The position numbers and the translations under genes are program-made. This document shows positions 1 through 64,000 of a stretch of DNA of 64,000 bases, piece after piece. The notes under the pieces were generated by a model that searched no databases, was not told the DNA's origin, and saw nothing but the letters and a program-made list of their open reading frames with translations. The stretch lies in sequence record OR805295.1. The stretch is one strand, 5' to 3'. Numbering within the stretch: position 1 is the stretch's first letter; the number at the start of each line of letters is the position of its first letter.

Positions 1-2
1 AA

Positions 3-416
3 GACGGCGACGAAGTAGTAAGTAATGCATTGAAACATAACTGTAAACATATATATTTCGGTGCTAATCAAAGTTTCCCTCTACACGAAATAGATATAAC
101 AGAAGTAATTAAATGGAAACAAATGATACTGCATTGCTTAAATAAAGGATTTTGGTGTACTTTAGATTTTGATATATGCAATTCTTCTGCAATTTTAGAA
201 ATGGATTTATCTAAGTATGATAAATTTATTCCTATTATAAGTGCAAAAATACCAAATATATCCGAATACAATAAAAACACTATATTAAAGATAGATGATA
301 TAGGTTTTGATGAAACTAACGAAGGAGTATGGTGTCATAAGTTAAATGATTTAAAAGATAATACCGTACATACTAGCTGGGACAAATATACAGGAGATAT
401 TTCAATTGACGAATAA
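3..416 (+). CDS. Conserved phage hypothetical protein, 5' truncated by window edge
   Basis: Frame open from position 3; motifs KHIYFGANQSF, WCTLD, TNEGVWCH. Confidence 0.8.
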   Translation, partial: DGDEVVSNALKHNCKHIYFGANQSFPLHEIDITEVIKWKQMILHCLNKGFWCTLDFDICNSSAILEMDLSKYDKFIPIISAKIPNISEYNKNTILKIDDIGFDETNEGVWCHKLNDLKDNTVHTSWDKYTGDISIDE

Positions 417-711
417 AATTAATTATAGCAAAGTATATGAACCAAAAGGCGCACTATATAGAATTCGTCGCATTTCTGACGGTGCATTTAGCACAGGGTC
501 TTCTAGTCCGGTGTTTGTAACTTCTGGTCCGGGAAAAGTATTCAATACTTTAGGTAAACTTAGATCTCATCTTACTACTATTCGTAATAACCCGGTTTTA
601 CAAGACATATACAACGAATGTGAAATTGTTCAGTATGTAGAAGCTGACCAGCCAACATACACTCTAGCTGAACACACAGAATTACTTATACTTAAAAAGT
701 TAACACAATAA
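406..711 (+). CDS. Hypothetical protein
   Basis: 101 aa ORF overlapping upstream stop. Confidence 0.7.
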   Translation: MTNKINYSKVYEPKGALYRIRRISDGAFSTGSSSPVFVTSGPGKVFNTLGKLRSHLTTIRNNPVLQDIYNECEIVQYVEADQPTYTLAEHTELLILKKLTQ

Positions 712-774
712 CGCGCTTTACTGCGCGTTAATTTGCGCGTATGCTGCAAAAACATGTAACACTAGAGCTTATAT

Positions 775-1251
775 ATGCTTATGCTTAAAAAGCTGTATAA
801 CGCAATTTATGCGTTCCTTAACGAACTTGCTTATATAAAATATATAAGATTCTATGTCTTCTTTAAATGTGTTCATAAGCATCATGTATCGGAAATACTT
901 CTGTTAAGTAATCTAGCAGGTACGACTATAGGAGCATATAGATTTGAACGTCTCGGAAGCATGGATTATTGCACTATATCGATTGACATGCCACTCGACG
1001 AGGATTATTTTATTGCCTGTAATACAAAAGGAATTATTTCTGTAGCAAAATGTAATCTCATATCAATGAATTTTTATGATTTTGGTACACAATTATCAAA
1101 CTATTACTTTTTTAAATACGACAATACATCGAATGGTTCGTTTTTTGTGTATCCATCCAAAAATTATTTAGTACATCCAGAAGTAATATCTTATATAAAG
1201 AAATATAATAATGAGAGTTTATATAAAAGAACAACGTATTTGCCGGGGTAA
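775..1251 (+). CDS. Hypothetical protein
   Basis: 158 aa ORF in co-directional run. Confidence 0.55.
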   Translation: MLMLKKLYNAIYAFLNELAYIKYIRFYVFFKCVHKHHVSEILLLSNLAGTTIGAYRFERLGSMDYCTISIDMPLDEDYFIACNTKGIISVAKCNLISMNFYDFGTQLSNYYFFKYDNTSNGSFFVYPSKNYLVHPEVISYIKKYNNESLYKRTTYLPG

Positions 1252-1450
1252 TGCCGAAATATACGATATAGTTATCAGACAGGAAGGTTATTTAGAATTT
1301 CTAGAAGAAACAGAAACAGAATACACAGGATTTCTAAATGTTGTTAAAATATACAAATGCACCGATGGGTATCAAAAACGAATTCATACAACAAAACAGA
1401 AGTTTTCTTTTCCGAAAGATTCTGACGAAATACTTATAATAGAATTATAG
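1211..1450 (+). CDS. Hypothetical protein
   Basis: 79 aa ORF in co-directional run. Confidence 0.6.
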   Translation: MRVYIKEQRICRGNAEIYDIVIRQEGYLEFLEETETEYTGFLNVVKIYKCTDGYQKRIHTTKQKFSFPKDSDEILIIEL

Positions 1451-1460
1451 GAATTTCTGC

Positions 1461-2027
1461 ATGACTACAACTGAGGCAACTCTACTTAGTCTCGCTATCG
1501 CTGCAAGTTGTATGGTAGCAGACAAAATGTATTCTAAAGAATTTGAATACATTACTAACCTTAAAATAAAAGAAGAAAAACTAAAAGAAGAATTTGCTAT
1601 AAATGATGAAGATAAAATAAAATCATACATAGCATTGTGTAAAAGAAGAAAGAATTGCAGGGCAGTAGCAGAAGCAATATATTATGAAGCGCGTAGTGAA
1701 TCTAGGATAGGAATGCAAGGTGTAGCATTTACGATATTAAATAGAGCCATGAATCCTACTAGATGGCCCAACACCCCGTACAGTGTGGTTTACTATAAAT
1801 GCCAATTTAGTTATACTTGCGACGGCAGTAGAAAACAAGGTTTTAAAGAAAAAGATAAATGGGATTTAGCTAATATAGTAGCATATAGGGCTATAAATAG
1901 ACTATCTAGCGATCCCACCAACGGCGCTGATCATTATTATGCACCGCACAGAGTAAGCAAACCGTATTGGGCAAAGAAAATGAGAAAAACTGCCAAATTA
2001 GGTAATCATGTGTTTTATAAATCGTAA
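1461..2027 (+). CDS. SleB-like cell wall hydrolase (Hydrolase_2)
   Basis: AEAIYYEARSE, VAFTILNR, CQFSYTCDG, GADHYYA, PYWA, LGNHVFY motifs; hydrophobic N-terminus. Confidence 0.92.
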   Translation: MTTTEATLLSLAIAASCMVADKMYSKEFEYITNLKIKEEKLKEEFAINDEDKIKSYIALCKRRKNCRAVAEAIYYEARSESRIGMQGVAFTILNRAMNPTRWPNTPYSVVYYKCQFSYTCDGSRKQGFKEKDKWDLANIVAYRAINRLSSDPTNGADHYYAPHRVSKPYWAKKMRKTAKLGNHVFYKS

Positions 2028-2042
2028 TGAGGGGATTATACT

Positions 2043-2273
2043 ATGGTATGCAAAACAATAACAAAAGAAATGTTTGAAATGCAATATAATATAAGAAACT
2101 ATTCTACCGTTGCTCATATATATATTAGCACAAGAGCAAATATAATAGAAATATATTATAAAACCCCGTTTAACCAGGGCATAGTATTGCAAAATTATTA
2201 CGTTAACGAAGAATGCGACCAATATATACAGTCTTGTAGATTATATAGGGAATATGAAAAAAATAGAATATAA
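2043..2273 (+). CDS. Hypothetical protein
   Basis: 76 aa ORF with GAGGGG RBS. Confidence 0.6.
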   Translation: MVCKTITKEMFEMQYNIRNYSTVAHIYISTRANIIEIYYKTPFNQGIVLQNYYVNEECDQYIQSCRLYREYEKNRI

Positions 2274-2553
2274 AATAAATCTTTTAATCGAAGAAATAAA
2301 AGAGTTTAAAAGAACAAAAAAAGAACTCAATGAAGACCTAATGCAACATTATACAAAGTTCTATTCAGAACAAGTTAAAGATGTTTATTTTAGATCTTTA
2401 AATTTTAGACGAAATTCTGTAAAACAACTTATTAAACAATTGCATACAGTATGTAAACAAGCTAAAATAAAATTACTTTATATTAAAGCTAAGTCTTCAA
2501 CTAAACAGCAGAGGCAAAAATGTAATAAAGTAAACGTAACTAGACGAACATAA
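2254..2553 (+). CDS. Hypothetical basic helical protein
   Basis: 99 aa ORF overlapping previous gene. Confidence 0.6.
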   Translation: MKKIEYKINLLIEEIKEFKRTKKELNEDLMQHYTKFYSEQVKDVYFRSLNFRRNSVKQLIKQLHTVCKQAKIKLLYIKAKSSTKQQRQKCNKVNVTRRT

Positions 2554-2569
2554 TATTTTGCGCTATACT
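2541..2569 (+). promoter_or_regulatory. sigma70-type promoter
   Basis: TAGACG-17-TATACT upstream of 2628. Confidence 0.75.
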
Positions 2570-2627
2570 GTATATCAAGCTAAGAAGCTTAACAAACAAC
2601 ATTAATACAACCGAGAGGTAATTTGCA

Positions 2628-2987
2628 ATGGCAAAAAGCTACGAAGAAGCATGGGCACTGGCAGAATTTCCCGAGCACTCGAAGGTCGTCGATGGTCAAG
2701 TCGGCGGCGTGACCGAATACGTTCTCCAGGAAATCGACTCCTACTGCATCGTCGACAAGGACGGCAACAAGGTGTGGCTGAACATTCAGGGCAACATGCA
2801 CCGCTTGCTCGGTCCGGCCACCCACATCAACGGGAAAAAGAAAAACGCCTGGGCAGTGGACGGTGACATCATCCGCACCTGGGATGAATACGAAAAAGCC
2901 GTCGGCGACCGGGTGCCGAAAGAGCACATTATGATGCTCAAGCTTCAACACGGCGACGATCAGTTCGAGTTCGACACCGACGACTAA
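2628..2987 (+). CDS. Hypothetical early protein with GC-rich, host-like codon usage
   Basis: GAGAGG RBS, own promoter and terminator, C/G-ending codons. Confidence 0.9.
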   Translation: MAKSYEEAWALAEFPEHSKVVDGQVGGVTEYVLQEIDSYCIVDKDGNKVWLNIQGNMHRLLGPATHINGKKKNAWAVDGDIIRTWDEYEKAVGDRVPKEHIMMLKLQHGDDQFEFDTDD

Positions 2988-3009
2988 ACCGGCGGCGAGT
3001 GCGCTCGGT

Positions 3010-3050
3010 TTATATAAAATAAGGGACTTTATGTCCCTTATTTTATATAA
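3010..3050. terminator. Bidirectional intrinsic terminator
   Basis: TATATAAAATAAGGGAC-tttat-GTCCCTTATTTTATATA perfect stem. Confidence 0.85.
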
Positions 3051-3173
3051 GAAATAAACAATAAATGACATTTTTAGTTGAATGTTGCTTGCAATCATGT
3101 ATTTTTGAATATAATAATTAATGTAAAATATTAGTCGTTTCTGTAATTATATTTTCATAATAGGATATATAGT

Positions 3174-3782
3174 GTGTTCAAAAATGAATGTTTATTAGTA
3201 GGTGTGACTGAAGTTATTGCGAATATATTTTTATTTTCTAAATGTGTTTCTGAATGCAAACCAGCTGGCACATATGTAAGTAATCAATCTATAATCTTAC
3301 GATGGTACTCAACTGGTATAGTAAGTGAAGTTATATATAATATCAAAATAGTGCCTTCTGTAAATAATAAATTATTTTTAAATACGATAACATGGTCTGA
3401 TGGTCATTATGCCTACCAAGACATTAAAAAACCGACCAAAGTATCAGATGTATTACATACTAATAAATATGAAACTTCGTTTGCTATCCATTTTAAAAAC
3501 ATATCGTTTGATATGTTTATTCCTTTTATAGTAAAGGAAGTAAGAGAATGTCAATTTACAATACACGATCTACGGTACATAACAACGATTCCCATAGGAT
3601 CGCGAAATACCAATTATAAAATAATATCGTATGTAAATGATACAGATTTATGTAATGTACATTTTAGTGCCAGGAATTACCTGTACTTTTCATTGACCAC
3701 ATATAATTATAATACTATATATAAACACACATTCAAAATATCAGAACAGTTTAGTATATGGGATATTGATGAAATATGTTAA
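3174..3782 (+). CDS. Hypothetical protein (I/N/Y-rich)
   Basis: 202 aa ORF. Confidence 0.6.
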   Translation: MFKNECLLVGVTEVIANIFLFSKCVSECKPAGTYVSNQSIILRWYSTGIVSEVIYNIKIVPSVNNKLFLNTITWSDGHYAYQDIKKPTKVSDVLHTNKYETSFAIHFKNISFDMFIPFIVKEVRECQFTIHDLRYITTIPIGSRNTNYKIISYVNDTDLCNVHFSARNYLYFSLTTYNYNTIYKHTFKISEQFSIWDIDEIC

Positions 3783-4384
3783 ATTTAAAAGAAATAAGAA
3801 AGTCTGAATACGGGAATATATTTGGAGTTAGCTATCTTATATATAACTGCAGACTTTCTAGTTTCGATGTAGTTCGAAATTCATGCATAATATGTTTTGA
3901 GAGCAATTTTTATAATTGTATAATTCATTCGTGCGAATTGGATTTATTTTATTATAAATATGGATCTTTAAATGACGATCCAGAAAATAATATCTATCCT
4001 ACTGAAATTAAATTATTAAATTCAAACAAATTAAAGAAGAATAGAATTTTTTATTCTTATATATCTATAATATCCAAAGCAAATGAGTTATACAAATATA
4101 TTCCCTATATACTATCTAGGATTGCATCCAATTCTATCGTACTTCATAATTACAAAAACTTGAATATAGGTGATTACGGCGGTTTTATACGTGTGTGGAC
4201 ATACTGGACTAATTCACACATACTCGGAGGACCTAATGTAAGTGTAAATAATTCGGCTATAACTGTTATATTTCCTAAGATCAATAAAACAGAATACAGC
4301 ATGCCTGTAATAGAATCCTATAATTTGGTATTAGAAATAGATAAAAACTCTAATATAATTTTTCCGGTATTAATAAATGAATGA
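3776..4384 (+). CDS. Hypothetical protein (I/N/Y-rich)
   Basis: 202 aa ORF overlapping neighbours. Confidence 0.6.
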   Translation: MLNLKEIRKSEYGNIFGVSYLIYNCRLSSFDVVRNSCIICFESNFYNCIIHSCELDLFYYKYGSLNDDPENNIYPTEIKLLNSNKLKKNRIFYSYISIISKANELYKYIPYILSRIASNSIVLHNYKNLNIGDYGGFIRVWTYWTNSHILGGPNVSVNNSAITVIFPKINKTEYSMPVIESYNLVLEIDKNSNIIFPVLINE

Positions 4385-4856
4385 AACCATACAATCTCTC
4401 CGAAGAGAAATAGAATTATTAAAAGATCAAGGTCTAAAATTAAGACATATAAAAAATCCTTGTAAAAAATGTATGGGCTACGGAATTATTTGTTATGGAT
4501 CTACTGCTATGTGGAACAGAGGTGCAGTCGGAGGGAATGCAATAACACCCGGCCGGTGCGATGCTTGCTGGGGTTCTGGTGATGAAGATAACCCGTGGGA
4601 AAATTTATTAGAATTAACAATTCAAAAAAGAACAATAGATACAATCTACAACTCTCTTAAATTGGATGGTTGGATAGAAGTAACGTCCGATACTGTATTT
4701 TTTAAAGGAAGTAACAGAGTTGTTACTAAATCTGGAAATATTTTATATGGATATAGAAGTTATTATAATGACAAACAATTAATCTGCTACATCGAAGAAC
4801 CTAATACTTCAATTAATTTAAAAATAACTAGTTGTGTTTTTATACAAAAGTGTTAA
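4377..4856 (+). CDS. Protein with DnaJ-type CxxCxGxG zinc finger
   Basis: CKKCMGYG and CDACWGSG. Confidence 0.7.
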   Translation: MNETIQSLRREIELLKDQGLKLRHIKNPCKKCMGYGIICYGSTAMWNRGAVGGNAITPGRCDACWGSGDEDNPWENLLELTIQKRTIDTIYNSLKLDGWIEVTSDTVFFKGSNRVVTKSGNILYGYRSYYNDKQLICYIEEPNTSINLKITSCVFIQKC

Positions 4857-4878
4857 AATGTAATATATTTAAAAACTT

Positions 4879-5268
4879 TTGAGATTACCAATGTATAATT
4901 TCGAAAAGTTTATAACCGAGTATCTGTATAATAAAAAAGAGACAGAGCATTACGGGTATTTTTCTATATATAATTCTATTATTTTAAAGTGTATTTCTGG
5001 ATGTTCAGATGAGCACTACGAATTTATTTCTAATTCTTTTATATCATATAAATGTAAAAAGAAATTAATAATAGAATTTTCTGTTAAATCGAAAGATAAC
5101 ATATACCATTCCATTAAACTTGCAGCAAAATATCACTCTAAAACAAAAGAAAAGTTAGACACTATTACTAATGTGGATAATTTATTTTTGTTTGAAACAA
5201 AAATAGGAATTATAGGTAATAATTTGTCTGTATATGTAGATTTAGGCGAAGTAGAATATATTGTATGA
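4879..5268 (+). CDS. Hypothetical protein
   Basis: 129 aa ORF. Confidence 0.6.
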   Translation: MRLPMYNFEKFITEYLYNKKETEHYGYFSIYNSIILKCISGCSDEHYEFISNSFISYKCKKKLIIEFSVKSKDNIYHSIKLAAKYHSKTKEKLDTITNVDNLFLFETKIGIIGNNLSVYVDLGEVEYIV

Positions 5269-5891
5269 TATACAGTTCGCATGCAAACATATTTAGGTCT
5301 GTTGCAAATTCTCTTATTTTAGAAATTTATAAAATAAACATCTCTTTAGAAAAAATGATAGACGATGGACACGGCGACATATTAGATAGACAAGTAGTTT
5401 GCAGGAAAGGAACTTGGTTTTCTAAAAATTATTATATAATTTCTTCTTCTGCAAAAGAATTAGTTTCTCTTTCACCTGCATTTGTAGAAATATCAAACAT
5501 TACTGTATCTGCATATACTTCTGGCGCATTAAAAAATAACCCTTTATCTAAAATGAAGGGATTCGACAAATATATGCATAATGTAGGTGATGCGCTAACT
5601 GCAATTAATTCGTCTAAGCTTGCAAACAAACTATTTAAATCTATAGAAGAACAAAATATAATTGTTGCTAAAGGCAGGGAAGAATATGCTTTATCGCAAA
5701 GTTTAATAAAAGAAAATTGTCATACAAACAAAGGAATACAATATAAACAATTAGAAGAAATAATTAATACCTATATACGTCAATTGCCAGAACACTTACA
5801 ACACGAAGCAAGAAACAGAATAAGAAAATCCGATAAGAAACTTAAATCTTTAATTAGTTACGCACAAGAACATAACATAACTTTTATATAG
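5265..5891 (+). CDS. Hypothetical protein
   Basis: 208 aa ORF, ATGA overlap. Confidence 0.7.
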   Translation: MIYSSHANIFRSVANSLILEIYKINISLEKMIDDGHGDILDRQVVCRKGTWFSKNYYIISSSAKELVSLSPAFVEISNITVSAYTSGALKNNPLSKMKGFDKYMHNVGDALTAINSSKLANKLFKSIEEQNIIVAKGREEYALSQSLIKENCHTNKGIQYKQLEEIINTYIRQLPEHLQHEARNRIRKSDKKLKSLISYAQEHNITFI

Positions 5892-5901
5892 TGGAAATAT
5901 A

Positions 5902-6231
5902 ATGAAAAATATAATTAAACATATTTTAGATTTTTATAACGGATTTTCCTATATAGTTCTATCAAACGTTATATTTCTTTTCAGTTGTATAGTAACTACA
6001 GTATTTCTGTGTTATGTGTCTAAATTAAATAATGTACAAAATTTGGTATCCGACTCGGTTTATACAACTATAGTAGTTTTGTATTGTATTATAGGTCTTC
6101 TATGTGGATTAAAAAGTTGTAAAATAATAGAATTGATAAAACCAGAGAAAAATATTGCAACTACTGTAGGTGTTATAACCGGCATCGCCGTAGTGTTAGT
6201 TGCTATGTTGGGATGGATATATGCGGCGTAA
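5902..6231 (+). CDS. Membrane protein
   Basis: Three hydrophobic segments. Confidence 0.7.
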   Translation: MKNIIKHILDFYNGFSYIVLSNVIFLFSCIVTTVFLCYVSKLNNVQNLVSDSVYTTIVVLYCIIGLLCGLKSCKIIELIKPEKNIATTVGVITGIAVVLVAMLGWIYAA

Positions 6232-7648
6232 TAGAAATCTTTCATCTTCTCATAGATTGATATCAAAAGTAGCCGTTAAGATTAAAATTCCCCATATGAT
6301 GAGCGGGAAATTAAATGGAGCATTTGATCACTATTTTAGTAAGAATATAATAGCAGAGGATGCTGCTATCTGTAGATGGGCAGGAGATAGCAAATATGCA
6401 GGAAGATCGTCGATATATTCTGACGATATACCCCGTCAATTAATACGCAACACTGCAGGAAATGTCTCAGGTTGCACATCTTACACTAACAAAGTTATTA
6501 TGAATTATAAAGAGGATGCCGGAATGACTCAAGTTAACAGAACCTACACACGTAATAGTAACGATATTGAGTTTTCTCTGGAAGAAGAATTCTCTAATGT
6601 CTTTAATGAATCGCCTATAAGAAAAACGTGGGTAGCATTTATAGATTGTAACACAAAGGCAGTAGAAGAAGCATTTAAAACTTGCCTAAGTAAAGAATCG
6701 TTTGATATAATCTCCAAAAAATATACAAATATAACATCTTATTCGTCATCTGATGCAGAGCGAGATGCAGACGTTGCATCTGAGGAAATTTGGGTAATAG
6801 GAAACGAAAAAGCAGCTATTTCTAGAATTACAGATATTTACGATAGTGTACGGTTTATGGTAATTTCTGCAAATGATAGTTGTAATGTAGCTAGGTTTGT
6901 AGAAGAATTTGGAAAAGTATATGCAAATGCATATCCTAAAGTAAAAGAAGAAAAACCGGAAATTAATATTATTGTGGCTGATTCCCACGGTTATGATTTA
7001 GAGTCGTTTGACATGACTCCTCTGCAAAACATAGATGCCTTTATTGAAGAAAATTATAACGATGATTTTAAAGACACATCTGAATATATAGTAGAAAAAA
7101 TTATTAGTTCTAGTAAAGGTATAACACTCCTTCATGGCGAACGAGGAACTGGTAAAACTAATTTCATCCGATACATTGCAAATAAAGCTAAAAAGAAGAA
7201 ACTCATATATGTTCCTTCCGATATGGCTCCGGAGTTAGCCAGACCTCAGTTTGTCTCGTTTGTTATGAACCACAAAGATAGTGTGTTTATAGTAGAAGAC
7301 GCAGAAAATATTCTCCGTCCTCGGGAAGGCGGCGGCAGTTCAGCAGTGTCTAACCTTCTTAACATGAGTGACGGTATCCTAGGTGATGCTGTTCGGTGTC
7401 AGTTTATTTGTACGTTTAACTGTAAAATTTCAGAAATTGACAGTGCATTGACTCGTAAAGGTCGGTTAAATGCAGAGTATGAATTTAACAAATTAACAAA
7501 AGAAAAATCCCAAAATCTTTTAGACAAAAAATACGGAACAGGAACATATGTAGCAAAAGGCGAAATGACGCTAGCAGACATTTACAATATGGATAATCCT
7601 GACTTTAAAGTCCAACTTAAGAAACAAAAAATTGGTTTCGGGAACTAA
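6200..7648 (+). CDS. AAA+ family ATPase (true start may be ATG 6296)
   Basis: Walker A GERGTGKT, Walker B FIVEDAE, LLNMSDGILGD, RKGRL arginine finger. Confidence 0.9.
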   Translation: MLCWDGYMRRNRNLSSSHRLISKVAVKIKIPHMMSGKLNGAFDHYFSKNIIAEDAAICRWAGDSKYAGRSSIYSDDIPRQLIRNTAGNVSGCTSYTNKVIMNYKEDAGMTQVNRTYTRNSNDIEFSLEEEFSNVFNESPIRKTWVAFIDCNTKAVEEAFKTCLSKESFDIISKKYTNITSYSSSDAERDADVASEEIWVIGNEKAAISRITDIYDSVRFMVISANDSCNVARFVEEFGKVYANAYPKVKEEKPEINIIVADSHGYDLESFDMTPLQNIDAFIEENYNDDFKDTSEYIVEKIISSSKGITLLHGERGTGKTNFIRYIANKAKKKKLIYVPSDMAPELARPQFVSFVMNHKDSVFIVEDAENILRPREGGGSSAVSNLLNMSDGILGDAVRCQFICTFNCKISEIDSALTRKGRLNAEYEFNKLTKEKSQNLLDKKYGTGTYVAKGEMTLADIYNMDNPDFKVQLKKQKIGFGN

Positions 7649-7653
7649 ACAAT

Positions 7654-7917
7654 ATGCGTAGATATTTCATTGCATATTTTTCACTGATATTCATATTAGC
7701 TATATCCGGAATTATATATGCGTTGACATATGGATTTATATTTGCCGGAAAAGAAAACTCTCCGGGGTATTCTAATAGTAGGGATAATCTTATTAAAAAT
7801 ATGAATGAATTATTGGAACAACAAAAAGCACTAAATTTGGAAATAAAGGAATTAAACAAAGAAATTAATTCTACTAAAACTGAAATATCAACAAAATTAC
7901 AAAATGTAGACACCTAA
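7654..7917 (+). CDS. Membrane-anchored coiled-coil protein
   Basis: N-terminal hydrophobic helix plus heptad-rich C-terminus. Confidence 0.7.
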   Translation: MRRYFIAYFSLIFILAISGIIYALTYGFIFAGKENSPGYSNSRDNLIKNMNELLEQQKALNLEIKELNKEINSTKTEISTKLQNVDT

Positions 7918-7932
7918 CAGTAGTTTCTATAT

Positions 7933-7965
7933 AATAAAACAGGAGCATTAGGCTCCTGTTTTATT
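7933..7965. terminator. Bidirectional terminator between convergent genes
   Basis: AATAAAACAGGAGC-attag-GCTCCTGTTTTATT. Confidence 0.85.
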
Positions 7966-8700
7966 TTTTGAAATTTTAGTCATTATAGTATTATATAAAT
8001 CATAAGCACGTTTGATTATACGTTTATATGCTCTGGGGTTTTCATTTTTAAGAAACATAATATAATTTATGTGTGCATTTTCTATAAATGCATTTATAAA
8101 TTCTTCTTTTGTTAAGACAGTTCCTTTTTTGTATAAAAAACTAAATTGATCTACAGTTTGTTCTAAAGCTTGACTTATTCTTGCATTTATTTCGTATGAT
8201 TGTCTATAATATGTATCTGAAGATGCCGGATCGTATCTTTTTATTTTTTCTTTCTTAAACGGTTGTCCTTTATTTTTATCTAGTGCATGCCTTAACTCGT
8301 GTACTATAGTTGAGACTACACTCTTGTTATTACTAAAAGAATTACCATAATAATGGGTATAAACATATATCGTATTAGATACTAAGTTGTATTCTCCTTT
8401 CTTTGCACCGTGTTGTCCAGAAATGTCAAACACTACCTGAATATCTTTAAATTCATTGTATAAATCATCGAATATATCATCAGGAATTATATTTTTTAAA
8501 ACAACACTATAGGTATTTAACATTATTTCTATAGTAGGCCAATCGTACTTTTTCAACAACAATTGATCTTCTATTTCTTCTCTGTGTTGTTTCAAATTGT
8601 TGAAATATGATACGGCGTTTGCTACACACATTTTCGCAATATTTTGAATAATCAGTTCTTCGTCTGAAGTTTCGATTAAATTAATTTCGTTTAGTCGCAC
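7948..8700 (-). CDS. Zincin-like metallopeptidase, putative head-internal protein
   Basis: HELRHALD...YEINARI; 10-aa leader MRLNEINLIE. Confidence 0.75.
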   Translation of the reverse strand: MRLNEINLIETSDEELIIQNIAKMCVANAVSYFNNLKQHREEIEDQLLLKKYDWPTIEIMLNTYSVVLKNIIPDDIFDDLYNEFKDIQVVFDISGQHGAKKGEYNLVSNTIYVYTHYYGNSFSNNKSVVSTIVHELRHALDKNKGQPFKKEKIKRYDPASSDTYYRQSYEINARISQALEQTVDQFSFLYKKGTVLTKEEFINAFIENAHINYIMFLKNENPRAYKRIIKRAYDLYNTIMTKISKNKTGA

Positions 8701-9370
8701 GATTTTCTGCCCTTTTCTTTAATGTAACATACAATTCGTAACATCTAGATACTATTCGTTTCCATACTTTTGGATTTTCTTTCTTTAAGTATGTAAGCTG
8801 ATGACCTTTTGCGAATTTTTCTATATTATCTAGAAACCATTCTTTGGATGGTATTTCTTTTGAAGATCCCCAATACTGCAAAAATATAACCTTAAGATCA
8901 TTTAATAATTCGGCTATTCTTGCATTTATTTCGTATTTTTGATTTAAATATTCTTTATGTTTATCTGAATTGTTTGTATGTTTATATAATAATGGATTAC
9001 CCTTAGAACTATCTAATGCATGTTGTAATTCATGAACTAAGGTATTTGTGTATGTTATATCATTTTTATATGAATCCGGACCTATATCAAAAAGTGCTAT
9101 GAGATTTTTGCCATCAGTTCTTTGAATAAAAGCACCGTTGTATTGTTCTGGATGCTCACTTGCATACGGACGTATTATTAAATCGGAAATATTATTTAAA
9201 ATAGGATACTTATCGAAATATTCTTGTTTTATTAAATCTTTTAGTTTGTATGAATTGTATATTTTATTTTCTGCATTCTTTTCTATAACAAACCATATTA
9301 TTTTTGCAATAGTAGATAATATTATACTTTCGCTTGCCTTTTCCGTTAGATTAAATTCTAAAATTTTCAT
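8681..9370 (-). CDS. Zincin-like metallopeptidase, paralog of 7948-8700
   Basis: HELQHALD...YEINARI; leader MKILEFNLTE; shared KxENPxxxKRI. Confidence 0.75.
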   Translation of the reverse strand: MKILEFNLTEKASESIILSTIAKIIWFVIEKNAENKIYNSYKLKDLIKQEYFDKYPILNNISDLIIRPYASEHPEQYNGAFIQRTDGKNLIALFDIGPDSYKNDITYTNTLVHELQHALDSSKGNPLLYKHTNNSDKHKEYLNQKYEINARIAELLNDLKVIFLQYWGSSKEIPSKEWFLDNIEKFAKGHQLTYLKKENPKVWKRIVSRCYELYVTLKKRAENRATKRN

Positions 9371-9376
9371 TATATC

Positions 9377-9571
9377 CTATCCGTTATGTTTCCAATACTG
9401 GATAGATTTTTCTTGTTTAGAAACCCAGTCTTTAGAAGGTTTTCCTTTACCCTCATAATATCTAAGGGGCTTCCCTGTCTTTTTAGAAACAAGTGCCCAT
9501 TTTCCATTTATATGTTTTAATTCTTCGTCTAATTCTGACGATTCTAGTATGCATATTTCGGAAAGTTTCAT
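9377..9571 (-). CDS. Small basic putative head-internal protein
   Basis: Leader MKLSEICILE; GKWALVSKKTGK motif. Confidence 0.75.
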   Translation of the reverse strand: MKLSEICILESSELDEELKHINGKWALVSKKTGKPLRYYEGKGKPSKDWVSKQEKSIQYWKHNG

Positions 9572-9599
9572 AATCTTTAATCCTGTATTATATGTATAT

Positions 9600-9632
9600 G
9601 CTTATTTATCGCATTATATAACTAAATAGTGT
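9600..9632. promoter_or_regulatory. Divergent T4-like late promoter motifs
   Basis: GATAAATA on minus strand toward 9571 and ACTAAATA on plus strand toward 9657; resemble T4 late TATAAATA. Confidence 0.5.
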
Positions 9633-9656
9633 TATCTTGTAAAGGAGGAGTTTTCC

Positions 9657-10637
9657 ATGGGAAGACCTATTAAAAGCGATTGGTTTGGTGAAAGCGAAAC
9701 AGGCCAACCTAAGTTAAGCATATATGCTAAGTTACCTGGTATGACTAATGCTGCCGAGGGTTTTATAGTAGCACAAAAAGGTACTCGTAAATATAAAGTA
9801 AACGTTAACGACACTATAGGCGATGTCTTTCTAGTTAATTCTAAATTAGCTGATTTAAACGAAGGCGAAGGGGTTATATTCGTAGGCGAAGTAGATAGTG
9901 ACATAACTGTTTCTAAAATACAACAATACGGATTAGTAGCAGTTAATTCCACTGGCGAAATTCAATTCGGCGGACAAACCCAATGGGTAGTAGACGAAGA
10001 AACAGGATTACAACCTGATACTAGTTCTGTCCCGCAACCAAGTAATCAAACGTTGCTTGCAAATGCCAGTACTGCATTTAAGAAAGAAAACGGAACATTA
10101 TGGACTGGTTCGGGAATACCGGCATCAGGAATGTTAGTATCTAAAAATAATATAATTGAACTTGCATTGTCTGCACACTTGCGCGGTTCTGTTATTAACA
10201 GAAAAATAAACGACGACGGTTCGTATGATATATCTCTAACTTCTTCAACACAAGATTGGGCGTTTGACTATTGTGTAGGTATTGTATCGCCGGCAGTAAC
10301 AGATATAACTACAGAATACGACGTTGTTCTTACTGCATATTGCAATTCAGAAGGTAAAGAACAAAACCCAGCTGTATTTACTTTAGCAAAAGAAGATACA
10401 TATGTATGGAAAAATACAGTTCTAGACGGAGATATTACTGACAGTGCATCCGATCCCGATAATCGGTGTGTTCAAAATACTCTTAGATATACGTTCTTTA
10501 AAGATAATGTTGTGCCTCCAGTAGGTGAAGAAGATCCTATAGTAGGTACATTTATTATCAAATTAGAAGCAACCCATAAAACTAACTTTAATACTGTTAG
10601 TGCAAAAATGATAGTTCGTGTAACAAAAGATTTTTAA
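9657..10637 (+). CDS. Putative virion structural protein
   Basis: MGRPIKSDWFG N-terminus, beta-rich composition, AAGGAGGAG RBS, late-type motif. Confidence 0.6.
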   Translation: MGRPIKSDWFGESETGQPKLSIYAKLPGMTNAAEGFIVAQKGTRKYKVNVNDTIGDVFLVNSKLADLNEGEGVIFVGEVDSDITVSKIQQYGLVAVNSTGEIQFGGQTQWVVDEETGLQPDTSSVPQPSNQTLLANASTAFKKENGTLWTGSGIPASGMLVSKNNIIELALSAHLRGSVINRKINDDGSYDISLTSSTQDWAFDYCVGIVSPAVTDITTEYDVVLTAYCNSEGKEQNPAVFTLAKEDTYVWKNTVLDGDITDSASDPDNRCVQNTLRYTFFKDNVVPPVGEEDPIVGTFIIKLEATHKTNFNTVSAKMIVRVTKDF

Positions 10638-10650
10638 TAAAATCTAAACA

Positions 10651-10680
10651 AAGAAAAGCGCTTTTATATGCGCTTTTCTT
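10651..10680. terminator. Intrinsic terminator
   Basis: AAGAAAAGCGC-8-GCGCTTTTCTT. Confidence 0.75.
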
Positions 10681-10709
10681 TTGACACAGTTACTGTTTAA
10701 TTGTATTAT
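10681..10709 (+). promoter_or_regulatory. sigma70 promoter
   Basis: TTGACA-17-TATTAT. Confidence 0.85.
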
Positions 10710-10740
10710 GCAACAACAAACCGTACAGTAGGATACTATC

Positions 10741-10983
10741 ATGCAAGAAATTATAGTGTACAGAAATCCGGTAGAAGCAGCGTTTTGGTCGAGCATGCAA
10801 GACGGAAATATTGTACTTTTTCTTGTGACATTTATGATTATGGCAGTATCATTAGTGGTAATGTTAGTAGCTCTGTATAACACATTTGTTGTTAATAAAC
10901 GGGTTCGCAATAAATGGATTTATGTTCCCGTTGTGTTAGGAATTTTAATTTCTATGATAACATGCTACAATCTATTTTTGTAG
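10741..10983 (+). CDS. Small two-helix membrane protein
   Basis: Two hydrophobic helices; own promoter and terminator. Confidence 0.75.
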   Translation: MQEIIVYRNPVEAAFWSSMQDGNIVLFLVTFMIMAVSLVVMLVALYNTFVVNKRVRNKWIYVPVVLGILISMITCYNLFL

Positions 10984-10995
10984 AACGAAAATCAA

Positions 10996-11020
10996 TAAAA
11001 AGGGCTTAAAGCCCTTTTTA
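10996..11020. terminator. Intrinsic terminator
   Basis: TAAAAAGGGC-ttaaa-GCCCTTTTTA. Confidence 0.8.
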
Positions 11021-11099
11021 TTTGTCTACGCATACCTTTAGCACAAAAATATTGTTTTATGCTACAATGTCCTTACTATAATGTATTGAGAATATATCT

Positions 11100-12185
11100 A
11101 TGAATATTAATATATGGTATACTAACGTAGAACTACAAACAAAAACAAAGAAACAAGTACAGATTTGGCCTAAAAAAATTACTAGTCCCGAACCTTCCTA
11201 CAGTTTTACAAATTGTGTAAGAAATGTACAAAACGTATTTGACGAAATACATATTTTAAAGGATATATCTATTAGACACGGAAGTGCGAAAGTAATGCAA
11301 GCAGCAATATATATAAAAGAGATAGATATGTATGGCAGATTTGATCTGAGGGCAGAATCTCTTGTAGAACTTTTACATACAAAAAACATTTCTGTTTCGG
11401 AAGGTGTAATTAAAGGTAAGTTTTCATTTGATTTTAGTTCTAGTAGTTATAGAATTATTCCAGCAGATAATGTAATTTCTGCCAGTGCAAAGAAAACTGC
11501 AAAAGAACTAATTCCATTTAGGGCATATAAAGATAAAGTAGGAAATTCCGTTATATACCTAGGGAAGGCATCAACTGAATGTGGCAAACAATTATTTTTG
11601 ACAATCGACTTGCCTAATCATCAAGAAGAAAAAGGTCTAGCAAAAATGGCAGTAGATCTTGTAGGCGGAAGATATGCATGGTATATAAATTCTGATCATA
11701 ATGTGTATAAGAACGAATTTGAAAAACTAAAATCATATGACGAAGACATGTACAATGTTATACTAAAATTAAAACAATTAGATGTAGGTGATCTATCAAG
11801 TATATATGAAAAGTATTTCTTAAAGGCGTTTTATTATTGCACAAAAGAAGGACATCGTGTATTTGACCGCAGATTTGATGTAGCAACCGGGCGGACGCTA
11901 GGCACCGGAAGTTATCTATATAGACTGCAATATACAGTAGGTGTTCCTTCGTTGTATCAAGAAATTGACGATATTAGTGAAATGTTCGTCAGTAACGGAA
12001 TTCCTGGAACATATGTAGCTATTCCCAAGAAATGGCTATCTTACAAATATATCAGTGCTAGCAACGCATTACCTTTATACGTAGACTTTAAAAATAAAAT
12101 CGTCCGTAAAACAACTGTAACTGATGAAATTAACCCATATGAATACGATGATAGTTTTATAAATGAAGTATTAAATCATATATAA
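11100..12185 (+). CDS. Hypothetical protein
   Basis: 361 aa ORF; TGcTACAAT extended -10 upstream. Confidence 0.8.
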   Translation: MNINIWYTNVELQTKTKKQVQIWPKKITSPEPSYSFTNCVRNVQNVFDEIHILKDISIRHGSAKVMQAAIYIKEIDMYGRFDLRAESLVELLHTKNISVSEGVIKGKFSFDFSSSSYRIIPADNVISASAKKTAKELIPFRAYKDKVGNSVIYLGKASTECGKQLFLTIDLPNHQEEKGLAKMAVDLVGGRYAWYINSDHNVYKNEFEKLKSYDEDMYNVILKLKQLDVGDLSSIYEKYFLKAFYYCTKEGHRVFDRRFDVATGRTLGTGSYLYRLQYTVGVPSLYQEIDDISEMFVSNGIPGTYVAIPKKWLSYKYISASNALPLYVDFKNKIVRKTTVTDEINPYEYDDSFINEVLNHI

Positions 12186-12622
12186 TTTATTTAATACGAT
12201 ACTAGACTATATACGGTATTCTTTTGTATGATATACAATGACAGTTGGGAATTTAAATGCTTTTTACAGTTGCTGCAAAGCATGCAAAATAACGCATACG
12301 TAAACAGCACAAAACACGCGCATAATGCGTTGTTTGTGTGCTTTGTGTATACTGCACTAGCATGCAAACTAGCATGCAAAATAACGCATTTTTGCAGCTA
12401 TAACGCTAGGGGTACGCATTCCTACAAATATAATAATTTGCTAGAATGATGTATATTTTTAAATTCTAAATTTAACCTATCCTATAATATACATTACGGA
12501 AATGTTACAATTAAAAATTTTATTATCTCAGACTTTATGCACATTCAATCTTATAATACTATATTAAATACAAATATATTTATTGATTTGCAAGTAACAT
12601 TTAACAAACGGAGTATATTTTA

Positions 12623-13847
12623 ATGGTCTCTGTTAATATACCGTTAATTGTATCTAATAAAATATATAAAATGGAATTTGAATATGGCAAGGATGATGTG
12701 TTATATTTGTGTATGTATAGTGACAATATTACATATCTACATAATATAATAGTCAATACAGAATTTTCTATGCTTTTTGTTCAATGTATGGGTAAAACTA
12801 TACCACTAGAATCGATATTATATATCCAGTCAAATATAAAAACAATAAGTGTGACTGATGATTATGGCTGTATAACCCTACATAACGATACATTTTGTTT
12901 ATGTACTGGATATTTTCAGGAAAAAGTTAAATTTTTTGCAGATTAAATATGAATGAACAAATTATATTATGTTTTCAAGCATGCATTAATAAATTTGCCT
13001 ACTTAGGAAACCCAAAAATAAGATTATTTAGAATCGGTAAAAGTGTCAAGATATCTGCACGGAATTATAATAATATGGATATAGGTTCGTTTGACAGTAA
13101 TTTGAAATTTTTATTATATATCGATAGTATCCAAGATATTGGAATATATGATGAAAATTTTATATTTTATATATCAATAAATTCAGACGAAATATCATTT
13201 TTGGGTTCTACAGGTACAGCACAAGTAGATACTGAACTTGGAATTACTATATTCTTTACCCGCACCAAAACATAATCCTAAATTATGATATTCATTGCAC
13301 AGCGACTATTATATAACATAACATATAATAAAAATACAATACTGTTCGGTTGTTTTAATAGTGGATATTTTTTAATTAATAGAAGAAGTGGTATTGGATT
13401 CTTATTTACAGATATATGTATGAAACGAATAAAATGCATTTATTTCATATTATATATTTCGCGTAATACTAATACTATAGGCAAAGATGCAATCTATATT
13501 AAAGATTTAGAACTACTCAGAGCAATGCACATACTTCGATGAATATAAATTTAATACTGCTACTTCAAAGATGTACGTCTGTAATAGGAGGATTCCAACG
13601 CGGCGGCGCAACACTTATCCATATTTATAGTGATTTTAATTTATCTGCTATAATGACGTTATACAAAAGAAGATGCAAATGCATTGTATTTACTGACATT
13701 TTGTTTAACGACATTAAAGACGGTTCTATAGATATCATTATCTATATAAGTAAGAATGCAAACCTAATACACGATAAATTTGCCTACATAGACACATCTG
13801 TTACAGATGAATCTTCTGTTCCTTTACACGATATGACAGGAATATGA
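12623..13847 (+). other. Four tandem ORFs of the ILxLQ small-protein family (12623-12946, 12949-13275, 13285-13542, 13539-13847)
   Basis: NLILLLQRCTSVI, IFIAQRLLYNI, ILYIQSNIKTI, IIYISKNANLI. Confidence 0.6.
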
Positions 13848-14329
13848 ATAATCCTATATATAATTTTATACTTGCAAGACGAATATGCAAACGGTATAGA
13901 ATAAAATTCAATCCTTTTGTAAAATTAGATACAGGAAGTTTACAAATAGATAACGCAGATAAAATAACAGTTAGCGTAAATGTATTTAATAGTAATTTTA
14001 TACCTATATTTTGGCACGAAATAGGGCATTATATTCATCATACATTAGTTAATTATAAAATTTATTTAGATTACTATACTCCTATTTGTCCTACACACGG
14101 GTATCTTTTATATAATAAGACACAAGATTTTTATAAATGTCTTTATTCCGAAATGTTTGCTAGTAGATTTGCACTAAAGGTATGCGGAGCAAAACATAAG
14201 AAATACCTCATAAAATGTTTTCACACATACACTTCTGCTGCATTTAAAACCAACATCGCCAGCCAATCCAAATTTACAAGATTTGTAGATTTTGTAGAAA
14301 AACTTTCTAGAAAATTAGATAGATATTAA
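13844..14329 (+). CDS. Zincin-like (HExxH) metallopeptidase
   Basis: FWHEIGHYIH followed by YSEMFASRFA. Confidence 0.6.
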   Translation: MNNPIYNFILARRICKRYRIKFNPFVKLDTGSLQIDNADKITVSVNVFNSNFIPIFWHEIGHYIHHTLVNYKIYLDYYTPICPTHGYLLYNKTQDFYKCLYSEMFASRFALKVCGAKHKKYLIKCFHTYTSAAFKTNIASQSKFTRFVDFVEKLSRKLDRY

Positions 14330-14665
14330 TATATGAACACTTATGATTATATAAGACAGAATAACGACAAAATAGTTACATTTGAAACCATATTACATAT
14401 AAGCAGTAGAAGTAGAGTAATAAGACTGCATTACAATTTTAGTTATATTTTACAACGAATGTCTCTAATTCTACCAGATAAACGCGGGAACCTGGTAATT
14501 AAATACTTTTATTACCGAAGTGTATGAAATATATTTCGTGTATATTATATAACTTTCTGTTCACTACTTATATAAAAGTACATTCCAAAAATATTGTAAA
14601 TATAGTATAGTTTTCATATAAAAGTATGCGTATAATTTGCACATATAACGCAATAGCACAGCAAC

Positions 14666-14800
14666 AAACAAAACGTAATAAAAAAATGTTGCAATAGCTT
14701 AAAAGTTTTAGTATAATAAGCACATAACAACGCAATACAGTTTACAAACAAAACGTAATAAAAAATGTTGCAATAGCTTAAAAGTTTTAGTATAATAAGC
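14666..14800 (+). promoter_or_regulatory. Tandemly duplicated sigma70 promoter of the tRNA cluster
   Basis: Two copies 79 bp apart of A-tract + TTGCAA-17-TATAAT (14689-14717, 14768-14796). Confidence 0.85.
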
Positions 14801-14832
14801 GTATAATGCAGCTTATATAACAAGTTAAAAAC

Positions 14833-14909
14833 CCCTCGGTAGCTCAGTTGGTTAGAGCGCGCGACTCATAATCGCTAGGTCACTGGTTCGAATCCAGTTC
14901 GAGGGACCA
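14833..14909 (+). tRNA. tRNA-CAU, Ile2-like (or elongator Met), copy 1
   Basis: Cloverleaf, anticodon CAT, GCGACTCATAATCGC arm as in Ile2, CCA end. Confidence 0.9.
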
Positions 14910-14931
14910 ATTTTAAGATGTTGTGCTTTTA

Positions 14932-15016
14932 GCCCGAGTGGTGAAATTGGTAGACACAGGAGACTTAAAATCTCCCGCTTCGCAGCGTACCGGTTCGAGT
15001 CCGGTCTCGGGTACCA
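14932..15016 (+). tRNA. tRNA-Leu(UAA), copy 1
   Basis: GGAGA-CT-TAA-AA-TCTCC, long variable arm, CCA. Confidence 0.95.
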
Positions 15017-15066
15017 AACAAAAGATATAAATACTTAACAAGATAGGAAACTATTCTAAAATTAAA

Positions 15067-15142
15067 TGGCTAGTAGCTCAGTTGGTAGAGCAAATGACTG
15101 TTAATCATTGGGTCGTAGGTTCGAGTCCTACCTAGCCAGCCA
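15067..15142 (+). tRNA. tRNA-Asn(GUU)
   Basis: AATGA-CT-GTT-AA-TCATT, CCA. Confidence 0.95.
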
Positions 15143-15168
15143 ATTACACTTTGTTGTATATTCAATAT

Positions 15169-15244
<76 letters not shown>

Positions 15245-15313
15245 ATTTTAAATAACATTTGTATCTAAAGAGATACAATAGTCTAAATAAAATATTCATA
15301 TAATGTTTCAAAC

Positions 15314-15390
15314 GGGACTTTAGCTCAGTTGGTTAGAGCGCGCGACTCATAATCGCTAGGTCACTGGTTCGAATCCAGTAAGTCCCACCA
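15314..15390 (+). tRNA. tRNA-CAU, Ile2-like (or elongator Met), copy 2
   Basis: Body identical to copy 1, different acceptor stem, CCA. Confidence 0.9.
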
Positions 15391-15440
15391 ATTTTTATAT
15401 ACAAATCAAACTATACTTAAACTATATAATGAATGAATAT

Positions 15441-15525
15441 GCCCGGTTGGTGAAATCGGTAGACACAGGAGACTTAAAATCTCCCGACGAAAGTCGTGCC
15501 AGTTCGAGTCTGGCACCGGGCACCA
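15441..15525 (+). tRNA. tRNA-Leu(UAA), copy 2
   Basis: GGAGA-CT-TAA-AA-TCTCC, CCA. Confidence 0.95.
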
Positions 15526-16387
15526 AACTCCTACAAAAGGAACATATTATAGTATGTTCCTTTTTTATTATGATATTTTTATTATGAATGAAATAATGCA
15601 TATATCTGCCAACACATACGTAATAGAATATCGCGTATTAAACAAGTTAGTAGTCACTATAAAAAATAATAGATCTTTTACATTATGGGTACATTTTGAT
15701 ATCGGTACATTTTCTATGGCATGGAAATACAATGCAATATAGAATTAAAAAATGAAATACATTATTAATTTACAATACTCAACAGAAGTAATATATATGC
15801 CGTGTTTCAACATAATATCGTTATGCGATAATAGATCTGTTACTATCCTTTCTATTACTATGATATTTAAGATAAGATACTATTTGCATCCGATGTTCCG
15901 TTATATTCTATAATACATAATATTTTTATTGTAACAAATACCAGAAGTGCTTAGATAATATATAGCAATTCTGTTTATTATCGATATTGCGGTATACTTA
16001 GTATTTCTTATTAACCGTATTACATAGAATAAAGAATGGAAAAAATTTTAACTATTTCACATAAAACATTAATATGTGAACTGTCGTTATTAAACTGGTC
16101 GAAATCCATAGTTTGTGCATATTCTGGCGAAATAATATGGTATGTTCGGTTGCATAAGAAATGTTATGTAGTACAGCTAAGATGATAATGAACTGTATTT
16201 TTTCCTATTCGTACTATTTAGAACGCATCGTATGTCATGCAAAAATCTACAAAGGGTTTGTAGTCAGTAAAAATACTTTTTGTGAGAAATCCGTAATAGC
16301 TTTATACTTAATAAATAGTGGTAGTTATTTTCATAAATGTTATGTCGATCATTACTTAATTGTATAGATATATTTTAATAAAAATAG

Positions 16388-16416
16388 TTGACCGAACAAA
16401 CAAAACAGTATATAAT
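16388..16416 (+). promoter_or_regulatory. sigma70 promoter for tRNA-Arg
   Basis: TTGACC-17-TATAAT. Confidence 0.85.
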
Positions 16417-16467
16417 GTTACGCATATAAAGCATTATTACAAAGCTATCATTAGTTGCACAAGATAT

Positions 16468-16544
16468 GCGCTCGTAGCTCAGCTGGATAGAGCATCCGCC
16501 TTCTAAGCGGATGGTCGGGGGTTCGAATCCCTCCGGGCGCGCCA
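16468..16544 (+). tRNA. tRNA-Arg(UCU)
   Basis: TCCGC-CT-TCT-AA-GCGGA, CCA. Confidence 0.95.
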
Positions 16545-17083
16545 ATTTTAAAGAGTGTTGTGTTATGCAAACAATAAGATTTGACATAAGACTTCTTCGT
16601 TATAGTATGAAACAAGGTTTCTGTTGCATAGGTAAAGATATATTTGAAGTGTGCAGAAAAACTCGGATCAGTCCAGGTCAGCTAAACTTACGAAAAAATT
16701 ATATAGGACGAGTATTAATCGGAATTGATTCGAACTACAATCTGCACAATACCTGTTTAGTAGGCTGGACTCGCTATAAAAATATTATAGTATAAAAATT
16801 TATATTAATAATATGAATAGATGCAAAGAACATCTACAATACAGAACAATCAAAAAGCATACATTAACTTGTAGGAAATGCAAAGAGTTATCGTTACAAA
16901 TAAAATTATTTTGGCTTCAACAACAAGCATTCAGTATTAGAACCGATACTAGCGGAATATACATATTCGATATTAAATATAATTCTATTTACGTATACTC
17001 TGTAGCTTGGTATAATACAGAATTATACGGTAAAGGGAAAATAATTTTAGAATAAACATGTATATATAAGAGTACCTCAAATA

Positions 17084-17416
17084 ATGAATAATTATTCTAA
17101 TGATACAGATATTCTAAAATGGATAAAGCGTAACAATAGAAAAAATGCACGTCTAATTTCATATATAGACGGAATATATAATATTGTTTATTTCGATGGC
17201 GGAAAAGCAAGAGTTGGCATAGTAAAAGACAATATGCACTGCAGATACGGAATACATAGTCGTGGATCTATGTATTCGAAAGATATAATGAGCCTGTGGC
17301 AATCTAGTACAGGTTCGTGTTCGCCCGATGATGTAAAGATTATGCAAGATTATCTAGACGATAAATGCATACTTCCGGAATTTGATTTTTCTCAGATTAA
17401 AAATTTAAAATGGTAA
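17084..17416 (+). CDS. Hypothetical protein
   Basis: 110 aa ORF with typical protein composition. Confidence 0.7.
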   Translation: MNNYSNDTDILKWIKRNNRKNARLISYIDGIYNIVYFDGGKARVGIVKDNMHCRYGIHSRGSMYSKDIMSLWQSSTGSCSPDDVKIMQDYLDDKCILPEFDFSQIKNLKW

Positions 17417-17439
17417 ATAATATAACAATATAGTTTTAT

Positions 17440-17516
17440 CGCAGGGTATGCAAGAGGTCTAAGCAGAAAGGCTCATAACCTTTTTATCGTGGGTTCGAAT
17501 CCCACCCCTGCAACCA
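17440..17516 (+). tRNA. Initiator tRNA-fMet(CAU)
   Basis: C1:A72 mismatch, purine11:pyrimidine24, CAT anticodon, CCA. Confidence 0.88.
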
Positions 17517-17525
17517 GTTTTATAT

Positions 17526-17602
17526 CTAGGCATAGCTCAAGTAGGTAGAGCACTTGCTTTGGGAGCAAGAGGTTGGGGATTCGAGGTCTCCTGCCTAGAC
17601 CA
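17526..17602 (+). tRNA. tRNA-Pro(UGG)
   Basis: CTTGC-TT-TGG-GA-GCAAG, C1:G72, CCA. Confidence 0.92.
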
Positions 17603-17611
17603 ATTTACTAT

Positions 17612-17684
17612 GCAGTCCTAGCTCAATTGGTAGAGCACTGTCCTTCCAAGTCAGATGTTACGGGTTCGAGTCCCGTGGGCTGCT
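17612..17684 (+). tRNA. tRNA-Gly(UCC), no encoded CCA
   Basis: Anticodon TCC, U73; followed by CAA; U:U mismatch in anticodon stem. Confidence 0.8.
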
Positions 17685-18424
17685 CAATATTCTAATATAA
17701 TTGATTGGTATATCTAATCGATGATTCATGTAGTGGATAAATATGGAAGTATAGTTATACCATCTAATATAACGGTGCTGGAAATACAGGCATACACAAC
17801 AGAGTTATTGTATGTAAGAAAATCTCATTGTTTATGTTTATACATTCCTAATATAGGAAATTATGCTTTATGGTTTTTAGACAGATAGGATAAAAATATA
17901 AATTGTTCTGTTTAAGGAACCAACATTAAATGGCAGGTTGCATATTTAGGCTCGATTTGTCTATTTTTCGTGAAAATGTATATAGTATTTCTAGGTTGTC
18001 TTATACAAAATCTATATGTGTTTCAATAACAACTAAACCGACAAGCAATAGAAAACAATTAGAAATATATGTTGTAGATAAAACAACTGATTTTTTAGTT
18101 GCATGCAAATATTTTTAGTTTATCTATTTTGACTTGCCTTTAAAATAAATAACCATTATATATTTGATATAATAACTATTCTAAATAGAAATAAAACCAT
18201 AAATACACATAATAACGGTGTGGATTTATGGAAAACATATTTAGGATATCTATTAATGCTAACGAAGGTATTATACGAATATCCCCTACTTACTTTTTTA
18301 ATGGTGTTTTTTATTCAAAGCATTTGAATATTTTTATAATAGATCCCGACGGATATTTAATAAGAAAAATATATACTTGTAGTACATTCTTATAATGATT
18401 TCTTTTAAATATACAAAATAACAT

Positions 18425-18453
18425 TTGACACAAGTATAATTATTTCGTATAAT
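18425..18453 (+). promoter_or_regulatory. Consensus sigma70 promoter
   Basis: TTGACA-17-TATAAT. Confidence 0.9.
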
Positions 18454-18484
18454 AAGTGCATAAAATATCAAAAGAGAATTTTAA

Positions 18485-18844
18485 ATGATTTCCAAAATTC
18501 AAATTGTATACGGAATATATCTTCCTACTGCTGATGCAAAAATTATATACGAAGACTCGGAATACGAATCTAATAAAATAAATAAAAATATTAGATTATT
18601 TGCAAATGATGCATATTTAGAAGATAAGATTTTAGAAAATAAGGAATTCGAAGATAATCCCTATGTTCCGCACTTTTATGGTATTTTTTGTAAAGAATTC
18701 GATAATGACCAAAGTGCATACTTATATAATGTTCCCAAATCTTTTATAGATGAATATAATAATGTAGCTCCAGCTATTTTGGCTAGACTCGGTTATTTAG
18801 ATAGAGTTGCAGGAAAACAACATTGTAGAATAATCTACGAATAG
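18485..18844 (+). CDS. Hypothetical protein
   Basis: 119 aa ORF downstream of consensus promoter. Confidence 0.75.
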   Translation: MISKIQIVYGIYLPTADAKIIYEDSEYESNKINKNIRLFANDAYLEDKILENKEFEDNPYVPHFYGIFCKEFDNDQSAYLYNVPKSFIDEYNNVAPAILARLGYLDRVAGKQHCRIIYE

Positions 18845-18858
18845 AATTAACTAGTTTT

Positions 18859-18948
18859 GGAGAGGTGATAGAGTCTGGTTTATTATACTAGTCTTGAAAA
18901 CTAGCGGATCGAAAGGTCCCGTGGGTTCGAATCCCACCCTCTCCGCCA
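18859..18948 (+). tRNA. tRNA-Ser(UGA)
   Basis: CTAGT-CT-TGA-AA-ACTAG, long variable arm, G73, CCA. Confidence 0.95.
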
Positions 18949-18953
18949 AATAT

Positions 18954-19043
18954 AGATACTTGACCGAGTGGCTTAAGGTGCTTCCCTGCTAAGGAAGTGA
19001 GTTTGAAAAAGCTCCGTAGGTTCGAATCCTACAGTATCTGCCA
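18954..19043 (+). tRNA. tRNA-Ser(GCU)
   Basis: CTTCC-CT-GCT-AA-GGAAG, long variable arm, CCA. Confidence 0.95.
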
Positions 19044-19403
19044 ACACATAAGCGGAACAATTGTTCCGCTTTTTATTAACCTAATAAATGTTATTTTATA
19101 ATGTTACTCATTATAAAACACAATAACAAAAATATCTTATAATACTAGTTTTGAAATTTCTAAAATAATTTGCAATGATATTTGTTTTAGTTATTATATA
19201 GAAAAAGATTACTAGACAAAGTATTATTGCAGATGTCAAATGCAATCAACTAATATTATTATCTAATTTAGCAAAATCAGAAAATACTCATTTAAATCAG
19301 TATAGTATTACATTCTGGTATTTTCCATTAAAACAATAAATTTACAATTTTATTAATACACCGAGTATAGTATATTAAATATAAATCACACGAGGTCACA
19401 GTT

Positions 19404-19619
19404 ATGAACAAACATTTCGATATAATTGCCGAACTTGAATATCCTACTTATACTGTACAAGTAAGGAAATATCGCGACGATGGTAGATATGAGGTTGGTC
19501 AACAACCCAACGAGGGCGAGTATGTTGCACGCCACGAAAATTGCACTGCCGACGACGCCATCCGCGTACTATCTCACTACTGCACAGCAGCCCTTTATAA
19601 AATAAAGAAACAATACTAA
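19404..19619 (+). CDS. Hypothetical protein
   Basis: GAGG RBS, 71 aa. Confidence 0.75.
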   Translation: MNKHFDIIAELEYPTYTVQVRKYRDDGRYEVGQQPNEGEYVARHENCTADDAIRVLSHYCTAALYKIKKQY

Positions 19620-20263
19620 TTAAATGAGAATATTTGTTATGTGTACAGATGCCGGTCCTTCACCGGCATTTTGGCAAGAACTAAACTGCGGAATAACCTA
19701 TGACACTAAAGATGCGTGTGGCGATTTCAGTGTTAATGACATATTCAATGTATTAGTAAAAAAAGTAAACATAGTGTTATGTGCGAATGTGTCCAACTAC
19801 GAGATATTAAGCTATTCTAGGTTCTTAAAATCATGCACATAACTAACCTATGTAAACTATGTTCCATGTATCAATATCTCGAAATCATCATGGAAAATCT
19901 GCAGGACAAAACAACATCAATTATAATTAGATTCGAAGTACCGACAGAGTATGGTAATATTTCGTCTTTCATATTTCATTTTAAAGTACATAAGGAAACA
20001 ACTAAAATAACTAATAATCTAAGTGATTATTCTAATAGAATAAATCATTTACATAACAGTTATATTAGATGGATTAATAACCCAAGAATGAAACTTTATA
20101 AATGATAAAAATATTTAAAATACAGATGCATTTAGAACATATAGTATATGATCATTTAGCTATATATACTATAGATTCATCATCATCAGCCATCGTTTTT
20201 ATTAATTTAAATAATCCTAAACCCATATGGAACACTCATTATAAACATTAAAGAGAATAATGA

Positions 20264-20614
20264 ATGAACTTTGAGTATGTATTTAAATTAATCAATCTAC
20301 TAAAAGTTTCTAGTTCGATAGAATGTATTTCGTTATCTAAATTTTATAACGACTACGGCGTATATATAGAATACAAAAATAATAAAAAACTGCATCGCTT
20401 GTTAGACCATAACATTACTAGCCCAATCAACATTATAGAAGAAGAACTAGAACGCATAATTAGAATTTCTGCATCTAATGTGAAAATATCACCAGTGTAC
20501 AATCGTGCTACCCAAAAAGAAATATTAAATATGTGGATAAATTATACATTAATTTGGCGAAGAACATTTTATTCTAGTGCATATACAATGCAACCGTATT
20601 TGAAGGTAAAATAA
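20264..20614 (+). CDS. Hypothetical protein
   Basis: 116 aa ORF. Confidence 0.6.
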   Translation: MNFEYVFKLINLLKVSSSIECISLSKFYNDYGVYIEYKNNKKLHRLLDHNITSPINIIEEELERIIRISASNVKISPVYNRATQKEILNMWINYTLIWRRTFYSSAYTMQPYLKVK

Positions 20615-21005
20615 ATGACAATAGACGAATTTCTAGAACAATTAGACTGTGCATGTACTGATGGCAATTGCATATTTCGCCCATCGCATCGGAAAGGAAT
20701 GGTAACTAACGGTGGTTGTAAGTGTATAATAGACAGAAATAAACACACTAATGTACTGAGGTATATTAATTTCTTAAAATCTAAAATAAAATGATAGATT
20801 ACATCTTTAAATTAAGTTCCTATTGTTTAATTTTTATAGATTCATCACGCCATTATGGTGTACACTACGATCTGGCAGAATATTTTTCAGACGGTTCTAT
20901 ATGGTATAAATGGTCTTATGAGACCACTTCGCACAACGATACTCAGTATAATAAAGGAAAATACACAAAAAGTTTTATATACTTAATGGAAGGAAAATAT
21001 TCAGC

Positions 21006-21524
21006 ATGAAAGGGTATGATTTAATTAAAGAATATTATGGTACCCGGGTTGCTAAACGTTCCGGGATTCCGTTAATGAACCATATAGATGAAGGTCTAAA
21101 AATTTTAGATACAATAAATTCTTCATACGAAGTAAAAGAAGCATTTTGTTTACATCCTTTGCTCCAAAATAACGAAGAATTTGAAAATAACTATGATTTA
21201 GTAGTAAGCACAGGCGGCCTGGTAACAAAAAGTATTCTTCTTGCAATGGAATATAGACACAAAGCAAATACATATTTGTGTAAAAAAGAAACAGATCATT
21301 GGACAGTTGAATATGCATCTAAAAAAATAGGTCATATTATTCATCCTGTAAAAGAAATGCTAATAGCAGATAAGGTTCAAAATTTCAAAGATTTTAAAAT
21401 ATATCATAAAGACACCCACAAAAGATCTCATCAGTTATCTAAATATTTTAAAAATTGGCTAACAATCTTAGAAATATCTGACGTCGACGCTAAAGATTTA
21501 GAACAAGTGTGTTATAAAGATTAA
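21006..21524 (+). CDS. HD-domain-like protein resembling degenerate (p)ppGpp hydrolases
   Basis: KRSGIPLMNH...AFCLHP...MLIADKVQN. Confidence 0.55.
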   Translation: MKGYDLIKEYYGTRVAKRSGIPLMNHIDEGLKILDTINSSYEVKEAFCLHPLLQNNEEFENNYDLVVSTGGLVTKSILLAMEYRHKANTYLCKKETDHWTVEYASKKIGHIIHPVKEMLIADKVQNFKDFKIYHKDTHKRSHQLSKYFKNWLTILEISDVDAKDLEQVCYKD

Positions 21525-21585
21525 CACACATTAGATTTATAAATGCAATGCCACTAAATATCTTTAATTATGTAGGAGATATATT

Positions 21586-22224
21586 ATGTGGCAACAGCGT
21601 TGGGCATTAGTTGGAGACTCTATCCAGGCATGGGTATTAGAAAATAGTAATAGTGGTATTATTCCGAGGGCAGATAAACTCACTGCATCTATGATACCGT
21701 TTAAAGTAAACGCATCTATACAGAACGTGTCTGTCCCGGGCATGCGTTTAGCAAAAGGAACTGATCCTAGTGATCCGTTTGATATTTCTTCATTAAGCAA
21801 ATTACATGGATTTTTCGGGTTAAACGGAGTTGTGTGTACATTAGGTACAAATGACTACGGAAGTCCATATGTAACTACAGTCGATTATTTTCATGCTTTA
21901 ACTGATTTTTTGAATGCAGCAATATCGTTAACCATACCTGTTGTAATTGTTTCGCCTATATGGCGACAAGATAAGGATACATCTGTATTAAAATACGACG
22001 GAACGACTAATGTACTTGCAGATTTTCAAAATACAGCACAATGGGTTACTTCACTTGTTTCTGCTAATAATAGTAATGTCTATTTTATAGACGGGAAACA
22101 AGCACCTGTCCAAAATGCAACATATTTTGGTGATGGATTGCATTTAAATGCTGCCGGGCATGCTAAATTTTGCACATGGTTAGTAAATGAAATGAAATCC
22201 AAAAATCTTTGGCAACAATATTAA
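21586..22224 (+). CDS. SGNH/GDSL hydrolase
   Basis: LVGDS, LGTND, DGLHLNAAGH blocks; ACTAAATA motif at 21553. Confidence 0.9.
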   Translation: MWQQRWALVGDSIQAWVLENSNSGIIPRADKLTASMIPFKVNASIQNVSVPGMRLAKGTDPSDPFDISSLSKLHGFFGLNGVVCTLGTNDYGSPYVTTVDYFHALTDFLNAAISLTIPVVIVSPIWRQDKDTSVLKYDGTTNVLADFQNTAQWVTSLVSANNSNVYFIDGKQAPVQNATYFGDGLHLNAAGHAKFCTWLVNEMKSKNLWQQY

Positions 22225-22262
22225 TAAAACATTGCCCGCTAATGCGGGCAATGTTTTATTGT
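22224..22262. terminator. Bidirectional terminator
   Basis: AATAAAACATTGCCCGC-taat-GCGGGCAATGTTTTATT. Confidence 0.85.
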
Positions 22263-22330
22263 ATTTTTATTTTTCTTATGCTATTATACAAATAATAAAT
22301 AATGGACGTTTAATAACAAGGAAATGTTTT

Positions 22331-22561
22331 ATGAGTTCAGAATTTGATATAGATGACAGCGGACTTGCTGAAACCCACGAACAAATTGTAGAAAAAGCTG
22401 TAAGTAAAATACGAAAAGAAATGGCAAGAAATTCTGGCTATACCGAATGTATAGATTGCGGAGAAGAAATAGGAGAAGAAAGAAAACGTATACTGCCAAG
22501 CGCAACAAAATGTGTGGAATGCCAGTCGTTGTTTGATCTGAGAAATAAGTTATACAAATGA
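22331..22561 (+). CDS. TraR/DksA family C4 zinc-finger protein
   Basis: Acidic N-terminus, helix, CIDC...KRILPSATKCVECQ. Confidence 0.88.
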   Translation: MSSEFDIDDSGLAETHEQIVEKAVSKIRKEMARNSGYTECIDCGEEIGEERKRILPSATKCVECQSLFDLRNKLYK

Positions 22562-23381
22562 ATCTATCATTATTATGTAAATTATCTAGAGTAGTTAGAA
22601 ATAGTACAATCGTTATTTCTATTGAATATTCTAATTTTTTTATTTCCATTTTTAATAAAATATATAGTTTAATAAGAATTGATATTGCTTCTAATTTAGT
22701 TACATGTTGCTTATCACCGACTGTTATAAACCTATTATCGTTTTGTATAGAAGAAAGAAATGAAAATAAATCTAAAAAAGATAATAACACTAAACAAACT
22801 TAGTTGAACATTATAAGATTATATTTAGAAAACAAATATAACCCGAATGTCTCTAATTACATCATAACGTATTAATAGATATAATATATTAAGAATCTAA
22901 GCAATAAATATTTGCATATAAGAAGGATTCTAATATGTCATATAATCCAAATTTCAATACCTCTATTATAGGATTATCGTATAATTCTATAAAATTACAT
23001 ATAGTAGAACATGTACAAAAAGACATAAAAGGTAATACAGTTTACATTATATCATTTGTAAATGATTTTGGATTTATTTTTGCTAAAGTAAAAACTAAAT
23101 ATGATCCTAAAACTGTCTTATAATGCACGCCAAATATGCATAGAACCAAGTACCATATATACATGTATATGGGTCCGGGGAGAAAAGGGGATAGTTTTGT
23201 ATAGACGTATGATTTATGATACAAAATCGATGAGTATAGGCAATTATGATTATACAACTTATATTTCGCATGAAATAGGGGGCTTAGGCTGGACCAGTTA
23301 TAAGAATTTAAAAAAATGCTAGATTTCGTTGCTATAAAACAGTATACTAAACACTCAACACATTAACTAGCAGAGGTAAAC

Positions 23382-23531
23382 GTGGATAATATCAAATCGT
23401 GCAAATGCGCACATGATTTCCAGGACAGTGTGTACGGCAAAGGTAATCGTGTGCATAACGTGTTTACTAAGGGATATCGTTGCACCGTTTGCGGTAAAGA
23501 AGTTATTACTTCTTCCACTGGCAAGAAGTAA
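23382..23531 (+). CDS. Small zinc-ribbon protein not in the ORF track
   Basis: GTG start after GAGG; CKCAHDFQDSVYGKGNRVHN...RCTVCG; TAGATT-17-TATACT promoter; terminator near 23539. Confidence 0.8.
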   Translation: MDNIKSCKCAHDFQDSVYGKGNRVHNVFTKGYRCTVCGKEVITSSTGKK

Positions 23532-23653
23532 AATATAAAAAAGGGCACACTGTGCCCTTTTTTAATAGTAAGAAACAAAGTAAGTCATGCATTCAACTAT
23601 CCATATTATACACTGTGCATTCTAATACACAGTGTATTGTTGCGAGTAATTAA

Positions 23654-23875
23654 ATGTCAACGACGCCTAGGGGAAAGAAAACTAAAATAACATGCAATAA
23701 TATAGAATGTAATAATGTATTCGAAGTAAGAATTGCCGATGTTAAAAGAGGTTGGGGACTATATTGTTCTAAGTCTTGTAAACAAACTGCACAAGAGCAA
23801 CAACGGCAAATGATAAAAAAATTATCCGGAGAACATTTGTTACCGAAGAATAAGCGAAGAAAAAAGTATTGGTAA
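23654..23875 (+). CDS. Small zinc-binding protein
   Basis: CNNIECNNVF...RGWGLYCSKSC. Confidence 0.7.
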   Translation: MSTTPRGKKTKITCNNIECNNVFEVRIADVKRGWGLYCSKSCKQTAQEQQRQMIKKLSGEHLLPKNKRRKKYW

Positions 23876-24049
23876 GAGGTATAGTATGAATTTAATACTA
23901 AACTATTCAATTTGTGCAAATACTACAGCTATAACTTTTTATATTTTCGGATTAAACATTAAAAAGGCATGGGTATACGTTACAAAGTCAGATAAGTATG
24001 GTAGGTATTTGTACGTATCTCAAGACGGATGTATGGGTGTCTTTCCTGA

Positions 24050-24346
24050 ATGGCAAATATAATTAAAATGAAACCGGTATTGTACTATGTAGGTGATAAT
24101 CCCAAAGGGGCATTTTTGTGCGAAATTTATGGCAAGGAATACCCATTTATCAATAATGAAACTAGATTTATTAAAGTTAATTCTATTTTTTATATATCTT
24201 TTATATCTGCTAAGTATACATATATAAAATTTCTAGTTAGATATAGATTTGTTACATGGAGGTTATACGACACTGATATTTATATTTCCTTTAGTAGAGC
24301 TATGACATCCGTTGAGCGGGAAATTAATAAAATAAGAGGAATTTAA
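24050..24346 (+). CDS. Hypothetical protein
   Basis: 98 aa ORF. Confidence 0.55.
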   Translation: MANIIKMKPVLYYVGDNPKGAFLCEIYGKEYPFINNETRFIKVNSIFYISFISAKYTYIKFLVRYRFVTWRLYDTDIYISFSRAMTSVEREINKIRGI

Positions 24347-24389
24347 AAAATGCGTTATTTTGCACGTTTGCATTATGCTATACGCAAGT

Positions 24390-24418
24390 TTGCAATAACG
24401 TGCAAACGCATGTATAAC
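24390..24418 (+). promoter_or_regulatory. sigma70 promoter upstream of tilS unit
   Basis: TTGCAA-17-TATAAC. Confidence 0.7.
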
Positions 24419-24651
24419 GCTAATACAGCTAACAATACAGTGCATAAAAACATGTACAGCATACTAGCGTTACAACGCATATCGTTGAACTATAAATGTA
24501 TATATATCTGGAGCAATATGGTATTCTTGTCAGTCACTACTGATGATACCTTAACTACATATCATATATATAGAAAAAGTTTAAGAACTGGTTTAGAATC
24601 GTGTAATTTTTCTTATGTACTTGGATTAGTTATGAAGGAAGGATATTAGGT

Positions 24652-25263
24652 TTGATTAAGTTAGTAAAACCCATTGCATATTATGGACAGAAATTTGGTA
24701 TCGCTGTTTCGGGCGGTATTGATTCTATGGTTGCATTGTCCTTCTTAAAGAAATATCCACAAAATAACTTCGATGTCTTTCATGTAAACCACGGATCGGA
24801 GTATGATATCAAAGCAGAGCAATTTGTGAGAGATTATTGCAGCGACAATAAAATAAATTGCCATGTATACTGCATTAACACAAAAAAACCAAAAGGTTGT
24901 AGTTGGGAAGAACATTGGCGAAACGAACGATATAAATTTCTTCACTCTCATGAATTAGAAATCATGACTGCACATACACTAGACGACAACGTAGAGACGT
25001 GGTTGTTTTATAGTATGCACGGTTCGCCTCGTATCATTCCGTATCGGAAAAAAAATGTCATCCGACCGTTTATGCTTACTACAAAAAACGAATTTAAAAA
25101 ATATGCGAAAAGTAATGGTGTACAATGGTTAGAAGATCCTAGTAACCGAGACACCAATTTTAATAGAAATCAAATTCGACATAATATAATTCCTCAAGCA
25201 CTTAAAGTAAATCCAGGATTGTTTAAAGTGATTGCAAAAAAAGTAAGAGAAGAGAATGAATAA
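24652..25263 (+). CDS. tilS: tRNA(Ile)-lysidine synthetase, catalytic domain only
   Basis: AVSGGIDS PP-loop, HVNHG, RNERYKFL, TAHTLDDNVET, RP, EDPSN, RNQIRH. Confidence 0.88.
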   Translation: MIKLVKPIAYYGQKFGIAVSGGIDSMVALSFLKKYPQNNFDVFHVNHGSEYDIKAEQFVRDYCSDNKINCHVYCINTKKPKGCSWEEHWRNERYKFLHSHELEIMTAHTLDDNVETWLFYSMHGSPRIIPYRKKNVIRPFMLTTKNEFKKYAKSNGVQWLEDPSNRDTNFNRNQIRHNIIPQALKVNPGLFKVIAKKVREENE

Positions 25264-25371
25264 ACGTTTACTTTTAACAATGTTTGTTATTTCTATTCAA
25301 GCGAGGAATTATTATATAATACCATATGCCGGTATTAAAAATAAACTTGTGTTTATTTTATCTAGTAGCAA

Positions 25372-27445
25372 ATGAATACTATAATAACGCTAAGTGCTTT
25401 GCAGGAAACAATACAAAGAGACGAATGGTCAGACCGCTATCATTTTGTTATTAAAGATAGGTATGGTAGTGATATATTGTATTGTATAGAATACGAAAAT
25501 TCATTACAGTCGTGGTTTATAGACTATACATATAACAATAGTTTGATATACTTAGATATATTTAAAATTCAGCTATTAACACAAAAAATATCATCTTATA
25601 CTAGTAACAGAACAGTAGTATTATTATCAGACAGTATCTCGAATGTAATTTTATATTACGAAATAGCAAATGATAGTATTAGTAGTAAAAATTATTCATC
25701 CGAAATAGTATTAACATAACTGAATGTATTTTAGTATAAGACCATAACGCACCCATTTGCATTTAAATTCCAAACTAAAACTATAACCTCTTTATGTATA
25801 TTCTTATTATTGCAATTCTAGTAAAATCTGTACAACTATTACTGAGTTAGATGTACAGGACAAAGAACAGCAAAATGCTTGACTATCCATTCGTGTTAGG
25901 TTAATTTAACAAAATTATATAAGGTATTTTAAGTGTTTATCATTAAATTACAAAGCAATTGTGACAAAATAGAAATAGATAACTCAAAATACAATTACGG
26001 GTTTTTTATTGTTAACTCAGAAAACATGAAAGTATTCCATTACAGTAACAAAGAATCGTCTTTGTATTCTATGTTTGCAAAAAATCTACATATCAATGTA
26101 TTTTTGGTGTCTACCTTGTGTTGTATTATATGTTTCGACTATCCTACTTTATACTTAGAAATGGAATCAAACCGTGCAGTAGCATTAGGTATAAATCCAT
26201 GTTTCTTAAATATAGATGTACAAGGTTCTCGGTTCCATAATTGGGATCCGATGTGTTTTGTATAAACATGTGATATAATTTGTGTTTAGTCATTTCTTAA
26301 ATAAGGTATCGAAATGAAAGAAAACAATATACTAGAAATGCAAGCAGGATGCTCAAACGTGGCTGTTATAGGTAACAGTGTTATAAGTATAGAAGGATTA
26401 TATGACAAACCAACAAAAACATTAAACTTTTTTGTAAGATATAATTTAAACCATGATTCAGAGTACTTATCATACATTTACACATTTAAAAATGATATAT
26501 GTGTACTGTCTTTATCTAGTAAATGTTTTATGATTAAAATAGCCCCAGAGGTGTATTATAAAACTAGATCTGTATGTATTATTAATAATATAGGAAGTGG
26601 ATTGTTATATAGTTACAAAAATCACACATGGGCTCGGACATGCGTTCTAATATAGAAAAAATTTATTATATTTCTAAAAATACACGAAGTATAAAGGTAA
26701 TGGACCATACAATCACTATATGGTCGTTATATATTTCACCTAATATTACTATAATTTTATGGGCAACTAATTTAACTACAGGATTATGTACCTTAAAATA
26801 TAAAAATGAATTCAAAATAGATTTATTTAAATTAGTCAATACAGTGTATTATATAGAAAACAAATATAGAAACAGCACATATGTATTAAATGATGTATTG
26901 CACAATACTATATGCTCTGTGGGTATATTAAGACCCCGTATTGCAGATGAAGTATATTGCAGATATAGAATATCGTATGTCAGCTAACATTACATATATT
27001 GTATCAATTACTGCTAGATGCACATCTATATATGAAGATGCGTATAGTGATTTCGTTATATTTTGTATAGCAGATGTATTTGGTAGTTATATAATTCAAT
27101 ATATGACAGAACGCAACAATAGGTTTATAGCTGTATATGAATATACATTTTCTACAATATGATATGTCTGATTCAAGTATATTATGCAATATAACAAGAT
27201 ATTCGTATACAATAAGACTGAGTCATTTTGTTATATCCGGAATGGGTAGGCCTATAACAAAAGTTGTATCCAGTATACTGTGTACTCCTATTCATATAAT
27301 AGATGTGTGTAATGTTTCGCATCGTGCAAGAGATACGATTTTTTCGTACAATGACACCCAATTACGCAGTTCTTTGCATTTGTTTTCTATATCATTTTGG
27401 AAGTTAAAAGCATATACTATGATAAACGTATCCTACATAATATGA
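25372..27445 (+). other. Tandem small ORFs, several of the ILxLQ family (25372-25719, 25933-26265, 26314-26655, 26628-26987)
   Basis: MFIIKLQSNCDKI, NILEMQAGCSNV, ITLSALQETI. Confidence 0.55.
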
Positions 27446-27936
27446 TATTTCAAAAACCATTTATAGAATTAAATAGTATCCCAGATTACACTCATCCGGG
27501 CGGATTTGCATACCAACGAAAAAATCATATACACGAAGGCGTAGACCTTTATTGTAAAAATAAAGAACCTGTGTTTACAATGTTATCGGGTAAAGTAGTT
27601 AATATAATAAAAGATTTTACAGGACCGGGGTGCGGAACACCTTGGTGGAATAAAACAAGTGCAATAGTAATAGAAGACGTATTCGGTGTATGGGTATACG
27701 GCGAAATATTAGTAGGAAATTGGATTAACATAGGAGATACTGTACCAGCTGGAACATGTATCGGCAGAGTAGAACAAGTGTTAAAAAAGAACAAAGGACG
27801 TCCTATGTCTATGCTTCACGTAGAACGATATACAAAAGGAACTACAAATTCTATTGGATTATGGCAATTAAATACTAGCAGACCTGAAAATTTATTAGAT
27901 CCAACACCTTTGTTACGGCGTATCATAAATGAATAA
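27397..27936 (+). CDS. M23 family peptidase-like protein
   Basis: HEGVDLY (HxxxD), GKVV, VYGEI, GDTVPAGTCIG, MLHVE. Confidence 0.75.
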   Translation: MEVKSIYYDKRILHNMIFQKPFIELNSIPDYTHPGGFAYQRKNHIHEGVDLYCKNKEPVFTMLSGKVVNIIKDFTGPGCGTPWWNKTSAIVIEDVFGVWVYGEILVGNWINIGDTVPAGTCIGRVEQVLKKNKGRPMSMLHVERYTKGTTNSIGLWQLNTSRPENLLDPTPLLRRIINE

Positions 27937-30900
27937 TATATTATATATTCAGAATTTTATAAGAAGTAGAAAATTAGAAGCAGAATACGGATGTATAGTT
28001 ACCATTAATAATAATACAGGAGCTAGAGAATTTACAGCATATCATCTCAAAAACTGGCATAATTGTTCATTTATATCCTATAATAATTGCAGTATAGATA
28101 TTATTGCATTATGTAACCATACACACACGATAGCATATGGAGCAGATAATGCAAGTTTTATAATAAAAAATAATAACAGAAATATACTACTGTCAGTAGT
28201 TGGTACGAATATGACATATTCGTCTTGTTATTCATCTTCTGTAATTATAAATATTTCTGTTTTATTATAAAATGAATTTAATATTTTGTATAGCTAGCAT
28301 TGATAATATACAAATAGGTATAGACCGGTCAATCGGACATATAAACAATATAATATATATTCGAACTAGCCCCTCTAATGATATAATCAAATATATAACA
28401 GAAGTAAAATATGGTAAAACAGTATCACTTATGTTAAATCTCGATACATCAGTATTTAAAGAATTATTTATTTTTATTTTGTCATGTAAATGTAAACACA
28501 TCACTGAACTAAGAATATACGATAAAGTAGTATTTTATTTTTATTCTGATAACAGAAGATCTTTAACAGATTTGTTATATTACATAGGTCAGTGACAGTA
28601 CATTTACAGAAAAATATAATATCTTATGTATTATTCATTATAAAAACTCTGTTGTGTTATTAAGTGTTGTATGTTAGTGTGCAAGTTAATTAAATGCGGA
28701 ACACCAAATGGATATTATTCTTTTTATATCAAATAATACATACTATATAATATCAACGAGTAATAGCACATTCTTATTATACAGATTTGATCAAAAATGT
28801 ATCTATGTTGCAACAAAAAATCTTAATTCACATCCGGTAGTGATAGACGACGGAAGTAATGGCTGGGGGACAATATATGAGATTCCCGCACTAGTTCAGT
28901 TTTACACAGATATTTTTAAATTTTCTGTGCATCACGAATTAATTCAAATATATGTGCTCACAAAAGTAGGTCAATTTTTCTCTAAGATTGTTACTTACTA
29001 ATATAATTGTACAATACATAGGTAATTTGATGGACAATATATTTTATATTTCGTACGAGATAGCTAGTTGCCGGTATTCTAGTCCAACTACATTTCAATT
29101 AATTAATAAACACAATAGAGAATTTTATGCAATACGTTTGGCTGCAGGATACCCAAGCGACATTTTCGATTTTGATTGGAAACAAAAAATCTTATTAACG
29201 TCTAAATATTGTAATAAGCTTTTATTTCTTATTAGTAGAGAAAAGATACAGGTAACTACCAAGTTAAGGATATTTTATTGCCTTAGTAACGTATCTGCTA
29301 AATCGGATCAAGTTACACTATGAATATCATACCATTAATTTTAATTAGTGTATACTAGTTATTGTGACACTATTAAATATGTCAATTAGATAAAATAAAT
29401 TATTAATGAAAAATCTATTTCCTACCGGATGCATATTTAATATATTGGTATTATCTTATCACACAGATACAATATATGCTGCATGTTACTCAGATTGTCG
29501 TGTTATTGCACTAAACAGTTATTATACATACTATATACCTTTAAATGACTAAATTAATACTTACAATTTCTATTAATACCAAACAGATAGCATTATTAAA
29601 CGATGTTGTGCATTTTCGAAATTATAATAAAGCGGTATACTTTATAAATTTTTTATCTAAATCTAAGTCATTAATTATTGTGGACGAGTTAATAACAGAT
29701 AGTTTTATTATCTTTTATATAAGTGAAAATTGTTCCGAAATTTATGTCACCCCTAGATATGCTTTTATATGTAATTTCGATGGGGTTGGGTTTTTTAGAT
29801 CATAACTAGTTGTGTTAATTAGGATAACTATACTTAATGAAATATGATTTTATATTACATATGAGTAATAACACAAATTGTATTATATTCGACACAAGTA
29901 TTACCTTTGTTGACAACAAAGGTATATTCTTTTATAAAATAATACCAATACACTTGCATGGTATGTGTAATTTTCCTTATATAGATAACAGTTGGTCAAA
30001 CTATATTTCATTACCTATAATTATACAATATTATACAAATAAACTGGTATATTTACCGTCTATTATACTTTTTCGTCAAAATAAATCTAATATATCAGCA
30101 GATACTGTATTTCGTACAAATATGTTATGAACGATGAATTAATACTATTGTTAAGTAAAGAGACTTATATAACTTCATTTTCTCATAACTGTGTAGACTT
30201 GTTCAGCGCTGCTGGAATTATATTTTATAGCATATCTATACCATACATGGGTTCCCGTGCTGCTAGCAGAATACATCATTTATATTTGTGTGTGTTTACA
30301 CTATCTCCTTTTATAATACAATCATTTTGTCGTGTAATATTCGATAATAAGTATACAATTGGCATAGCACATAATGGCACACTTATATGGAAAGGTCTTT
30401 ACCAATAACTTTTTCAGTTGCTATAACATGCACAATGTGCAATAATAAAAAACAATGTGCAATTGTGAATAAAATACATGAATATTATCATTAACATTCA
30501 AGCATCAACATCCGAAATCTTCTTTGATACAGACTGTATCTCGTTAATGACTAGCTTAAGCGGTTATGTTCTTTCGATAAACCGAAGAACAGGAAAAGGC
30601 GCAGTTGTACTTCATAACATAAAGTTAGATTCCATATATCGTATTCTACTATTACAGCACACAACTACATCACTTGTTGTATGGGGTGCTATAGACATTA
30701 AAGTATCATTTAAAGACATAGCCGATGAATACATTTTCCTTGCTATAGGAAGAAGATATTATCACGGCGAATGGTTAAAATAATTCTGACTATGCATAAA
30801 ATTTATTATGACGAAATTTTAGAAATATCTAATAAAGCTAGATTAATTGTAATTTATTCTGGCATATGTTCTATATACGCAAAACCTTCTGTTTATTATA

Positions 30901-32556
30901 ATGTAAATTATAACTTTTATAGTAATCCATTTAGTTTGTGGAATAGGGCAGTATTTATAGCATCTAAACAATGCGGGTACATAGCATTCACTGATAACCG
31001 GGTGCGTATATTAACTGATAAAAAAATAATGTGGTATTATAATTATCTATAAGGTATAGATCGAAAAATGGTATATAAAATACCGAACGACAAGTGTATG
31101 TTGTTAATATTTCTGAGTAGTATAGCTGATACTATATCTATAGAAATCAGTTTTAGAAAAAGAATTAGAAAATGTTTGTACACACTAAAAATATACAAAG
31201 GTGATAACAATTGCATATTTATAAATGGCGTACTATTATTTAAAAAAGTTATATGTAACGATATGATAATTCCTATTTTGATACAATCAGTCACAAGATC
31301 AATATCAATGCATAACGACTTCTTAGAAGTATTTTCTAACAAATATTATTTGACGTTATTTAGAAAAATGACATAGTCTTAAATGGGCAAAAATGCATGA
31401 TTGTTATACTTCTTTCACACTTTACACATGAACTAAATGCACAGTTTAATGAATTAGAACTTACTGTGTATGGTAATAGATTAGCGCAAATATATCCAAC
31501 AGCATTTATAGATACTAACATTCTATGGCATTATATGAGTAAACCTAATTTCTTACTATTTTATATTTCTAATAATGCAAAAACGATAAAATTAAACCAT
31601 TCGCCCCGAATATTATTATATAACTCTCCCATACCTCACTATATTTAAAAAGATAAGTAGGTGAACTATCATTTAAACAGTTGTTGTACAGAAACTCTTT
31701 TAATGAGCAGGTTAATGTCCATCTAAACCCTATGTGCAACCTACCATTTATTATATCAAGTAATTCCCACAAACTAATCTACGGACAGTATTTTAACAAT
31801 ACAAGAGGTCCAGGCATATACATTGCTAATATAAATGGATTTGTGTTTCTATACTCAGTTGTTACTATTTCTAATTTTCAAATATGTTTTAGTATGCTTA
31901 ACGAAATAGATCCTTTGTATTTGCAATACAAATGCGATTCAATAAAAACAATAAACACACTTATGTATTATAGACTAAATGTCAATTCATTACTTAATAC
32001 AATGTTATGTAAAGAATATTATGAATTTAATACTTGAATTATTAAGAAACACTAGTAAAATCATACCGCTTGATGGTCTAAATGCTGCTAGATTTATTCT
32101 TGTAAATACCCATTATATAAAAATAGCATCTTTTTGTTTATCATTTTCTACATGGACCTGCCAGACATTTTTAAGTATAAACCAGTTTCAAATGTCAGAA
32201 TCTACGTTAGTTATCATATCTAATAAAATAAAGAAGATCAAAAGAGTAAAAAAATCATACGCTTTAGTTTTTGACGAATCATATATTCTGTTGAAAATCA
32301 AATGATAATACATATCTCACATTTAACACATATAATAAATGCATATTCTAAATATATAATCGTTACTAATAAAGCTAATGAAATTATACTTTGCAATTAC
32401 ATATATAACCAAACTAAAATTTACATTAGCAAATTATTACTAAATATCGATTTAATCTGTTATATTCAACATAACACAAAAACTATTAGTTATCCCATTG
32501 TACATAGCCATTTTCTAGCGTATCCATATCTTTGCAATAATGCCTTGGTTGTATAA
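27929..32556 (+). other. Array of ~15 two-unit ILxLQ family ORFs (85-115 aa)
   Basis: MDIILFISNNT, MTKLILTISINT, MKYDFILHMSNNT, MNIIINIQAST...ILLLQHTT, MNLILELLRNT, LICYIQHNT. Confidence 0.65.
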
Positions 32557-32558
32557 TT

Positions 32559-32846
32559 ATGGATTTTATTTTCCTACTACAACATAACACTTCTATTATA
32601 TTATTTAATAATATATCATATGGTAGTATAGAATTATACACAAAAGACGAAGTTCCAGTATTAGACATAGAAATATCAAATTCTATGTACATATATCAAG
32701 GTAATTTTAATGACAAAACTGCAATACTCCATCTACAGCAAAATACACACCAGATACAAATAGATATAGATATTATAAAAATGAGAAACATGTACTATAA
32801 AGACATTTATTATATTGTATTACATGGATTATATGGATTATATTAA
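32559..32846 (+). CDS. ILxLQ family protein, recent duplicate A
   Basis: MDFIFLLQHNT...AILHLQQNT. Confidence 0.75.
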   Translation: MDFIFLLQHNTSIILFNNISYGSIELYTKDEVPVLDIEISNSMYIYQGNFNDKTAILHLQQNTHQIQIDIDIIKMRNMYYKDIYYIVLHGLYGLY

Positions 32847-32912
32847 ACTTATCTCCGCAGAAGTAAATCAAATATATCCATATCTTGTCAACAATACTTT
32901 GGTTATATAATT

Positions 32913-33194
32913 ATGGATTTTATTTTCCTACTACAACATAACACTTCTATTATATTATATCGTAATAGTATTATAGAATTATACACAGAAGACGAAATGC
33001 CAGTAATAGACATAGATATAACAAATTCTATGTTCATATATCTAGGTATTTTTAATGACAAAACTGCAATACTCTATCTACAACAAAATACACACACGAT
33101 ACATAAAGAATCATCAAATTCTTATTATATGATAAGAATGAGAAATATGTACTATAAAAACATTTATTATATTATAACACATGGATTATATTAA
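32913..33194 (+). CDS. ILxLQ family protein, recent duplicate B
   Basis: Near-identical to 32559-32846. Confidence 0.75.
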   Translation: MDFIFLLQHNTSIILYRNSIIELYTEDEMPVIDIDITNSMFIYLGIFNDKTAILYLQQNTHTIHKESSNSYYMIRMRNMYYKNIYYIITHGLY

Positions 33195-34022
33195 ACTTAT
33201 CTCTTCAGAAGTAAATCAAATTAAAAAATCCACCCACCCCGGTGGCACCCGCAACGGCTTAACACTATATAACGTACATGACCAACCTATAATAGAAATA
33301 AAGATCCAAAAAATAATATCCCGTGCATATGTGCGTGCAAACTACGATAAGTTGTGTAATGAAATCTGCATTCTTCATATGCAAAGTCAAACAACTTTAA
33401 TATCTACCACACGGAACTCACTAGTAATCTTCACTTCCCACTATATAGTTCACTCTATCATATGAACCTAATCCCCGCACTGCAAAATAAAACTAGATAT
33501 ATATCCCAATTTGATACTACTTATCGTTTAATTAACTCAGATAGAAAATGCTTTTATCTTATAACACGCAAGAACAAAAAGACCACAGTAGACATAGACT
33601 ATAATATCTTCAATGATATTTTCGGTATATTACATTTACAGTCTAAAACACATATACTAAGACGTTCATATAACGTAATACAAGTACATGATGTATATTC
33701 TAATTTAACACATTTTGCCATAGCTCGGCAATAACCATAAATGAAATTTATTATAACATTACAATCATACACAACTACAATACAGTTTCTAACTAATGAT
33801 TTTATATTATATTCTGATAGAAATAGATTATTAGAATTAGGTATATACAATAACAAATTCAACTGTTACATACATATCAATAATTTTAATAATAACAATA
33901 TAATCATGTGTTATCTTCAGCATATAATTTATACAATACACATTCATCCCTTTGTTTTATCGATGTGTAATAGTAATTGGTTATCAGTTAATACAAAATG
34001 TTATTCAAGAAGACTTTACTAA
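33181..34022 (+). other. Three ILxLQ family ORFs (33181-33465, 33462-33734, 33741-34022)
   Basis: CILHMQSQT, GILHLQSKT, MKFIITLQSYT. Confidence 0.7.
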
Positions 34023-34063
34023 AGCAATGAAGATGAATGATAGAAATCACTACACTATAACTA

Positions 34064-34519
34064 ATGAGTGATAATACTCTAATAGATAGAAACTATAGTG
34101 TACAAATAATGAGTGATAATACTAATAGAAGCTATAGTATACAAATAATGAGTGATACCAATAGATGGTGAATAATGAGTGATACTGAGTGATACTAATA
34201 AGATAGTGATAGTGTACAAATAATGAGTGAATTATATAGTACATATTTCGGTGAATACTGATATAATATCAATAGATAGCTATAGTGTACAAATAATGAA
34301 TGATAATACTAATAGATAGTGATACTGATATAATATCAATAGATAGCTATAGTGTACAAATAATGAATGATAATACTAATAGATAGTGATACTGACAGAT
34401 AGCTATAGTGTACAAATAATGAGTGATAATACTGATAGATACTAATACTAATACTGATACTAATAGATAGCTATAGTGTACAAATAATGATTGAATTATG
34501 TAGTACATATTTCGGTGAA
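34064..34519. repeat. Iteron-like AT-rich direct repeat array
   Basis: Seven copies of ATAGT(G/A)TACAAATAATGA; perfect 67-bp tandem 34255-34388. Confidence 0.9.
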
Positions 34520-34896
34520 CCCTAACATCACCAAAGAAAGAAGGACCAAAATTTTGGAAATCTTGCTCTATAGGTCCCATTCATTTTCTTCCCAGTTACA
34601 TTTATATTCTTTCCATTTCTAACCATTTTTATAGATTTTTTTTGGAAAAATCCGTTTTCTGCTATATAGGGACCTTTTTATAAAATATAAGTTCTTTTTC
34701 AATAAAAAATATTTTTTTTGAAAATTTCCAATTCTTGCTATATAGGCCGGTTTCATTATATATACCCGTTTGCATAACATATACGGAATATAGTATGCTA
34801 TACGTATATAAACCGTGACTCTAGACAACTCACTTACTGTACGCTCGTTAATATAATTCCATTTCGTAGTATAACGTATATACAGGAAAGCTAGGT

Positions 34897-37484
34897 ATGG
34901 ATTTGATACTATTTCTTCAACATAATACTGTAGAGATGGACTATAGTGAATGGTACGTTCGTCTTAACAACAAGAATGGAAATAATATAGCTATGATTAC
35001 AGGTAACGGTATTAGACTGTATTATAGAAATATCAATTGCTTACTTGGTATTCTTCATTTACAATACTGTAATTATAATTTTTTCAAGTATATGGGCAAT
35101 TATATTTCTTTTACATTTGTTGAAAATAATAGGTTTGTACATGAAATATATGTTGATTTGAAATAATATATGGATTTCATACTATTACTTCAATCTCATT
35201 GCAATGAGATTGTATATACCAATCAAATCATTGATATGCTCAATGCGCATAATAGGCAGTTCGTATATGGAATTACGTTGCCTATGGGAAGAAAACATGT
35301 GTCATATAATGCATATTGTTTGTATAATAATTTATGTGATGTGATAGGGTTATTGCATATGCAATCTATACTATCGTTAATAGAAGTTAAACATTTAAAA
35401 ACATTTTCTGGTAAAACAGATATTATTGTTAATATGGTGTTTGTTAACGGTTATCTTCAACATGCTATATTCTAATAGTTGTGTCTAATATATGGACTTA
35501 ATATTATTATTTCAGTCTCGTTGTTGTAAGATTTGGTATTCAGATTATATTATAGATATGATCGACTATAGTGATTATACTATAGTATCGTTATTACGCC
35601 CGCCGAATGGGCGTATGTATGCCTATTGTTCGTGTAATAGTATAAACAACGAAACTAGTATAATGCATTTGCAGAATAGCATACATTCATTACAAATAAG
35701 TTATAGTACCCGTTTTATAATGTGTCGTATGACTAATGTGTATGAAGATCTAATTCAATATATTAGTATACTTTAGTAATGTATTTTATCTTGTTTATAC
35801 AGAGATTGTGTTGTTCGATTAGAAGGGCTTCACATGGATTCGATATTTTTGATACAAATGAAGTAGCATATTCATTAATAGATCATAATGGTTTCAGTAT
35901 GAAACATTTCGTTTCATACTCTGTTATAAATGATGTAATAGGAATTATACATTTACAAGTGCATACAAATAAGTTATATTTTCTTCATGAAAAACATCAA
36001 ATGGATATGATTTGTTTTCTAGATAGTAAAGGCGGTCATTTTTTTAGTTTGTAGAGGACGGAATTTGTGTTATTAATATTAATGCTTCAGCGTAATGTCG
36101 AATGGATTCTTTATACTGATTGTGAAATTCGACTTGTTCTGCCCGATTATAACACGTTATATCGTTTTCTAAATCAGAAAAAGAACATTAATGGGTATCT
36201 AAATTGCCATGCTAGTAATGACATTGTAAGTACATTTTATTTACAGTACAATTGCGATACTATATCATTTAGTAGATTTGATGAATTTATGATACTAAAC
36301 CACAATGGCGTAACAATTTATGGCTGGTGACTAGCATGGATATTATATTGATTCTTAGTAATGAAGTTATAAGAATACAAGGTTGTTTTTATGATATAGA
36401 AACTTTACAAATAAGGTTCTTCAATAAATACGACTCAATATATTTTTGTAATAAAATGGGAGGATTTGTTAACTATAAAACATTTCCCAATGAACTATTA
36501 TGTATAATTCATTTGCAGCAGAATACACATAGGTTGATAACACACAGTAAATGTATATTTTTTGATAGTGTAGATTTTATTTCTATTCACTGGGAGACTT
36601 TGTTTGACACAAACGAATATGTATAATGATATGAATTATATATTACTAATTAGTAACCAGTCTAAATATATTTCGTTGAAGGCACTTGGATTAACTGTAA
36701 AAACACGTGAACCAAGGTTAACTCATTATATTATATTTTAAATATGAACGAAGAATATGATATATTATATTTGTCTAACAATACTATGCAAATAACATTT
36801 CGTTTTTCAGTATATTGTTTTTATGATAAAACTCGTAGTATTATATATTGTCAATAAGACAGAAATATAAATGGATTTAATATTAACACTTCAACATAAA
36901 ACTGTGCTAATATCACAGTTTAGTGCATTATTTGTATTTCAAAATATAAACAGTGATACTATATTTTGTTTGGATATAGGTAAACATGTATATTATTTTG
37001 AAATAATATTCAGGTTATATAATAACAAGAATGGCATGGTGTATTTGCAACATGCCATTAATTCTATTAAGTTTACCCTTAGTTTATATTATCATACAAT
37101 TCATGGATATTCTAGTATGCCATCTATATATATGTATGATAAAAAATATGCTATTGTACACGTACCATATGTTAGGAATACTTAATGGATCTTATATTAT
37201 ACATTCAGTACAGTGCTCATAAAATAGAAACTGTTTATAAATCATATCTATTTTATAGTAATAACTATTCACTTTATTACAGACTGTCTGTATATAAGAG
37301 ATTATTGGTACCATCAGGTAGTAAATCATATGCAAGGGCTTCGGCTGAATATTCTGCTATTACAGACAAAATAGGAATGATACACCTACAATCGAAAACA
37401 CACGTAATATTATTTATTAATGACGGTATGTGCATTCACGACAAATCGTATCAAACACTCCATTATATTATACCAAAGTTATAA
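34897..37484 (+). other. Eight two-unit ILxLQ family ORFs (34897, 35170, 35492, 35779, 36067, 36327, 36871, 37185)
   Basis: Mostly MD(L/F)IL-x-(L/F/I)Q starts plus internal G(I/L/M)(L/I)H(L/M)Q. Confidence 0.8.
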
Positions 37485-37716
37485 TGTTCATAAGTTTTAT
37501 TCCGCCTGTTGCAATGTTGATACGACTACAATCAAATCTACATATTATCTGTTTTGATTCTATTTATGATAGTATAGTGTTTTGTGATAAAGACGGTGAC
37601 GAAATACATTGCTGCTTATGGTAGCGTGTTTGCATTTAACGCAAAAACATGTTATACAGTATTGTTTGTTGAGTATTTTGACATTGTTGTTTCTAAAAAT
37701 CTTTTAAAGGATTAAT

Positions 37717-40700
37717 ATGCATAATATATTTAAATTATCATATTGTACAAATATGTTTAAATTTAAAGTATTATGGGATCAAAAAGTATACCTATGCTCG
37801 TTTATGTCATTGCGGTATACTACCCTATATATTTCTGCAGGTCGTATCAGATAAATGGTAACAAATATATTAGAATTAATGTATGTATGTCACCATACAT
37901 ATAATATAACAACTAACGGCTACTATAACATTATCTTCTTAAATAAAGATAATAATATTATCTTTGTTTTGTATTAAAACAAATGGGAATATTTCTCTTA
38001 TCACGCAATACTTGCTACATTTGTGTTATACATGTCAGACGTATTGTATACAAGATTAAAATGTATGACAGACATGGCAATTATGTGTTTACAATTAATG
38101 TTATCTAAGAACATATTAAATTATATAGAATTTGGTTGTATGTAATACTGTTTAATAATGACAACAGATATTGATAAAATAACATACATTTCATTTAACT
38201 CATGCTATATATCAGTTAATCGTTTTAGTGTTATTATATATTATGAGTACGGTAGATTGATTTTATATGATGATACCCCCGGGCTTATATAAGAACGTAT
38301 TCTACATACAGTATAATGTGCGTCATATCAGCATATATTATTTTGATGCATGTGAATGTAATATATTACAAGTAGAATGCAATAATTTTCTTACTCTAAC
38401 ATATAAATTAAATGAAAAAACCAATAAGTAATGTGGTTGAATTATCGTTTAATACGCACTGGTTTAATACCAATTATATAGCTAGTGCTCACTGTTTAAT
38501 ACTTTATAATGCGTCGTCATATCCTATACATTATGTTCGTTTACACACAAACAGGCGTTAACACTTATGTTGCCGGTATCAATTCATAATATAGTTTGTA
38601 TTCAACACTATCTTAATAGATGGTATACTAGAATATCCACAACAGGTATTAATGTGTATTCAGATTCATATGTTAGAATTAGAATAAATGTTCATAAATA
38701 AAAATATTATAAATTATGATATATTGCAGGTATCTTCATGCGCACATAGAATAGATTCATCGCTATGTAGCACATATCTATTGGCATGCATTTATAATAG
38801 TAATGAAAAAATTATTATAATTAGTGTTGCATATCTAAGATGAATGGTATAAAAGATATAATAGAATTTTCATCGCATGCATACGAAATATGTGCAAATA
38901 CAGCAAGACTTAGAGATATAGTATACTACTCGATACTCATAAAAGCAAAAGACGGTCTTGCATTTTATATGGTAGACTCGTTTGCATATATAACATGACC
39001 AGTATCCTTGAATGTTCTTACAACACTTCTAATATTGTGTTTCGTTTTTGTAAAAACAGTGACATTTTAGTTGTGAACTTTCTAAACAAAAATGCTGACA
39101 TACATTTCATTGTAATAATTAGATACAAATAAACATATCGTTAATTACTAATACATAGGAGAGTAATAAATGAATAGAGAAGCAAAGAAAAATGTTTCTA
39201 TATTTGTTATTCAGAATCATACTTTTAGAGTTCATGTTGTGCGATATGATCCTGCGAGAATTTCAATATATCTCTCACTTGTGCATAATTGCGTTGCATC
39301 TTAAGAACTATATCTGTATAATGTAGGTTACATTTACATGTATAGGATTATCTTTCATATAATATATGCTTATTAACTATACGACATGTATTGAATTACT
39401 TTATAGTATTGTATGATTCGTAAAAATATAGTTCTAATATCACATAACACGTCAAAAATAATATTAGAAAGAAGAACAAGTAAAGTATTACGTGTTTCTA
39501 TGTTTAAATCAATTGGAAAATACTACTACCATTATTATACGGCGTGTGGAAATATATAATGCAAGATCATCATTTCACTACACTGTTGTATATGTCTAAT
39601 CGTGCAGATAGAATAAAGATTTTTCGACAGCCTTCCTGTCTTATTGTATATATTAAGTCAGGTATGTTATATATTAATAAACAATTTTTAAAATGTTAGA
39701 ATATATAGATACTCTCAAATATAATTACATTTTAACTGTATGCAGCGGTGTAGAGTCTATATCATTCGAATCATTTACTAGATCAGTAATATCAGTTTCC
39801 ATAATATATAATAATATTACTATCTTTCCATGTCAAACCACACGAACTATACTGTATGGTGTATAATCTTATTTTTATTTCTTTTAATGTTTCTTTAATT
39901 AGTTTTTCTATTTTTAATAAAACATTTGAAGTTTATATTTATGGAAAAATGTTATTGGTAATTTATTATACAGGACTGCATATATGTTAGATATATTGCT
40001 ACGGTTCCAACGCAGAGTGGATACAATTAAGGTGGAGTTAATATGGCGTCACTTGCATTTTTATGAAAAAGCCGGCGAGGAGTTAGAGTTATTTCATATT
40101 ATATTTCTGCCGCCCGATCACCGAAGTATTAATTAACAAAAACAAGTTGTATTTTTCGGCATAAAAATTTATGAATAAAGATACAAACAAAGAATCACCT
40201 ATTATTAAAGAATTATATTTTATATTAAGATTGTAAGTAAAATAAAATACTTTTAGAATCTAAAACTAAAATGATCGATTGGGTATTTAAATTGTCTGCT
40301 AGTTGCTACGAAATAGACGGACAACACAGTGAGTCAATAAGAATATATAATTCATATTGTCTTTTAGGAACTATACAATGTTATTGTGCTCAGTTAAAAA
40401 TAAATTTATATAAATTTTAATATTGTGGGAAGAATTCTTTTAAATAGGCATACTATATGAATGATCTATTACACTACCAACTCACATTATGTTCCATATC
40501 TTTGCAGAAAGCTCTTTTTAAGTCAGGCAATGTGTATTACATTCTAATTGAACGTAACGACAGCGGTAGGTATTCCCGAGATGTAAAAATACTTAAATGA
40601 TATGCGTATATTTGTAATATCACAAAATTGTATGACTATCAGACTTTTTTATCATACATATTTCATTAAAGATGTAAATTATGATTCAATTTGTGTATTA

Positions 40701-41120
40701 TATAAAACGAATAGTAGAATTGTAATACATCCGAGTTTTACAGTAGATGAATATATTCGATCTGTCTTATAATTCTTCATTTATTTTGATGAAATCGAAT
40801 AGATTATACATTAGTAACTATAATTATTCTGTAGGGGCTACATATGTATTACCTGCAATAACAAAATATATACATCAAACATTCTATGTAAACGCTGCAA
40901 TATATAGATTTTTAGATACAGGTATACTAGTATGAAATTCAATATATTTAAATTGCAAAGAGGATGTCACTTTATAGATTGTCATTTTTATGACATTCTT
41001 AGATTTTCAAAACCTACATATTTTCGAGATGCTGATAGAATAACTATATTTTCATTAATAGGTACTAATAGTATCAGAATTTACGAGGATATGTATAAAG
41101 GATATGCACAAACCATATGA
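37717..41120 (+). other. Head-to-tail array of single-unit micro-ORFs (40-62 aa)
   Basis: Hand-translated: 37717-37854, 37855-37977, 37983-38108, 38158-38292, 38270-38431, 38412-38561, 38567-38701, 38688-38843, 38840-38998, 38995-39132, 39170-39304, 39559-39699, 39693-39866, 39984-40136, 40271-40420, 40457-40600, 40602-40772, plus track ORFs 40747 and 40932. Confidence 0.7.
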
Positions 41121-41428
41121 TTGAAATATTAATATTTTCGAGTGCTAGTGATTATATTAGTATAAGACATGATATGGCACGGCTATATAATCTTAATGGT
41201 GTTAGTGAATTAATATTTGTATCAAAACCATACAAATATATTATATTAACTAATTTAAAAAATCATATAGGTATATTCTGTATTTCAAATATAATAAGTG
41301 AAAGGGTGATGGGAGATATTACTAGTAACGAATGTTGGGCTTATCCTTGGCCTCCAGATACTGGCATAGATGTATATATTGATTTCCTGTATAAAAATGA
41401 TGAGCTTTCTACTAAACACACAATATAA
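41117..41428 (+). CDS. Two-unit ILxLQ family protein
   Basis: EILIFSSASDYI...GIFCISNII. Confidence 0.6.
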   Translation: MIEILIFSSASDYISIRHDMARLYNLNGVSELIFVSKPYKYIILTNLKNHIGIFCISNIISERVMGDITSNECWAYPWPPDTGIDVYIDFLYKNDELSTKHTI

Positions 41429-41464
41429 CCATAGACAAATAAGTGCATTATGCTAATATATACA

Positions 41465-41870
41465 TGCTTACTAAATAGTTACTTGTTAAGTAAGTTAAAA
41501 AGTCTGTAACAGTGATGTTACAGGATACACAGGCAAATACGGTTGGAAGATGCTGTGTAAAGAACAAATATCCAGCTCATTCCTAGGCATTATAGCCTAC
41601 ACAATATACTTGAATGGGCATAAAAACTTCCAAAGAACCTTCGAAATTTTCTCATAGGATAGTGTATTAGAAGGAATGCACTATCAGGAAGCTGTAGGTG
41701 ATGGTTGCTATCCCAGACAGTCCTTTCTAAAATACTTTAATATGATATAAAGTTCTATGCAACCGTATACATGCTGTAAGATATTAGATTACACCATGTA
41801 TTAAACGTAAAAGCAAAACCTTCAGTTAGTAATCTCGCAGTGAAGGGGGTAGGTGAGTGCTACCCAAACT
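41465..41870 (+). ncRNA. Candidate structured ncRNA or long leader
   Basis: TAGACA-16-TGcTAATAT promoter, no ORF, several hairpins. Confidence 0.45.
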
Positions 41871-41908
41871 CAACAAACAACTAATGGTCTAGAAAAGGTA
41901 TAGTATAC

Positions 41909-42316
41909 ATGCAACATACTCACATTCGTTTCTACAACGAAGAAACTCAACAGATCGATAACCGCCGTGGCGCTACTGTTGCCTGGGAAACCGCCGGCAA
42001 CAAGATCCGTATTTCCGTGGCAGCATGTTCGGAAATGGATAACTTCAACCGCAAGACCGGACGTGAACATGCTGCTAGCCGTCTCGAAAGCGGCGACTAC
42101 ATCGAGTTTAACGGCACCGAACTTCTCAATGCACAAATGTCTTCTGTAAGTCATGTGCAGTCTGAAGGTCTCGTTCGTGCTATGTGCTTCTTGCTAGCAC
42201 AAGGCAAAGGCGATCTGTATTACCCTGCAAGCGAAGGTCAGCTTCGCAGCGAAGCCGAGTGCAATAGCTACAACGCCCTCGAGTACCTGAAACACCAGAT
42301 GGGCATTCATCAGTAA
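41909..42316 (+). CDS. Hypothetical protein with host-like codon usage
   Basis: GATVAWE...VAACSEMDNFNRKTGR; GC-rich. Confidence 0.85.
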   Translation: MQHTHIRFYNEETQQIDNRRGATVAWETAGNKIRISVAACSEMDNFNRKTGREHAASRLESGDYIEFNGTELLNAQMSSVSHVQSEGLVRAMCFLLAQGKGDLYYPASEGQLRSEAECNSYNALEYLKHQMGIHQ

Positions 42317-42330
42317 GTATTCGGCCATTC

Positions 42331-42371
42331 GGAATTGCGATTTAGGTTTTGGAATTCTAAATCGCAATTCC
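42331..42371. repeat. Perfect 15-bp inverted repeat
   Basis: GGAATTGCGATTTAG-11-CTAAATCGCAATTCC. Confidence 0.85.
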
Positions 42372-42592
42372 GGTTTCCAAATTCAATTTTAGGCACAAAC
42401 TCGGATCCGCATTTGCATTTTGCATTTACATTTTGTGTTCTGAGTGTATATGCAAAATGCAATCGCGCATGTTGTCGATGCATTGGCTAATCTTTTATTT
42501 TTGATAGTTTAGAAAAGATTAAGAACAGAAACTATCTGTAAATTAATAAAAATAACATTTACATTACATACACATATGCATATACTATATAC

Positions 42593-42870
42593 AAGTTATG
42601 CGCTGTTGCATACGTAAATACCTCCTATGTTGTTTAGATATGTCGATTCTGGTATAACCAGATAGACCTAAGGATGATGCTAGTGATTCCTTAGTATTGT
42701 ATATTCTAGCTGAGTATAAAGAGTAAGGGGCTTTATACAAATAACAATTCCCTAGGCAAGATATACCGCTCCGTTGTGCTGACGAGCATAATTTGCCCAG
42801 ATACAGAGCACGTGACTGGTCTGAGGAGCATTTATATCAGAAAGGCAGACTTATGTTTGCCTTTCTTTTT
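42593..42870 (+). ncRNA. Candidate ~275 nt ncRNA
   Basis: TTTACA-17-TATACT (42558-42586) and terminator at 42839-42870; no convincing ORF. Confidence 0.55.
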
Positions 42871-42889
42871 GAGCAGATATTCTCTTATT

Positions 42890-42973
42890 CACTTCCTTAT
42901 TCATTTCCTTATTCATCTCTATTTCATTTGTCACTTCCTTATTCATTTCTTTATTCATCTCTATTTCATTTGT
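42890..42973. repeat. 2 x 42-bp pyrimidine-rich direct repeat
   Basis: CACTTCCTTATTCATTTC(C/T)TTATTCATCTCTATTTCATTTGT twice. Confidence 0.9.
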
Positions 42974-42980
42974 TATTGCA

Positions 42981-43092
42981 AATAAGACTAATTCTTATTT
43001 GCGTTTGTAATTTCATTTGTTATTGTAAATAAGACTAATTCGTATTTGCATTTGCAACGAAAAAGAATATGCAAATAATAACTAATCTTATT
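42981..43092. promoter_or_regulatory. Three Fur-box-like 19-mers
   Basis: AATAAGACTAATTCTTATT, AATAAGACTAATTCGTATT, AATAATAACTAATCTTATT. Confidence 0.65.
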
Positions 43093-43267
43093 TGCATTTG
43101 CACTGCCTATTATATGGATTGGTAGCATACTTGGAAATGGATAGTAAATAAGTAGTTGATTTGTTTATAAATTTTAATTCTATATCGTACTGATTGACCT
43201 TGCTATATATAGCTCGCGCGCGTATACAAGATGGTAAAAAATAATTTAAAAATATTTTAAAAAATGC

Positions 43268-43391
43268 TTGACTTTCCATTACTACGACCTTAAAGTGCGA
43301 ACTGTAGACGCAGTGTGTAGAGCGCTACATAGTAAGCAACGCAGAAAGTAAACAAAAAATGCTTGACGCAATGCAAACTAGGCTCTACACT
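43268..43391 (+). promoter_or_regulatory. Two tandem sigma70 promoters
   Basis: TTGACT-17-TAAAGT and TTGACG-17-TACACT, each with A-tract UP element. Confidence 0.85.
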
Positions 43392-43474
43392 GTATACAAG
43401 CTTAAGGGGTAGGTGCCCCGAAAGTGTAGTAAGTAAACAACATAATCCTTCCATCAGCTACAGAGGTATACAAC

Positions 43475-44179
43475 ATGTCCGTACATATCACTCGTCAACG
43501 TACCGACAAACAACACGTCCTGGCACTGGCAATCAACGGCGTGGTCATCGGCCAGACTATGGCCACTTACACCACCCCGAGCAAGCGCACCTGGTCGGCG
43601 ACCGCCGAAGTCGAACTGGCAGACGGCACAGTCGTACAGTTCGAGCAGAAAGAAGTGTTCAGCGCGATCCGCATCACCCGCGAAATCGAGCAGGCGCTCG
43701 ACGGCAAGGAACTGGCGGCCAAGTACACCCCGGAACCGAAAGTTCCCGGGCAGAAGGGTCCGAAACCGCTCACCGACGAAAGCCGGCTCAGCAACGCGAT
43801 CGCGATCGTCAAGGCGGCCATCACCCACACCGGCTTCGACGAAGCTACCCTGGTGTTCGACGGGGTCGACAAGGCCAACTTCGAGCAGAACAGCACTTCC
43901 GTCGGCAACAAGCTGCGTCGCCTGGGCTTCGTCTTCGAACTCGGCGCCGGCAAGGCGAACAGCGGCAAGGGCTTCCTGATCAACCGCAAAGCGCAGGCCG
44001 AGGCAGAAGCTGCCGAACGCAAGGCCAAGCGCGATGCCGAGAAGAAGGAACGCGAAGAAAAAGCAGCGGCTGCCAAGCGCGAAGCTGACGAACGCAAGGC
44101 CAAGCGTGAAGCCGAACGCGCCGAAAAGGTCGCTGAAAAGAACGCAGCGATCGCTGGCGCAGCGCAGGAAAGCAAGTAA
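43475..44179 (+). CDS. Early protein with Ala/Lys/Glu-rich tail; paralog of 61748
   Basis: INGVVIGQ...FSAIRI domain; GC-rich codons; AGAGG RBS. Confidence 0.9.
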   Translation: MSVHITRQRTDKQHVLALAINGVVIGQTMATYTTPSKRTWSATAEVELADGTVVQFEQKEVFSAIRITREIEQALDGKELAAKYTPEPKVPGQKGPKPLTDESRLSNAIAIVKAAITHTGFDEATLVFDGVDKANFEQNSTSVGNKLRRLGFVFELGAGKANSGKGFLINRKAQAEAEAAERKAKRDAEKKEREEKAAAAKREADERKAKREAERAEKVAEKNAAIAGAAQESK

Positions 44180-44194
44180 TTGCCCAACTGCGCC

Positions 44195-44223
44195 GAAAGG
44201 GGGAGCTATTGCTCCCCCTTTCT
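44195..44223. terminator. Intrinsic terminator
   Basis: GAAAGGGGGAGC-tatt-GCTCCCCCTTTTC. Confidence 0.85.
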
Positions 44224-45158
44224 TCATGACCACACAATCTGTATACTACTATGTCTTTAACTATATTTTCTATATCAGCTAATTTGTATACAATAATTTG
44301 GTATTCTGCGCAAGTGACACAATGCTGTTATATAGACATAATAACACGCGACACTAATATTTTTATAACCTATCCATTTTATAATAACATATTTGTATCT
44401 AAAATTAGTTCTAATACAACACTTTAAGGAAAATATGAACACTATATTAGAGATAAGTAGTGGAATAAGAAATGACTATATAACAGTCAATAATTTTACA
44501 TATGACTACTATCTAGAGGTAAACACACCTGCGTTTTCTTTAATGATAATTATTCCGACAGTTCCTATATTAGACAATACTTGCATTACTTTTATAAAAA
44601 AGTATTAATATGAATATATTCTTTATATCAAACGGTCTATCTAATATAATATATCACAAAGATAATTTGATACAACATGATATACATATGATAGATATTG
44701 AGATTAATAATTCTACTGTTATTTGGCTTACATATTCTTTCAATATTCCTAAGGTATCATTTAAATATATTATCTAATTCATTTTCTTATTGTATGAATT
44801 GCAATTGCAAATTACTCTTATTTGTAAATGCATATAAACAATCAGTTGCTATTAAAAGTATTTGCTGTTAATATATTATATAACAGTGCAATTGATATTT
44901 TAAAATACAGTGTGCAATACATCTTACATGTATTAAAATTTGTGTGTTACTTGTTTTGCATTAATGATTAATATACCTCTCATACAGTACAAAACTCATA
45001 CTATAAACAATTTGTTCGGGCGATCGTTCTCAAAATGTATACAAGTGCGAGATGACAATCTAATTTTACTTGTTAGTTTTTATATAGAAGGTTCTAAATA
45101 TAGAAAATTTGTATATAACAACCAATGCCTTGCCAATGCCTTGAAGGGATTTTAGTAT

Positions 45159-47131
45159 ATGCAAACAACAATCGTTAATGCCCTAAAATCTATTAATGTA
45201 AAGTATTCGGATATATTTTACACAAATGGTAATTTGTGTAATACCGTTACAATACGAAATATTCGCAAAAACGGTAAATTAGATTCGGCAGAACAAATTA
45301 ATGTAGAATCAGTTGTGAGCAATTATTTGATTCAAAAAGATTTAAATTTGCCCTTTTCTATTCAATGGGCAAATAATGATTGCTGTGAAGAGTATACTAC
45401 ACTTATTCTCTTCTTCAGAAAATAGTGTATGATTAGATTAAAAAGATATGTTCAATTGCATAGCATATACAGATTGTCTTACTATGCGCACAACATACAT
45501 TTTAGCAAAACAAAGAAGATAATGCTTTACGTAGGAAACGCAGGTCCCGTACCCGTAACATGACAGTATATAGCGTTAAAATGTGCATTTTTTGCACGAT
45601 TTTGCGGGGTATGCGTTACAAGCAATACACACATACTGCTTTTAAAATGCATGCTTACATGCGCTTTGTAGGGGGTTTAAAACATGCTTAAATTAGTTAC
45701 CACTGTGCTATACAACGTCTGTGTAGCTTCGTTGATAATGATTGTGTTTGTATGTGGTATAAATTTAGTAATGTATATAGATAACAATACTGACAATAAT
45801 CCAGTTGTTATCTTTATTTCCCTTCTATCGGTTATTTGGGGCGTTGCGCGGTTAAGCTATATGTTTGTTACTATCCAATTTCAGTCCAAGAAATAAAAGT
45901 ATTGGTAACATATGATAGATAAAAACGGAAATACAGAAGACTTTGATTTTGATGATGCATGCACTATAACTGACCTGCCTGTTCCTCTTCAGCAAAAAAT
46001 ACAATCATATAAATTAAATAAAATATTGGTTATGGTTGCAATCCTTAAATATTCGAATATAAAACAAGAAATTGGATGTTTCGCTATCATATGGGATCAT
46101 ATAATAAAAATAACGGTTGAAATAAAATGCAATCCGTATGCAGAAACACACATACTCATGCATGCGCATGTATCTTCTAATTCCGATTCATGCACTCATA
46201 GCGTATTGCTGAATTACAGAAACAAATATTTACCCACTAATTATTATAATTAATATGGAAGATATTCTTAAAATTGCTAAACTAATCGGGTACGTAAACA
46301 TACATGCAAATAAACATTTTCGGTATGTTTTTAACAAAGATATGGAACATGTATGTGTTAGTGCTAAGAGTAGGACAAGTATAAACGGAATAAAATACCT
46401 TTATGTAGTAATGAATATATATTATATATATTGCCAGCAAGAAAGTGTTGCCGTTATATTAAACGAAGTAAACACCGATGAAATGCCTGTATTAGATAAT
46501 CTTTATGCTAAACTTAATGATTTAGTTACACATAAATCTATTATAAAATTTAAATATACAGAAATAACACAAGAACAAATAGATTTGTTGAATAATAGTG
46601 AAAGATATATAGTATATTTTGACGACTTTATTTTAGAATACGGAATAGCTTCGTTTTATTAATTTGAGGAATATATGAAAAAACAAACAGGATTTACAGA
46701 TTGGCCATTGATTAGTTTGGGTACAATTATTATCTTGTGTGTATGGGTATTAATTCTACAATACACAGAAATAAATGTACTAGAAGAAAAATGTAACAAA
46801 GTGGGTGGTATTTTTAATAACACCGTTTGCATACGGTCAGATGCAGTTATTAATTTAGATAAGGTAAAATAAAATGCCAAAACTTTACGTTAACAAAAAA
46901 CATGATACCATTTATCTTCAATTAGATCATTTCTCATCTAATACTGTATCTCCAATTAATTATAACGAAGATGTAGAATATGTAATTGATAGGATCCGTA
47001 GTCTGCACAAATCCGGCTTCGGATTTAGTCATATGAATACTCTACAAGAATATCTTACGGCAAGAACAGAGCAGGATAAGAAGTTTAAGCTTAAAGTAGA
47101 AGACTTCGAAGTAGTATCATTTAAGATTTAA
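45159..47131 (+). other. Run of small hypothetical genes (45159, 45684, 45912, 46255, 46675, 46874)
   Basis: Closely packed co-directional ORFs; two with hydrophobic helices. Confidence 0.65.
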
Positions 47132-47152
47132 AATTATACATAATCAAAGTAT

Positions 47153-47181
47153 TTGACATTTGATGTGTATAATAGTATAAT
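47153..47181 (+). promoter_or_regulatory. Consensus sigma70 promoter driving an ORF-less region
   Basis: TTGACA-17-TATAAT. Confidence 0.92.
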
Positions 47182-47187
47182 TTGTTC

Positions 47188-47900
47188 ATGCTGTCGTAAC
47201 AGCTACTTTGTTCCATTCACAAGCAGCTCTGTTCCATTATTGGATATTGGTAGTAGAAACTATCCCCATCGTGCCCACAGTATTGTTCTGTTAGAGACAG
47301 ATTAAAACATACAAAAGTGGGTTATTTAAATTATGATTTTGGGTGCTGAAGTATAGTCGTTAGACAAGGATATGTCTAATGTTGCAAAGGACTATGCGAA
47401 ACGTATTATATATCTTATCCGATATTAGATATGTAATAAAAGGATGAAGCTCTGGTAGAAACAGAGTGTAATTCTTGCTTGTATTTCACACGGATATACA
47501 AAAGAATATACACACCAACTTCAGCATTGATGTAAATTTTCTAGCATAGGTATATAACATCGATGTTCCGGGATTCATTGGAAACAATGAGAGAATGATG
47601 TAATCTGAGGAAAAAGGTCCCCGCCTCGTCCATATTACGAAATGGTTTTGAGTACTTATGCCCTCGTCCTATATTGGCATATGGGTTTTATATTTCTCCC
47701 GTAATTACGGGAGAATATAATTTCCTGAACCTACTTGGAAATGGACGCTTCTGCTGTGCGAAGCACAGCATCTAAGGGCCTTCACCCTTACCGCTAAGAG
47801 CAAGAGCAAAAGCAATATAATTACAAATAAGAATTAATTATTGTTTAGTTTTATCGTAATGAATATGAAGATAAAAACTAAACAATAATTCACATGTAGC
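47188..47900 (+). ncRNA. Candidate ~700 nt structured ncRNA
   Basis: No ORF >=60 aa on either strand; many stems including 47344-52/47518-26. Confidence 0.65.
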
Positions 47901-48047
47901 GTTAGCTACTGTGAATATCTACTATAGTATTAACCATATATGTATACAAGGGCATAATATGACTATTACTTGTTGACAATATGATATGTGTGTTACACTG
48001 CATAAATCAAATGTACATTACAATGTTTTGATTATTAGGAACATACT

Positions 48048-48632
48048 ATGTCATTTTCTTTGACTGCTGCTATTAATCGATACACTAGTCTAATAGAAGA
48101 AAATTTCAAAATAAATTATCTGAGGCAGTTTGAGTCAGGATATATCTCGTATAAATTACTAAGAAATAAAGCACTCCTGCATACCGAAATATCACATGGA
48201 CTTGATTACATAAAGGTAATTATTTCTTATACATATGTAGAAAATAATGTCGAATTAGATATCAAATCATCTATTGTACATTCGTATATTTCTACTACTG
48301 ATTGCTCTAAATTTAAAGTAGGAGATATAAAAACGTTTTACGATTCAGTTCCTCGTGGAAATGTTTTTAATATTAAAGAGAATACTCAAGTTAGCTGGGC
48401 AACAGCTAATATTGGAATTCACGAGAATCCGTTTAATCTTAATTATATTTCGAACAATAAGTATATTCGATTAGAAACAGGAGATATATTTGTTTGTATT
48501 AATGATAGTATGGTAAATGAACTACAAGAACATATGCATGTTCATTCTATATGTACTAACAAAACAAAGAAGTTTTATGTAAGAGAAATTGATTTAAATA
48601 TGCTACATTACAAAAAACACATTATGGAATAA
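48048..48632 (+). CDS. Hypothetical protein
   Basis: 194 aa, AGGA RBS. Confidence 0.75.
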   Translation: MSFSLTAAINRYTSLIEENFKINYLRQFESGYISYKLLRNKALLHTEISHGLDYIKVIISYTYVENNVELDIKSSIVHSYISTTDCSKFKVGDIKTFYDSVPRGNVFNIKENTQVSWATANIGIHENPFNLNYISNNKYIRLETGDIFVCINDSMVNELQEHMHVHSICTNKTKKFYVREIDLNMLHYKKHIME

Positions 48633-48635
48633 AGA

Positions 48636-49184
48636 ATGAACTACAAAGCATTAGAAGTATTTTATTTCTTTCTAGAACATTACAAGGTAAATCCAGTCGC
48701 CGACTTGGAATTTAAATTCGAACCCTCAGGTAGTGATGATCAATCTAAGCGCAAGTCATCACTGTCGTTTGTTAAACGTATTGGTGTTCTTACTCCCTCA
48801 TTCAACGAATTATACGAAGTTCAGAATCGATTCATGTCAGATCTTCGAGAAATGAATGTAGTATATAAGATAGGATTTAATTATAATGCATTCAACGTAT
48901 TAGCACCTTTGTATGCAAGATATGAAAAGAATGTAAAAGAATTTCGTCGACTTTTAAAGAAATACTCAAATTTCAACGAAGTAACAGAATATTACAAAAA
49001 AGCCAACAACATGTTACCGGACAATGTATACGAAACAATGAAGGAAGATTTTTCATTGTTTAACGACGTTACTACAAAGAGGTTATCTGAAATAAAACTT
49101 TGTTATCCTAATTGGCAAGTATGGGATTCTGAACATCCCAACTGGGAAACAATAAATCAACTTTATAAGAATGCAAAGAAATAA
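48636..49184 (+). CDS. Hypothetical protein
   Basis: 182 aa, followed by terminator near 49195. Confidence 0.8.
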   Translation: MNYKALEVFYFFLEHYKVNPVADLEFKFEPSGSDDQSKRKSSLSFVKRIGVLTPSFNELYEVQNRFMSDLREMNVVYKIGFNYNAFNVLAPLYARYEKNVKEFRRLLKKYSNFNEVTEYYKKANNMLPDNVYETMKEDFSLFNDVTTKRLSEIKLCYPNWQVWDSEHPNWETINQLYKNAKK

Positions 49185-49342
49185 TGCATATTTAGAAAGG
49201 GAATTATAATTCCCTTTCTTTTTGGATCTATATTAGCAAATGCTAATTAATCTTATTTGCACAAATTTAATCCTATTGTGTTTTCTATTTTGAAGTGCTA
49301 CATTACATGTAGTTGCATAAAACTATACACAGGAGAAATGAT

Positions 49343-49891
49343 ATGTGGGATATCAAAGATGGGGATGATATCGAAGTCGAAGCAGTTATGGATGAACGAA
49401 GCTATGAGTGGACCGGCAAGTTACGTATCATCCAATATCGGACCCTTCAATCGGCTCAGTGGCGTGTTATTATCAATATAGTAGAATTTTGGAGTCATTC
49501 TACTGAAAGTATACTGAAAGAACTTGGTATAGAAGCTAAACACATTACTAAAGGATATGCCACACTTAGTATGGTTCGTTTCCCGGATGTTGATTACCTG
49601 TTTAGTGTAACACCCGATAATGCAGATTATGTAACTGTTAACCACAGTGCAGTAGATATTTCTGACAGTTGGTTTGTTGCAAAAAACATAAAAGCAGTTA
49701 TGTATCATTTGGGATCTGAAATCCAGATCACTCCGTGGTTTGTGCGTAAAGATAGTAGCGAGACAAATTTCAATTGTATTGATCGATTAGTAGCTCTAGT
49801 AAAAGAGAATACTGATGTTGACACGTATCAGTACATCAAGGTAGGTTGTCCTGAGGACAAGTCATTTTACTTTGCGTGGATAGACAAATAA
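49343..49891 (+). CDS. Hypothetical protein
   Basis: ATG 7 nt after AGGAG. Confidence 0.75.
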   Translation: MWDIKDGDDIEVEAVMDERSYEWTGKLRIIQYRTLQSAQWRVIINIVEFWSHSTESILKELGIEAKHITKGYATLSMVRFPDVDYLFSVTPDNADYVTVNHSAVDISDSWFVAKNIKAVMYHLGSEIQITPWFVRKDSSETNFNCIDRLVALVKENTDVDTYQYIKVGCPEDKSFYFAWIDK

Positions 49892-49980
49892 TTCGTTTGC
49901 TATACGTACTAATACGTTGTATACTGTTAGTACGCATAGTAGAAGTAACACATAACGTTTTGATTTAATGGAGCCTTAAC

Positions 49981-52287
49981 ATGAGAGAAGAGTTTGAAGC
50001 CGCGATCTTCGCGGAAGTGAATAAACAGCGCGCCGCCGAAGGTGAATTTGTCCTTCAGCATCCAGAGGGGCTATTTGCCCGCGATGACGATGGTTCCTAC
50101 TTGATCCGCTGGGTCAAGAGCGCATGGTGGGCCTGGAAAGCCAGTCGTGTGGCACTGACGCCCCGGACGCCCGATGTGTGCAGCGAGTGCAATGACACCG
50201 GGAAAGTCTATGACGAAAGCGGCGCCGGTCCGTGGAGTTGCTACGCCTGTACCGATAACCCGGAGGTGATCGGCTACGCAAACGGCGATGAGTTGGACAA
50301 CATGCTGGATGACCGCACTGCTGTTCTCTCTCCAAGGAAGACCAGTTTTCACACCGTGCCAGTGTATCGACTGATCCACACCCAAAACAAAAGTTTTCAA
50401 TAAAATCGATATGGAACTGGTCCTTCAAGAAGCCGAAATTGAGGTAGTGAAATGAGCAGACTGACCGCTGAACAAGCCCGTGACATAGCGCGAGCGAAAG
50501 ACGATGTCGATGCCATCCTCAACGACATCGCCAAGGCAGCCGCAGAAGGAAAGTACGTGTACACTACCCGCGCCTATGGGTTCGGTACAGGCGGCGGACG
50601 GCGCAGCGACGCGATCCTCAAAGTGTTGCGTAGCCTCGGCTACGACTGTGCGGTGCATGCTGAGGGACGCCAGTCTGTTGACCTGTGGCTTGAAGTGAAA
50701 TGGGGAGACAAGCCATGACTAACAACCCCGGAGATTCAAAAATGATCGTAGAAAACGCCAAGCAAGCCGCCGAAGACTTCAAAACTTCCATGGCTAAGAT
50801 TTTTCCGAATTACATCGCCAGGGCGTCGGTTTCCGATAACCTTGGTCCGGCGATGACAATTTCGTTTGCGAATGTCGGTTGCGCTTCCGAAGCCCCTAAC
50901 AGCATTCTGATAAATGCGAGCGGTTACATGCGCTTTATGATGCATTTGTGTGACAATTGCGGGAATGTATTGCCAGAAGGTTCGCCGGTAGAAATTGAGC
51001 TGCTAATGTGGTCTATCCCCTATCGTTCGGAAGTAATCAAGTTCCGCAAGATCAAGGGCAAGACACCAGCCGAAGCTATGCAAAAGCTAGTCAAGTGGTT
51101 TGAAAAAACGCCGAAGCTATCCGGGGTCTGTAATGGTCTCCACGTAGGACACGCAGAATGAACATTGTGTTGGACAAATTGCTGTTTGGCGGTTTCATCG
51201 ACCAGCACCGCAATGAACTTGCCCAGCAACAACTGAATCGGTTGTTTGCCAAGTACGGTGAGCCGAAGATTGGTATCACACGGGCATGCTTTCTATCTAA
51301 GCATTACGTCCTGAAGTTCCCGATTAATGACAGGGGTGAGCGGTGCAACGATTGGGAAGGTAGCTGTTCCGGCAGCTATTTGGCACGCGGACGCTGGCTA
51401 GAAATCGGAGGCTTCATTTGCGTCATGCAAGAGCGTTTGGTTGAAGTGGATTGGAAGAACAACACCCATGCAAACTTTCCTGATTGGGTAGGCAGCATAG
51501 ATTGTGGTCAAGTCGGCTACGATAAACATGGCGTTCTGAAAGCGTATGACTTCGGGTGAAGCATGACCATCAATTTGTTTGTTGTCAACATAAAGAACGA
51601 ACCTATCCCAACCGACCACAAGTCGATACTCCGCTATCTTGGCCTTAGCCTGCACACGCAAGGCCGTCGTGTATCTGCCAAATTCAGCAGCGGTAAGTTG
51701 AAGCTGAACAACTACAACATCGAATTTTTTCACATGGCGGAGATGATTCCATGACCGACACCAACAAAATAAAAAAGCTAGCAAAACTGGACGAGATCGA
51801 CAGGCTCAGGGCAGAGCGAGACGCCGCCCTGGCCAGGGTCGTAGAGCTGGAACGCGGCAAGGTCTACGTCGAAGCCCGGCAATGCGACGAGTGCCAGCAT
51901 AGCGGGATCAACGATTCCGCCACGGGCGTGGCTGCCTGCCACGAATGCGACTGGACCGGACCAGAGCCAGAAGAGGATAAGTGCCCCGGTTGCCAGAGGG
52001 AGAATTGCATGGCCGCAGCCTGCCCGCAGTGTGGTGCCCGATATGTCCTTGTTGCCAGCGAAGAGATAGCCGCCCCTGTAGCCCAGGCTCAGCACAGCGT
52101 ACCAGAGGAATGGCGCGACATGCTGGCCGAGCTGCAATGGCATTACGAGCCGTATGACGATCACCACCACACGCCCCAGGGCTTTTACTGCCCGCGTTGT
52201 GGGAGAGAACAGGACGAAGGACACAAGCCGGGATGCAAGATAGCCGAGTTGCTCGCCACTGTCGACCTCAAAGAAGACAAGAAATAA
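49981..52287 (+). other. GC-rich gene island (49981, 50452, 50715, 51158, 51563, 51751)
   Basis: Abrupt rise in GC; overlapping co-directional ORFs; 51751 has several CxxC motifs. Confidence 0.85.
51158..51559 (+). CDS. Minimal protein-kinase-like protein
   Basis: GITR...YVLKFP...NDWE...SIDCGQVG...YDFG. Confidence 0.45.
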   Translation: MNIVLDKLLFGGFIDQHRNELAQQQLNRLFAKYGEPKIGITRACFLSKHYVLKFPINDRGERCNDWEGSCSGSYLARGRWLEIGGFICVMQERLVEVDWKNNTHANFPDWVGSIDCGQVGYDKHGVLKAYDFG

Positions 52288-52328
52288 AATTCTAAATTAC
52301 TCGAACAAACATAATAGGAGCAGCATAC

Positions 52329-52559
52329 ATGAGCCTCAAATATAACGGATATGTCTTTAACATTAGTATCCTTGGCCAAAACGAAGCTATCAGTGAATAC
52401 GCCTATCCTACCGATGATCCTGAAAGTGATAAAAAGAAAGCTTTTTTGGCTGCAATGACAAAATTCGTCGAATCGGATGATTTCGAGAAATTTACTAATC
52501 AAATGTATAACAATTTCTCGATTAATGTTCAAGCACTAGTTTCTACGGCTACGGAGTAA
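52329..52559 (+). CDS. Hypothetical protein
   Basis: AGGAG RBS, 76 aa. Confidence 0.75.
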   Translation: MSLKYNGYVFNISILGQNEAISEYAYPTDDPESDKKKAFLAAMTKFVESDDFEKFTNQMYNNFSINVQALVSTATE

Positions 52560-52761
52560 ATTTTCAATTATTATACTATTTCAGTTACTTGTATCAGCAA
52601 CAAGACTGCAGAAAATAAAGAATAATTAATTCCAGTTATTTGTTCCTGTTTTAAGTGACAATAAAGAAGGTATGACTACTTTGTCTTTGATGCTAAGTAG
52701 TAATTATCCTTACGATAACTACACACATATCAACTAGCTATTATGATAGAGGCAAAAATAA

Positions 52762-52938
52762 ATGAATATCTTAAAACATATATATTGGGCTGTGCGTTAT
52801 GGTGATTGGAATATAGGTTGGGATCCAACCTGGGGTAGCAAACCCAATGAACCTTTTATTTGGTGTAAACCGATATATTATGACGGACATCATTGCTACT
52901 TGCGAGTAGGCTACTTTTGGATAGGAGTAACATACTAA
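52762..52938 (+). CDS. Small Trp-rich protein not in the ORF track
   Basis: 58 aa MNILKHIYWAVRYGDW...YYDGHHCYLRVGYFWIGVTY. Confidence 0.65.
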   Translation: MNILKHIYWAVRYGDWNIGWDPTWGSKPNEPFIWCKPIYYDGHHCYLRVGYFWIGVTY

Positions 52939-53179
52939 CATTTACAATATATCTATAAAAGAATATATTAGTAACACAATTGTTAAATTGCAAACACTAA
53001 TTAATCTTATTTGCATTTGCTATCTTGTATAATAGAAACGACTTCTAAACATGGATATGAGATGGAAAACTTAGATAGGATCTCTGTTACAAATTTTTGA
53101 GTTAAAATACATAGTAGTTTTGCTATTATGTGTTTATAGAAGTTTAATAACAGAACTAAAACATAAAGGATTGTCTGTT

Positions 53180-54831
53180 ATGAAAAGTTACGCAAAGTTT
53201 TATGTAGGAACAAACATTTATGATGCCGAAGTGCCGGATTTAGACATAAACATGCCAGATGCAGAACTTTTCGAAGTAGCATTGCATCAAATGGCAGTAC
53301 AGTGGTCTAGCACCGCCGGGCATCCGCATCACAAGGATGCAATGCGTAAAGACGGCAAGGTAGCCCGGAGTAAAGAACGGGTGTATATTCGCGGCAACGG
53401 TTGGTCCGTTTCGTTACATAGTCCCGAATTTGTAGAAAAACACTCGGCATACCTTGCCGCAGCGGAGTGGAAACTACTAACAGATTTGCTTGTATTTGAC
53501 ACCTGCTGGAACGCTAATTAGTAATTCTCTCTACACAGGAGAACGGCAATGAATACTATCAGTGTAAGAAATATGCGTTATATTGTACGTGGTTTTGTTA
53601 CTCATGCAATTGCCCGGGGTTATTCAGTTTCCGTTTATGAAGGGGGTGATTGGGCGATCGAGAAGAGTACTTCTGTAAAAGATATTATGAATTCTATCAT
53701 GTCTACTGACAGTGATACATTCTGTATTTATAATGCAGAGAAAGTGAAGGTAGGTCATGTATATTGCATTTATTGCAATAGTGATTACGAAGTTATTGCA
53801 GATTACACCGATTCACCTCTTATGCAATCGATTCTCGTCGAAGCTCTACGCAGAGCAAATCGAATAGAAGAACTGAGCTGAGAAAAAGAAGCAGGAATTA
53901 TTCCTGCTTCTTTTGTATGTTACAAGTTAAACAAGATTAATTTGCATTTGCTATGTAATAATATTTTCTATTGAATTAAATATTACATGTGTTACTATAT
54001 GCACAATGCTGTTAAACAAAGCGATAAATTAATAGCTATGGCAAATAAATTACATATCATCTGTGCAAAATGTGGTAGCACTCTTATAAACATAAAAATA
54101 CCAAAAGTATGTGCAGATGATCCATTAAATGTAGTATATTTTTCGTGCGAAAACTGTAAGGAACTTACAGGCATATACGAATGGACAGAAACAAATAATC
54201 GCAAAGTAGTTGACGATAGGTAAGAAGTAAATGGAAGCATATACAGATTATCCTATCCTAATGATCGGCGATGTTCCGCATGAAGAAGCACCTATAAGAA
54301 AAATAATTATAAAAGGTTATGATTTTAAATATATCTGGGCAGTATACCATTATATGGATTTAATTCCTATAAGGGTTCAGATAAAACGCTGTTATGTGTA
54401 CGAAACTCCGGGTAGAGTAGGTTATGTAAAATCTATTAGAGAAGAAGTATTAAGAAAACGCAAAAAGAAACAACGTGACATATATGAATACGATACATAT
54501 CAAGATGAAGACGATTTTTGGAAAGGAATGTATTAAAATGCATAATACTCGTATTGTTGTTCGACTCAATGTTATCACTCCTATTTCAACTGCTAACGGC
54601 GTTGTAGTTGATTCAGTAGTCCGCGGGCATCGAGCAGGCATTAAGCAAGGCAAACAAATGTATCATGTTTATTCTATTCAAACAGGCGAGTATCTCGGTT
54701 TGAAATCAGAAGACGACGTAAGTGAAATTAAACCGTCTTCGTATGAAGAATTTCTTACTCCGAGAACACTTACTTCAAACGAAGTAGAACAAGTTAAATC
54801 TTCTTTCGAATGGTACGAAGCTAACATTTGA
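53180..54831 (+). other. Early-type small genes (53180, 53549, 53987 CxxC ribbon, 54231, 54538)
   Basis: RBS-bearing ORFs separated by hairpin terminators near 53884 and 54835. Confidence 0.75.
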
Positions 54832-55066
54832 TATAAAGGGGGAATAATTCCCCCTTTATTTTTCTTTTATAAACATAAATAATTCGCATTTGCACCGAAG
54901 ATGCTTTATAACGCATAAATTTACATAGCTAATACATACATATTGCTAACGTTAAAAAGCGCATTATATAGCTTATAATTGCATATTGTGCAATGCATTT
55001 GTTGGTGTTATATTAAACATGCGCAACAATCAACTATACAAAAACATTTATTATGGAGATACAACA

Positions 55067-55740
55067 ATGAAAAATACACTGTGTCTCGTTGCATTTTTGG
55101 GTCTCACAGTAATAGCTCATACTTATGCAGCAGATTCTGCAAATAAAGACGTGAGCACCCTCACTATGGAACAGGATCTAGAAACATATCTAAGCGAAGA
55201 GTTTGGATTAACAGGGAAAGTTAATTGCAATAATGCCGTTAACGGAATGTTCGAATGTGTCATGCACGACGGACAAAAGAAATACATGTTTGCATGCAAT
55301 GCAGAAGACAGTGTATGCATAGTAGTATCTGTCCCAATTAAAGGAATTCGGTTATGAAAAAAGCTCTTTCAAGTGTAATAGGTATTATTGTTCTGTTACT
55401 AGGCGTGTTTATGGTAGATAATCCTACAATAGGATTAATGCTAGGAGGGTTAGTAGGTAGTTATATTTTCAGCATAGGCGGAGTAATTCTATGTGTTATA
55501 TCGTTTATGATATTTGCACTTGCCTTTGTTGAAATGAAATGAATGATTTATTTAAGTATTTGGACATTTGTATCTATAATAGTATCGATATATCATAATA
55601 TTTTAACTATAAAAATGCATAAACAGGTACTGTTGTATAAAGATTATACTTTTTATAAGGAAAGATTAGATTTTGTCTGTAATAGTTATATATTTTTCAA
55701 TGTAATATTCTTCATTTTCATTGCATGCGTTACAAAATAG
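55067..55740 (+). other. Secreted/membrane small proteins (55067-55357 signal peptide; 55354; 55543)
   Basis: MKNTLCLVAFLGLTVIAHTYA signal-like leader, Cys pairs; hydrophobic helices. Confidence 0.65.
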
Positions 55741-55799
55741 ATCACAAAAAGTTTTAAAATTCAGTTTACAGCATGCATAGTTTTACGTATTATAAACAC

Positions 55800-56065
55800 A
55801 CAAAGCAATACAGCATAACGCATTGTAAGCAACACTAAACGGGAGACACCGTCCCGCAAGCAGCCCGCCCGCGATGTTCGCGGGCTGCGGCAAACAGGTG
55901 TACAAGGTCTAGTAACGTGGAAGGCGCAGCATACCTTTCCTTAAATCGGAAATCGGTCAATGACGTACCTGCCCCTGGACACTGCTAGACCTTGCTGCTA
56001 CAGGCGGGACAGCTACAAAGGTACACTGTATGTATCTATGCTTTACCCCGCTTTGTAGCAGGTCT
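55800..56065 (+). ncRNA. Candidate ~260 nt GC-rich structured ncRNA
   Basis: TTTACA-17-TATTAT promoter; stems 55860-88, 55903-12/55985-94, 55996-56008/56047-60. Confidence 0.6.
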
Positions 56066-56341
56066 TAAAACGGTCTACTGGCATATGCCTTAGTGCTAGT
56101 AGGAATCATTAACCTAAAACTATTATATGCTTCCTGGAGGTGAAGAGTATGCCGCCGCAGCATTAAATATACATTATGATGATGATAATTATGAATGCCG
56201 AAACACCGCTTCGATTCGTTTAAAAGACAGATGTCTGAATCGAATGTTTTTGGGCAAAAAGGTCCCTTAAATGGGATTTTTTTGCGGCTGCTAACTAGCA
56301 AACGCGAATTAATCTTATTTGCAATTTAAGAAAAATACCAG

Positions 56342-56370
56342 TTGACTGTAGCTTGCTAACATAGTACATT
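56342..56370 (+). promoter_or_regulatory. sigma70 promoter
   Basis: TTGACT-17-TACATT, 22 bp downstream of Fur-box-like element. Confidence 0.8.
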
Positions 56371-56399
56371 TAACTCATAAATCCGCAGGAGTAGCAGTT

Positions 56400-58018
56400 A
56401 TGTCGCTGAAAAAGAAACTTTTAAATTCTGTGCAGATTAAATATTTCGGCAACATTTATACTTACATTTATGATGCCGTTTATGACGTTATTTATTTCGA
56501 TAACCAGCAAATGTCTTATGCTGAATTTGAAGAGGCAGTAGACTGTAAGCTAGGAGAAGTTCTGTGAATGAATATGTCGATACACACAGAGCTAAAAGAA
56601 TACTAATAATTTCTTCTATATGTTTTTTTGTAACTGGCATTCTGGTAGGATACAGCCTAGCATCGAACTCTGAGTCTGCTTCGTTATATATGCAGTATAA
56701 AGAACTTGTAAAGTCTTGCGAAGCAGAATTGCCAAGAAATGAAAATTGTCAAGTAATCGTATATGCTATACCAACACCCGAAGTAGAAGAAGAGAAACTA
56801 GAAATACAAACAATTCTCAGAGGGGTCGAAATAAAATGAGCGTATACTGTAATTGCATAGCATGCGGTGGAGATGATCCGTATGCTGTATGTGAAAATGT
56901 GTTAATGGATATCCAAAAGCACAAATATAATACTGGTCCCAGCTGGGGGCTGGTAGTTGCGGCAGTATTGTGTTTGGTAGGAATGGGATTAGCAGGTAAC
57001 GCAGCACTATCTGATAAAAAAGAAACACCGTGCGAAACTACACAACAAAAACAAGAGGTGTATAATGAGTAACAAAACAACAGACATGCTGGTAGATGAA
57101 TTTCTGTGCGAGCGTGCATCTTTTTCTCCGTTTAGCGAAGGTGTTCATGCAGCTAAACTAGGGCAGAAATATACAGACTGTCCGTATACCAAAAACGAGC
57201 CGTATGAACGTAACGAATGGATTCGAGGACATCAAATGTGGCATGATTATTCTGTTCAACAATACAAATAATATTCAGAGGATATTATGAAGAAACTATC
57301 TATGTGCGATTTTGCCAAATGGAAGGCAAACTATTATAGCACTAATAAATCCTGTCAGCCACTCCGTCTAGGACAAGCATTTATTAACGAATTTTCCGAA
57401 CAAGGTGATATGCCTCAGCCAAATCTATATTATGAAGAAGATAATGCAACTGCTGAGCTTATCATTCTAGAAAAATACATTATATACTAAGGAAGTAGTA
57501 ATGTATCTTGCACACCTATTCGCTTTGGTCCCGTCTATGTTTGCAGTATTGATTAATGCTACCTTTATTAAATACGGTTTGGGACCTGCTGCTATAATAG
57601 TATTTATGGCCTTAGTTGTAACTGTAACAGGAATTGGGTGTATAATAGATATGATGCGTGCATTGTCTGAAGTAGACAATATTATTGATAGATAGTATTT
57701 ATACGCATAAGAGAACTTATGAAACTCAATGAAGTTACTACAATTTCCGATCTAGACAATATTCCTGTCACTGACAAATTTATAGTTGTCGGCGAAGATA
57801 TGGTAGGTCTTGCTTTTATCGATAACGATGGAAAGTTAAATGATGGATTCTTTTTTGAGTGTACTTATACTCAGAATAAGGTACAAATATTTAAAGCTGT
57901 TCAACATTTGAAAAAACAAGTAGATGAATTAAATAATTGTAATAAAGAGAAAGTTATAGCACATATCATGCGAGCTCCTGAGTTTGCATATGTTTGGGTA
58001 TACTTTGAACAAAAATAA
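56400..58018 (+). other. Operon of small hypothetical genes (56400, 56564, 56836, 57065, 57287, 57501, 57719)
   Basis: Overlapping starts and stops, RBS motifs. Confidence 0.75.
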
Positions 58019-58299
58019 TAGTTCTATATTTTTGATATATGCAAACGCAAATAATTATAATTTGCAGAATCTGTTACAAACTTTCTGTTTATATAAAATA
58101 CAATCATGCTATAATAGTTTATAATAAAAATGTAAGCATATAGCACCAAAAGAACAAAGATGAAGTTCATTCTTTGTCTAAAGATTAAGTTTGCTGAGAA
58201 TTTTGATAAGAAACTTCAACTGCTAGATATTATATCAATAGTGCATTTATCATGCATTGAACAGAAAAGAAGTACTCTTTTATCTACGAGGAAAAGCAA

Positions 58300-60387
58300 A
58301 TGAAATACAAAATCATTCTTCAAAACCGTAGCAATGGTGTTGTCGCTGAATTTTCGGTAGATAACGAAATCAATCCCGAGATCATGGATACTTCTATTAT
58401 CGTTCATGAAGGGACGTCGTATATGTATACCGGCTCGGGTGGTTCTTACTACGATACCATTTATTTTAGTGAAATATATAAGACCACTAACACGACAGAC
58501 TTGTCGTTGCTATAACAGAAAACGCTTTACAATAGCTCTAAATGTGCTATTATGTAGTTGTACATAAAACAACGCAGGAGATTATATCATGCGTAGCACA
58601 CTCGGAGTAGAACATGCATCGAGAGAAATTCTTTCTGCATGGGTCGATGTAATGCAGCAACTCAACTGTGAGCATTTCTATAGCGAACTGAAAGACAATG
58701 CAGTTCGCTTAGATTTACAGGAATATATGTATACTGAACGTCTCGTTCAGTATTATACAGATCTTCCAGTCACTAATGCTGGTTGATGCCTTCGCCGGGC
58801 GTGAACTACATTTATTAGGAAAGGGGTTTTAAGCCCCTTTCCTTTTGAATGTTAAGTGTAAGTGCAAATTAATCTTATTTACTTGTTACAATTTAGTTCT
58901 TGAATTCACACATAATAGTATGTATAGTTTTAATATATAAGATACCAACATGCGAGGTTGTAAAAATGAAACTTCATAATATGAATGGTAATATTTTTAT
59001 TCGGTTTGAAGTAGATACTTCGTCGGATAATTTTGTAGAAAAAGTTTACGAAGAAATTATGCAGCTTCCTGCAAAATTGTATTTCGAGAAGATAGAACGT
59101 AGAACTTGGTTCTGTAGCTTTTACACAGGCTACGACGAATTGGTGGAATTCGTCAATGAAATAAAAGACAGAGTTAGTTCAGAAGGTGTTTTCTTTGACA
59201 GGCCATTGCAGCTAACTCTTATCAATTCGGGCGGGGTAGAAGTAAATATTTCCGATATAGAACCGGATCTTCACTATCTCTTTGATAACGATATTACAAC
59301 TACAAAACTTATCTCTATGGAAGGATCCTGCAATATGGTAGATTTGCTCATGTGCGAATGGGTACCTATTAGCATTCGAACTTCTATTGCTAAGGCATTT
59401 ACTGACAAATTTTTATAATAAAATACCTGTTGACGCATATAGCAATATGCGCAATAATATGCACGAAAGCAAGAACAGATCCAAATAACCTTTTTATAAG
59501 AGATTATATTATGTCTAAGTATCTTTCTTTTAGCGTAAACGTAGACATGGACAACACCGGTCTGTTGAAATGGTTGCGTCCTACCACCGGTCGGCTGGAT
59601 GGATTCGAAGAGAGTGTTAAAAATTTCGTTTCTTCTTTCCGCTCAATCGAGTCGAGCCCTACGGTGTTTCAAGTTTACGATGATGATAACCAGCCGTTGC
59701 AAGTAAGCAACATGAGCTGCTTCTTCCGATACTTTCCGGTGTACGGTATGTGCCTTGCACCGGGTTCGATGGTCAGGGAACAATATCGTCGGGAGATCCT
59801 CGACTATACTACTGACGAGTTCTGTTCATTCAGTAACTACTTCAGTGACGGCAAGGCCATCCGCGGCGGGGCAGTCTTGTGGTGGGATGTAGAGAAAGAC
59901 TTGGTATGGTCTGTTAGTCCCGAATTGATTCGCCTCGTATATGCCCGCTTGCAAAGTGATATGGACATCGGGTGGTATCATCTCGGGCAAGAAGTTATGG
60001 CTGTAGTTCCCCTTCGTTCTTATCCCAACGATGTTGCCCGATGGAAATATGTACAAGGTAATATCTGCGGCATCGACGATCAAGTGAGCATTCGCAGCAA
60101 TGTCGACGGTCGAGTCACCCGGCTTAATTGGGAATACATCGTTACCCAAGGGGGATAATATGGGCGGTCTTGCTAATATAGTTGCATGCATAGCTTCTAT
60201 TGTTGCAATTGTTACTGGAAATATCTGGTATTTTATCGCACTGTTGCTATGCACAGCATTTATGTCGCCCGAACGAAAAGGATCATTAATTGATGTATTT
60301 TCGGTCATTGTCGGGATTGGTGCTATATTTAACGGAGACATTGTATGGGGCATAGTGTTCATAGCATTAGTGATAATAGTTAAATAG
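58300..60387 (+). other. Early-type cassettes (58300, 58589, 58966, 59511, 60160)
   Basis: Promoters near 58526 and 59430 (TTGACG-17-AATAAT); terminators near 58818 and 60388. Confidence 0.7.
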
Positions 60388-60430
60388 AAAGGAAGGGGTT
60401 TAACCCCCTTCCTTTTATTGTAGGTGTTAA

Positions 60431-60580
60431 ATGTCATCAATTTTTTATCTTAGCAAATCAACAGAATACATAGTAATTTTAAACAATACAAGAATAAGGT
60501 TAAGTACAGCGAAATATTCTATAGGATATGTATCACTAGAAACACCTCGTCGCACATTTTACTGGACACTTTTTAAATGA
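60431..60580 (+). CDS. Outlying single-unit ILxLQ family micro-ORF
   Basis: MSSIFYLSKSTEYIVI, 49 aa. Confidence 0.55.
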   Translation: MSSIFYLSKSTEYIVILNNTRIRLSTAKYSIGYVSLETPRRTFYWTLFK

Positions 60581-61169
60581 AATACAATAATCGTATCTAA
60601 ATAGCTACCTACCTTTATATCAAAAACCATTCTATGAAATATATTTCCCAAATCATATTACAAAAGTTATATTTGAATTTTGGATTCTTATCTCAACCTT
60701 GCATTGCAATATAAAATGCGAATATGAGTGTGCTGTATGTGTTTGCATACGCATGTACATACGCATAAACGTATTAAGAAATACAATTTATTTTATCCTA
60801 TACGATTATCTTTAATACCTATATGTTGTTTGATAATAAAAGTATAATAAGTAAAAGACATTATCCATTGTATAATGGTTTTAATATATTTCGCTGTAGT
60901 GTCGGATGTATATATTTTTCATATGATAAAATGTCATTTATTCACGACATATTCATGCAAACCATTTCGTTGTTCCTTACGACGTTATTATTGTTTTTAC
61001 TTATAACTCCTTTATATTATATAGGATTGAAAAATCCAGTCAATATAACTACATTTGTTTCGTGTTTAATAATAACTATTCTTATAACAAGTTATTATTT
61101 TATGTCAGTTTTGACTTATATATTCTGTATTACCGTTCAGTCAATAATTTATAAAAGAAAGAAATAATT

Positions 61170-61280
61170 TAGTTTCTTTTTCATTATCAATATCTTTTTC
61201 TTTTTCAATATCTTTTTCTTTATCTTTTTCTTTTTCAATATCTTTTTCTTTATCTTTTTCTTTATCTTTATCTTTTATCA
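61170..61280. repeat. Pyrimidine-rich low-complexity repeat
   Basis: TCTTTTTCTTT and CAATATCTTTTTC units; minus strand reads KDKEKDIEKE. Confidence 0.85.
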
Positions 61281-61291
61281 TTGCAAATACA

Positions 61292-61396
61292 AATAATAAT
61301 TATTCTTATTTGCATTTAGTGATGTAAATAATTCTTATTTGTAATTGCGATTAATTCTTATTTGCTACAATAGATAGAATAAGAATAATTCACATT
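61292..61396. promoter_or_regulatory. Four tandem Fur-box-like 19-mers
   Basis: AATAATAATTATTCTTATT, GATGTAAATAATTCTTATT, ATTGCGATTAATTCTTATT, AATAAGAATAATTCACATT. Confidence 0.7.
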
Positions 61397-61686
61397 TGCA
61401 ATGCCGCTAAAAGCGCTGTAAGCGCTGTATGTTGCGTAGTAGTGCTAAGCAATGCGTTAGTACAGCTACGCGCACAAACGCTGTTATGCGCGCTTGTAGC
61501 GCGTTTTAGGGCCCATGCGCATGCGTATACCTGTAGCTTTACATAGTAAAATGCAGAAAAGACGTCGTCTATTAACGTGCCTGTCTTAATAGAAATATAC
61601 AATTGTACAATACCTGCGAAATCCTACACACTACAGACATGCAAACAAGCAATGTGCTTGCAAGCATAAAAGTTTTTAAAAAGTAG

Positions 61687-61715
61687 TAGACACAGTGTAG
61701 CATCCCTAGTAAGCT
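61687..61715 (+). promoter_or_regulatory. sigma70 promoter
   Basis: TAGACA-17-TAAGCT. Confidence 0.7.
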
Positions 61716-61747
61716 ACACACATAAACAACACAACGGAGTACAAGCT

Positions 61748-62215
61748 ATGTCTAATGTAAGCATCCCTGCAGTAACGGTAGAGAACATCGGCACCCTGCG
61801 CATCGTGCGCACCGCTAACAAGGAGGTCGGAAGTGTGCTCGACCTAAAAGTTAACGGGGTAGTAGTAGGGCAAGCTTTCCCGCTCTACAGCACAAAAACC
61901 CAGCGTAGCTGGAACGCGAGCATGCACGCTACCGTTAACGGTGTAGAGGTGCAGTTTGCACAGGAAGGCGTGTTCAGTGCAATCCGCATTGCACGGGCGT
62001 TCGAGGATGCAGTAAAGTATGCCGTTAGCAACGGCGAACAAGGGCAACCCCTCCCCGCGCCGGCGGCGCAGACCGATGCCCCGGCAACGGCAGAAGCGCA
62101 AGCAGAAGCCCCGGCGGCGCAGACCGAGGATGCGCCGGAGACCCCGGCGGCCGAAGCTAAGCCCGCCCGCAAAGGCGGCAGCAAAGGCAGCAGCAAAGGC
62201 GGCAGCAAAAAGTAA
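61748..62215 (+). CDS. Early protein with Ala/Pro/Lys-rich tail; paralog of 43475
   Basis: VNGVVVGQ...FSAIRI domain. Confidence 0.9.
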   Translation: MSNVSIPAVTVENIGTLRIVRTANKEVGSVLDLKVNGVVVGQAFPLYSTKTQRSWNASMHATVNGVEVQFAQEGVFSAIRIARAFEDAVKYAVSNGEQGQPLPAPAAQTDAPATAEAQAEAPAAQTEDAPETPAAEAKPARKGGSKGSSKGGSKK

Positions 62216-62228
62216 GCGCTGCTAACAC

Positions 62229-62254
62229 AGGAAAGGGGCAACTGCCCCTTTCCT
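62229..62254. terminator. Intrinsic terminator
   Basis: AGGAAAGGGGC-aact-GCCCCTTTCCT; exact reverse complement at 62947-62972. Confidence 0.85.
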
Positions 62255-62383
62255 TTTATGTCCTAGTTGTAAATGCAAATTAATCTTATTTGCATTTGCA
62301 CAAGTCAATCTCCTGTTGCATTACTGCGGCAAGATGTTAGTATGTGCTTGGCAGTAACACATAACTAGCAGGAGCAACAGACA

Positions 62384-63480
62384 ATGGCTAAAGTATTGCA
62401 TGTTAACAGCATCGGCAACATCGCCGAAGTGTTTACATCTGTAGACCTCGATAGCGCCTTGTTGCACGCAATCAAGCGCTGTGCAATGATGGGCAAGGTT
62501 AATGTTGTTGGTCCCAACGCTCCTGTGTTTGCTAGCCACTACGACGCACTGACAGCGTACGACGTGCAGTGGCGCCTTGTTCCACCAGGCTGCGGCGTTA
62601 CTTTGTACGTCATCGCCGAGGACAACAACTAAGGAGAGACACAATGAATCTCGTACATCTGTGGATCAACGGGCGTGTTGTGACTGCCCGCAAGGTTGTA
62701 AGTAAACACACTGTCCGCAATCCGAACAGTCCGATTGATATCGAGACTATCGACGTTGTTCGACTGCGTCTGCCCCGTGGTGTTCGTGCTAGCAGTTGGG
62801 CACTCCGTAAGGCAGTGTACCAGCTCATGGAGCAAAGCTGTAGCTGCTCGAGTGACTGTTGTGGACACTGGTTCGGCGGCGCACGCAAGATCTACATTAA
62901 AGGCAGAGACGTCAGTGTCGTTGCCGGGTACCAGCGCAATTACTAAAGGAAAGGGGCAGTTGCCCCCTTTCCTTTTATCCATTAATGTGCAAACGCGAAT
63001 TATTCTTATTTGCACAGGACAGTGAGATGCAAACAAGAGGCATTCTTGATGCAGTCGGGTGATAAGAATTGTTCACAAAAAGAAAAAGCTTGCGTTATGC
63101 TACACAGGTGCTAGTATGTGTATTGCAGTACCTATAAACATTAATAGCAGGATAAGAAAATGGTTGACTTTAAAGGTTTTAACTGGGACGCACTAGTCCC
63201 GGAGGACAACGTTTCCACAGTTTCCATTAAAAATCACTACGAGGAACTCCTACAAAGTTTTGTTGACAACGGCATAGACTATGTGTTAGTCCGGCTGTCC
63301 CAGGAACTGCCGCACTACGAGGATTCAGATTATCCCTGCTACAAATTGGTTGACAAGTATGCAGGATGGATAGTAGGCTGGGACTACTACGGATTTGTTG
63401 TGGAACGCATGGACACGCACCTTTTCTTTGACAACAGCACTGCAAAAGGTGTAATGGACTTCCTGGAAGCTAACGGCTAG
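62384..63480 (+). other. Early-type genes 62384-62632, 62644-62946, 63160-63480
   Basis: AGGAG/AGGA RBS, promoters TTGCAT-16-TAGTAT and TTGCGT-16-TAGTAT, terminators. Confidence 0.8.
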
Positions 63481-63710
63481 CACAAAAAGGAAGGGGCGCA
63501 AGCCCTTTTCTTTTGTCTGCAATTTCTGTGCAAATAAGAACTATTACAGTTGTGGTAAAAGCACAATGCAAATAAGACGCATTCTTGATTAGGCCTGATA
63601 ATAAGTTCTTATTAACAACAAAGAAACTGAATAAGAATAATTCTGAAAAAATAACCCTGCGGCGTAACACAAAGGGCTTGCAAATTGCAAGCCCTTTTTA
63701 ATATGCATTT

Positions 63711-63778
63711 GTTCTAAGATTAGTTCTTATTTGCAATGATAATATTCCCGCCTTACAAATAAGAACTAATCTTAGAAC
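63711..63778. repeat. Perfect 23-bp inverted repeat of Fur-box-like elements
   Basis: GTTCTAAGATTAGTTCTTATTTG-22-CAAATAAGAACTAATCTTAGAAC. Confidence 0.9.
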
Positions 63779-64000
63779 AAATATTCACTTGATTTTTCTC
63801 CCAATATAGTGTATGTCTATATTAGATAAGATTAAGTCTTGTTTGCTTGTTACACTTTATATGTTGCAATGCTAAGGCAATGACAATATTATATGTACAG
63901 CAACACAAAACAGGAGATATAACATGTCAGCAGAATTGAAGCGGTTGTTAGAGATTTTTCCAACCTTTAAATCATTCATTTATGCTGAAGGGGCATATGG

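Follow-up and report, generated by a model that had tools for sequence, protein, structure and literature searches.

We describe three genes of Pseudomonas phage Paride (a jumbo phage of the PA5oct-like group) that form a cassette and whose products start with short leaders of the kind that direct proteins into the head of phage T4. On balance, and by a modest margin, we favour the view that the cassette is a late operon encoding proteins with T4-type capsid-targeting propeptides, from which we infer targeting, cleavage, a location inside the head, ejection and a substrate. In kind, such a system would belong to T4 capsid targeting, with a predicted protease cargo that would be new. Positions refer to the window, i.e. 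the whole stretch of 64,000 nucleotides of Paride DNA that was analysed. PA5oct-like phages as a group are studied for therapy against Pseudomonas aeruginosa.

Organization and expression of the cassette

The three genes, for proteins of 64, 229 and 250 residues, are located on the minus strand and are tightly packed or overlapping, with 20 nt shared by genes B and C, while all flanking genes are located on the plus strand (Table 1). The complement of the hairpin at the 3' end of the cassette also ends the convergent plus-strand gene. In the Paride record, gene C is represented by a shorter ORF that starts from an internal ATG. A BCS1-like ATPase is encoded beside the cassette, but a homologue of it was found in none of 48 related loci. 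Since this adjacency is not conserved, the ATPase was not counted as part of the system.

Table 1. Features of the cassette and their positions in the window.
Feature	Position	Strand	Remarks
Terminator-like hairpin	7933..7965	-	3' end of the cassette; -19.2 kcal/mol, z = -7.0
Gene C	7948..8700	-	250 aa; predicted HExxH zincin-like metallopeptidase; GTG start; PA5oct gp380 orthologue
E-I-N-A-R motif, gene C	8179..8193	-	Residues 170-174; E170, A173 and R174 invariant
HExxH motif, gene C	8287..8301	-	Residues 134-138; family-invariant
Leader, gene C	8671..8700	-	MRLNEINLIE, residues 1-10; ends L-I-E
Gene B	8681..9370	-	229 aa; predicted HExxH zincin-like metallopeptidase; ATG start; PA5oct gp381 orthologue
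E-I-N-A-R motif, gene B	8918..8932	-	Residues 147-151; Glu is candidate third metal ligand
HExxH motif, gene B	9020..9034	-	Residues 113-117
Leader, gene B	9341..9370	-	MKILEFNLTE, residues 1-10; ends L-T-E
Gene A	9377..9571	-	64 aa; small basic protein (pI 9.3); ATG start; PA5oct gp382 orthologue
Second candidate cleavage site, gene A	9524..9532	-	L14-D15-E16, directly before the fold
Leader, gene A	9542..9571	-	MKLSEICILE, residues 1-10; ends I-L-E
Divergent intergenic region	9572..9656	.	Separates the cassette from a plus-strand virion gene (9657-10637)
GATAAATA	9603..9610	-	Resembles a late promoter; 39 nt 5' of the gene A ATG

A late-type motif and an orientation opposite to the neighbouring genes had already been reported for this locus in a first-pass annotation made from the sequence alone, and both were recovered, the motif being GATAAATA. 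It occurs twice within the window, with one copy 5' of the cassette, and 32 times in PA5oct, where 26 of the 32 copies sit 27-88 nt upstream of gene starts. 17 of the 26 PA5oct genes behind it encode virion proteins detected by mass spectrometry, and the motif is found upstream in relatives too. It is the only promoter-like variant that proved specific, and it is absent from the promoter motifs listed in the PA5oct genome paper. The exact T4 late consensus (taken from PMC1524935) is missing near the cassette. A TATAATA box near the cassette was rejected as a promoter, being uninformative with 150 copies in the window. Early transcription in PA5oct proceeds nearly entirely from the strand opposite to the cassette. 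The cassette would be read as one late operon, from the promoter-like GATAAATA through the three ORFs to the terminator hairpin.

Genes B and C belong to an uncurated HExxH family

Genes B and C are paralogues, and the family to which they belong is uncurated and located on large viral contigs. Their conserved motifs predict zincin (gluzincin-like) metallopeptidases. H134, E135, H138 and E170 of gene C are invariant across 36 sequences, and in the gene C model the HExxH motif lies within helix 125-143 and E170 near the beginning of helix 168-191. Word-based searching was insufficient and yielded only near-identical copies for gene B, so that the family had to be reached by exhaustive HMMER searching; among cultured phages, tblastn located it in Wroclawvirus only. 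None of the three cassette genes falls in a curated family of Pfam, PHROGs or NCBIfam. Against the curated peptidase families SprT-like, DUF6782, M90, M91 and MPTase-PolyVal, genes B and C scored only below the Pfam cut-offs, DUF6782 was weakly matched by 6 of the 36 family members (best E-value 2.5e-5), and the family gave zero matches in NCBIfam. A fold search against the PDB returned nothing significant for either model, the best matches being HExxH domains and collagenase peptidase domains with E-values of 0.03 or worse. The matches in BFVD were uncharacterised phage proteins, LPD38, IrrE-N and SprT-like.

The leaders follow the T4 cleavage rule

The first-pass annotation had pointed out three adjacent genes with 10-residue leaders that end in (L/I)-x-E, and both the ORFs and the quoted 10-mers were confirmed. 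We built a strict motif, M-[KR]-[LIVM]-x-E-[LIVFM]-x-[LIVM]-x-E, post hoc from the three leaders. The cassette trio provides the sole matches to it among the 993 start/ORF combinations of the window. The same outcome was obtained with the genome-wide leader scan that the annotation had proposed, in which only the three cassette genes matched among the 4316 start/ORF combinations of the whole PA5oct genome. Shuffling of the N-termini gave an expectation of 0.024 matches, compared to the three that were observed, all of them adjacent. As the strict motif was defined post hoc, independent support must therefore come from the conservation of the leader in homologues. A looser leader pattern matches T4 ipII and ipIII, but also the false positives e (lysozyme) and e.5, and for this reason the finding that 5 of its 7 matches in PA5oct were detected by mass spectrometry (P ~0.005) is suggestive only.

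Conservation was examined across the HExxH family. The leader's final residue is E in all 36 members, the residue two positions before it is L in 22 and I in 12 (34 of 36), and the position in between varies freely with 11 different identities. As read from this alignment, the pattern of constraint is the gp21 cleavage rule. E10 is invariant, as are the catalytic residues, in a set with a mean column identity of 22%. The view that the leaders are exactly 10 residues long fits all three cassette genes, but the family ranges from 8 to 11 residues and gene A probably has a second site (see below). A relative that is about 50% identical keeps the same three-gene cassette, with the leader of the 229-aa protein identical at 6 of 10 positions as compared to 28% for the rest. 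Related viral contigs also carry leader-like N-termini on 26 unrelated protein clusters, frequently with several such genes in a row on one strand, and the same kind of leader is carried by gp150, gp205 and gp238 of PA5oct.

In the AlphaFold2 models, the leaders form N-terminal extensions that lie outside the confidently modelled folds and are themselves predicted with low confidence. Residues 1-10 have a mean pLDDT of 66 in gene C, as opposed to at least 96 in the following blocks, and of 47 in gene A, while the folds reach about 90 or more. Helix 1 begins at residue 12. Directly after the leader, the first helix of the HExxH family opens with conserved acidic residues, and the conservation of the leader could therefore partly serve the enzyme itself. 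This bears on the alternative that the leader is a family-specific regulatory (zymogen-like) or structural propeptide without a capsid address, its likeness to T4 being convergent. Synthesis as a latent precursor is common among zincins, and in the family the motif is conserved jointly with the acidic residues behind it. However, leaders of this kind also occur on the product of gene A and its orthologues, which are unrelated to the family, on the three PA5oct proteins and on the 26 clusters mentioned above, the L/I-free-E constraint fits the phage's own type of protease, and the leader of gene C is not packed onto the fold in the model. We consider this alternative rather unlikely.

For gene A, word-based searching gave zero homologues. 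Its modelled fold (AlphaFold2) is beta-beta-beta-alpha and starts at residue 16. In the orthologues from L061 and RAS14, L-[DN]-E at residues 14-16 is conserved and the site at residues 8-10 is not, which suggests that gene A probably has a second cleavage site, LDE-16. The domain is leaderless in Aeromonas phage APT65, and it carries a leader in Stenotrophomonas phage RAS14, which encodes an S77 protease.

The phage encodes T4-type head machinery

The PA5oct prohead protease gp152 belongs to Peptidase_S77 (T4 gp21 type; E-value 5e-24) and is 100% identical in Paride, and the PA5oct capsid protein is of the Gp23 family (E-value 1e-96). The order of the head genes (portal, small core protein, core protein, protease, scaffold-like, capsid) equals T4 20-67-68-21-22-23, with the scaffold assignment of gp153 being based only on its position and 19 (L/I)-x-E sites. 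An early (L/I)-x-E is present in core proteins of both T4 and PA5oct, and the N-termini of PA5oct gp150 and gp153 are similar to the cassette leaders. The alignment of the PA5oct major capsid protein with mature T4 gp23 begins too deep in the protein to choose between L-T-E (19) and L-V-E (42) as its own cleavage site.

In the mechanism that we propose, the leader would dock the protein on the scaffolding core of the prohead (gp150, gp151 and gp153 in PA5oct, with gp149 as the portal). The gp21-type serine protease gp152 would then cut after the conserved Glu of (L/I)-x-E, namely at E10 in both large proteins, and in the small protein at E10, at E16 or at both. Once mature, the proteins would stay beside the DNA inside the head and exit along with it at infection. 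The products of genes B and C, which have a basic pI, are probably proteases that would act in the newly infected cell.

Presence in virions

The PA5oct record lists gp380 and gp381 as virion proteins on the basis of ESI-MS/MS, and the 64-aa gp382 does not carry this flag. Detection is a weak proof of packaging, because the same list also includes metabolic enzymes such as ribonucleotide reductase, thymidylate synthase and ligase. The cassette genes are unmentioned in both text versions of the PA5oct paper.

The mass spectrometry flag makes no distinction between head and tail, and it is thus conceivable that the proteins belong to the tail or baseplate and act as enzymes on envelope proteins or the cell wall during entry, with the motif having no role in assembly. 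One leader-bearing protein of a related contig indeed has a GH19 murein hydrolase domain. Nevertheless, the cassette proteins have neither a signal peptide nor a domain of tail proteins, their genes do not lie within a tail module, their folds are small, soluble and basic, and on related contigs the HExxH family adjoins other leader-bearing genes, which renders a tail function quite improbable. To a similarly low degree, we credit the possibility that the proteins are transient accessories of the core or scaffold that are cleaved and gone before DNA packaging, instead of being delivered as effectors. T4 gp67, gp68 and gp22, core proteins that are cleaved and removed before packaging (PMC9026906), provide a precedent, and the leader-like N-termini of gp150 and gp153 are in line with it. 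However, gp380 and gp381 were reported from mature virions, and an intact catalytic motif that is conserved in both paralogues and the whole family is unexpected in a scaffold. Lastly, N-termini that begin with M-K are frequent, as are (L/I)-x-E triplets, which occupy residues 8-10 in 49 of the 4316 PA5oct combinations, but a likeness of the three N-termini by chance or start-of-gene composition bias is so improbable that we regard it as ruled out by the shuffles and by the invariance of E10 in 36 distant homologues, with the cassette being kept at about 50% identity.

Comparison with known systems

The preferred reading, T4-type capsid targeting, has a precedent in T4, in which the capsid-targeting sequence (CTS) is a propeptide of 10-19 residues (PMC9026906). 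Like the T4 internal proteins, the cassette proteins have a predicted N-terminal propeptide of about 10 residues that ends in (L/I)-x-E, and Paride shares with T4 a gp21-family protease and the order of the core genes. The 64-aa protein resembles the internal proteins in its small size and basic charge, and the cassette, like their genes, is non-core and would be expressed with late genes. The match to the T4 internal-protein leaders that had been claimed holds for the cleavage rule and the length, but the sequences are not closely alike: 2-4 of 10 positions are identical to those of ipII and ipIII and 1-2 of 10 to those of ipI (AF158101), with the acidic-hydrophobic pair one residue out of register. 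Leaders of 9 residues on related contigs are nearer to the T4 core pattern. Unlike T4, the phage (287 kb) belongs to the Arenbergviridae, and two of the cargoes are predicted enzymes. An anti-restriction function, as known from T4 IPI, is unsupported. The two predicted metallopeptidases are in concept nearer to T4 Alt, a packaged ADP-ribosyltransferase that is trimmed by gp21 at a short N-terminal (L/I)-x-E and ejected to act on the host (PMC5694885, PMC9026906). They differ from Alt in being predicted zinc peptidases, and neither C-terminal processing nor a host target emerged for them from the analysis.

In the jumbo phages SPN3US and phiKZ, ejection proteins carry N-terminal propeptides that are cut after Glu by an S80 prohead protease (PMC5694885, PMC10052503). 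The packing of proteins with DNA and a cut after Glu, both predicted here, are common to the two groups; however, the phiKZ-like giants use S/A-x-E and a diverged protease, whereas the PA5oct-like phages have an S77 (T4) type protease and L/I-x-E.

SprT-like peptidases in group 2.2 jumbo phages and zincin-like domains in polyvalent proteins were described by Iyer et al. 2021 (PMC7824862), where the word 'leader' is not used. With those peptidases our family shares the HExxH motif, a variable copy number in jumbo phages and a proposed cleavage of host proteins, and its weak Pfam or structural matches are to SprT-like, MPTase-PolyVal, LPD38 and IrrE-N. In contrast to domains of polyvalent proteins, genes B and C are stand-alone genes with a T4-type leader and not parts of giant fusions. 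Zincin, amidoligase, KTSC and GH19 domains occur in other phages as fused parts of giant polyvalent proteins.

Implications

A broader view, which we put forward as possible but tentative, is that group 2.2/PA5oct-like jumbo phages use an undescribed T4-derived label to load many stand-alone effector domains (zincin, amidoligase, KTSC, GH19) into the capsid for co-injection. The HExxH family would then be an injected, DNA-associated protease that inactivates host defence or nucleoid proteins within the first minutes of infection.

If the cassette functions as we propose, the T4 mechanism would also operate, on cargo of a new kind, in a distant family of phages, and a short cleavable capsid-targeting leader would not be peculiar to the T-even phages. 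Such leaders would instead represent a general loading system of jumbo phages with a T4-type core, recognizable from the sequence itself, and they would offer a simple means of listing candidate injected proteins across hundreds of genomes of uncultured jumbo phages. In practical terms, one Paride gene would receive a corrected start codon, and a specific late-promoter motif would become available for the PA5oct-like phages. The new, uncurated family of packaged metallopeptidases would provide candidates for early host takeover or counter-defence.

Organization of the cassette

The window corresponds to positions 124001-188000 of Pseudomonas phage Paride, and its segment 7600-10700 is 100% identical to 131600-134700 of OR805295.1 and 98-99% identical to the equivalent regions of ten other PA5oct-like jumbo phages (Arenbergviridae, Wroclawvirus, ~287 kb). 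Three minus-strand genes in this segment encode proteins of 64, 229 and 250 aa, the orthologues of gp382, gp381 and gp380 of phage PA5oct, respectively. An AGG/GGA-type ribosome-binding site is present at each start and, as the first-pass annotation had stated, the cassette is opposite in strand to its neighbours, all flanking genes on either side being plus-stranded. In the Paride record the 250-aa gene begins at an internal ATG (8631; 684 nt), and in the PA5oct record at the GTG. The internal start would cut off the leader together with some of helix 1, and we favour the GTG at 8700 because homologue alignments begin at residue 1 and helix 1 is predicted at residues 12-38. The cassette shares a bidirectional terminator with the gene for an 87-aa protein that has an N-terminal membrane segment, a coiled coil and, in PHROGs, weak similarity to Rz-like spanin families.

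Coordinates of the cassette and of other features discussed in the text
Feature	Location	Strand	Remarks
64-aa gene	window 9571..9377	-	ATG start
229-aa gene	window 9370..8681	-	ATG start; 6 nt past stop of 64-aa gene
250-aa gene	window 8700..7948	-	GTG start; 20-nt overlap with 229-aa gene
Hairpin closing the cassette	window 7933-7965		-19.2 kcal/mol, z = -7
Late-type motif GATAAATA	window 9603-9610	-	39 nt before first cassette ATG
87-aa protein gene	window 7654-7917	+	
AAA+ ATPase gene	window 6200-7648	+	convergent to cassette
gp375 homologue	window 4891-5268	+	125 aa
S77 protease gene	Paride 242491-243120		100% identical to PA5oct gp152
Leader-like gp150, gp205, gp237/gp238, gp271	PA5oct stretches L005 33921-34142; L006 32473-33921; L007 9341-10843, 32881-33252		all outside window
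64-aa domain, phage APT65	L059 2498-2665		no leader
Runs of leader genes	L030 1086-3577; L052 6408-9845; L025/L026/L028 (~8900-10900 in L026, L028)		uncultured jumbo-phage contigs

A family of predicted peptidases with a constrained leader end

The 229-aa and 250-aa proteins are paralogues (35% identity over the C-terminal 132 residues, E 3e-20), and both contain HExxH with a downstream E-I-N-A-R motif. Searches of curated families (Pfam, PHROGs, NCBIfam) placed neither in a family, and an exhaustive HMMER search of metagenomes yielded 42 relatives of ~220-280 aa. In an alignment of 36 of these (mean column identity 22%), E10, H134, E135, H138, Y164, E170, A173, R174 and R231 are invariant. 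The AlphaFold2 model of the 250-aa protein (pLDDT 92.3, pTM 0.90) comprises a beta-sheet and two helices, one with the active site and the other bearing the Glu, with residues 1-10 (mean pLDDT 66) ahead of helix 1. Among solved structures it had no significant match, the best being an HExxH domain (E 0.03); the predicted viral structures that matched were uncharacterised jumbo-phage proteins and LPD38 polyvalent-protein, IrrE-N and SprT-like domains, and family members matched DUF6782, SprT-like, M91 and MPTase-PolyVal weakly in Pfam. From sequence and model we read the two proteins as members of a new, uncurated family of predicted zincin-like metallopeptidases. These are possibly the 'SprT-like' peptidases noted by Iyer et al. 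in group 2.2 jumbo phages, which carry 1-3 copies proposed to cleave host proteins (PMC7824862).

The three cassette ORFs begin exactly with the ten residues quoted in the first-pass annotation (MKLSEICILE, MKILEFNLTE and MRLNEINLIE for the 64-, 229- and 250-aa proteins). A strict motif written from them, M-(K/R)-(L/I/V/M)-x-E-(L/I/V/F/M)-x-(L/I/V/M)-x-E, matched only the three cassette starts, both in the window (993 start/ORF combinations) and, in the genome-wide scan suggested earlier, in the complete PA5oct genome (4316); shuffled N-termini gave a mean of 0.024 matches. Since this motif is post hoc, the case was rested on independent conservation instead. Throughout the 36-member alignment the leader ends in E (36/36), with L (22) or I (12) two residues before it and 11 identities at the intervening position, and in 33 members the leader is 8-11 residues long. 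E10 is constrained equally with the catalytic residues, and the pattern of L/I, free residue and E is the cleavage rule of T4 gp21.

The leaders had been described as T4-like and exactly ten residues long. The (L/I)-x-E rule holds in 34 of the 36 family members, ten residues is not a fixed length in the family, and identity of the cassette leaders is only 2-4/10 positions with the T4 ipII/ipIII 10-mer and 1-2 with the first ten residues of ipI (AF158101), and the acidic-hydrophobic pair lies one residue earlier than in T4. In T4, propeptides of internal proteins have 10-19 residues, the first 10 of IPIII are enough for incorporation, and targeting depends on residues 4 and 7 and processing on 8 and 10 (PMC9026906); Alt is cleaved at I-T-E-6 (PMC5694885). 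In one metagenomic relative, P0014 (570 aa), an L-V-E-T-acidic site lies mid-protein behind an extra N-terminal domain of ~160 residues, an arrangement that may represent two cargo domains with a cleavage site between them.

With a pI of 9.3 the 64-aa protein is basic, and it had no family or fold match in library, homologue and structure searches. Its model, of moderate confidence, shows a disordered stretch at residues 1-10 and, from residue 16 on, three strands plus a helix. Because orthologues conserve L14-D15-E16, directly before the fold, and I-L-E at 8-10 is confined to the Paride lineage, the propeptide is probably 16 residues long and contains two sites, a common arrangement in T4.

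Leaders and cassettes in related phages

All three genes recur, in unchanged order, on a contig from a public run (L061), where they are again opposite in strand to both flanks and a homologue of gp385 lies close by. The L061 leaders are identical to those of Paride at 6/10 positions in both large proteins, against only 28% identity for the remainder of the 229-aa protein. The 64-aa domain has a leader in Stenotrophomonas phage RAS14 and L061, and lacks one in Aeromonas phage APT65 (85 kb), where it lies among DNA-metabolism genes. A looser leader pattern added gp150, gp205, gp238 and an internal start of gp271 in PA5oct, and 5 of the 7 matching genes carry the ESI-MS/MS virion-protein flag (MS+) in record MK797984.1. 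A similar 10-mer begins gp237, which adjoins gp238. The leader-like gp150 (directly after the portal gene), gp205, gp237 and gp238 are all MS+, and gp271, read from the internal Met, is not. Within the window, the gp375 homologue also opens with a 10-mer in which residue 5 is E and the last three are I-T-E, possibly by chance; it lies among non-virion genes and was not detected by MS.

The HExxH family was found in 48 IMG/VR loci, many on 200-520-kb contigs, and relatives of PA5oct genes (rIIA/B, sheath, capsid protein, DNA polymerase) are common there. These loci hold 26 unrelated protein clusters with leader-like N-termini, their genes frequently three or four in a row on one strand, and including GH19, Amidoligase_2, KTSC and M48-like domain proteins. 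In runs on uncultured contigs, 9-residue leaders of the type M-R-x-x-E-F-(L/I)-x-E, closer to the T4 core pattern than those of the cassette, precede unrelated proteins. The constraint pattern, the conserved cassette, this modularity and the related contigs are sequence evidence for a processing or targeting signal. A zymogen-type propeptide is a rival reading that would suit the two predicted peptidases, and has to be weighed against the spread of leaders over other kinds of protein. The AAA+ ATPase beside the cassette is BCS1-like in the MIJ3 record, and none of the 48 loci yielded a homologue of it; phage BCS1 proteins have been proposed to move folded proteins into the head (Iyer et al. 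2021).

Probable late expression and reported presence in the virion

The late-type motif reported upstream of the cassette is present as the variant GATAAATA, and the exact T4 late consensus, whose first base is poorly conserved (PMC1524935), is absent from the intergenic region. The variant occurs twice in the 64-kb window and 32 times on both strands of PA5oct, versus 44 expected from base composition. Of these 32 copies, 26 lie 27-88 nt upstream of a same-strand ribosome-binding site and start codon, and 17 of the 26 downstream genes, including those for baseplate, sheath and tail fibre and many annotated 'structural', are MS+ versus 93 of 461 PA5oct genes overall (P ~3e-7). In two relatives, motifs of a related type stand ahead of the corresponding genes. 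The promoter boxes given in the PA5oct paper are TATAATA and TTGAC only (sigma70-like). In its behaviour, GATAAATA is a promoter motif specific to late/structural genes in PA5oct-like phages. Given this distribution and the T4 gp33 orthologue and small sigma factors of group 2 jumbo phages (PMC7824862), the cassette is most likely expressed together with structural genes.

In the PA5oct record gp380 and gp381 are annotated 'structural protein, ESI-MS/MS', and gp382 is without this flag. The same list contains ribonucleotide reductase, thymidylate synthase, DNA ligase, ClpP, FtsH and queuosine-pathway enzymes, which reflects either a contaminated preparation or packaging of many enzymes, and the flag therefore supports rather than proves specific packaging. 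It speaks for presence in the virion, not for a location within the particle; a tail-associated enzyme is a rival reading.

Head machinery and proposed role

PA5oct encodes a Peptidase_S77 protein of the T4 gp21 family (gp152, E 5e-24), whose nearest relatives come from other phages of 300-490 kb, RAS14 among them, and a Gp23-family capsid protein (gp154, E 1e-96). The order portal gp149, gp150 (73 aa), gp151, protease gp152, gp153 and capsid gp154 parallels T4 genes 20-67-68-21-22-23. Core proteins of T4 and PA5oct alike have an early (L/I)-x-E, and gp153 (368 aa) has 19 such sites. The cassette products might be transient core accessories, a rival reading to be set beside the virion flag of the two large proteins. 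Chance resemblance of the leaders is a further rival and sits poorly with an invariant E10.

We give slightly better than even credence to a late operon whose three products are packaged into the head. Their leaders would dock them on the prohead core, the S77 protease would remove the leaders, and two predicted zinc peptidases and one small basic protein would then exit the head with the DNA. We infer targeting, cleavage, location, ejection and substrate alike; nothing in the analysis points to the anti-restriction role suggested earlier by analogy with T4 IPI. Our literature search found no description of capsid-targeting leaders for PA5oct-like jumbo phages or for others of the S77 type; the papers that use the term deal with T4 itself or cite T4 while treating another phage, in most cases the phiKZ-like SPN3US. 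What would be new here is a cargo family of the capsid-targeting kind, and with it a lead to a wider system.

Follow-up and report, generated by a model that had tools for sequence, protein, structure and literature searches.

The stretch of DNA analyzed here (the window) is 64,000 nt of the genome of Pseudomonas phage Paride, a PA5oct-like jumbo phage (record OR805295.1, positions 124001-188000). The following features were located in it; positions are those of the window.

680-765, no strand: GA/TC-free tract of 86 nt between two plus-strand ORFs, with three TAACGC words and no good sigma-70 match
12250-12420, no strand: GA/TC-free tract of 171 nt, non-coding, no good internal sigma-70 match
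14615-14836, plus: GA/TC-free tract of 222 nt immediately upstream of a 12-gene tRNA cluster
14689-14717, plus: sigma-70-type promoter TTGCAA-17-TATAAT in the second tandem unit of that tract
14768-14796, plus: sigma-70-type promoter TTGCAA-17-TATAAT in the third tandem unit, 37 nt before tRNA-Met
14833-19043, plus: cluster of 12 tRNAs behind the tandem promoters of tract 14615-14836
24340-24482, no strand: GA/TC-free tract of 143 nt with inverted repeats, no good sigma-70 match
42536-42623, plus: GA/TC-free tract of 88 nt with TTTACA-17-TATACT (-35 at 42558)
45599-45718, no strand: GA/TC-free tract of 120 nt in the early region, no good sigma-70 match
49343-49891, plus: homologue of PA5oct gp52 (anti-END1), 96% identity
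54901-55030, plus: GA/TC-free tract of 130 nt with TTGTGC-17-TATATT (-35 at 54986) and an extended -10 TG
55762-55843, plus: GA/TC-free tract of 82 nt with TTTACA-17-TATTAT (-35 at 55765)
61391-61556, no strand: GA/TC-free tract of 166 nt, 49% GC, no good sigma-70 match

The tract before the tRNA genes consists of three units in tandem, each about 80 nt long. The 12250-12420 tract has a 19-nt direct repeat in two copies (12279-12297 and 12371-12389), a weak hairpin with a T run, and a promoter-like site directly downstream; the codon model finds no coding there and the ORF translation is not protein-like. The 24340-24482 tract falls between the stop codon at 24346 and an ATG at about 24518 where the next gene probably starts. 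The 45599-45718 tract extends 35 nt into a 70-aa ORF. The 42536-42623 tract lies at the start of the early, strongly transcribed terminal-repeat region and reaches 10 nt into the homologue of PA5oct ncRNA001 (42613-42848). The homologue of ncRNA002 (55812-56266) starts inside the 55762-55843 tract, and the 54901-55030 tract is upstream of a gene starting at about 55057-55067. Five of the nine tracts are in the terminal-repeat region. Its boundary (34528/34529) does not fall at a tract, and the idea that a tract is a physical genome end was rejected. Outside the window, three tracts of the genome are convergent-terminator spacers. All tracts are non-coding by the codon model, which together with the translations ruled out peculiar coding peptides.

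GA and TC are missing from discrete non-coding stretches

There are 6072 GA and TC in the window (one every 10.5 nt) and 6210 copies of the mirror pair AG/CT, whose longest gap is only 80 nt. A reading of the sequence alone had listed six tracts lacking GA and TC, and this was borne out: each of the six (120-222 nt) has 0 GA and 0 TC but 7 to 21 AG and CT. Three shorter tracts (88, 86, and 82 nt) were added, giving the nine. The whole 287-kb genome has 13 GA/TC-free tracts that reach 100 nt or more. Shuffles preserving local composition (100 for each block size of 100, 200, or 400 nt) gave a genome-wide mean of 0.07-0.13 such tracts and a maximum of 2. Thus, the comparison with composition-matched shuffles stands at 13 tracts against about 0.1 expected. 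Tracts of this length lacking a control pair number 2 for AG/CT, 3 for AC/GT, and 0 for CA/TG. Chance or base composition is ruled out by these shuffles and mirror-dinucleotide controls.

The counts of GA/TC per 100-nt window are bimodal in non-coding DNA only, with a separate mode at 0-2. Non-coding 100-nt windows with 0, 1, and 2 GA/TC number 43, 42, and 37 (0, 3, and 12 for AG/CT), and every coding window has at least 2. GA is normal in the majority of non-coding windows. The motif-free DNA totals about 2 kb of the 287-kb genome, in about 16 short non-coding stretches. In summary, GA is absent from both strands in a discrete non-coding set of stretches of the Paride genome, and the effect exceeds the earlier claim.

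Avoided words, shared words, and selection

Is GA/TC the only word avoided? Against a GA/TC-free expectation, GG/CC is also low in the tracts (62 versus 139 expected, z = -9.0). This second avoided motif is GGC (11 versus 50) and GGT (20 versus 59), a depletion of 3- to 4.5-fold; GGG showed no depletion against the same expectation. Thus, the tracts are specific for GA/TC, with GGC/GGT second.

The nine window tracts were compared with those of four relatives, in genomes 2-3% apart (PA5oct is about 97% identical to Paride). Among 34 substitutions, only 1 creates GA or TC, where 8.9 are expected (P = 4e-4), while substitutions creating any other dinucleotide pair are as frequent as expected. 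Callisto and 30-3 have the sole GA-creating variant, which lies in tract 14615-14836 near position +12 relative to its last promoter; otherwise the tracts remain free of GA/TC in the relatives. The tract at 12250-12420 has 6 variant sites among the four relatives, yet it is GA/TC-free in all of them. Those at 54901-55030 and 61391-61556 have 7 and 9 variant sites, none creating GA/TC; 680-765 is GA/TC-free in PA5oct too, and 45599-45718 is identical in the four relatives. These results show that selection keeps the tracts free of GA/TC.

A passive loss of GA might also be considered, in which a modified base at GA is hypermutable like 5-methylcytosine at CpG. Across whole genomes, the odds of GA/TC are under 1 in the phages iggy (0.79), CAjan (0.87), and Paride (0.90), for which GA modification is reported or inferred, and 1.24 in phage 14-1, as such decay might predict. 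However, the loss is not general in non-coding DNA, which is bimodal with most windows normal, and new GA-creating substitutions are missing among the closely related genomes. AA/TT is raised only mildly (1.16). Mutational decay is thus very improbable.

The tracts are heterogeneous. They include AT-rich promoters, terminator spacers, and arrays of GC-containing words; the absence of GA/TC is their only common trait, and no motif common to all was found. The words TAACGC and ACGCAT are enriched 6- to 9-fold against GA/TC-free shuffles (z = 8-9). The 15-mer TGCAAAATAACGCAT has three copies, all within tracts (one at 24350-24364, minus strand). Each GC-word tract has direct or inverted repeats of its own, and 61391-61556 is rich in GCGC, AGCGCTGTA, and ACGCAT words. 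All G-containing purine-purine steps are low, so the tract sequence alternates between purine and pyrimidine. Genome-wide, TAACGC has 90 copies, of which 66 are singletons, and its clusters are modest. A single repeated mobile cassette was rejected, as the tracts have just short words in common. Structured non-coding RNAs were also rejected: Rfam gave tRNAs only, and fold z-scores range from +0.1 to -2.9 (just -2.2 and -2.9 for 24340-24482).

The tracts might therefore be arrays of protein-binding sites or a DNA-shape code, read by phage or host proteins with modification uninvolved. Operators, replication-origin iterons, or enhancer-like elements would be the candidates, and a vocabulary of TGCA, ACGCAT, TAACGC, and GCGC would exclude GA by chance. 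The persistent word enrichment, the tract-only 15-mer, the private repeats, and the purine/pyrimidine alternation all fit this idea. On the other hand, it would not account for tracts without one motif in all, nor for relatives whose tolerated substitutions avoid creating GA/TC and no other pair. In addition, the missing words are those of a modification context inferred independently, and they agree with the motif known from iggy. I regard the binding-site explanation as unlikely.

Probable DNA modification in the Paride and PA5oct lineage

The sequence-only reading had proposed that virion DNA is modified at GA, possibly with dPreQ0. PA5oct DNA resists restriction enzymes with GA- or GG-containing sites, and a preprint infers a "modified G in GA and/or GG" from ten restriction enzymes (10.1101/2025.03.31.646159). 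I checked the recognition sites. The resistant EcoRI, XbaI, and BsaI sites contain GA, and the resistant BmrI site contains GG. The cutters HindIII, FspI, BsgI, NdeI, and DraI have G only before C or T or at a last position of variable context, or no G at all. The resistance to ApaLI is trivial since there are just 2 sites. After this check of site counts, the restriction data fit a GA/GG context. Because HindIII also cuts fully 7-deaza-dG DNA, the context specificity is not proven.

Does Paride have genes for such a base? FolE (GTP cyclohydrolase I) is Paride_0051 (PF01227, E = 4e-60). QueD is Paride_0052 (PTPS, E = 2e-30), in which the CxxxHGH motif reads CRHLHGH and TIGR03367 scores below its cut-off; a second QueD-like copy, Paride_0056, has CSRIHGY at the motif position. 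A QueE-like protein matches phrog_2076 'QueE-like' over its full length (E = 7e-49), while the NCBIfam QueE models match it N-terminally only and far below their cut-offs. QueC is neither annotated among the 515 CDS nor present in the 27 proteins scanned. For DpdA, tblastn of Paride with the iggy and CAjan proteins gave a best E of 0.84, and Pfam on 20 candidates and Pfam, PHROG, and NCBIfam on the neighbours of the Que genes gave none. Against 50,697 phage records, iggy DpdA matched 240, with no Wroclawvirus among them. DpdL was rejected, as LxxxHRHxF is missing in both QueD-like proteins. In these searches, FolE, QueD, and a QueE-like protein were recovered, and no DpdA or QueC was detected. 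The inserting enzyme may be very distant from, or non-homologous to, DpdA. A phosphoribosyltransferase gene adjoins the QueE-like gene, which hints at a nucleotide-pool route; by itself, such a route is not context-specific.

PA5oct gp52 is anti-END1, which inhibits nucleases that target hypermodified DNA (10.1101/2025.03.31.646159). Its homologue in the window is indirect evidence that Paride DNA is hypermodified. Iyer et al. predicted that PA5oct has five Mom-type enzymes that modify adenine; the base modified in GA could therefore also be the A. Thus, the claim that GA is modified gains from the PA5oct preprint, the FolE, QueD, and QueE-like genes, the anti-END homologue, and the selection described above, while its dPreQ0 part does not, for want of a detected QueC or DpdA. 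GA appears to have a special status in this phage lineage.

The Mom-type enzymes point to a further possibility, namely avoidance of self-restriction. Phage nucleases would cut unmodified GA sites, and regions that the modifier fails to reach in time, because RNA polymerase or regulators already cover them in the first minutes, would have lost their sites. Iyer et al. described Mom domains fused to restriction-fold endonucleases, five of them in PA5oct. Two of five large Paride "homing endonuclease" ORFs match REase_MTES_1575/Vsr-like and HTH domains, and the direct selection against GA/TC also suits this idea. However, a bound protein would block the nuclease as well as the modifier, the predicted nuclease specificity is not known to be GA, and iggy has GA-depleted control DNA with no such fusion annotated. 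This explanation is distinctly unlikely.

Proposed modification-free islands and their promoters

The best explanation, to which I give a probability of roughly 55%, is that the tracts are modification-free islands in the phage's own GA-directed hypermodified DNA. The PA5oct/Paride group would hypermodify its own DNA at GA and, more weakly, at GG followed by a pyrimidine. Selection would have purged the motif from both strands of non-coding control regions, which would stay chemically ordinary B-DNA while the rest of the chromosome is modified. Host sigma-70 RNA polymerase and sequence-reading regulators could then bind the island promoters on virion-injected DNA; Paride has no RNA polymerase of its own. 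In PA5oct, the terminal-repeat region is transcribed by host RNA polymerase at 5 min, and ncRNA001 and ncRNA002, which lie behind island promoters in Paride, are abundant all through infection (PMC7318152). Islands with repeat arrays or terminator spacers would be kept unmodified for other, putative proteins. The hypermodification and its GA/GG context are taken from the literature; that the islands are unmodified, and retained for that reason, is my inference. The mechanism assumed is an initiation block by bulky 7-substituents: 7-vinyl-, 7-ethynyl-, and 7-phenyl-7-deazaguanine nearly abolish sigma-70/sigma-A initiation and leave elongation unaffected (Raindlova et al. 2016, PMC4838386). In those experiments, each G of a PCR template carried a synthetic substituent, unlike natural phage bases placed at GA only.

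Two phages with known motifs were compared. In iggy, DpdA places dPreQ0 at a strict GA motif, and 97% of these sites are modified (Olsen et al. 2023, PMC10484667). The host species and the dinucleotide are the same as for Paride, whereas iggy has the full FolE-QueD-QueE-QueC-DpdA set and Paride lacks a detectable QueC and DpdA. In the annotated intergenic DNA of iggy, the odds are 0.57 for GA/TC and 0.91 for AG/CT, and the terminal control region is nearly GA-free, at about 1.8 GA/TC per 100 nt. This phage has GA/TC-free tracts of 108-171 nt, in which no other word is depleted, mirroring its motif. The longest of them is low-complexity coding DNA rich in Q and P, and amino-acid composition may explain it. 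Escherichia phage CAjan has dPreQ0 at GA and GGC and, more weakly, at GGT (Kot et al. 2020, PMC7544227). The target set of its DpdA is the set of words avoided in the Paride tracts, and the depletion of GGC/GGT thus matches both this specificity and the "GA and/or GG" of the PA5oct preprint. In contrast, CAjan has no GA/TC-free islands (longest gap 81 nt, reached in 5 of 200 shuffles; intergenic odds 0.82), which counts against the island interpretation.

No GA/TC-free tracts of this kind occur in phage 14-1, which shares its host species with Paride and has a reported T modification in TG. It has no TG/CA-free tracts either, and motif-free islands as a universal rule were rejected. NP1 was rejected as support: both of its GA/TC-free tracts fall within low-complexity or annotated coding DNA, Q/P-rich and possibly explained by amino-acid composition, and its intergenic odds are 0.96. 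Phage 14-1 also bears on another suggestion of the sequence-only reading, that the tracts avoid a host defence, either TC-preferring DNA deaminases or DarT-type thymidine ADP-ribosylation. GA and TC are both missing, as a TC-directed activity reaching either strand would predict. However, shielding about 2 kb of 287 kb would leave the phage unprotected, 14-1 has GA/TC odds of 1.24, and the depletion of GGC/GGT is left unexplained. Host-defence avoidance found no support here and is scarcely credible.

Vertebrate CpG islands offer an analogy only: they are short regulatory stretches whose dinucleotide content is shaped by a dinucleotide-directed modification, with unmodified promoters. They keep the target dinucleotide unmethylated, whereas the Paride islands lack the target; moreover, the bulk Paride genome is not depleted by decay and the biology is unrelated. 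Restriction-site avoidance in phages is similar in that selection removes a short word because of an enzyme acting on it. Classical avoidance is genome-wide and concerns host-enzyme palindromes of 4-6 bp, while in Paride a 2-nt word is wholly removed from just the motif-free stretches. Targeted text searches of the iggy paper (PMC10484667) found no mention of motif-free regions, and similar searches of the CAjan, END-nuclease, and PA5oct papers found no description of the islands.

Provided that this view of the islands is right, the genome sequence alone tells which motif a hypermodification targets; for the Paride lineage it would be GA, then GGC and GGT. The islands would mark the only unmodified stretches of the chromosome, bear on how host RNA polymerase initiates on hypermodified DNA, and still be open to restriction enzymes or CRISPR effectors. 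Paride is of interest as it kills dormant P. aeruginosa, and promoters or reporters inserted in phage engineering would need the same GA-free rule.

Are the tracts promoters? The GA-free -35 boxes noted from the sequence, TTGCAA (twice), TTTACA, and TTGTGC, were all located. Good sigma-70 promoters (-35/-10, spacer of 16-18 nt, facing the downstream gene) occur in four of the nine window tracts: 14615-14836 (two promoters), 42536-42623, 54901-55030, and 55762-55843. They serve the tRNA operon, ncRNA001, the gene near 55060, and ncRNA002. In public contigs, RNA depth rises across the tRNA tract 14615-14836 (one contig collapses an 81-nt promoter unit). The annotated starts of ncRNA001 and ncRNA002 lie 12-20 nt past the predicted promoter starts. 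No good match was found in the other five (12250-12420, 24340-24482, 45599-45718, 61391-61556, and 680-765). The description of the six listed tracts as promoter regions thus holds for 14615-14836 and 54901-55030 and not for the other four, which counts against the islands as promoter shields. As a general rule it fails, since terminator spacers are among the tracts and many consensus TTGACA-17-TATAAT promoters elsewhere in the genome contain GA at normal GA density. One GA-containing TTGACA promoter is even in the early region, at 47153.

It is rather doubtful, though conceivable, that motif-free islands form a cis-regulatory layer of motif-specifically hypermodified phages, in which GA-free promoters are blind to the modification state. 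Such promoters would be active on the fully modified DNA that is injected and at all later stages of infection, driving tRNAs, ncRNA001, ncRNA002, and early genes. Promoters with TTGACA, which has GA in the -35 box, would be tuned by whether the DNA is already modified, which would tie replication and modification to the temporal programme.

Tracts without GA and TC in the Paride genome

The window is identical (100%) to positions 124001-188000 of OR805295.1, the genome of Paride, a PA5oct-like jumbo phage (Wroclawvirus) of 287 kb with 32-33% G+C and 96.5-99.6% identity to ten relatives. I analyzed the whole Paride genome together with the homologous region from PA5oct, Callisto, 30-2, and 30-3. 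The sequence-only reading had named six tracts in which GA and TC are missing while AG and CT are present, and this proved correct: each has 0 GA and 0 TC, with an AG+CT count of 7-21 per tract. Their full extents are 222, 171, 166, 143, 130, and 120 nt, and three further tracts of 88, 86, and 82 nt were found in the window. There, GA+TC occurs once per 10.5 nt, and AG/CT is equally frequent with a longest gap of 80 nt. Genome-wide, 13 tracts of at least 100 nt were observed, while shuffles preserving composition within blocks of 100-400 nt, the check proposed at the outset, gave a mean of 0.07-0.13 and a maximum of 2. Chance is excluded as the origin of the tracts. The control pairs AG/CT, AC/GT, and CA/TG have 2, 3, and 0 tracts of this length.

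Among non-coding 100-nt windows, 43, 42, and 37 have 0, 1, and 2 GA/TC, and the rest form a bell-shaped distribution around 9; the same AG/CT counts were found in 0, 3, and 12 windows, and coding windows never have fewer than 2 GA/TC. Since the distribution is bimodal, the tracts are a discrete class and not the tail of a general depletion (GA/TC odds are 0.81 across all non-coding DNA). All 13 tracts are non-coding according to a codon-usage model. Three are overlaid by small ORFs in the Paride record, whose translations are non-protein-like strings, and the two tracts compared with the Callisto annotation (12250-12420 and 14615-14836) are left unannotated there.

There are three kinds of tract: AT-rich promoter islands, GC-word islands, and terminator spacers.

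Tracts by kind (window positions unless marked as genome)
14615-14836: promoter island; three tandem ~80-nt units, two of the three with TTGCAA-17-TATAAT (promoters at 14689 and 14768); runs up to the first of 12 tRNA genes
42536-42623: promoter island; TTTACA-17-TATACT (at 42558); ends 10 nt within the ncRNA001 homologue
54901-55030: promoter island; TTGTGC-17-TATATT (at 54986) with an extended -10
55762-55843: promoter island; TTTACA-17-TATTAT (at 55765); the ncRNA002 homologue begins inside
12250-12420: GC-word island
24340-24482: GC-word island
45599-45718: GC-word island
61391-61556: GC-word island
Genome 110598-110746: GC-word island
Genome 52410: terminator spacer between convergent genes, with hairpin terminator
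Genome 61872: terminator spacer, likewise
Genome 111568: terminator spacer, likewise

Thus, the proposed location at promoter regions holds for the four AT-rich islands but not for the GC-word islands, which have no good sigma-70 match, or the three terminator spacers. The GA-free -35 boxes noticed in the tracts (TTGCAA, TTTACA, and TTGTGC) were all found. Promoters with the consensus TTGACA-17-TATAAT abound in non-coding DNA, at ordinary GA density, and the fourth -35 base is A in 33 of 64 candidate promoters of non-coding DNA; TTGACA promoters at 18425 and 47153 of the window are examples. In PA5oct, ncRNA001 and ncRNA002 each contribute 1-5% of the phage reads, whichever of the three time points is considered (PMC7318152). 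One public RNA-seq contig from a PA5oct-like infection skips 81 nt at 14679-14761, exactly one tandem promoter unit, which reflects either a two-unit strain or an assembly collapse.

The direct terminal repeat of PA5oct occupies positions 1-39080 of its record. Since the first base of PA5oct corresponds to window position 34529, the window from about 34.5 kb onwards is terminal-repeat DNA. The region from about 41.5 kb (PA5oct gp34) is strongly transcribed 5 min post infection, and PA5oct is rifampicin-sensitive and has no RNA polymerase of its own (PMC7318152). A tandem array at 34062-34494 (units of about 67, 39, and 20 nt in 2-5 copies), part of which is labelled "CRISPR" in the Paride record, stops 34 nt short of the left end of the 39-kb repeat (34528/34529) and has a strong strand asymmetry (GA 42 vs TC 4). 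This is probably a repeat connected with the terminus or with packaging rather than a CRISPR array. The 3.1 kb at 37624-40747 lack any ORF of at least 60 aa, and the annotation there consists of about 25 ORFs of 30-55 aa arranged head to tail. Three G+C-rich islands at 42600-44200, 50000-52300, and 62000-64000 reach 44%, 53%, and 46% G+C (2-kb windows) vs 32% for the genome; the first opens with the ncRNA001 homologue, and ORFs from each of the three had no Pfam match.

Substitutions and words in the tracts

The nine window tracts stay free of GA and TC in the four relatives with one exception, a T>G change downstream of the last tRNA promoter that both Callisto and 30-3 carry. Of 34 distinct substitutions within these tracts, this single one creates GA or TC, while 8.9 are expected if changes are drawn at random in the observed proportions of transitions and transversions (binomial P = 4e-4). 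All nine other dinucleotide classes were created and destroyed as expected, the nearest deviation being AG/CT (4 vs 7.6). Since the test conditions on tolerated changes, it supports avoidance of GA/TC itself and not merely conserved motifs. Passive decay of GA as a hypermutable dinucleotide is very unlikely, because genomes 2-3% apart should still gain new GA, and such changes are missing (1 vs 8.9).

The pooled tracts have dinucleotide odds of 3.2 for GC, 0.62 for GG/CC, and 0.78 for AG/CT. Compared with shuffles themselves held free of GA/TC, the tracts are poor in GG/CC (62 vs 139 expected, z = -9.0), GGC/GCC (11 vs 50, z = -8.5), and GGT/ACC (20 vs 59, z = -6.1) and rich in GC (z = 7.5); GGG/CCC is at the expected level, mostly within terminator stems. 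Thus, G is tolerated before C or T and avoided before purines, and only as GC is a G:C pair safe on either strand irrespective of neighbours. The most economical account is that the islands are kept devoid of the motif at which the phage modifies its own DNA, to which I would assign a probability of about 0.55. Each GC-word island has its own direct or inverted repeats, while TAACGC and ACGCAT are common to these islands (z = 8-9), and all three occurrences of the exact 15-mer TGCAAAATAACGCAT fall within tracts. It is rather unlikely that the tracts represent a binding or shape code independent of modification.

Restriction data and candidate modification genes

According to a 2025 preprint, END nucleases, whose action is limited to hypermodified phages, restrict PA5oct, and a modified G in GA and/or GG was inferred for it; its gp52 inhibits nucleases targeting hypermodified DNA (10.1101/2025.03.31.646159). 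Paride has a homologue of this anti-END1 protein at 49343-49891 (96% identity). That the tracts instead escape a TC-directed host defence, as also suggested from the sequence, is highly improbable. Resistance of PA5oct to ApaLI is meaningless, because Paride has only 2 GTGCAC sites (24 expected from composition). As for the other resistant enzymes, GA is present in the EcoRI, XbaI, and BsaI sites and GG in the BmrI site. In the sites of the cutters HindIII, FspI, BsgI, NdeI, and DraI, any G is followed by C or T or stands last, with a variable base after it, or G is missing altogether. However, HindIII also cuts fully 7-deaza-dG DNA, and thus the restriction pattern alone is no proof of context specificity. 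HindIII sites number 50 vs 98 expected in Paride, and BsgI sites 114 vs 54.

Outside the window, Paride encodes FolE, a QueD with CxxxHGH, a second QueD-like protein with CSRIHGY, and a QueE-like radical-SAM protein, in two pieces of its record.

L002 47694-49601 (record 97694-99601): deazapurine-type genes of this set
L001 39822-43260: deazapurine-type genes of this set

Directly upstream of the QueE-like gene are genes for a xanthine-PRTase-like and a short epimerase-like protein; the phosphoribosyltransferase in this position is presumably reminiscent of the nucleotide-level pathway by which pyrrolopyrimidine nucleosides are made. tblastn with the iggy and CAjan DpdA found no DpdA in Paride, no Wroclawvirus is among 240 DpdA-matching phage records, and QueC is absent among 515 annotated CDS and 27 profile-scanned proteins. 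The hypothesis of modification at GA agrees with the GA/GG context inferred for PA5oct and with the tract words, but dPreQ0 as the modified base is not supported, DpdA and QueC having been missed in these searches. The deazapurine genes without these two may represent a nucleotide-level route to 7-deazapurine, which alone would not give a GA context.

Iyer et al. counted in PA5oct five predicted Mom-type adenine-acylating enzymes fused to restriction-fold nucleases; therefore, the modified base in GA could be A. Paride has five ORFs of 498-611 aa that carry the annotation "homing endonuclease".

L001 9009-10844: "homing endonuclease" ORF
L002 40287-41969: "homing endonuclease" ORF
L003 7815-9311: "homing endonuclease" ORF
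L005 45568-47145: "homing endonuclease" ORF
L006 29823-31439: "homing endonuclease" ORF

Two of the five have REase_MTES_1575/Vsr-like and HTH matches, and the five are probably the fusions counted in PA5oct. Avoidance of the phage's own nucleases is an unlikely cause of the tracts. As for the motif-free islands favoured here, 7-vinyl-, 7-ethynyl-, and 7-phenyl-7-deazaguanine nearly abolish sigma-70/sigma-A transcription at initiation, whereas elongation is unaffected and plain 7-deazaguanine is tolerated (Raindlova et al., PMC4838386). This offers a reason for control DNA, in contrast to gene bodies, to stay clear of a base with a bulky 7-substituent.

Comparison with other phages

The reported target set of the CAjan DpdA (GA, GGC, and GGT; PMC10484667) coincides with the words scarce in the Paride tracts, and the order of avoidance (GA first, GG second) matches the GA and/or GG inferred for PA5oct. 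However, CAjan itself has no GA/TC-free tract (longest gap 81 nt). In iggy, dPreQ0 is strictly in GA, with 97% of GA sites modified (PMC10484667). I found five iggy tracts of 108-171 nt vs 0.00-0.01 expected, although the longest is within a coding tail rich in Q and P, whose composition may be cause enough. Annotated intergenic DNA of iggy has GA/TC odds of 0.57 vs 0.91 for AG/CT, and GA/TC is nearly missing from its terminal control region (530 nt with about 1.8 GA/TC per 100 nt vs 8-9 AG/CT).

iggy 59948-60628 (L008 9948-10628): terminal control region
iggy 1-309 (L007 1-309): terminal control region

No word besides GA/TC is depleted in the iggy tracts, in line with its one-word motif. Phage 14-1, which shares its host with Paride and has a reported modification of T in TG, lacks tracts free of GA/TC (the longest gap is 56 nt, with intergenic odds of 1.09) as well as tracts free of TG/CA. 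NP1 has two GA/TC-free tracts, each within DNA that is of low complexity or annotated as coding (intergenic odds 0.96). Cross-phage support is real for iggy, whereas CAjan and NP1 provide none; such tracts are not a universal feature. A GA/TC-free, Q/P/A-rich low-complexity tail is present in both NP1 (L018 39698-39841) and iggy (L007 42700-42870); the NP1 tail lies in an annotated gap and resembles an unannotated extension of a coding region.

Follow-up and report, generated by a model that had tools for sequence, protein, structure and literature searches.

A large family of small paralogous proteins built from a repeated unit in the Pseudomonas jumbo phage Paride

The pre-early region of T5, gp37-gp60 of SPO1 and the 'Tre' genes of Kayvirus/Twort-like phages are early, host-takeover clusters that lie in long terminal repeats. 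The MGF110/360/505 families of ASFV and the terminal families of poxviruses are known as 'genomic accordions', and their members modulate host range and immunity. Hua et al. 2017 (PMC5646251) reported that the jumbo phages G and 121Q carry tandem arrays with over 30 similar genes, and this was repeated in a 2026 review (PMC13282480). In this study, we analyzed a 64,000-nt stretch (hereafter, the window) of Pseudomonas phage Paride, a PA5oct-like jumbo phage, and found one large paralogous family, previously unrecognised, that is made of a repeated unit of ~45-50 aa.

The arrays of phages G and 121Q resemble that of Paride in being long, co-oriented, paralogous and of unknown function in a jumbo myovirus, and they have been read as genome growth by tandem duplication. 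However, their genes are described as 'very similar', whereas the Paride paralogues are old (median pairwise identity 21%, with only one pair at 68%), and those arrays have not been reported to show a unit structure, half-size genes or a location at the boundary of a terminal repeat. The family profile was run on positions 1-100,000 of 121Q, a stretch that takes in the tRNA genes and small genes of this phage but in which the array itself was not located, and gave no match there. The T5, SPO1 and Kayvirus clusters share with the Paride array many small, co-oriented, homologue-less genes at what would be a genome end, on the strand that the host RNA polymerase reads early. On the other hand, those clusters consist of unrelated genes inside the repeat, while the Paride array is a single paralogous family of which, as placed by alignment to PA5oct, only the part at 34.9-41.4 kb lies inside and about half lies just outside. 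Moreover, in the published PA5oct report, the highly transcribed early set is gp34-gp105 and does not include the family genes.

The likeness to the ASFV and poxvirus families is one of genome dynamics only. Both would have paralogues near the genome ends, a copy number that shifts from one close strain to the next, selection that is weak or diversifying, and members that are dispensable one by one, but there is no relationship between the viruses, their hosts or their proteins, and the Paride proteins are far smaller. Small phage anti-defence proteins (anti-CRISPR, Ocr-like) are also small, fast-evolving, taxonomically restricted and without detectable homologues; to our knowledge, however, known anti-defence genes are not arranged as arrays of ~50 paralogues.

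About 50 ORFs carry at least one unit, and the 74 units were all found on the plus strand. A single family supplies more than 30 tandem genes in one orientation (Table 1). The preliminary description had counted more than 30 co-directional ORFs of 85-115 aa. The common orientation held and the membership rose, but only the ~27-30 two-unit ORFs have that size, and the rest (~20) carry a single unit and measure 40-62 aa. The array had also been made out to be larger and more continuous than it is, having been drawn as continuous and as a third of the window. The family ORFs sum to 13,023 nt (~13 kb), which is ~20% of the window, and most of the 16-28 kb region is non-family, with 12 tRNA genes, a GDSL hydrolase, a DksA/TraR zinc finger, a PP-loop TilS-like protein and an M23-like peptidase. 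The main block harbors a young duplicate pair (32559-32846 and 32913-33194, 68% identical), and two degenerate single units lie at 36604-36857, inside the block within the repeat. The plus strand of 28.0-37.7 kb holds 26 ORFs of 80 aa or more and the minus strand 2, compared with 0.36 in dinucleotide shuffles (maximum 2). At 37.6-41.1 kb, 24 ORFs of at least 38 aa were found against a shuffle mean of 4.7.

Table 1. Features of the array and its relatives in the window of phage Paride
Feature	Coordinates	Strand	Evidence and remarks
Outlying cluster of four family ORFs (12623-12946, 12949-13275, 13285-13542, 13539-13847)	12623..13847	+	Unit profile matches at 12809, 13138, 13405, 13536 and 13689; full-length profile for 13285 and 13539
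Two short members directly after the first tRNA block (15554-15742, 15752-15913)	15554..15913	+	Unit matches 15548-15688 (E = 7.9e-9) and 15752-15859 (E = 4.6e-7)
Single-unit relatives scattered among unrelated genes (16036-16185, 16813-17055, 20102-20251, 23101-23322, 25372-25719, 25933-26265)	16036..26265	+	Lenient iterated unit profile only, E 3e-4 to 2e-8; weaker assignments
Main block of ~21 tightly packed ORFs, 83-118 aa, mostly two-unit	27929..34022	+	Upstream of the terminal-repeat boundary; full-length and unit profiles
Non-coding gap dividing the array	34023..34896	.	33-67-nt repeat, seven copies, at 34038-34512
Two-unit ORF block within the terminal repeat	34897..37484	+	Best-conserved members; PA5oct gp2-gp10; top profile scores of the family
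~22 single-unit ORFs, 40-62 aa, motif at the start of each	37484..41120	+	Start-to-start spacing ~125-175 nt; lenient unit matches
Last array member, 103 aa, two motif copies	41117..41428	+	Unit match 41105-41203
Isolated single-unit relative beyond the interval first described	44940..45155	+	Unit match 44961-45089, E = 5.8e-7
Isolated single-unit relative beyond the interval first described	60431..60580	+	Unit match 60431-60529, E = 5.6e-6

The plus strand of 12623-41428 has 54 occurrences of the motif hydrophobic-hydrophobic-x-hydrophobic-(Q/S)-x-x-(T/C)-x-x-I, compared with 13 on the minus strand, and the rest of the window has 12 on its plus strand. The motif stands, as previously noticed, both at the start of proteins (MDLILFLQHNT, ORF at 34897) and in mid-protein (GILHLQSKT, ORF at 33462). 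The iterated full-length profile gathered 24 ORFs but none from the minus strand and none of the shuffled and reversed decoys, which were four times as numerous, and the supposed mutual homology is thus significant. The unit profile found 57 units with strict criteria, and lenient iteration raised this to 74, with at most 1-2 matches in the controls (reversed sequence, shuffled sequence and minus strand). The N- and C-terminal halves align with each other (hhalign E = 7.8e-5), and the profile of the single-unit ORFs at 37484..41120 aligns with the N-unit profile (E = 5e-5, reversed control 0.055). The best partner of a gene is its neighbor in 6 of 32 cases against 1.9 by chance (P = 0.02). The array is the product of old tandem duplications, and as the paralogues are old, with their median identity of 21%, it is not a recently generated library.

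That the family was unrecognised agreed with our searches. A profile search of 1.84 billion representatives revealed no homologue beyond the genus Wroclawvirus, PHROGs gave 0 matches, Pfam and NCBIfam gave isolated single-member matches only (E 0.006 or worse), and the best match among the PDB sequences was not significant (E = 0.098). A profile match to a homing-endonuclease-associated protein (P0021; E 5.9e-5 spread over four stretches) was regarded as a chance resemblance, as that protein, whose repeat is all-helical and made of another unit, shares ELILLLQQK with the motif and nothing beyond.

AlphaFold2 gave two paralogues the same helix-plus-strands topology (pLDDT 74 and 75); in the second model, the pLDDT was 83-95 over the first unit and 51-56, which is low confidence, over the second. 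Each unit is predicted to have an N-terminal helix bearing the motif hydrophobics and Q/S, while T/C-x-x-I would begin the first of three or four beta strands. Foldseek showed no significant structural neighbor for either model (best E 0.13-0.32, TM <=0.36), and the structural comparison proposed earlier has yielded a common topology but no significant match. The commonest top Foldseek matches for both models were VOC-fold proteins (glyoxalase/fosfomycin-resistance), whose domains are likewise built of paired alpha/beta modules, and the family might consist of very small members of this fold binding a small molecule or metal. We consider this extremely improbable because every match is insignificant (E >=0.13), the paired beta-alpha-beta-beta-beta modules do not superpose significantly, the alignment has no conserved His or Glu metal ligands, and Pfam gave no significant match.

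Structural or mutually assembling proteins would be another explanation, for example single units pairing as hetero-dimers that build an intracellular or virion-internal structure and do not target the host. The two-unit proteins resemble internal pseudo-dimers, ~20 members are half-size, and the family is hydrophobic compared with the neighboring genes (GRAVY +0.17 vs -0.35). However, the PA5oct record gives the label 'structural protein / ESI-MS/MS' to gp38 and to none of gp2-gp33, and structural proteins are normally strongly conserved, which this family is not. This role seems quite improbable to us.

The motif recurs start to start every 110-190 nt (commonly 120-165) on one strand only, and true DNA repeats are present in the adjacent gap. 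It could therefore be a DNA- or RNA-level element, such as a repeated promoter, a packaging site, a regulatory site or an RNA motif, with incidental ORFs. This is already contradicted by the codons, and we give it hardly any credence. The third codon positions within the motif hold information at the background level only, the conserved Ser (AGY 7, TCN 15) and Leu (both TTR and CTN) are drawn from non-interconvertible codon families, and the motif is invariably in an open frame. Tandem Repeats Finder detected no DNA repeat within the array. Promoter-like sites were only slightly above shuffles (166 vs 141.6, sd 10), and consensus scans are uninformative at such AT content.

Comparison with four sister phages, among them MIJ3 and Cassandra, indicated that selection on the protein keeps the ORFs open and preserves the motif. 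Stop-creating changes in the family ORFs were 4 against 19.7 expected in MIJ3 (P < 0.0005) and 5 against 17.4 in Cassandra, and synonymous changes were in excess in both comparisons (P = 0.001-0.005). At the six core motif positions, there were 23 non-synonymous and 23 synonymous changes between orthologues, compared with 197 and 72 at the variable positions (Fisher P = 0.003); non-synonymous changes are thus depleted 2.7-fold at an equal synonymous rate, and the Q/S position showed 0 non-synonymous and 9 synonymous changes. The protein-level selection claimed from synonymous codon variation was borne out by these counts. All 8 tested ORFs of the 34897..37484 block were intact in PA5oct.

Outside the core motif, the positions evolve almost neutrally, with members differing in rate (heterogeneity P ~0.01), and this describes better what had been called hypervariable. 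The pN/pS of the family was 0.59-0.60, in contrast to 0.00-0.04 in ten neighboring genes at similar pS, and ~0.76 against a mutation-spectrum null. It is significantly below neutral and not near 1. The single-unit ORFs at 37484..41120 showed values of 0.25-0.43 with an excess of synonymous changes, and the member 36336-36626 is clearly under purifying selection (7-9 synonymous vs 1-7 non-synonymous). The young duplicate pair had a pN/pS of 2.1, with so few synonymous changes that P = 0.02 under neutrality. The in-frame pN/pS of the family was not clearly below that of the two other frames, and the amino-acid composition was near the prediction from nucleotide composition alone (r = 0.94); therefore, most positions may be unconstrained. 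The substitutions do not show the adenine-directed pattern of a diversity-generating retroelement target, as their spectrum is ordinary (64-66% transitions, no excess at A), and all substitution types are present in the young pair.

Single units and whole genes are still being gained and lost. The unit count ranges from 67 to 76 among the sister phages, the comparison for which the preliminary description had called, and one copy of the young pair is missing in MIJ3 and Cassandra. The turnover events include a gene-sized duplication of 354 nt and a unit-sized indel of ~118 nt at 37500. Divergence from the sister phages is highest, 7-8%, at 31-34.5 kb.

PA5oct has a direct terminal repeat of 39,080 bp (PMC7318152), and its position 1, the start of this repeat, aligns at Paride 34529. 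Paride 34897-41428 aligns to PA5oct 408-7050 within the repeat, and 12623-34022 is outside, just upstream of the boundary as located via PA5oct. As placed by this alignment, the array would flank the left boundary of a long direct terminal repeat, that is, a physical genome end. Three TTTTGGAAA...TGCTATATAGG repeats lie at ~34560-34746, after the alignment point. The GenBank record of Paride labels 34126-34490 'CRISPR'. The repeats do not fit this annotation, as the copies are 60-100% identical, their spacing varies between 39 and 114 nt, and repetition extends to the 'spacers'.

The Shine-Dalgarno strength of the family is barely over random, which agreed with the earlier remark that few members have a clear ribosome-binding site. 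The mean energy of the SD/anti-SD duplex was -1.9 kcal/mol, compared with -4.2 for the remaining genes in the window and -1.0 for random positions. At 38 of 57 gene junctions, the genes overlap or lie at most 10 nt apart, and this tight packing with overlapping stop and start codons suggests that translational coupling replaces strong ribosome-binding sites. All family members are on the strand that PA5oct transcribes early. In the PA5oct report, gp34-gp105 are the highly transcribed early genes of the repeat at 5 min, and gp2-gp33, which correspond to the family, are absent from that list (PMC7318152). On the same source, this block (gp34 onwards) begins just downstream of the last array member.

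The array may also be mostly ballast. Repeated unequal recombination by the terminal-repeat boundary would have amplified one ancestral small gene, and the copies would be nearly neutral passengers with a small protein contribution. Their ORFs would stay open mainly because Rho-dependent polarity spares RNA that is translated, or because any copy that breaks is deleted before long. The pN/pS, alike in alternative frames, the composition close to mutational expectation, the weak Shine-Dalgarno sites, the degenerate units in gaps and the run of half-size ORFs are in line with this, as are the highest divergence and recombination at the boundary and the absence of the family part of the repeat from the highly transcribed early list of the PA5oct report. 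However, neutral sequence with a GC content of 27%, in which stops make up ~8% of random codons, would not retain ORF and motif at 21% paralogue identity. In addition, the motif positions are constrained between orthologues, and certain members, such as 36336-36626, are clearly under purifying selection. We presume that this explanation is rather unlikely, although it deserves to be weighed.

Taken together, the comparisons show that the array is a lineage-restricted multigene family of small proteins under birth-and-death evolution. Our preferred reading, held with moderate confidence, is that these are accessory host-interaction proteins. The conserved motif residues would form the hydrophobic core of a small alpha+beta scaffold, of which the two-unit form may be an internal pseudo-dimer, and the nearly unconstrained strands and loops would be its surface. 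Produced in infection, with translational coupling presumably serving instead of strong ribosome-binding sites, the proteins would be individually dispensable accessory factors, each binding a host or defence component, and redundancy among the copies could account for the weak constraint on each. Counting against a binding role, the searches that we ran yielded neither a partner nor a homologue with a known function, nor any structural neighbor of significance. None of our results bears out the earlier suggestion of decoys or inhibitors of host defences, or that of a reservoir of variants.

A bolder form of the host-interaction reading, which we regard as improbable, is that the ~75 units constitute a combinatorial repertoire. 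Fused pseudo-dimers and ~20 half-size proteins, pairing mutually or with other members, would present many surfaces on one core, titrate or block diverse immune sensors or host factors of P. aeruginosa, and be replenished at the genome end as units are gained, lost and recombined. If this is true, the array would be to a phage what the terminal multigene families are to large eukaryotic DNA viruses.

[quoted passage not shown] An iterated full-length profile, seeded with 13 obvious members and run on ORFs of at least 35 aa from both strands, converged at 24 ORFs with no minus-strand match and none among shuffled and reversed decoys, which were supplied in four-fold excess. An alignment of the N-terminal with the C-terminal halves extended across the whole unit of about 45–50 aa, beyond the motif (N-half against C-half profile, hhalign E = 7.8e-5). 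A unit profile searched against stop-to-stop segments in six frames detected 57 units at E < 0.01, all on the plus strand and without decoy matches; at E < 0.1 it gave 60 plus-strand, two minus-strand, one reversed and no shuffled matches. Iteration at E < 0.1 gave two minus-strand matches in its first rounds and ended with 74 units and at most one match per control class in the last round. The ORFs of 40–62 aa at 37.5–41.1 kb each begin with the motif, and their joint profile matched the N-unit profile at E = 5e-5 (reversed control, 0.055). Dinucleotide shuffles gave on average 0.36 (maximum 2) plus-strand ORFs of at least 80 aa at 28.0–37.7 kb, where 26 are present, and 4.7 (maximum 12) ORFs of at least 38 aa at 37.6–41.1 kb, where 24 are present. 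The mutual homology and the repeated unit of about 45–55 aa put forward in the preliminary description were thus borne out, but its extent was overstated: most of 16–28 kb is unrelated to the family, 27–30 rather than more than 30 ORFs have 85–115 aa, among about 50 unit-bearing ORFs, and the member ORFs sum to 13.0 kb, one fifth of the window and not a third. Two isolated relatives lie outside 12623–41428 (table).

The information of the motif was located in codon positions 1 and 2, with position 3 at background. The first set for this count had been picked by protein pattern, and the check was repeated with profile-defined units, in which the conserved Ile used ATA, ATT and ATC in genome-wide proportions, the conserved Leu used both TTR and CTN codons, and the conserved Ser used AGY (7) and TCN (15). 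Tandem Repeats Finder found no DNA repeat inside the array. A DNA-level repeat was rejected on these three grounds, and therefore the conservation acts on the protein, as had been proposed from the synonymous variation; a function of the array as DNA is a much less likely explanation.

The region was aligned with those of the sister phages MIJ3, Cassandra, Deifobo and PA5oct, which are 92–99% identical. The Nei–Gojobori pN/pS of 34 family ORFs was 0.59–0.60 (0.39 against PA5oct, 8 ORFs) and that of the small ORFs 0.25–0.43, and ten neighbouring non-family genes with a similar pS of about 0.06 gave 0.00–0.04. The family substitutions read in the two other frames gave 0.42–0.98, and therefore a sharper null was built, in which each observed substitution was relocated at random among those sites of its gene set that carry the same base. 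Against MIJ3, 130 synonymous changes were observed where the null predicts 103 ± 8 (P = 0.001), and 4 stop-creating changes where it predicts 19.7 (P < 0.0005); against Cassandra, the values were 116 with 94 expected (P = 0.005) and 5 with 17.4 expected (P = 0.0005). These results agreed with the selection claimed in the preliminary description, and the null implies an omega of about 0.76 in the family, 0.4–0.6 in the small ORFs and about 0.07 in the neighbouring genes. Non-synonymous and synonymous changes numbered 23 each at the six core motif positions (349 codons) and 197 and 72 at the low-information positions (1099 codons), a 2.7-fold lower non-synonymous rate in the core with an equal synonymous rate (Fisher P = 0.003). 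The Q/S position had no non-synonymous and nine synonymous changes, and in the strands the inward-facing hydrophobic residues changed less than the positions between them. The constraint is uneven among members (heterogeneity P about 0.01), some being clearly conserved (36336–36626, 35779–36054) and others showing mostly protein-level change (27929–28595, 34897–35166, 36067–36330). The sole young duplicate pair (32559, 32913) had a pN/pS of 2.1, and a synonymous count this low has P = 0.02 under neutrality. Amino-acid composition followed nucleotide composition (r = 0.94 in the family, 0.84 in the neighbours), and the family proteins are hydrophobic with scarce charged residues. The ORFs and the fold core are maintained, and most remaining positions are nearly free.

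The AlphaFold2 model of 35170–35472, built on an alignment of 22 paralogues (pLDDT 74, pTM 0.54), has a helix (3–10) and four strands (13–16, 20–24, 30–36, 46–50), followed by a second helix (57–67) and two strands (70–77, 83–90). The model of 33462–33731 (34 sequences; pLDDT 75, pTM 0.59) has the identical order of elements and is confident in the first unit (pLDDT 83–95) and poor in the second (51–56). In both, the motif hydrophobics and Q/S lie on the helix, and T/C-x-x-I begins the first strand. Foldseek gave no significant match, the lowest E values being 0.32 and 0.13 for the two models in PDB and 0.07 in BFVD; proteins of the VOC fold recurred among its insignificant top matches with TM of 0.36 or less, and a VOC-like ligand-binding role is much less likely. 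Pfam, PHROGs, NCBIfam and PDB sequence profiles had no match to the family, in line with its earlier designation as unrecognised. HMMER with the two-unit profile against 1.84 billion cluster representatives returned 23 matches, 21 of which are Wroclawvirus paralogues, one cluster each; the other two, P0021 and P0023, were dismissed as repeat proteins with only a short common string. A tblastn search with one member recovered orthologues only, missing even the paralogues, and is therefore useless for remote relatives. As far as current databases reach, the family is restricted to Wroclawvirus and to this part of the genome.

The window corresponds to record positions 124001–188000 (32000–38000 is 100% identical to 156000–162000 of OR805295.1) and is 92–96% identical to PA5oct, MIJ3, Cassandra, Deifobo and other phages of Wroclawvirus, the one genus of Arenbergviridae. 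All ORFs inside 12623–41428 are annotated as 'hypothetical protein'. Position 1 of the PA5oct record aligns at 34529, and the direct terminal repeat of PA5oct, which starts at this position, was estimated at 39,080 bp (PMC7318152). This suggests that 12623–41428 straddles a physical genome end; 12.6–34.0 kb would then form the right-hand end of the unique region, and the terminal repeat would begin at 34.5 kb. The irregular tandem repeat in the gap between the gene blocks is a likely candidate site of terminase recognition or repeat generation; its annotation as 'CRISPR' in the Paride and Deifobo records was rejected because the repeat is irregular. Two weak unit-profile matches also fall within it. 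At the TTTTGGAAA...(T)TGCTATATAGG copies, TGCTATATA is similar to an extended −10 element, and the copies may serve as early promoters in tandem at the genome end or as binding sites for proteins.

Features in and around the family array of phage Paride (window coordinates)
Feature	Position	Remarks
161-aa protein, HExxH motif (WHEIGH)	13844-14329	between two family clusters
Twelve tRNA genes	14833-19043	four groups, interleaved with small ORFs
GDSL-family hydrolase	21586-22224	PF13472, at its cutoff
DksA/TraR-type zinc-finger protein	22331-22561	PF01258, E = 1.3e-10
PP-loop TilS-like gene	24652-25263	near tRNA genes
Irregular tandem repeat, core CTATAGTGTACAAATAATGAGTGATAATACT	34038-34512	seven copies of 33-67 nt, spacing 39-114 nt; stops exactly at PA5oct position 1 (34529)
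GAATTAT(A/G)TAGTACATATTTCGGTGAA	34228 and 34494	second copy abuts terminal-repeat start
TTTTGGAAA...(T)TGCTATATAGG	34560-34746	three copies, ~80-90 nt apart; inside terminal repeat, upstream of first repeat-borne family gene (34897)
Isolated family relative	44940-45155	unit-profile match, outside 12623-41428
Isolated family relative	60431-60580	unit-profile match, outside 12623-41428
GC-rich islands	42000-44300, 50000-52300, 61700-64000	44-53% GC; genome about 30% GC

The paralogues are of old origin, with a pairwise identity of 21% at the median and 68% at the maximum. The best partner of a member was its array neighbour in 6 of 32 cases, with 1.9 expected by chance (P = 0.02), and identity declines with distance along the array. 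A 354-nt gene duplication is present in Paride and Deifobo and absent from MIJ3 and Cassandra. At 37500, about 118 extra nucleotides in PA5oct and Cassandra convert an ORF with one unit into a gene with two (PA5oct gp11). Copy number also differs among the related phages, with 74 units in Paride, 76 in Deifobo, 70 in Cassandra and 67 in MIJ3 over the homologous 34 kb; turnover of the family is ongoing. The divergence from MIJ3 and Cassandra is highest (7–8%) at 31–34.5 kb, directly upstream of the boundary, with flanks at 1–2%. Deifobo is near-identical to Paride up to 33 kb and differs by 2–5% from 34 kb on. Such a switch points to a breakpoint of recombination at the boundary of the repeat and suggests that the terminal-repeat part was exchanged between lineages. 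Targeted mutagenesis of the DGR type was rejected, as the substitution spectrum is ordinary and has no adenine bias.

The mean Shine–Dalgarno duplex energy of the family was −1.9 kcal/mol, between the −1.0 of random positions and the −4.2 of other genes, which confirmed the scarcity of clear ribosome-binding sites noted earlier. Of 57 gene junctions, 21 overlap and 17 are within 10 nt, a tight packing compatible with translational coupling. Consensus scans for sigma-70 promoters and terminators were uninformative at 27–30% GC. [quoted passage not shown] The gp34–gp105 block begins directly downstream of the last family gene, and the expression of the family is possibly low. None of gp2–gp33 bears the virion mass-spectrometry label in the PA5oct record, and a structural role is much less likely. 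The main rival explanation is that the array is mostly ballast, amplified by unequal recombination at the boundary; weak signals for translation, rates close to neutral and the silence of the PA5oct paper on gp2–gp33 expression would all fit it. However, pure ballast would not be expected to retain ORF and motif over the long term at 21% identity, or to show constraint specific to the motif.

Taken together, our data establish that this multigene family is real, codes for protein and is restricted to the genus. Its unit is duplicated internally, and the family undergoes birth-and-death evolution at the terminal-repeat boundary with selection limited to the ORF and the fold core. We presume that the members would be individually dispensable accessory proteins targeting host or defence components; their specificity would come from the variable surface, and redundancy would relax the constraint on each copy. 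Hua et al. noted tandem arrays of more than 30 similar genes in the jumbo phages G and 121Q (PMC5646251), which is restated in a 2026 review (PMC13282480). The Paride array is the same kind of feature, but the family itself is undescribed: the PA5oct, MIJ3 and Paride papers do not mention it, and the words 'paralog' and 'duplicat' are absent from them. In contrast to the G and 121Q arrays, that of Paride is old and its members have diverged; no sequence relationship to those arrays was detected among the cluster representatives or in the first 100 kb of 121Q, where the best matches of three family profiles were no better than reversed decoys. Early-gene clusters in terminal repeats are found in T5, SPO1 and Kayvirus, and terminal multigene families in ASFV and poxviruses. 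The Paride array may be likened to the former and, in its dynamics, to the latter, by analogy and not by membership.

The tRNA set consists of three Met(CAT), two Leu(TAA), two Ser, and one each of Asn, Thr, Arg(TCT), Pro and Gly. The TilS-like protein may act on a CAT-anticodon tRNA, as already discussed for MIJ3 (PMC6892783), and the DksA-like factor could bear on the dependence of Paride on host stress physiology. An M23-like peptidase is also encoded within 16–28 kb. The 161-aa protein scored below threshold against PF07737, a zinc-metalloprotease domain family (20.2 bits, cutoff 27.4), and is probably a small zincin-like protease. The ORFs 43475–44179 and 61748–62215 have Ala/Lys/Glu-rich tails and are paralogous, with 48% identity across 61 aa; mass spectrometry identifies gp38, the PA5oct homologue of the first, as a virion protein. 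The GC-rich islands may represent genes of the early region that were acquired horizontally. In the experimental evolution of Paride, changes were listed at record positions 150,220 and 155,004 (PMC10761892 supplement), which would be window 26,220 and 31,004 by GenBank coordinates. One shifts the reading frame of a hypothetical gene close to its end (PMC10761892), and 26,220 fits the end of ORF 25933–26265, a weak relative of the family. The other appeared in the two lines in parallel and adds an ATG upstream of a hypothetical gene (PMC10761892); position 31,004 lacks the described ATA ATG context in GenBank numbering, and its mapping is uncertain.

Among the jumbo phages, Paride and PA5oct serve as models and as candidates for therapy, and Paride stands out by its killing of dormant P. 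aeruginosa. One uncharacterised family, annotated solely as 'hypothetical protein', takes up about 13 kb beside the genome end, and its recognition makes one testable object of some fifty anonymous ORFs, in which whole blocks can be deleted and one structure would cover all members. The array is a clear bacterial-virus case of a birth-and-death multigene family at a terminal-repeat boundary, where selection on the fold core is measurable and other positions mostly drift. Should the members be host-interaction factors, new binders of Pseudomonas proteins could be drawn from one compact array; should they be dispensable, the array would offer a safe site for shortening or loading the genome in phage engineering.

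Follow-up and report, generated by a model that had tools for sequence, protein, structure and literature searches.

We found that the window, by which we mean the whole stretch of 64,000 nucleotides analysed here (sequence record OR805295.1), encodes a small protein, mini-TilS, which is probably an active lysidine synthetase made up of the catalytic domain only, acting on phage tRNA-Ile2 and enabling the decoding of AUA codons. The window comes from a PA5oct-like Wroclawvirus, a very AT-rich jumbo phage (about 30% GC) of the GC-rich bacterium Pseudomonas aeruginosa, and this reading would provide a putative explanation for the translation of a 33% GC phage in a 66% GC host. If it works as canonical TilS does, mini-TilS would adenylate C2 of C34 with ATP and then transfer lysine, and the lysidine formed would turn the phage CAU tRNAs from Met-like tRNAs into tRNAs which accept isoleucine and read AUA. 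The domain content, conserved motifs, fold, family, cassette linkage and codon statistics reported below were observed directly; from them we infer the catalytic activity of mini-TilS, its choice of substrate and its mode of discrimination against tRNAMet.

Domain content and fold of mini-TilS

The gene lies on the forward strand at 24652–25263 and is an intact ORF of 203 amino acids encoding a stand-alone TilS N-terminal PP-loop catalytic domain. Its start codon is TTG, an assignment which is supported by a Shine-Dalgarno-like run (AAGGAAGG) 9–17 nt upstream and by the N-terminus MIKL, which agrees with the family consensus. The protein shares 99.5% identity with proteins of 11 P. aeruginosa jumbo phage records, including PA5oct, MIJ3, Callisto and Paride. 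In PA5oct the counterpart is EST35_0433, annotated as “tRNA(Ile)-lysidine synthetase”, and in MIJ3 it is tilS. Both genes have been commented on previously: the MIJ3 paper (2019) described a putative TilS as “not reported in phages” and suggested a role in host viability (PMC6892783), and the PA5oct study found tilS to be transcribed throughout infection (PMC7318152). Across these two papers the gene is presented as a putative “host-like” lysidine synthase.

Profile searches assigned the protein to TilS. Pfam PF01171 matched residues 15–178 (1.7e−36), and the NCBIfam equivalog-domain model TIGR02432 (“lysidine_TilS_N”) scored 131.4 bits against a cut-off of 93.6, with the match spanning the full profile (positions 2–189 of 189). 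The scores for TtuA (31 bits) and TtcA (21 bits) were far under their cut-offs of 450 and 272 respectively, which places mini-TilS outside the TtcA/TtuA-type thiolases, and PHROGs gave only weak matches to PAPS-reductase and QueC. The best solved relatives were the TilS proteins of A. aeolicus (residues 26–228 of 317), G. kaustophilus (22–219 of 464) and E. coli (16–200 of 433); these ranges mean that mini-TilS matches their N-terminal domains alone.

The predicted structure agreed with this. An AF2 model built with 43 relatives as input reached a pLDDT of 94.7 and a pTM of 0.90, and its best Foldseek match was TilS 2e21_A, the Aquifex protein, matched at its N-terminal domain (TMq 0.83, TMt 0.55). 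The top six matches were all TilS, with TMq values of 0.79–0.83 over 207–215 columns, and TtuA and TtcA ranked lower. The target-normalised TM values of these six (0.37–0.56) show that each target was covered in part only. The model has the TilS-type fold, with the helical subdomain following the Rossmann-like core.

Conserved residues of canonical TilS are also in place. The PP-loop motif SGGxDS is present as S20-G-G-I-D24-S25 and is invariant in both the mini family and canonical TilS, and further canonical residues are kept at R90, R93, Y94, H108, L110, D112, E115, R138, P139, D162, N165, R172 and R176. In total 19 positions, those of the PP-loop among them, reached 90% conservation or more in the mini family together with 70% identity or more in canonical TilS. 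Residues specific to the mini family were W89 (A in canonical TilS), W117 (Y) and H123 (R), which lie near conserved motifs, as well as F140 and K196.

What follows the catalytic domain in canonical enzymes is absent. The terminus of mini-TilS (residue 203) falls where canonical TilS enters the linker helix. The protein lies outside type II TilS, as no CTD1 (PF09179, the TilS substrate-binding domain) comes after the catalytic domain, and outside type I TilS, as it has neither CTD1 nor CTD2 (PF11734, TilS_C, the acceptor-stem reader). Using the PA5oct record as a stand-in genome for the phage of the window, we found no match to PF09179 or PF11734 at E ≤ 10 in the whole 286,783-bp genome, although control genomes matched. 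The original prediction had described the protein as the catalytic domain only, and this was borne out by the TIGR02432 match over the full profile, by the TilS N-terminal fold and by the lack of both C-terminal domains in the PA5oct genome. We also considered whether the C-terminal domains might be supplied in trans and rejected this, as both are absent from PA5oct, the ORFs flanking the gene (24350–24646 and 25372–25716) have no Pfam match and the commonest protein neighbour in relatives occurs at no more than 14 of 66 loci.

Mini-TilS thus differs from both known types. Type II TilS (A. aeolicus, PDB 1WY5/2E21/2E89; M. smegmatis; H. pylori) resembles it in having a PP-loop domain with the TilS helical subdomain and no CTD2, and the A. 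aeolicus protein is 29–30% identical to it (TMq 0.80–0.83). However, type II proteins exceed 300 amino acids and still have CTD1 (PF09179), the presumed reader of the anticodon stem and elbow. Type I TilS (E. coli MesJ/TilS, 1NI5; the G. kaustophilus-tRNA complex, 3A2K; the host enzyme PaTilS) shares the catalytic domain, the motifs and presumably the reaction, but has over 400 amino acids, carries both CTD1 and CTD2 and depends on the acceptor stem (PMC11947777). It should be noted that in canonical TilS the C-terminal domains also aid catalysis: a CTD2 deletion of the B. cenocepacia enzyme is weakly active and CTD1 substitutions reduce activity (PMC11947777). An isolated N-terminal domain could therefore be a poor enzyme.

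A clade of short, mostly viral TilS proteins

A word-based protein search returned 746 relatives of mini-TilS, of which the best 120 were all 179–253 amino acids long, with 43–55% identity. Scanning IMG/VR gave at least 501 confirmed viral stretches, and the best 80 of these encode ORFs of 197–228 amino acids. Species-representative genomes showed a sharp split by length: relatives with at least 38% identity had 198–253 amino acids, whereas those with 34% or less had 270–518 and were of type I or II. The short relatives in these genomes were found in MAGs of scattered taxonomy, suggesting that they are binned phage contigs.

In a tree of 105 dereplicated N-domains, 67 short proteins fell on one side of a single branch (SH-aLRT 99); this tree is unrooted, with no outgroup, and its canonical TilS proteins are few and biased to Bartonella and Erysipelothrix. 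As judged from these sequences, mini-TilS is a discrete, mostly viral clade of proteins of about 200 amino acids and no one-off truncation. Repeated independent truncations were rejected for the sampled sequences, given that the mini proteins all group together as one clan (SH-aLRT 99) in the unrooted tree. A Ralstonia jumbo phage, RsoM2USA, also encodes a TilS, but at 349 amino acids this is of type II size and is not a stand-alone catalytic domain (PMC8504454).

The conserved length bears on the idea that a bacterial tilS was captured and that mini-TilS is its inactive remnant. Roughly half to two-thirds of canonical TilS is indeed missing, as would be expected of a remnant. We nevertheless consider this extremely improbable, since the frame is intact, the fold is confident, all motifs are retained and a length of about 200 amino acids is conserved over hundreds of divergent relatives in one clade; transcription has also been reported in PA5oct (PMC7318152), and the genes of the family show a bias against AUA (see below).

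Within the phage collection searched, the PA5oct group was the sole cultured phage lineage with a member of the clade, which makes it the practical experimental model for mini-TilS. A large natural clade of catalytic-domain-only TilS proteins would make tRNA discrimination by TilS directly testable, and the enzyme together with its tRNA would offer a minimal pair with which AUA decoding could be engineered.

Some members of the clade were found in MAGs assigned to CPR bacteria. In the Spechtbacterales MAG G001 the mini form is the only TilS in an incomplete genome, and a copy with 68% identity and the same synteny (peptidase M16-dnaX-tilS-tRNA(CAU)) lies on a contig of another Spechtbacterales MAG. 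No TilS at all was found in 14 of 16 genomes of this order, which are incomplete MAGs, so that the Spechtbacterales gene was probably acquired along with its tRNA array. In an incomplete Saccharibacteria MAG the mini form is again the only TilS and lies at the very start of a contig. CPR bacteria were rejected as proof that the N-terminal domain suffices and are suggestive only, because 14 of the 16 order genomes lack TilS and the MAGs are incomplete.

Two contigs of the clade are described here as observations in their own right. On a Spechtbacterales MAG contig (L084, 6611–7800), mini-tilS is followed by eight tRNAs (CAU, CAU, UUU, UUC, UAC, UCU, GUU and CAA) and lies beside peptidase M16 and dnaX. 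The 428-kb contig BBPE01000624.1 (L002) encodes a mini-TilS of 253 amino acids at 8001–8891 with an adjoining tRNA(CAU); its other neighbours are split release-factor-like ORFs (PCRF/RF-1), a nucleoside deoxyribosyltransferase and an N6/N4 methyltransferase.

CAU tRNAs and the tilS-tRNA(CAU) cassette

Twelve tRNA genes were found in the window at 14.8–19.0 kb, and three of them have a CAU anticodon. The first two, both on the forward strand, were read as tRNA-Ile2: copy 1 (14833–14909), the likely substrate, has the acceptor stem CCCUCGG/UCGAGGG and A73, and copy 2 (15314–15390) has the acceptor stem GGGACUU/AAGUCCC. Positions 8–65 of the two copies are identical, forming a 58-nt core, while all seven acceptor-stem pairs differ. 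Their shared anticodon arm, CGCGA-CUCAUAA-UCGCU, is nearly that of E. coli tRNA-Ile(CAU), and in E. coli both copies matched best to a tRNA annotated by PGAP as tRNA-Ile, anticodon CAU (82.9% over 70 nt). Both bear the bacterial IleRS elements A73, U12-A23, C29-G41, A37 and A38 (as listed in PMC9976931), but C4-G69 is missing. Judging from these features, the two Ile2-like tRNAs in the window make a cognate tRNA-Ile2(CAU) substrate available to mini-TilS.

The third CAU tRNA (17440–17516, forward strand) is initiator-like and presumably no substrate. It has a C1xA72 mismatch, an odd D-arm and the anticodon stem AAAGG/CCUUU, in which A29-U41 is followed by just two G:C pairs, G30-C40 and G31-C39, before the loop, and it had no E. 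coli match at E ≤ 0.01.

The papers on PA5oct and MIJ3 label all three CAU tRNAs as tRNA-Met and mention neither the domain loss nor tRNA-Ile2 or AUA (PMC6892783, PMC7318152). Our reading re-labels two of the “tRNA-Met” genes of PA5oct and MIJ3 as tRNA-Ile2, which bears on the published remark that the tRNAs of PA5oct do not fully account for its codon bias (PMC7318152).

Each Ile2-like gene is part of a duplicated tRNA(CAU)/Leu pair. The two tRNA-Leu(UAA) copies (14932–15016 and 15441–15525) have diverged throughout while the CAU cores are identical, suggesting that the CAU core has been homogenised or is strongly constrained. In RNA-seq contigs covering the tRNA region (4 runs from one 2020 study) there was no consensus change at C34 (14867 and 15348), it being noted that such contigs cannot reveal starts, levels or modifications. 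The contigs break at 14868 and 15350, a k-mer artefact which a shared core of 58 nt would be expected to cause.

Among relatives, mini-tilS is closely linked to tRNA(CAU). A same-strand tRNA lay within 120 bp of the gene in 27 of 66 dereplicated loci, and 22 of these 27 tRNAs were CAU (binomial P = 1.2e−14, tested against the 14% which CAU makes up among all tRNAs of these loci), compared to 0 of 67 canonical tilS loci with such an adjoining tRNA. No protein-coding neighbour was conserved beyond a sub-clade. This leaves the presumed substrate as the one partner which is conserved with mini-TilS. A comparable arrangement is known from green-algal plastids, where a tilS-trnI(CAU) module keeps enzyme and tRNA together in a reduced genome (PMC13494906), although the TilS proteins there have about 370 to over 1100 amino acids.

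The loop CUCAUAA and A73 were common to all 29 distinct cassette tRNAs, and the C1xA72 mismatch was seen in none of them. Their anticodon stems and their acceptor strands each come in 23 versions, and no identity element common to them is visible beyond the CUCAUAA loop. A non-Watson-Crick 27:43 pair was present in 15 of the 29, compared to 10 of 29 other CAU tRNAs, which is not decisive.

The few mini-tilS loci which lie near other tRNAs (CAA, UUU and ACU) would fit a protein of the same fold with another chemistry or target, that is, a PP-loop enzyme which adds an amine other than lysine to C34 or acts on a different nucleotide or tRNA. The family-specific substitutions W89, W117 and H123 could, given their position beside conserved motifs, alter the chemistry, and lysine analogues are known to be taken by TilS as well (PMC11938285). 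We consider such a change very unlikely, however, as the protein scores over the curated TIGR02432 cut-off, its nearest solved structures are all TilS, ranking above TtuA and TtcA, and CAU tRNAs show a strong, specific association with its gene. In P. putida, lysidine occurs as its derivative ava2C (PMC11938285).

The two acceptor stems in the window raise the question of whether the host enzyme could serve the phage tRNAs. E. coli TilS depends on the acceptor pairs 4:69 and 5:68 and B. cenocepacia TilS on 3:70 (PMC11947777). Acceptance of both phage CAU tRNAs by the host type I TilS seems unlikely by analogy with these enzymes, because their acceptor stems are unrelated and the E. coli determinant C4-G69 is missing. 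Since mini-TilS has no domains which read the tRNA body and acceptor stem, its recognition would rest on the anticodon arm or on overall shape, and an acceptor-blind enzyme would fit twin substrates with an identical core and unrelated acceptor stems.

This bears on an alternative in which the phage tRNAs are adequately served by host TilS, and mini-TilS acts mainly to speed the modification of host tRNA-Ile2 or is redundant insurance. Other phages appear to manage in this way: tRNA-Ile2 genes are common in T4-like phages which have no TilS of their own (PMC1524935), and lysidine (k2C) has been found on a tRNA(CAU) encoded by a vibriophage, where it is apparently host-made (reviewed in PMC13191261). 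Like the phage of the window, these phages have their own CAU tRNA which needs lysidine for AUA (PMC1524935, PMC13191261), but they use host TilS, whereas phages of the mini-TilS clade bring the enzyme too, often as a two-gene cassette. In the window the two genes are not adjoining, with tilS 7–10 kb away from the tRNAs, as might be expected if the enzyme mainly served the host. We regard this alternative as unlikely, given that the host type I enzyme would, by analogy, hardly take both phage acceptor stems and that the tight cassettes in relatives argue for an enzyme and a tRNA which travel as a matched pair.

An enzyme which lacks both specificity domains, and whose cassette tRNAs show nothing conserved past the loop, might also be promiscuous. 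It would then lysidinylate host elongator tRNAMet, and perhaps the initiator, turning them into AUA-reading Ile tRNAs and lowering AUG decoding in the host, while the unusual stem of the phage initiator, where A29-U41 replaces the third G:C pair, would protect it. E. coli TilS does lysidinylate tRNAMet at a low level in vitro (PMC12514573). However, rejection of tRNAMet persists without acceptor contacts in type II TilS as found in nature and in a B. cenocepacia TilS engineered to lack CTD2 (PMC11947777), so that the loss of acceptor reading alone does not imply a loss of discrimination against Met. The phage itself requires AUG decoding (AUG makes up 18.5 per 1000 codons in the window), and gross mis-modification of tRNAMet is hard to square with the Spechtbacterales MAG in which mini-TilS is the sole TilS in a chromosomal synteny, a thin argument where 14 of 16 genomes of the order have no TilS. 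As to the escape of the initiator, A/U at 29-41 recurs in five initiator-like tRNAs, all from mini-TilS phage contigs (L005, L007, L008, L010 and L046), and a set of this composition gives no tie to TilS. Such reprogramming, which the original prediction had put forward together with the escape of the initiator, found no support here and is in our view decidedly unlikely. We place on the same level the proposal that mini-TilS reads the anticodon arm only, forms a portable two-gene AUA cassette with its tRNA and converts part of the host elongator tRNAMet to AUA readers, shifting decoding to the phage. The reading which we prefer remains that of an enzyme acting on phage tRNA-Ile2.

In the full-text literature searched, which leaves most subscription journals outside it, there was no description of a stand-alone TilS of about 200 amino acids or of a phage tilS-tRNA(CAU) cassette. 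The gene was thus already known as a putative TilS, and what would be new from the sequences is the one-domain architecture, the clade, the tRNA(CAU) cassette and the AUA avoidance described below.

Several other RNA genes were observed around mini-tilS. A tRNA-Ser with the unusual anticodon ACU (A34) recurs in one sub-clade (L011, L013, L015, L030, L039, L044, L047, L049 and L073); in L044 (10647–10736) it lies directly downstream and within about 45 bp of tilS, in place of a CAU tRNA. Genes for tmRNA were found a few kb from mini-tilS on eight uncultured phage contigs (L007, L008, L019, L023, L024, L037, L040 and L093). In L026, L027 and L032 there is a tRNA with a CUA anticodon at 12460–12533, 1.9 kb downstream of tilS, to which ARAGORN gives the name “Pyl”; this may be an amber suppressor and hint at TAG recoding.

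AUA codon usage

We counted codons in 63 non-overlapping ORFs of at least 100 amino acids in the window, a mechanical set which may include some non-genes. AUA made up 46.5 per 1000 codons, which makes it the third commonest codon and 52% of Ile codons. In P. aeruginosa AUA occurs at 0.9 per 1000 codons and is absent from highly expressed genes (PMC12514573), so that it is roughly 50-fold commoner in the window than in the host. The host enzyme is also slow: the type I PaTilS has a kobs/KM of 0.3 uM-1 min-1 compared to 5.0 uM-1 min-1 for E. coli TilS, about 17-fold lower (PMC12514573, Table 1). The phage would need lysidine because AUA is its main Ile codon, while its host has nearly none and a slow type I TilS.

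The tilS gene itself avoids AUA. In the window AUA accounts for 2 of its 15 Ile codons, compared to 52.5% elsewhere (P = 0.002), and in the family the AUA share was lower in tilS than in its neighbours at 61 of 65 loci (median 0.07 vs 0.28, Wilcoxon P = 2e−11), or at 58 of 63 loci when only ORFs of at least 200 amino acids were used. Such avoidance would be expected of an enzyme whose synthesis has to precede the efficient reading of AUA. The earlier suggestion that the protein makes lysidine on phage CAU tRNA for AUA decoding appears well supported, on comparative grounds, by the two Ile2-like tRNAs, the AUA excess, the cassette and the AUA avoidance.

The lowest AUA shares in the window were found in the ORFs at 50700, 51158, 53549 and 54475. 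Within a phage of about 30% GC, the window also contains GC-rich islands at 42001–44000 (GC 0.44), 50001–52000 (0.53) and 62001–64000 (0.46). A Pfam search of the ORFs at 43363–44085, 50700–51158, 51751–52284 and 61748–62212 gave no match, and at 43363–44233 long ORFs overlap on opposite strands.

Follow-up and report, generated by a model that had tools for sequence, protein, structure and literature searches.

Terminase-binding repeats lie beside the cut sites of lambda and SPP1, as the R sites of cosB in the former and as the pac boxes in the latter. Repeats are also found at the genome ends of T7. On its left side, about 12 copies of the heptamer CCTAAAG occur at positions 175–340, with a spacing of 13 nt and directly after the 160-bp terminal repeat, and on the right side, units of CCTAAGG, CCTAAAG and CCTATAG are clustered ahead of the repeat. 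The paper that first described the T7 sequence reportedly named these heptamer arrays SRL and SRR. In the concatemers of T7-like phages, the repeat is present as a single copy; the terminase cuts them at defined sites, and the second copy is made by synthesis (PMC10438801). In the T5 record, nine copies of the 14-nt box TGTGCAAATCCGAC are found, with irregular spacing, between 9752 and 10490, straddling the inner boundary of the left long terminal repeat (LTR). A 23-nt repeat family lies just upstream of these boxes, and T5 is a useful comparator for arrays at the boundaries of long direct terminal repeats (DTRs).

The array described here belongs to Paride (OR805295), a 287-kb jumbo myovirus of Pseudomonas that belongs to the PA5oct-like genus Wroclawvirus. 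It was studied in a stretch of 64,000 nt (the window), which is 100% identical to OR805295; window positions correspond to record positions minus 124,000. The DTR of PA5oct has already been published, and the flanking arrays, the terminal unit, the mirrored array and the MIJ3-like depth step presented below are not described in the papers on these phages that were consulted.

Anatomy of the array

In the 64-kb window, the 20-nt core CTATAGTGTACAAATAATGA is found seven times with 0–2 mismatches; every copy lies on the plus strand, within 34093–34490. The chance expectation for this core in the window is 0.03 copies, and none of 100 shuffles reached seven. The cores mark a plus-strand repeat array (34062–34494) with seven boxes of about 22 nt that resemble ATAGTGTACAAATAATGAGTGA, located at 34095–34116, 34134–34155, 34209–34230, 34282–34303, 34349–34370, 34405–34426 and 34473–34494, so that multiple short direct repeats are present on a single strand. 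The initial annotation of this DNA had placed a core at precisely the seven positions at which these boxes start. Successive box starts are 39, 75, 73, 67, 56 and 68 nt apart, and the stretches between boxes (17–53 nt) are made of (G/A)ATACT, in 14 copies, and of AATAGATAG, in 6 copies, which agrees with the irregular spacers of GATACT and AATACT units that had been noted. Two 67-nt units of the array are tandem duplicates with 100% identity. The plus strand is indeed poor in C, as had also been remarked, with 37 of the 456 nt between 34064 and 34519 (8.1%) against 15.4% in the whole window. The array occupies a single locus and is unique in the 287-kb genome: the search for further copies in the genome returned only chance matches of 13–19 nt, none of them inside the array at the right boundary of the DTR.

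The last part of the array is a composite terminal unit (34471–34528, plus strand), which consists of the last core, a 10-nt linker, the 19-mer TAGTACATATTTCGGTGAA and CCCTAACAT, and which ends at the putative cut. A sequence occurring twice had been pointed out from the start, and this 19-mer has exactly two occurrences, at 34237 and 34501. The first of them belongs to an internal second unit of core, linker and 19-mer (34207–34255, plus strand) that does not continue into CCCTAACAT-CACC and probably arose by duplication as a pseudo-terminal unit.

The array breaks a run of plus-strand genes of about 90–100 codons, in line with its first description as an interruption of a micro-protein array. 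The gene upstream of it, Paride_0259 (33741–34022, plus strand), encodes a hypothetical protein of 93 aa and is the last gene of the unique region, and Paride_0263 (34897–35166, plus strand), encoding a hypothetical protein of 89 aa, is the first gene inside the DTR. A coding role of the array itself was rejected, since the plus strand carries 25–33 stops per frame across it and the ORFs annotated there are inconsistent between records. These small ORFs (Paride_0260, Paride_0261, EST35_0461 of PA5oct and others) vary in strand and extent from one record to another and are probably spurious.

In the GenBank records of Paride and Deifobo, this region is labelled as a CRISPR-like (mini-)array (Paride 34126–34490, which is record 158126–158490; Deifobo record 158039–158336). 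Repeats of about 22–33 nt at a periodicity of 56–75 nt triggered this automatic call, made with the Pharokka pipeline, but the "spacers" of 17–53 nt have common prefixes (TAATACTAATAGATAG) and suffixes (AATAGATAGCT), two of them lie in identical units, and no match to a CRISPR direct-repeat family of Rfam was obtained in the window, where only 12 tRNAs were found. The papers on these phages make no mention of a CRISPR array at this locus. The label is refuted by the anatomy of the repeats and is almost certainly an automatic false positive; since these phages are therapy candidates, the false call in two records calls for caution.

Position at the start of the terminal repeat

The authors of the PA5oct genome (MK797984) assembled a circle and then placed its ends by read mapping with PhageTerm, which reported fixed ends. 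They described direct terminal repeats "of an estimated 39,080 bases", and positions 1–39080 of the record are annotated as LTR, with double sequencing coverage. The array makes up the last ~340 nt of that record, which ends with ...TTTCGGTGAACCCTAACAT (...GGTGAACCCTAACAT) and begins with CACCGAAGAAAG... (CACCGAAG...). Base 1 of PA5oct is homologous to position 34529 of the window (record 158,529), which would be the first base of the DTR and the left physical end of the Paride genome, with the putative cut at 34528/34529 placed by this homology. Position 34529 lies 34 nt past the last box and 9 nt past the second 19-mer, although the PA5oct boundary length was "estimated" by its authors, and hence single-base distances of 9–11 nt at this junction are fragile. 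When both PA5oct boundaries are mapped onto Paride, the DTR measures 38,935 bp (~38.9 kb). The array of Paride very probably abuts the start of the DTR, just outside its left edge, and in virions it comes immediately before the DTR copy on the right, 39 kb from that end.

The deposited sequence of Paride starts elsewhere. The record opens just upstream of the large terminase gene, with a Terminase_6N match at 253–897 (record 1–2397), and the location of this gene at the record start indicates that the start was chosen by convention and does not correspond to a physical end. The record is thus permuted with respect to the physical genome. Paride and most of its relatives have been deposited with arbitrary starts, and the terminal unit lets all members of the genus be re-oriented to their true ends.

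Sequencing depth also bears on the boundary, as its doubling is in principle a sign of where a DTR begins (PMC5418689, PMC10438801). Among public sequencing runs none contained Paride itself, the best sharing 0.38 of its sequence words, and three raw-read runs compared with a 5,001-base stretch yielded no reads from this phage. Logan contigs of an isolate-sized run from 2019, here called X2, were compared with Paride. Expressed as means over whole contigs and not as local profiles, the depths are 25.9 for an 18.4-kb contig that ends inside the array, about 27 (single-copy) for short contigs within the array, and 55.9 for an 8.5-kb contig that begins at window position 34479. Depth therefore rises 2.2-fold where the array ends on its right side, which is what the boundary of a DTR should produce. 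The differences between X2 and Paride include a T inserted after 34711 and GCTATTAG following 34850, and since among the ten records these two indels occur jointly only in MIJ3, the run probably represents MIJ3 or close kin and is probably independent of the data on PA5oct. Neither repeats nor termini are mentioned in the MIJ3 paper. X2 also lacks 354 nt of the small-gene array (joint 32551>32906), a gap that fits a recent tandem duplication of about 350 bp, polymorphic within the genus. Packaging site, one of the three roles initially suggested for the repeats, is the favoured option: the array abuts the DTR start mapped in PA5oct and lies at the ~2.2-fold depth step of the MIJ3-like run, and a packaging role may be read from this position.

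The junction itself contains a 7-bp inverted repeat, TTCGGTG, an 11-nt spacer and CACC(G/A)AA (34511–34535), with the putative cut at the border between the spacer and the right arm. TTCGGTG and CACCGAA match perfectly in seven phages; in Paride, Deifobo and 30-3, a single position is mismatched and no compensatory change is seen, and a requirement for a hairpin or palindrome at the cut is therefore not claimed. A non-coding DTR leader of 368 nt follows (34529–34896, plus strand), with a mean pairwise identity of 97.5% among ten phages. Three plus-strand promoter-like elements ending in TGCT(A/C)TATAGG, with an extended −10-like TGnTATATA, are located in this leader at about 34554–34574, 34635–34670 and 34711–34746. 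They are nearly invariant in the ten phages, sit upstream of the first early gene and are predicted to function as promoters. With a spacing of about 15 nt between hexamers, they do not pass a standard sigma-70 scan (16–18-nt spacer). A cluster of sigma-70 promoters around the array was rejected, as the 12 sites found in 33900–35000 are at chance level (9.9 expected). The genes of the PA5oct DTR have been reported to be early and highly transcribed from the plus (array) strand.

It could be argued that the boxes are binding sites for some other transaction at the DTR border, either as a late/early barrier or insulator or as a T5-like ejection pause signal. The three conserved promoter-like elements, which start about 25 nt inside the DTR, and the early genes carried by the DTR of PA5oct would fit the former, and the T5 boxes, of which nine irregularly spaced copies straddle the inner edge of the left LTR, lie within the annotated injection stop signal. 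Such a function is nevertheless unlikely. The T5 signal comes after the first-entering repeat, whereas the Paride array precedes the right-hand copy of the DTR and does not lie at the inner end of the first-entering repeat, where an injection stop of the T5 type would be placed. Ahead of its right LTR, T5 lacks any comparable feature, and not a single terminator-like hairpin was detected in 33900–35000.

The right boundary of the DTR (PA5oct 39,080) maps to record position 197,463 of Paride, outside the window. The right junction is conserved and unusually GC-rich, and beyond it, outside the DTR, CGTCTATAGGTT and CACTTATAAGT units form an array whose copy number varies. The left array thus has a counterpart at the far end of the repeat, likewise external to it. 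Junction and array lie within record 197,463–197,730, and the array was seen in Paride, PA5oct and seven further relatives, with 30-2 left out because its row was mis-anchored. After the right array comes a microsatellite of the pentamer ACTGT, with 6 copies in Paride and more in Ettore. The left and right arrays show no significant similarity in either orientation, as 50–52 of 300 shuffles reach the observed score. Their composition is opposite and extreme: the GC skew is +0.37 in the left array, above the 99th percentile of 300-nt windows genome-wide, and −0.44 in the right one, below the 1st percentile, and both arrays are G-poor when they are read outward from the DTR. The motif TTCGGTG precedes both putative cuts, by 11 nt on the left and by 10 nt on the right, and the strand concerned has just five occurrences of ACAT(N0-3)TCGGTG in 287 kb, three of them at these DTR boundaries; this motif was picked post hoc, with the PA5oct boundary being "estimated", and serves as a lead only.

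Conservation and variation within Wroclawvirus

An array is present at the same place in all ten distinct Wroclawvirus records. It contains from 3 to 7 cores, with spacings of 27–178 nt, and the distance between the stop codon of the upstream gene and the cut ranges from 274 to 533 nt. The arrangement of the boxes differs in every one of the ten phages, and on comparison of the sequences the array is a fast-evolving VNTR. In the VNTR comparison that the initial annotation had proposed as a check, core number and spacing vary among the ten genus members. The recombination hotspot that it had also considered holds in a weak sense only, that of a hypervariable VNTR arranged differently in each phage. 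For Wroclawvirus, the array is a ready-made VNTR for strain typing.

The end of the array follows a different pattern. All ten arrays finish with one composite unit of core, 10-nt linker, 19-mer and CCCTAACAT at the cut, in which core and 19-mer are 30 nt apart in nine of the phages and 29 nt apart in the tenth. From the 19-mer to position +81 inside the DTR, 4 of 100 columns are variable, compared with 14.7% of those in the protein-coding genes on either side (P=6e-4), a suggestive difference in a genus so shallow (~95% identity) that conservation statistics have modest power. For the last core alone, conservation is not significant among the ten phages (P=0.33). When 46 core copies from the ten phages were pooled, positions 2–23 of the unit, which form the 22-nt box, were nearly invariant and the neighbouring positions and spacers drifted, although the choice of copies with ≤3 mismatches inflates the apparent invariance. 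Outside the genus, a search of IMG/VR with the 16-mer gave 40 single chance matches and no arrays, and the terminal motif gave no match.

These data can also be read as those of a neutral hypervariable VNTR, in which only the terminal unit and the cut site would be functional, and the upstream boxes would be tolerated duplicates that arose by slippage or by recombination and repair at the ends. Box number and arrangement are different in every phage, the identical 67-nt tandem units of Paride indicate recent duplication, the whole terminal unit has been copied internally at 34207–34255, and the neighbouring DNA has undergone a recent duplication of about 350 bp that is absent from X2. Against neutrality stands the fact that none of the ten genus members has lost the array, the minimum being three cores. 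The 22-nt box also stays near-invariant over 46 copies (in the pool with ≤3 mismatches) while the spacers drift, and the second array of mirrored skew at the other boundary and the similar layout of T7 together suggest that the arrangement is not accidental. Neutral evolution of the upstream boxes is the main alternative reading, although we consider it somewhat improbable.

Initially, an iteron-type replication origin had headed the list of candidate functions for this locus. According to this proposal, the boxes would bind a phage initiator and replication would start at the array. Like iteron origins, the Paride array has ~20-nt direct repeats and lies in non-coding DNA that is AT-rich, and a small local dip of the cumulative GC skew is found at 30–34 kb of the window. 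The genome-wide cumulative G−C curve, in contrast, rises near-monotonically from a minimum at the record start to a maximum at the record end, tracking the predominance of plus-strand genes, and it shows no switch at 158.5 kb, the record position of the array. As nearly all genes are on one strand and skew tracks transcription, skew is weak evidence either way. The spacings of 27–178 nt are not multiples of the helical turn and differ between phages, the flanking genes encode hypothetical proteins of about 90 aa and no initiator, and the position at the DTR boundary is better explained by end formation. An origin at the array is very unlikely, and this part of the first proposal is not supported. 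The initial annotation had named the joint lack of a skew switch, a terminus signal and binding as an outcome that would count against it, and here the switch is absent and a terminus signal is present, which amounts to half of that refuting outcome.

The segment just before the array has a peculiar composition of its own. Window positions 30000–34000 (record 154–158 kb), the last ~4 kb of the unique region, include some of the most negative GC skews of the whole genome, although the plus strand carries the genes here as it does elsewhere. Two of the six lowest 300-nt windows are found at record 156301 and 157401, and the 2-kb window 32001–34000 has a skew of −0.23.

Proposed role and likeness to known systems

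The reading that we favour, to which we give about an even chance, is that the array functions in end formation or packaging, as a terminase recognition and end-formation region that evolves as a VNTR. It builds on features that are observed or strongly supported, namely the position of the array beside the DTR start, its retention throughout the genus, the constrained junction and the mirrored partner array. The concatemer would be ordered as unique DNA, left array, DTR, second unrelated array and unique DNA. Within it, the 22-nt boxes would act as a landing zone that concentrates the packaging or terminase machinery, or an accessory DNA-binding protein, a recruitment suggested by analogy with the concatemer processing of T7-like phages, in which the short repeats beside the terminal repeat of T7 may likewise assist the packaging enzyme in locating or forming the genome end. 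The invariant terminal unit would then position a sequence-specific cut that creates the left genome end, presumably at window position 34528/34529. Meanwhile, the array would keep changing fast by duplication and loss of its units. Since copy number ranges from 3 to 7, the boxes are not needed in any fixed number, as would also be the case in a neutral VNTR. A cis element beside the cut would provide an experimental handle on how exact terminal repeats of tens of kilobases are made in jumbo phages.

A more specific version, which we put forward as a doubtful possibility, proposes that the two arrays and the shared TTCGGTG constitute a previously undescribed signal that defines the 39-kb exact terminal repeat by means of nicks and extension of 3′ ends. 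Strand-specific staggered nicks would be introduced at the two boundaries, which the mirrored skew of the arrays would fit. Extension into the DTR would start from a 3′ end provided by the purine-rich strand of each array, and the DTR would thereby be duplicated. If this were true, it would amount to a duplication scheme like that of T7, scaled 240-fold and carried out by a T4-type terminase.

Phages with cos or pac sites resemble Paride in having several short boxes beside a specific cut, which by analogy suggests multimeric binding of a small terminase. Lambda and SPP1 make cohesive or headful ends, in contrast to the exact 39-kb terminal repeats of Paride. Iteron origins differ from the Paride array, which is devoid of helical phasing, of an adjacent initiator and of a skew switch. 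T5 shares with Paride a long terminal repeat with pre-early/early genes and a repeated box at the LTR boundary, although by position its boxes match the right array of Paride and not the left one.

The layout of T7, checked on its sequence, is shared by Paride: an array, a terminal repeat and a second array, with both arrays just outside the repeat. Concatemers of T7-like phages are cut at fixed sequences (PMC10438801), as those of Paride presumably are. The two systems differ in their units, which in T7 are of 7 nt at a regular spacing of 13 nt and in Paride of 22 nt at irregular spacings of 39–75 nt. T7 uses one heptamer on both sides and also inside the repeat, whereas the two arrays of Paride are unrelated in sequence and have opposite skew. 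The terminal repeat spans 160 bp in T7 and 39 kb in Paride, there is no sequence homology between them, and the large terminase of Paride is of the T4 type (Terminase_6N). Among repeat arrays that flank terminal repeats, Paride is thus set apart by the unusual length of its repeat and by non-identical arrays of opposite skew.
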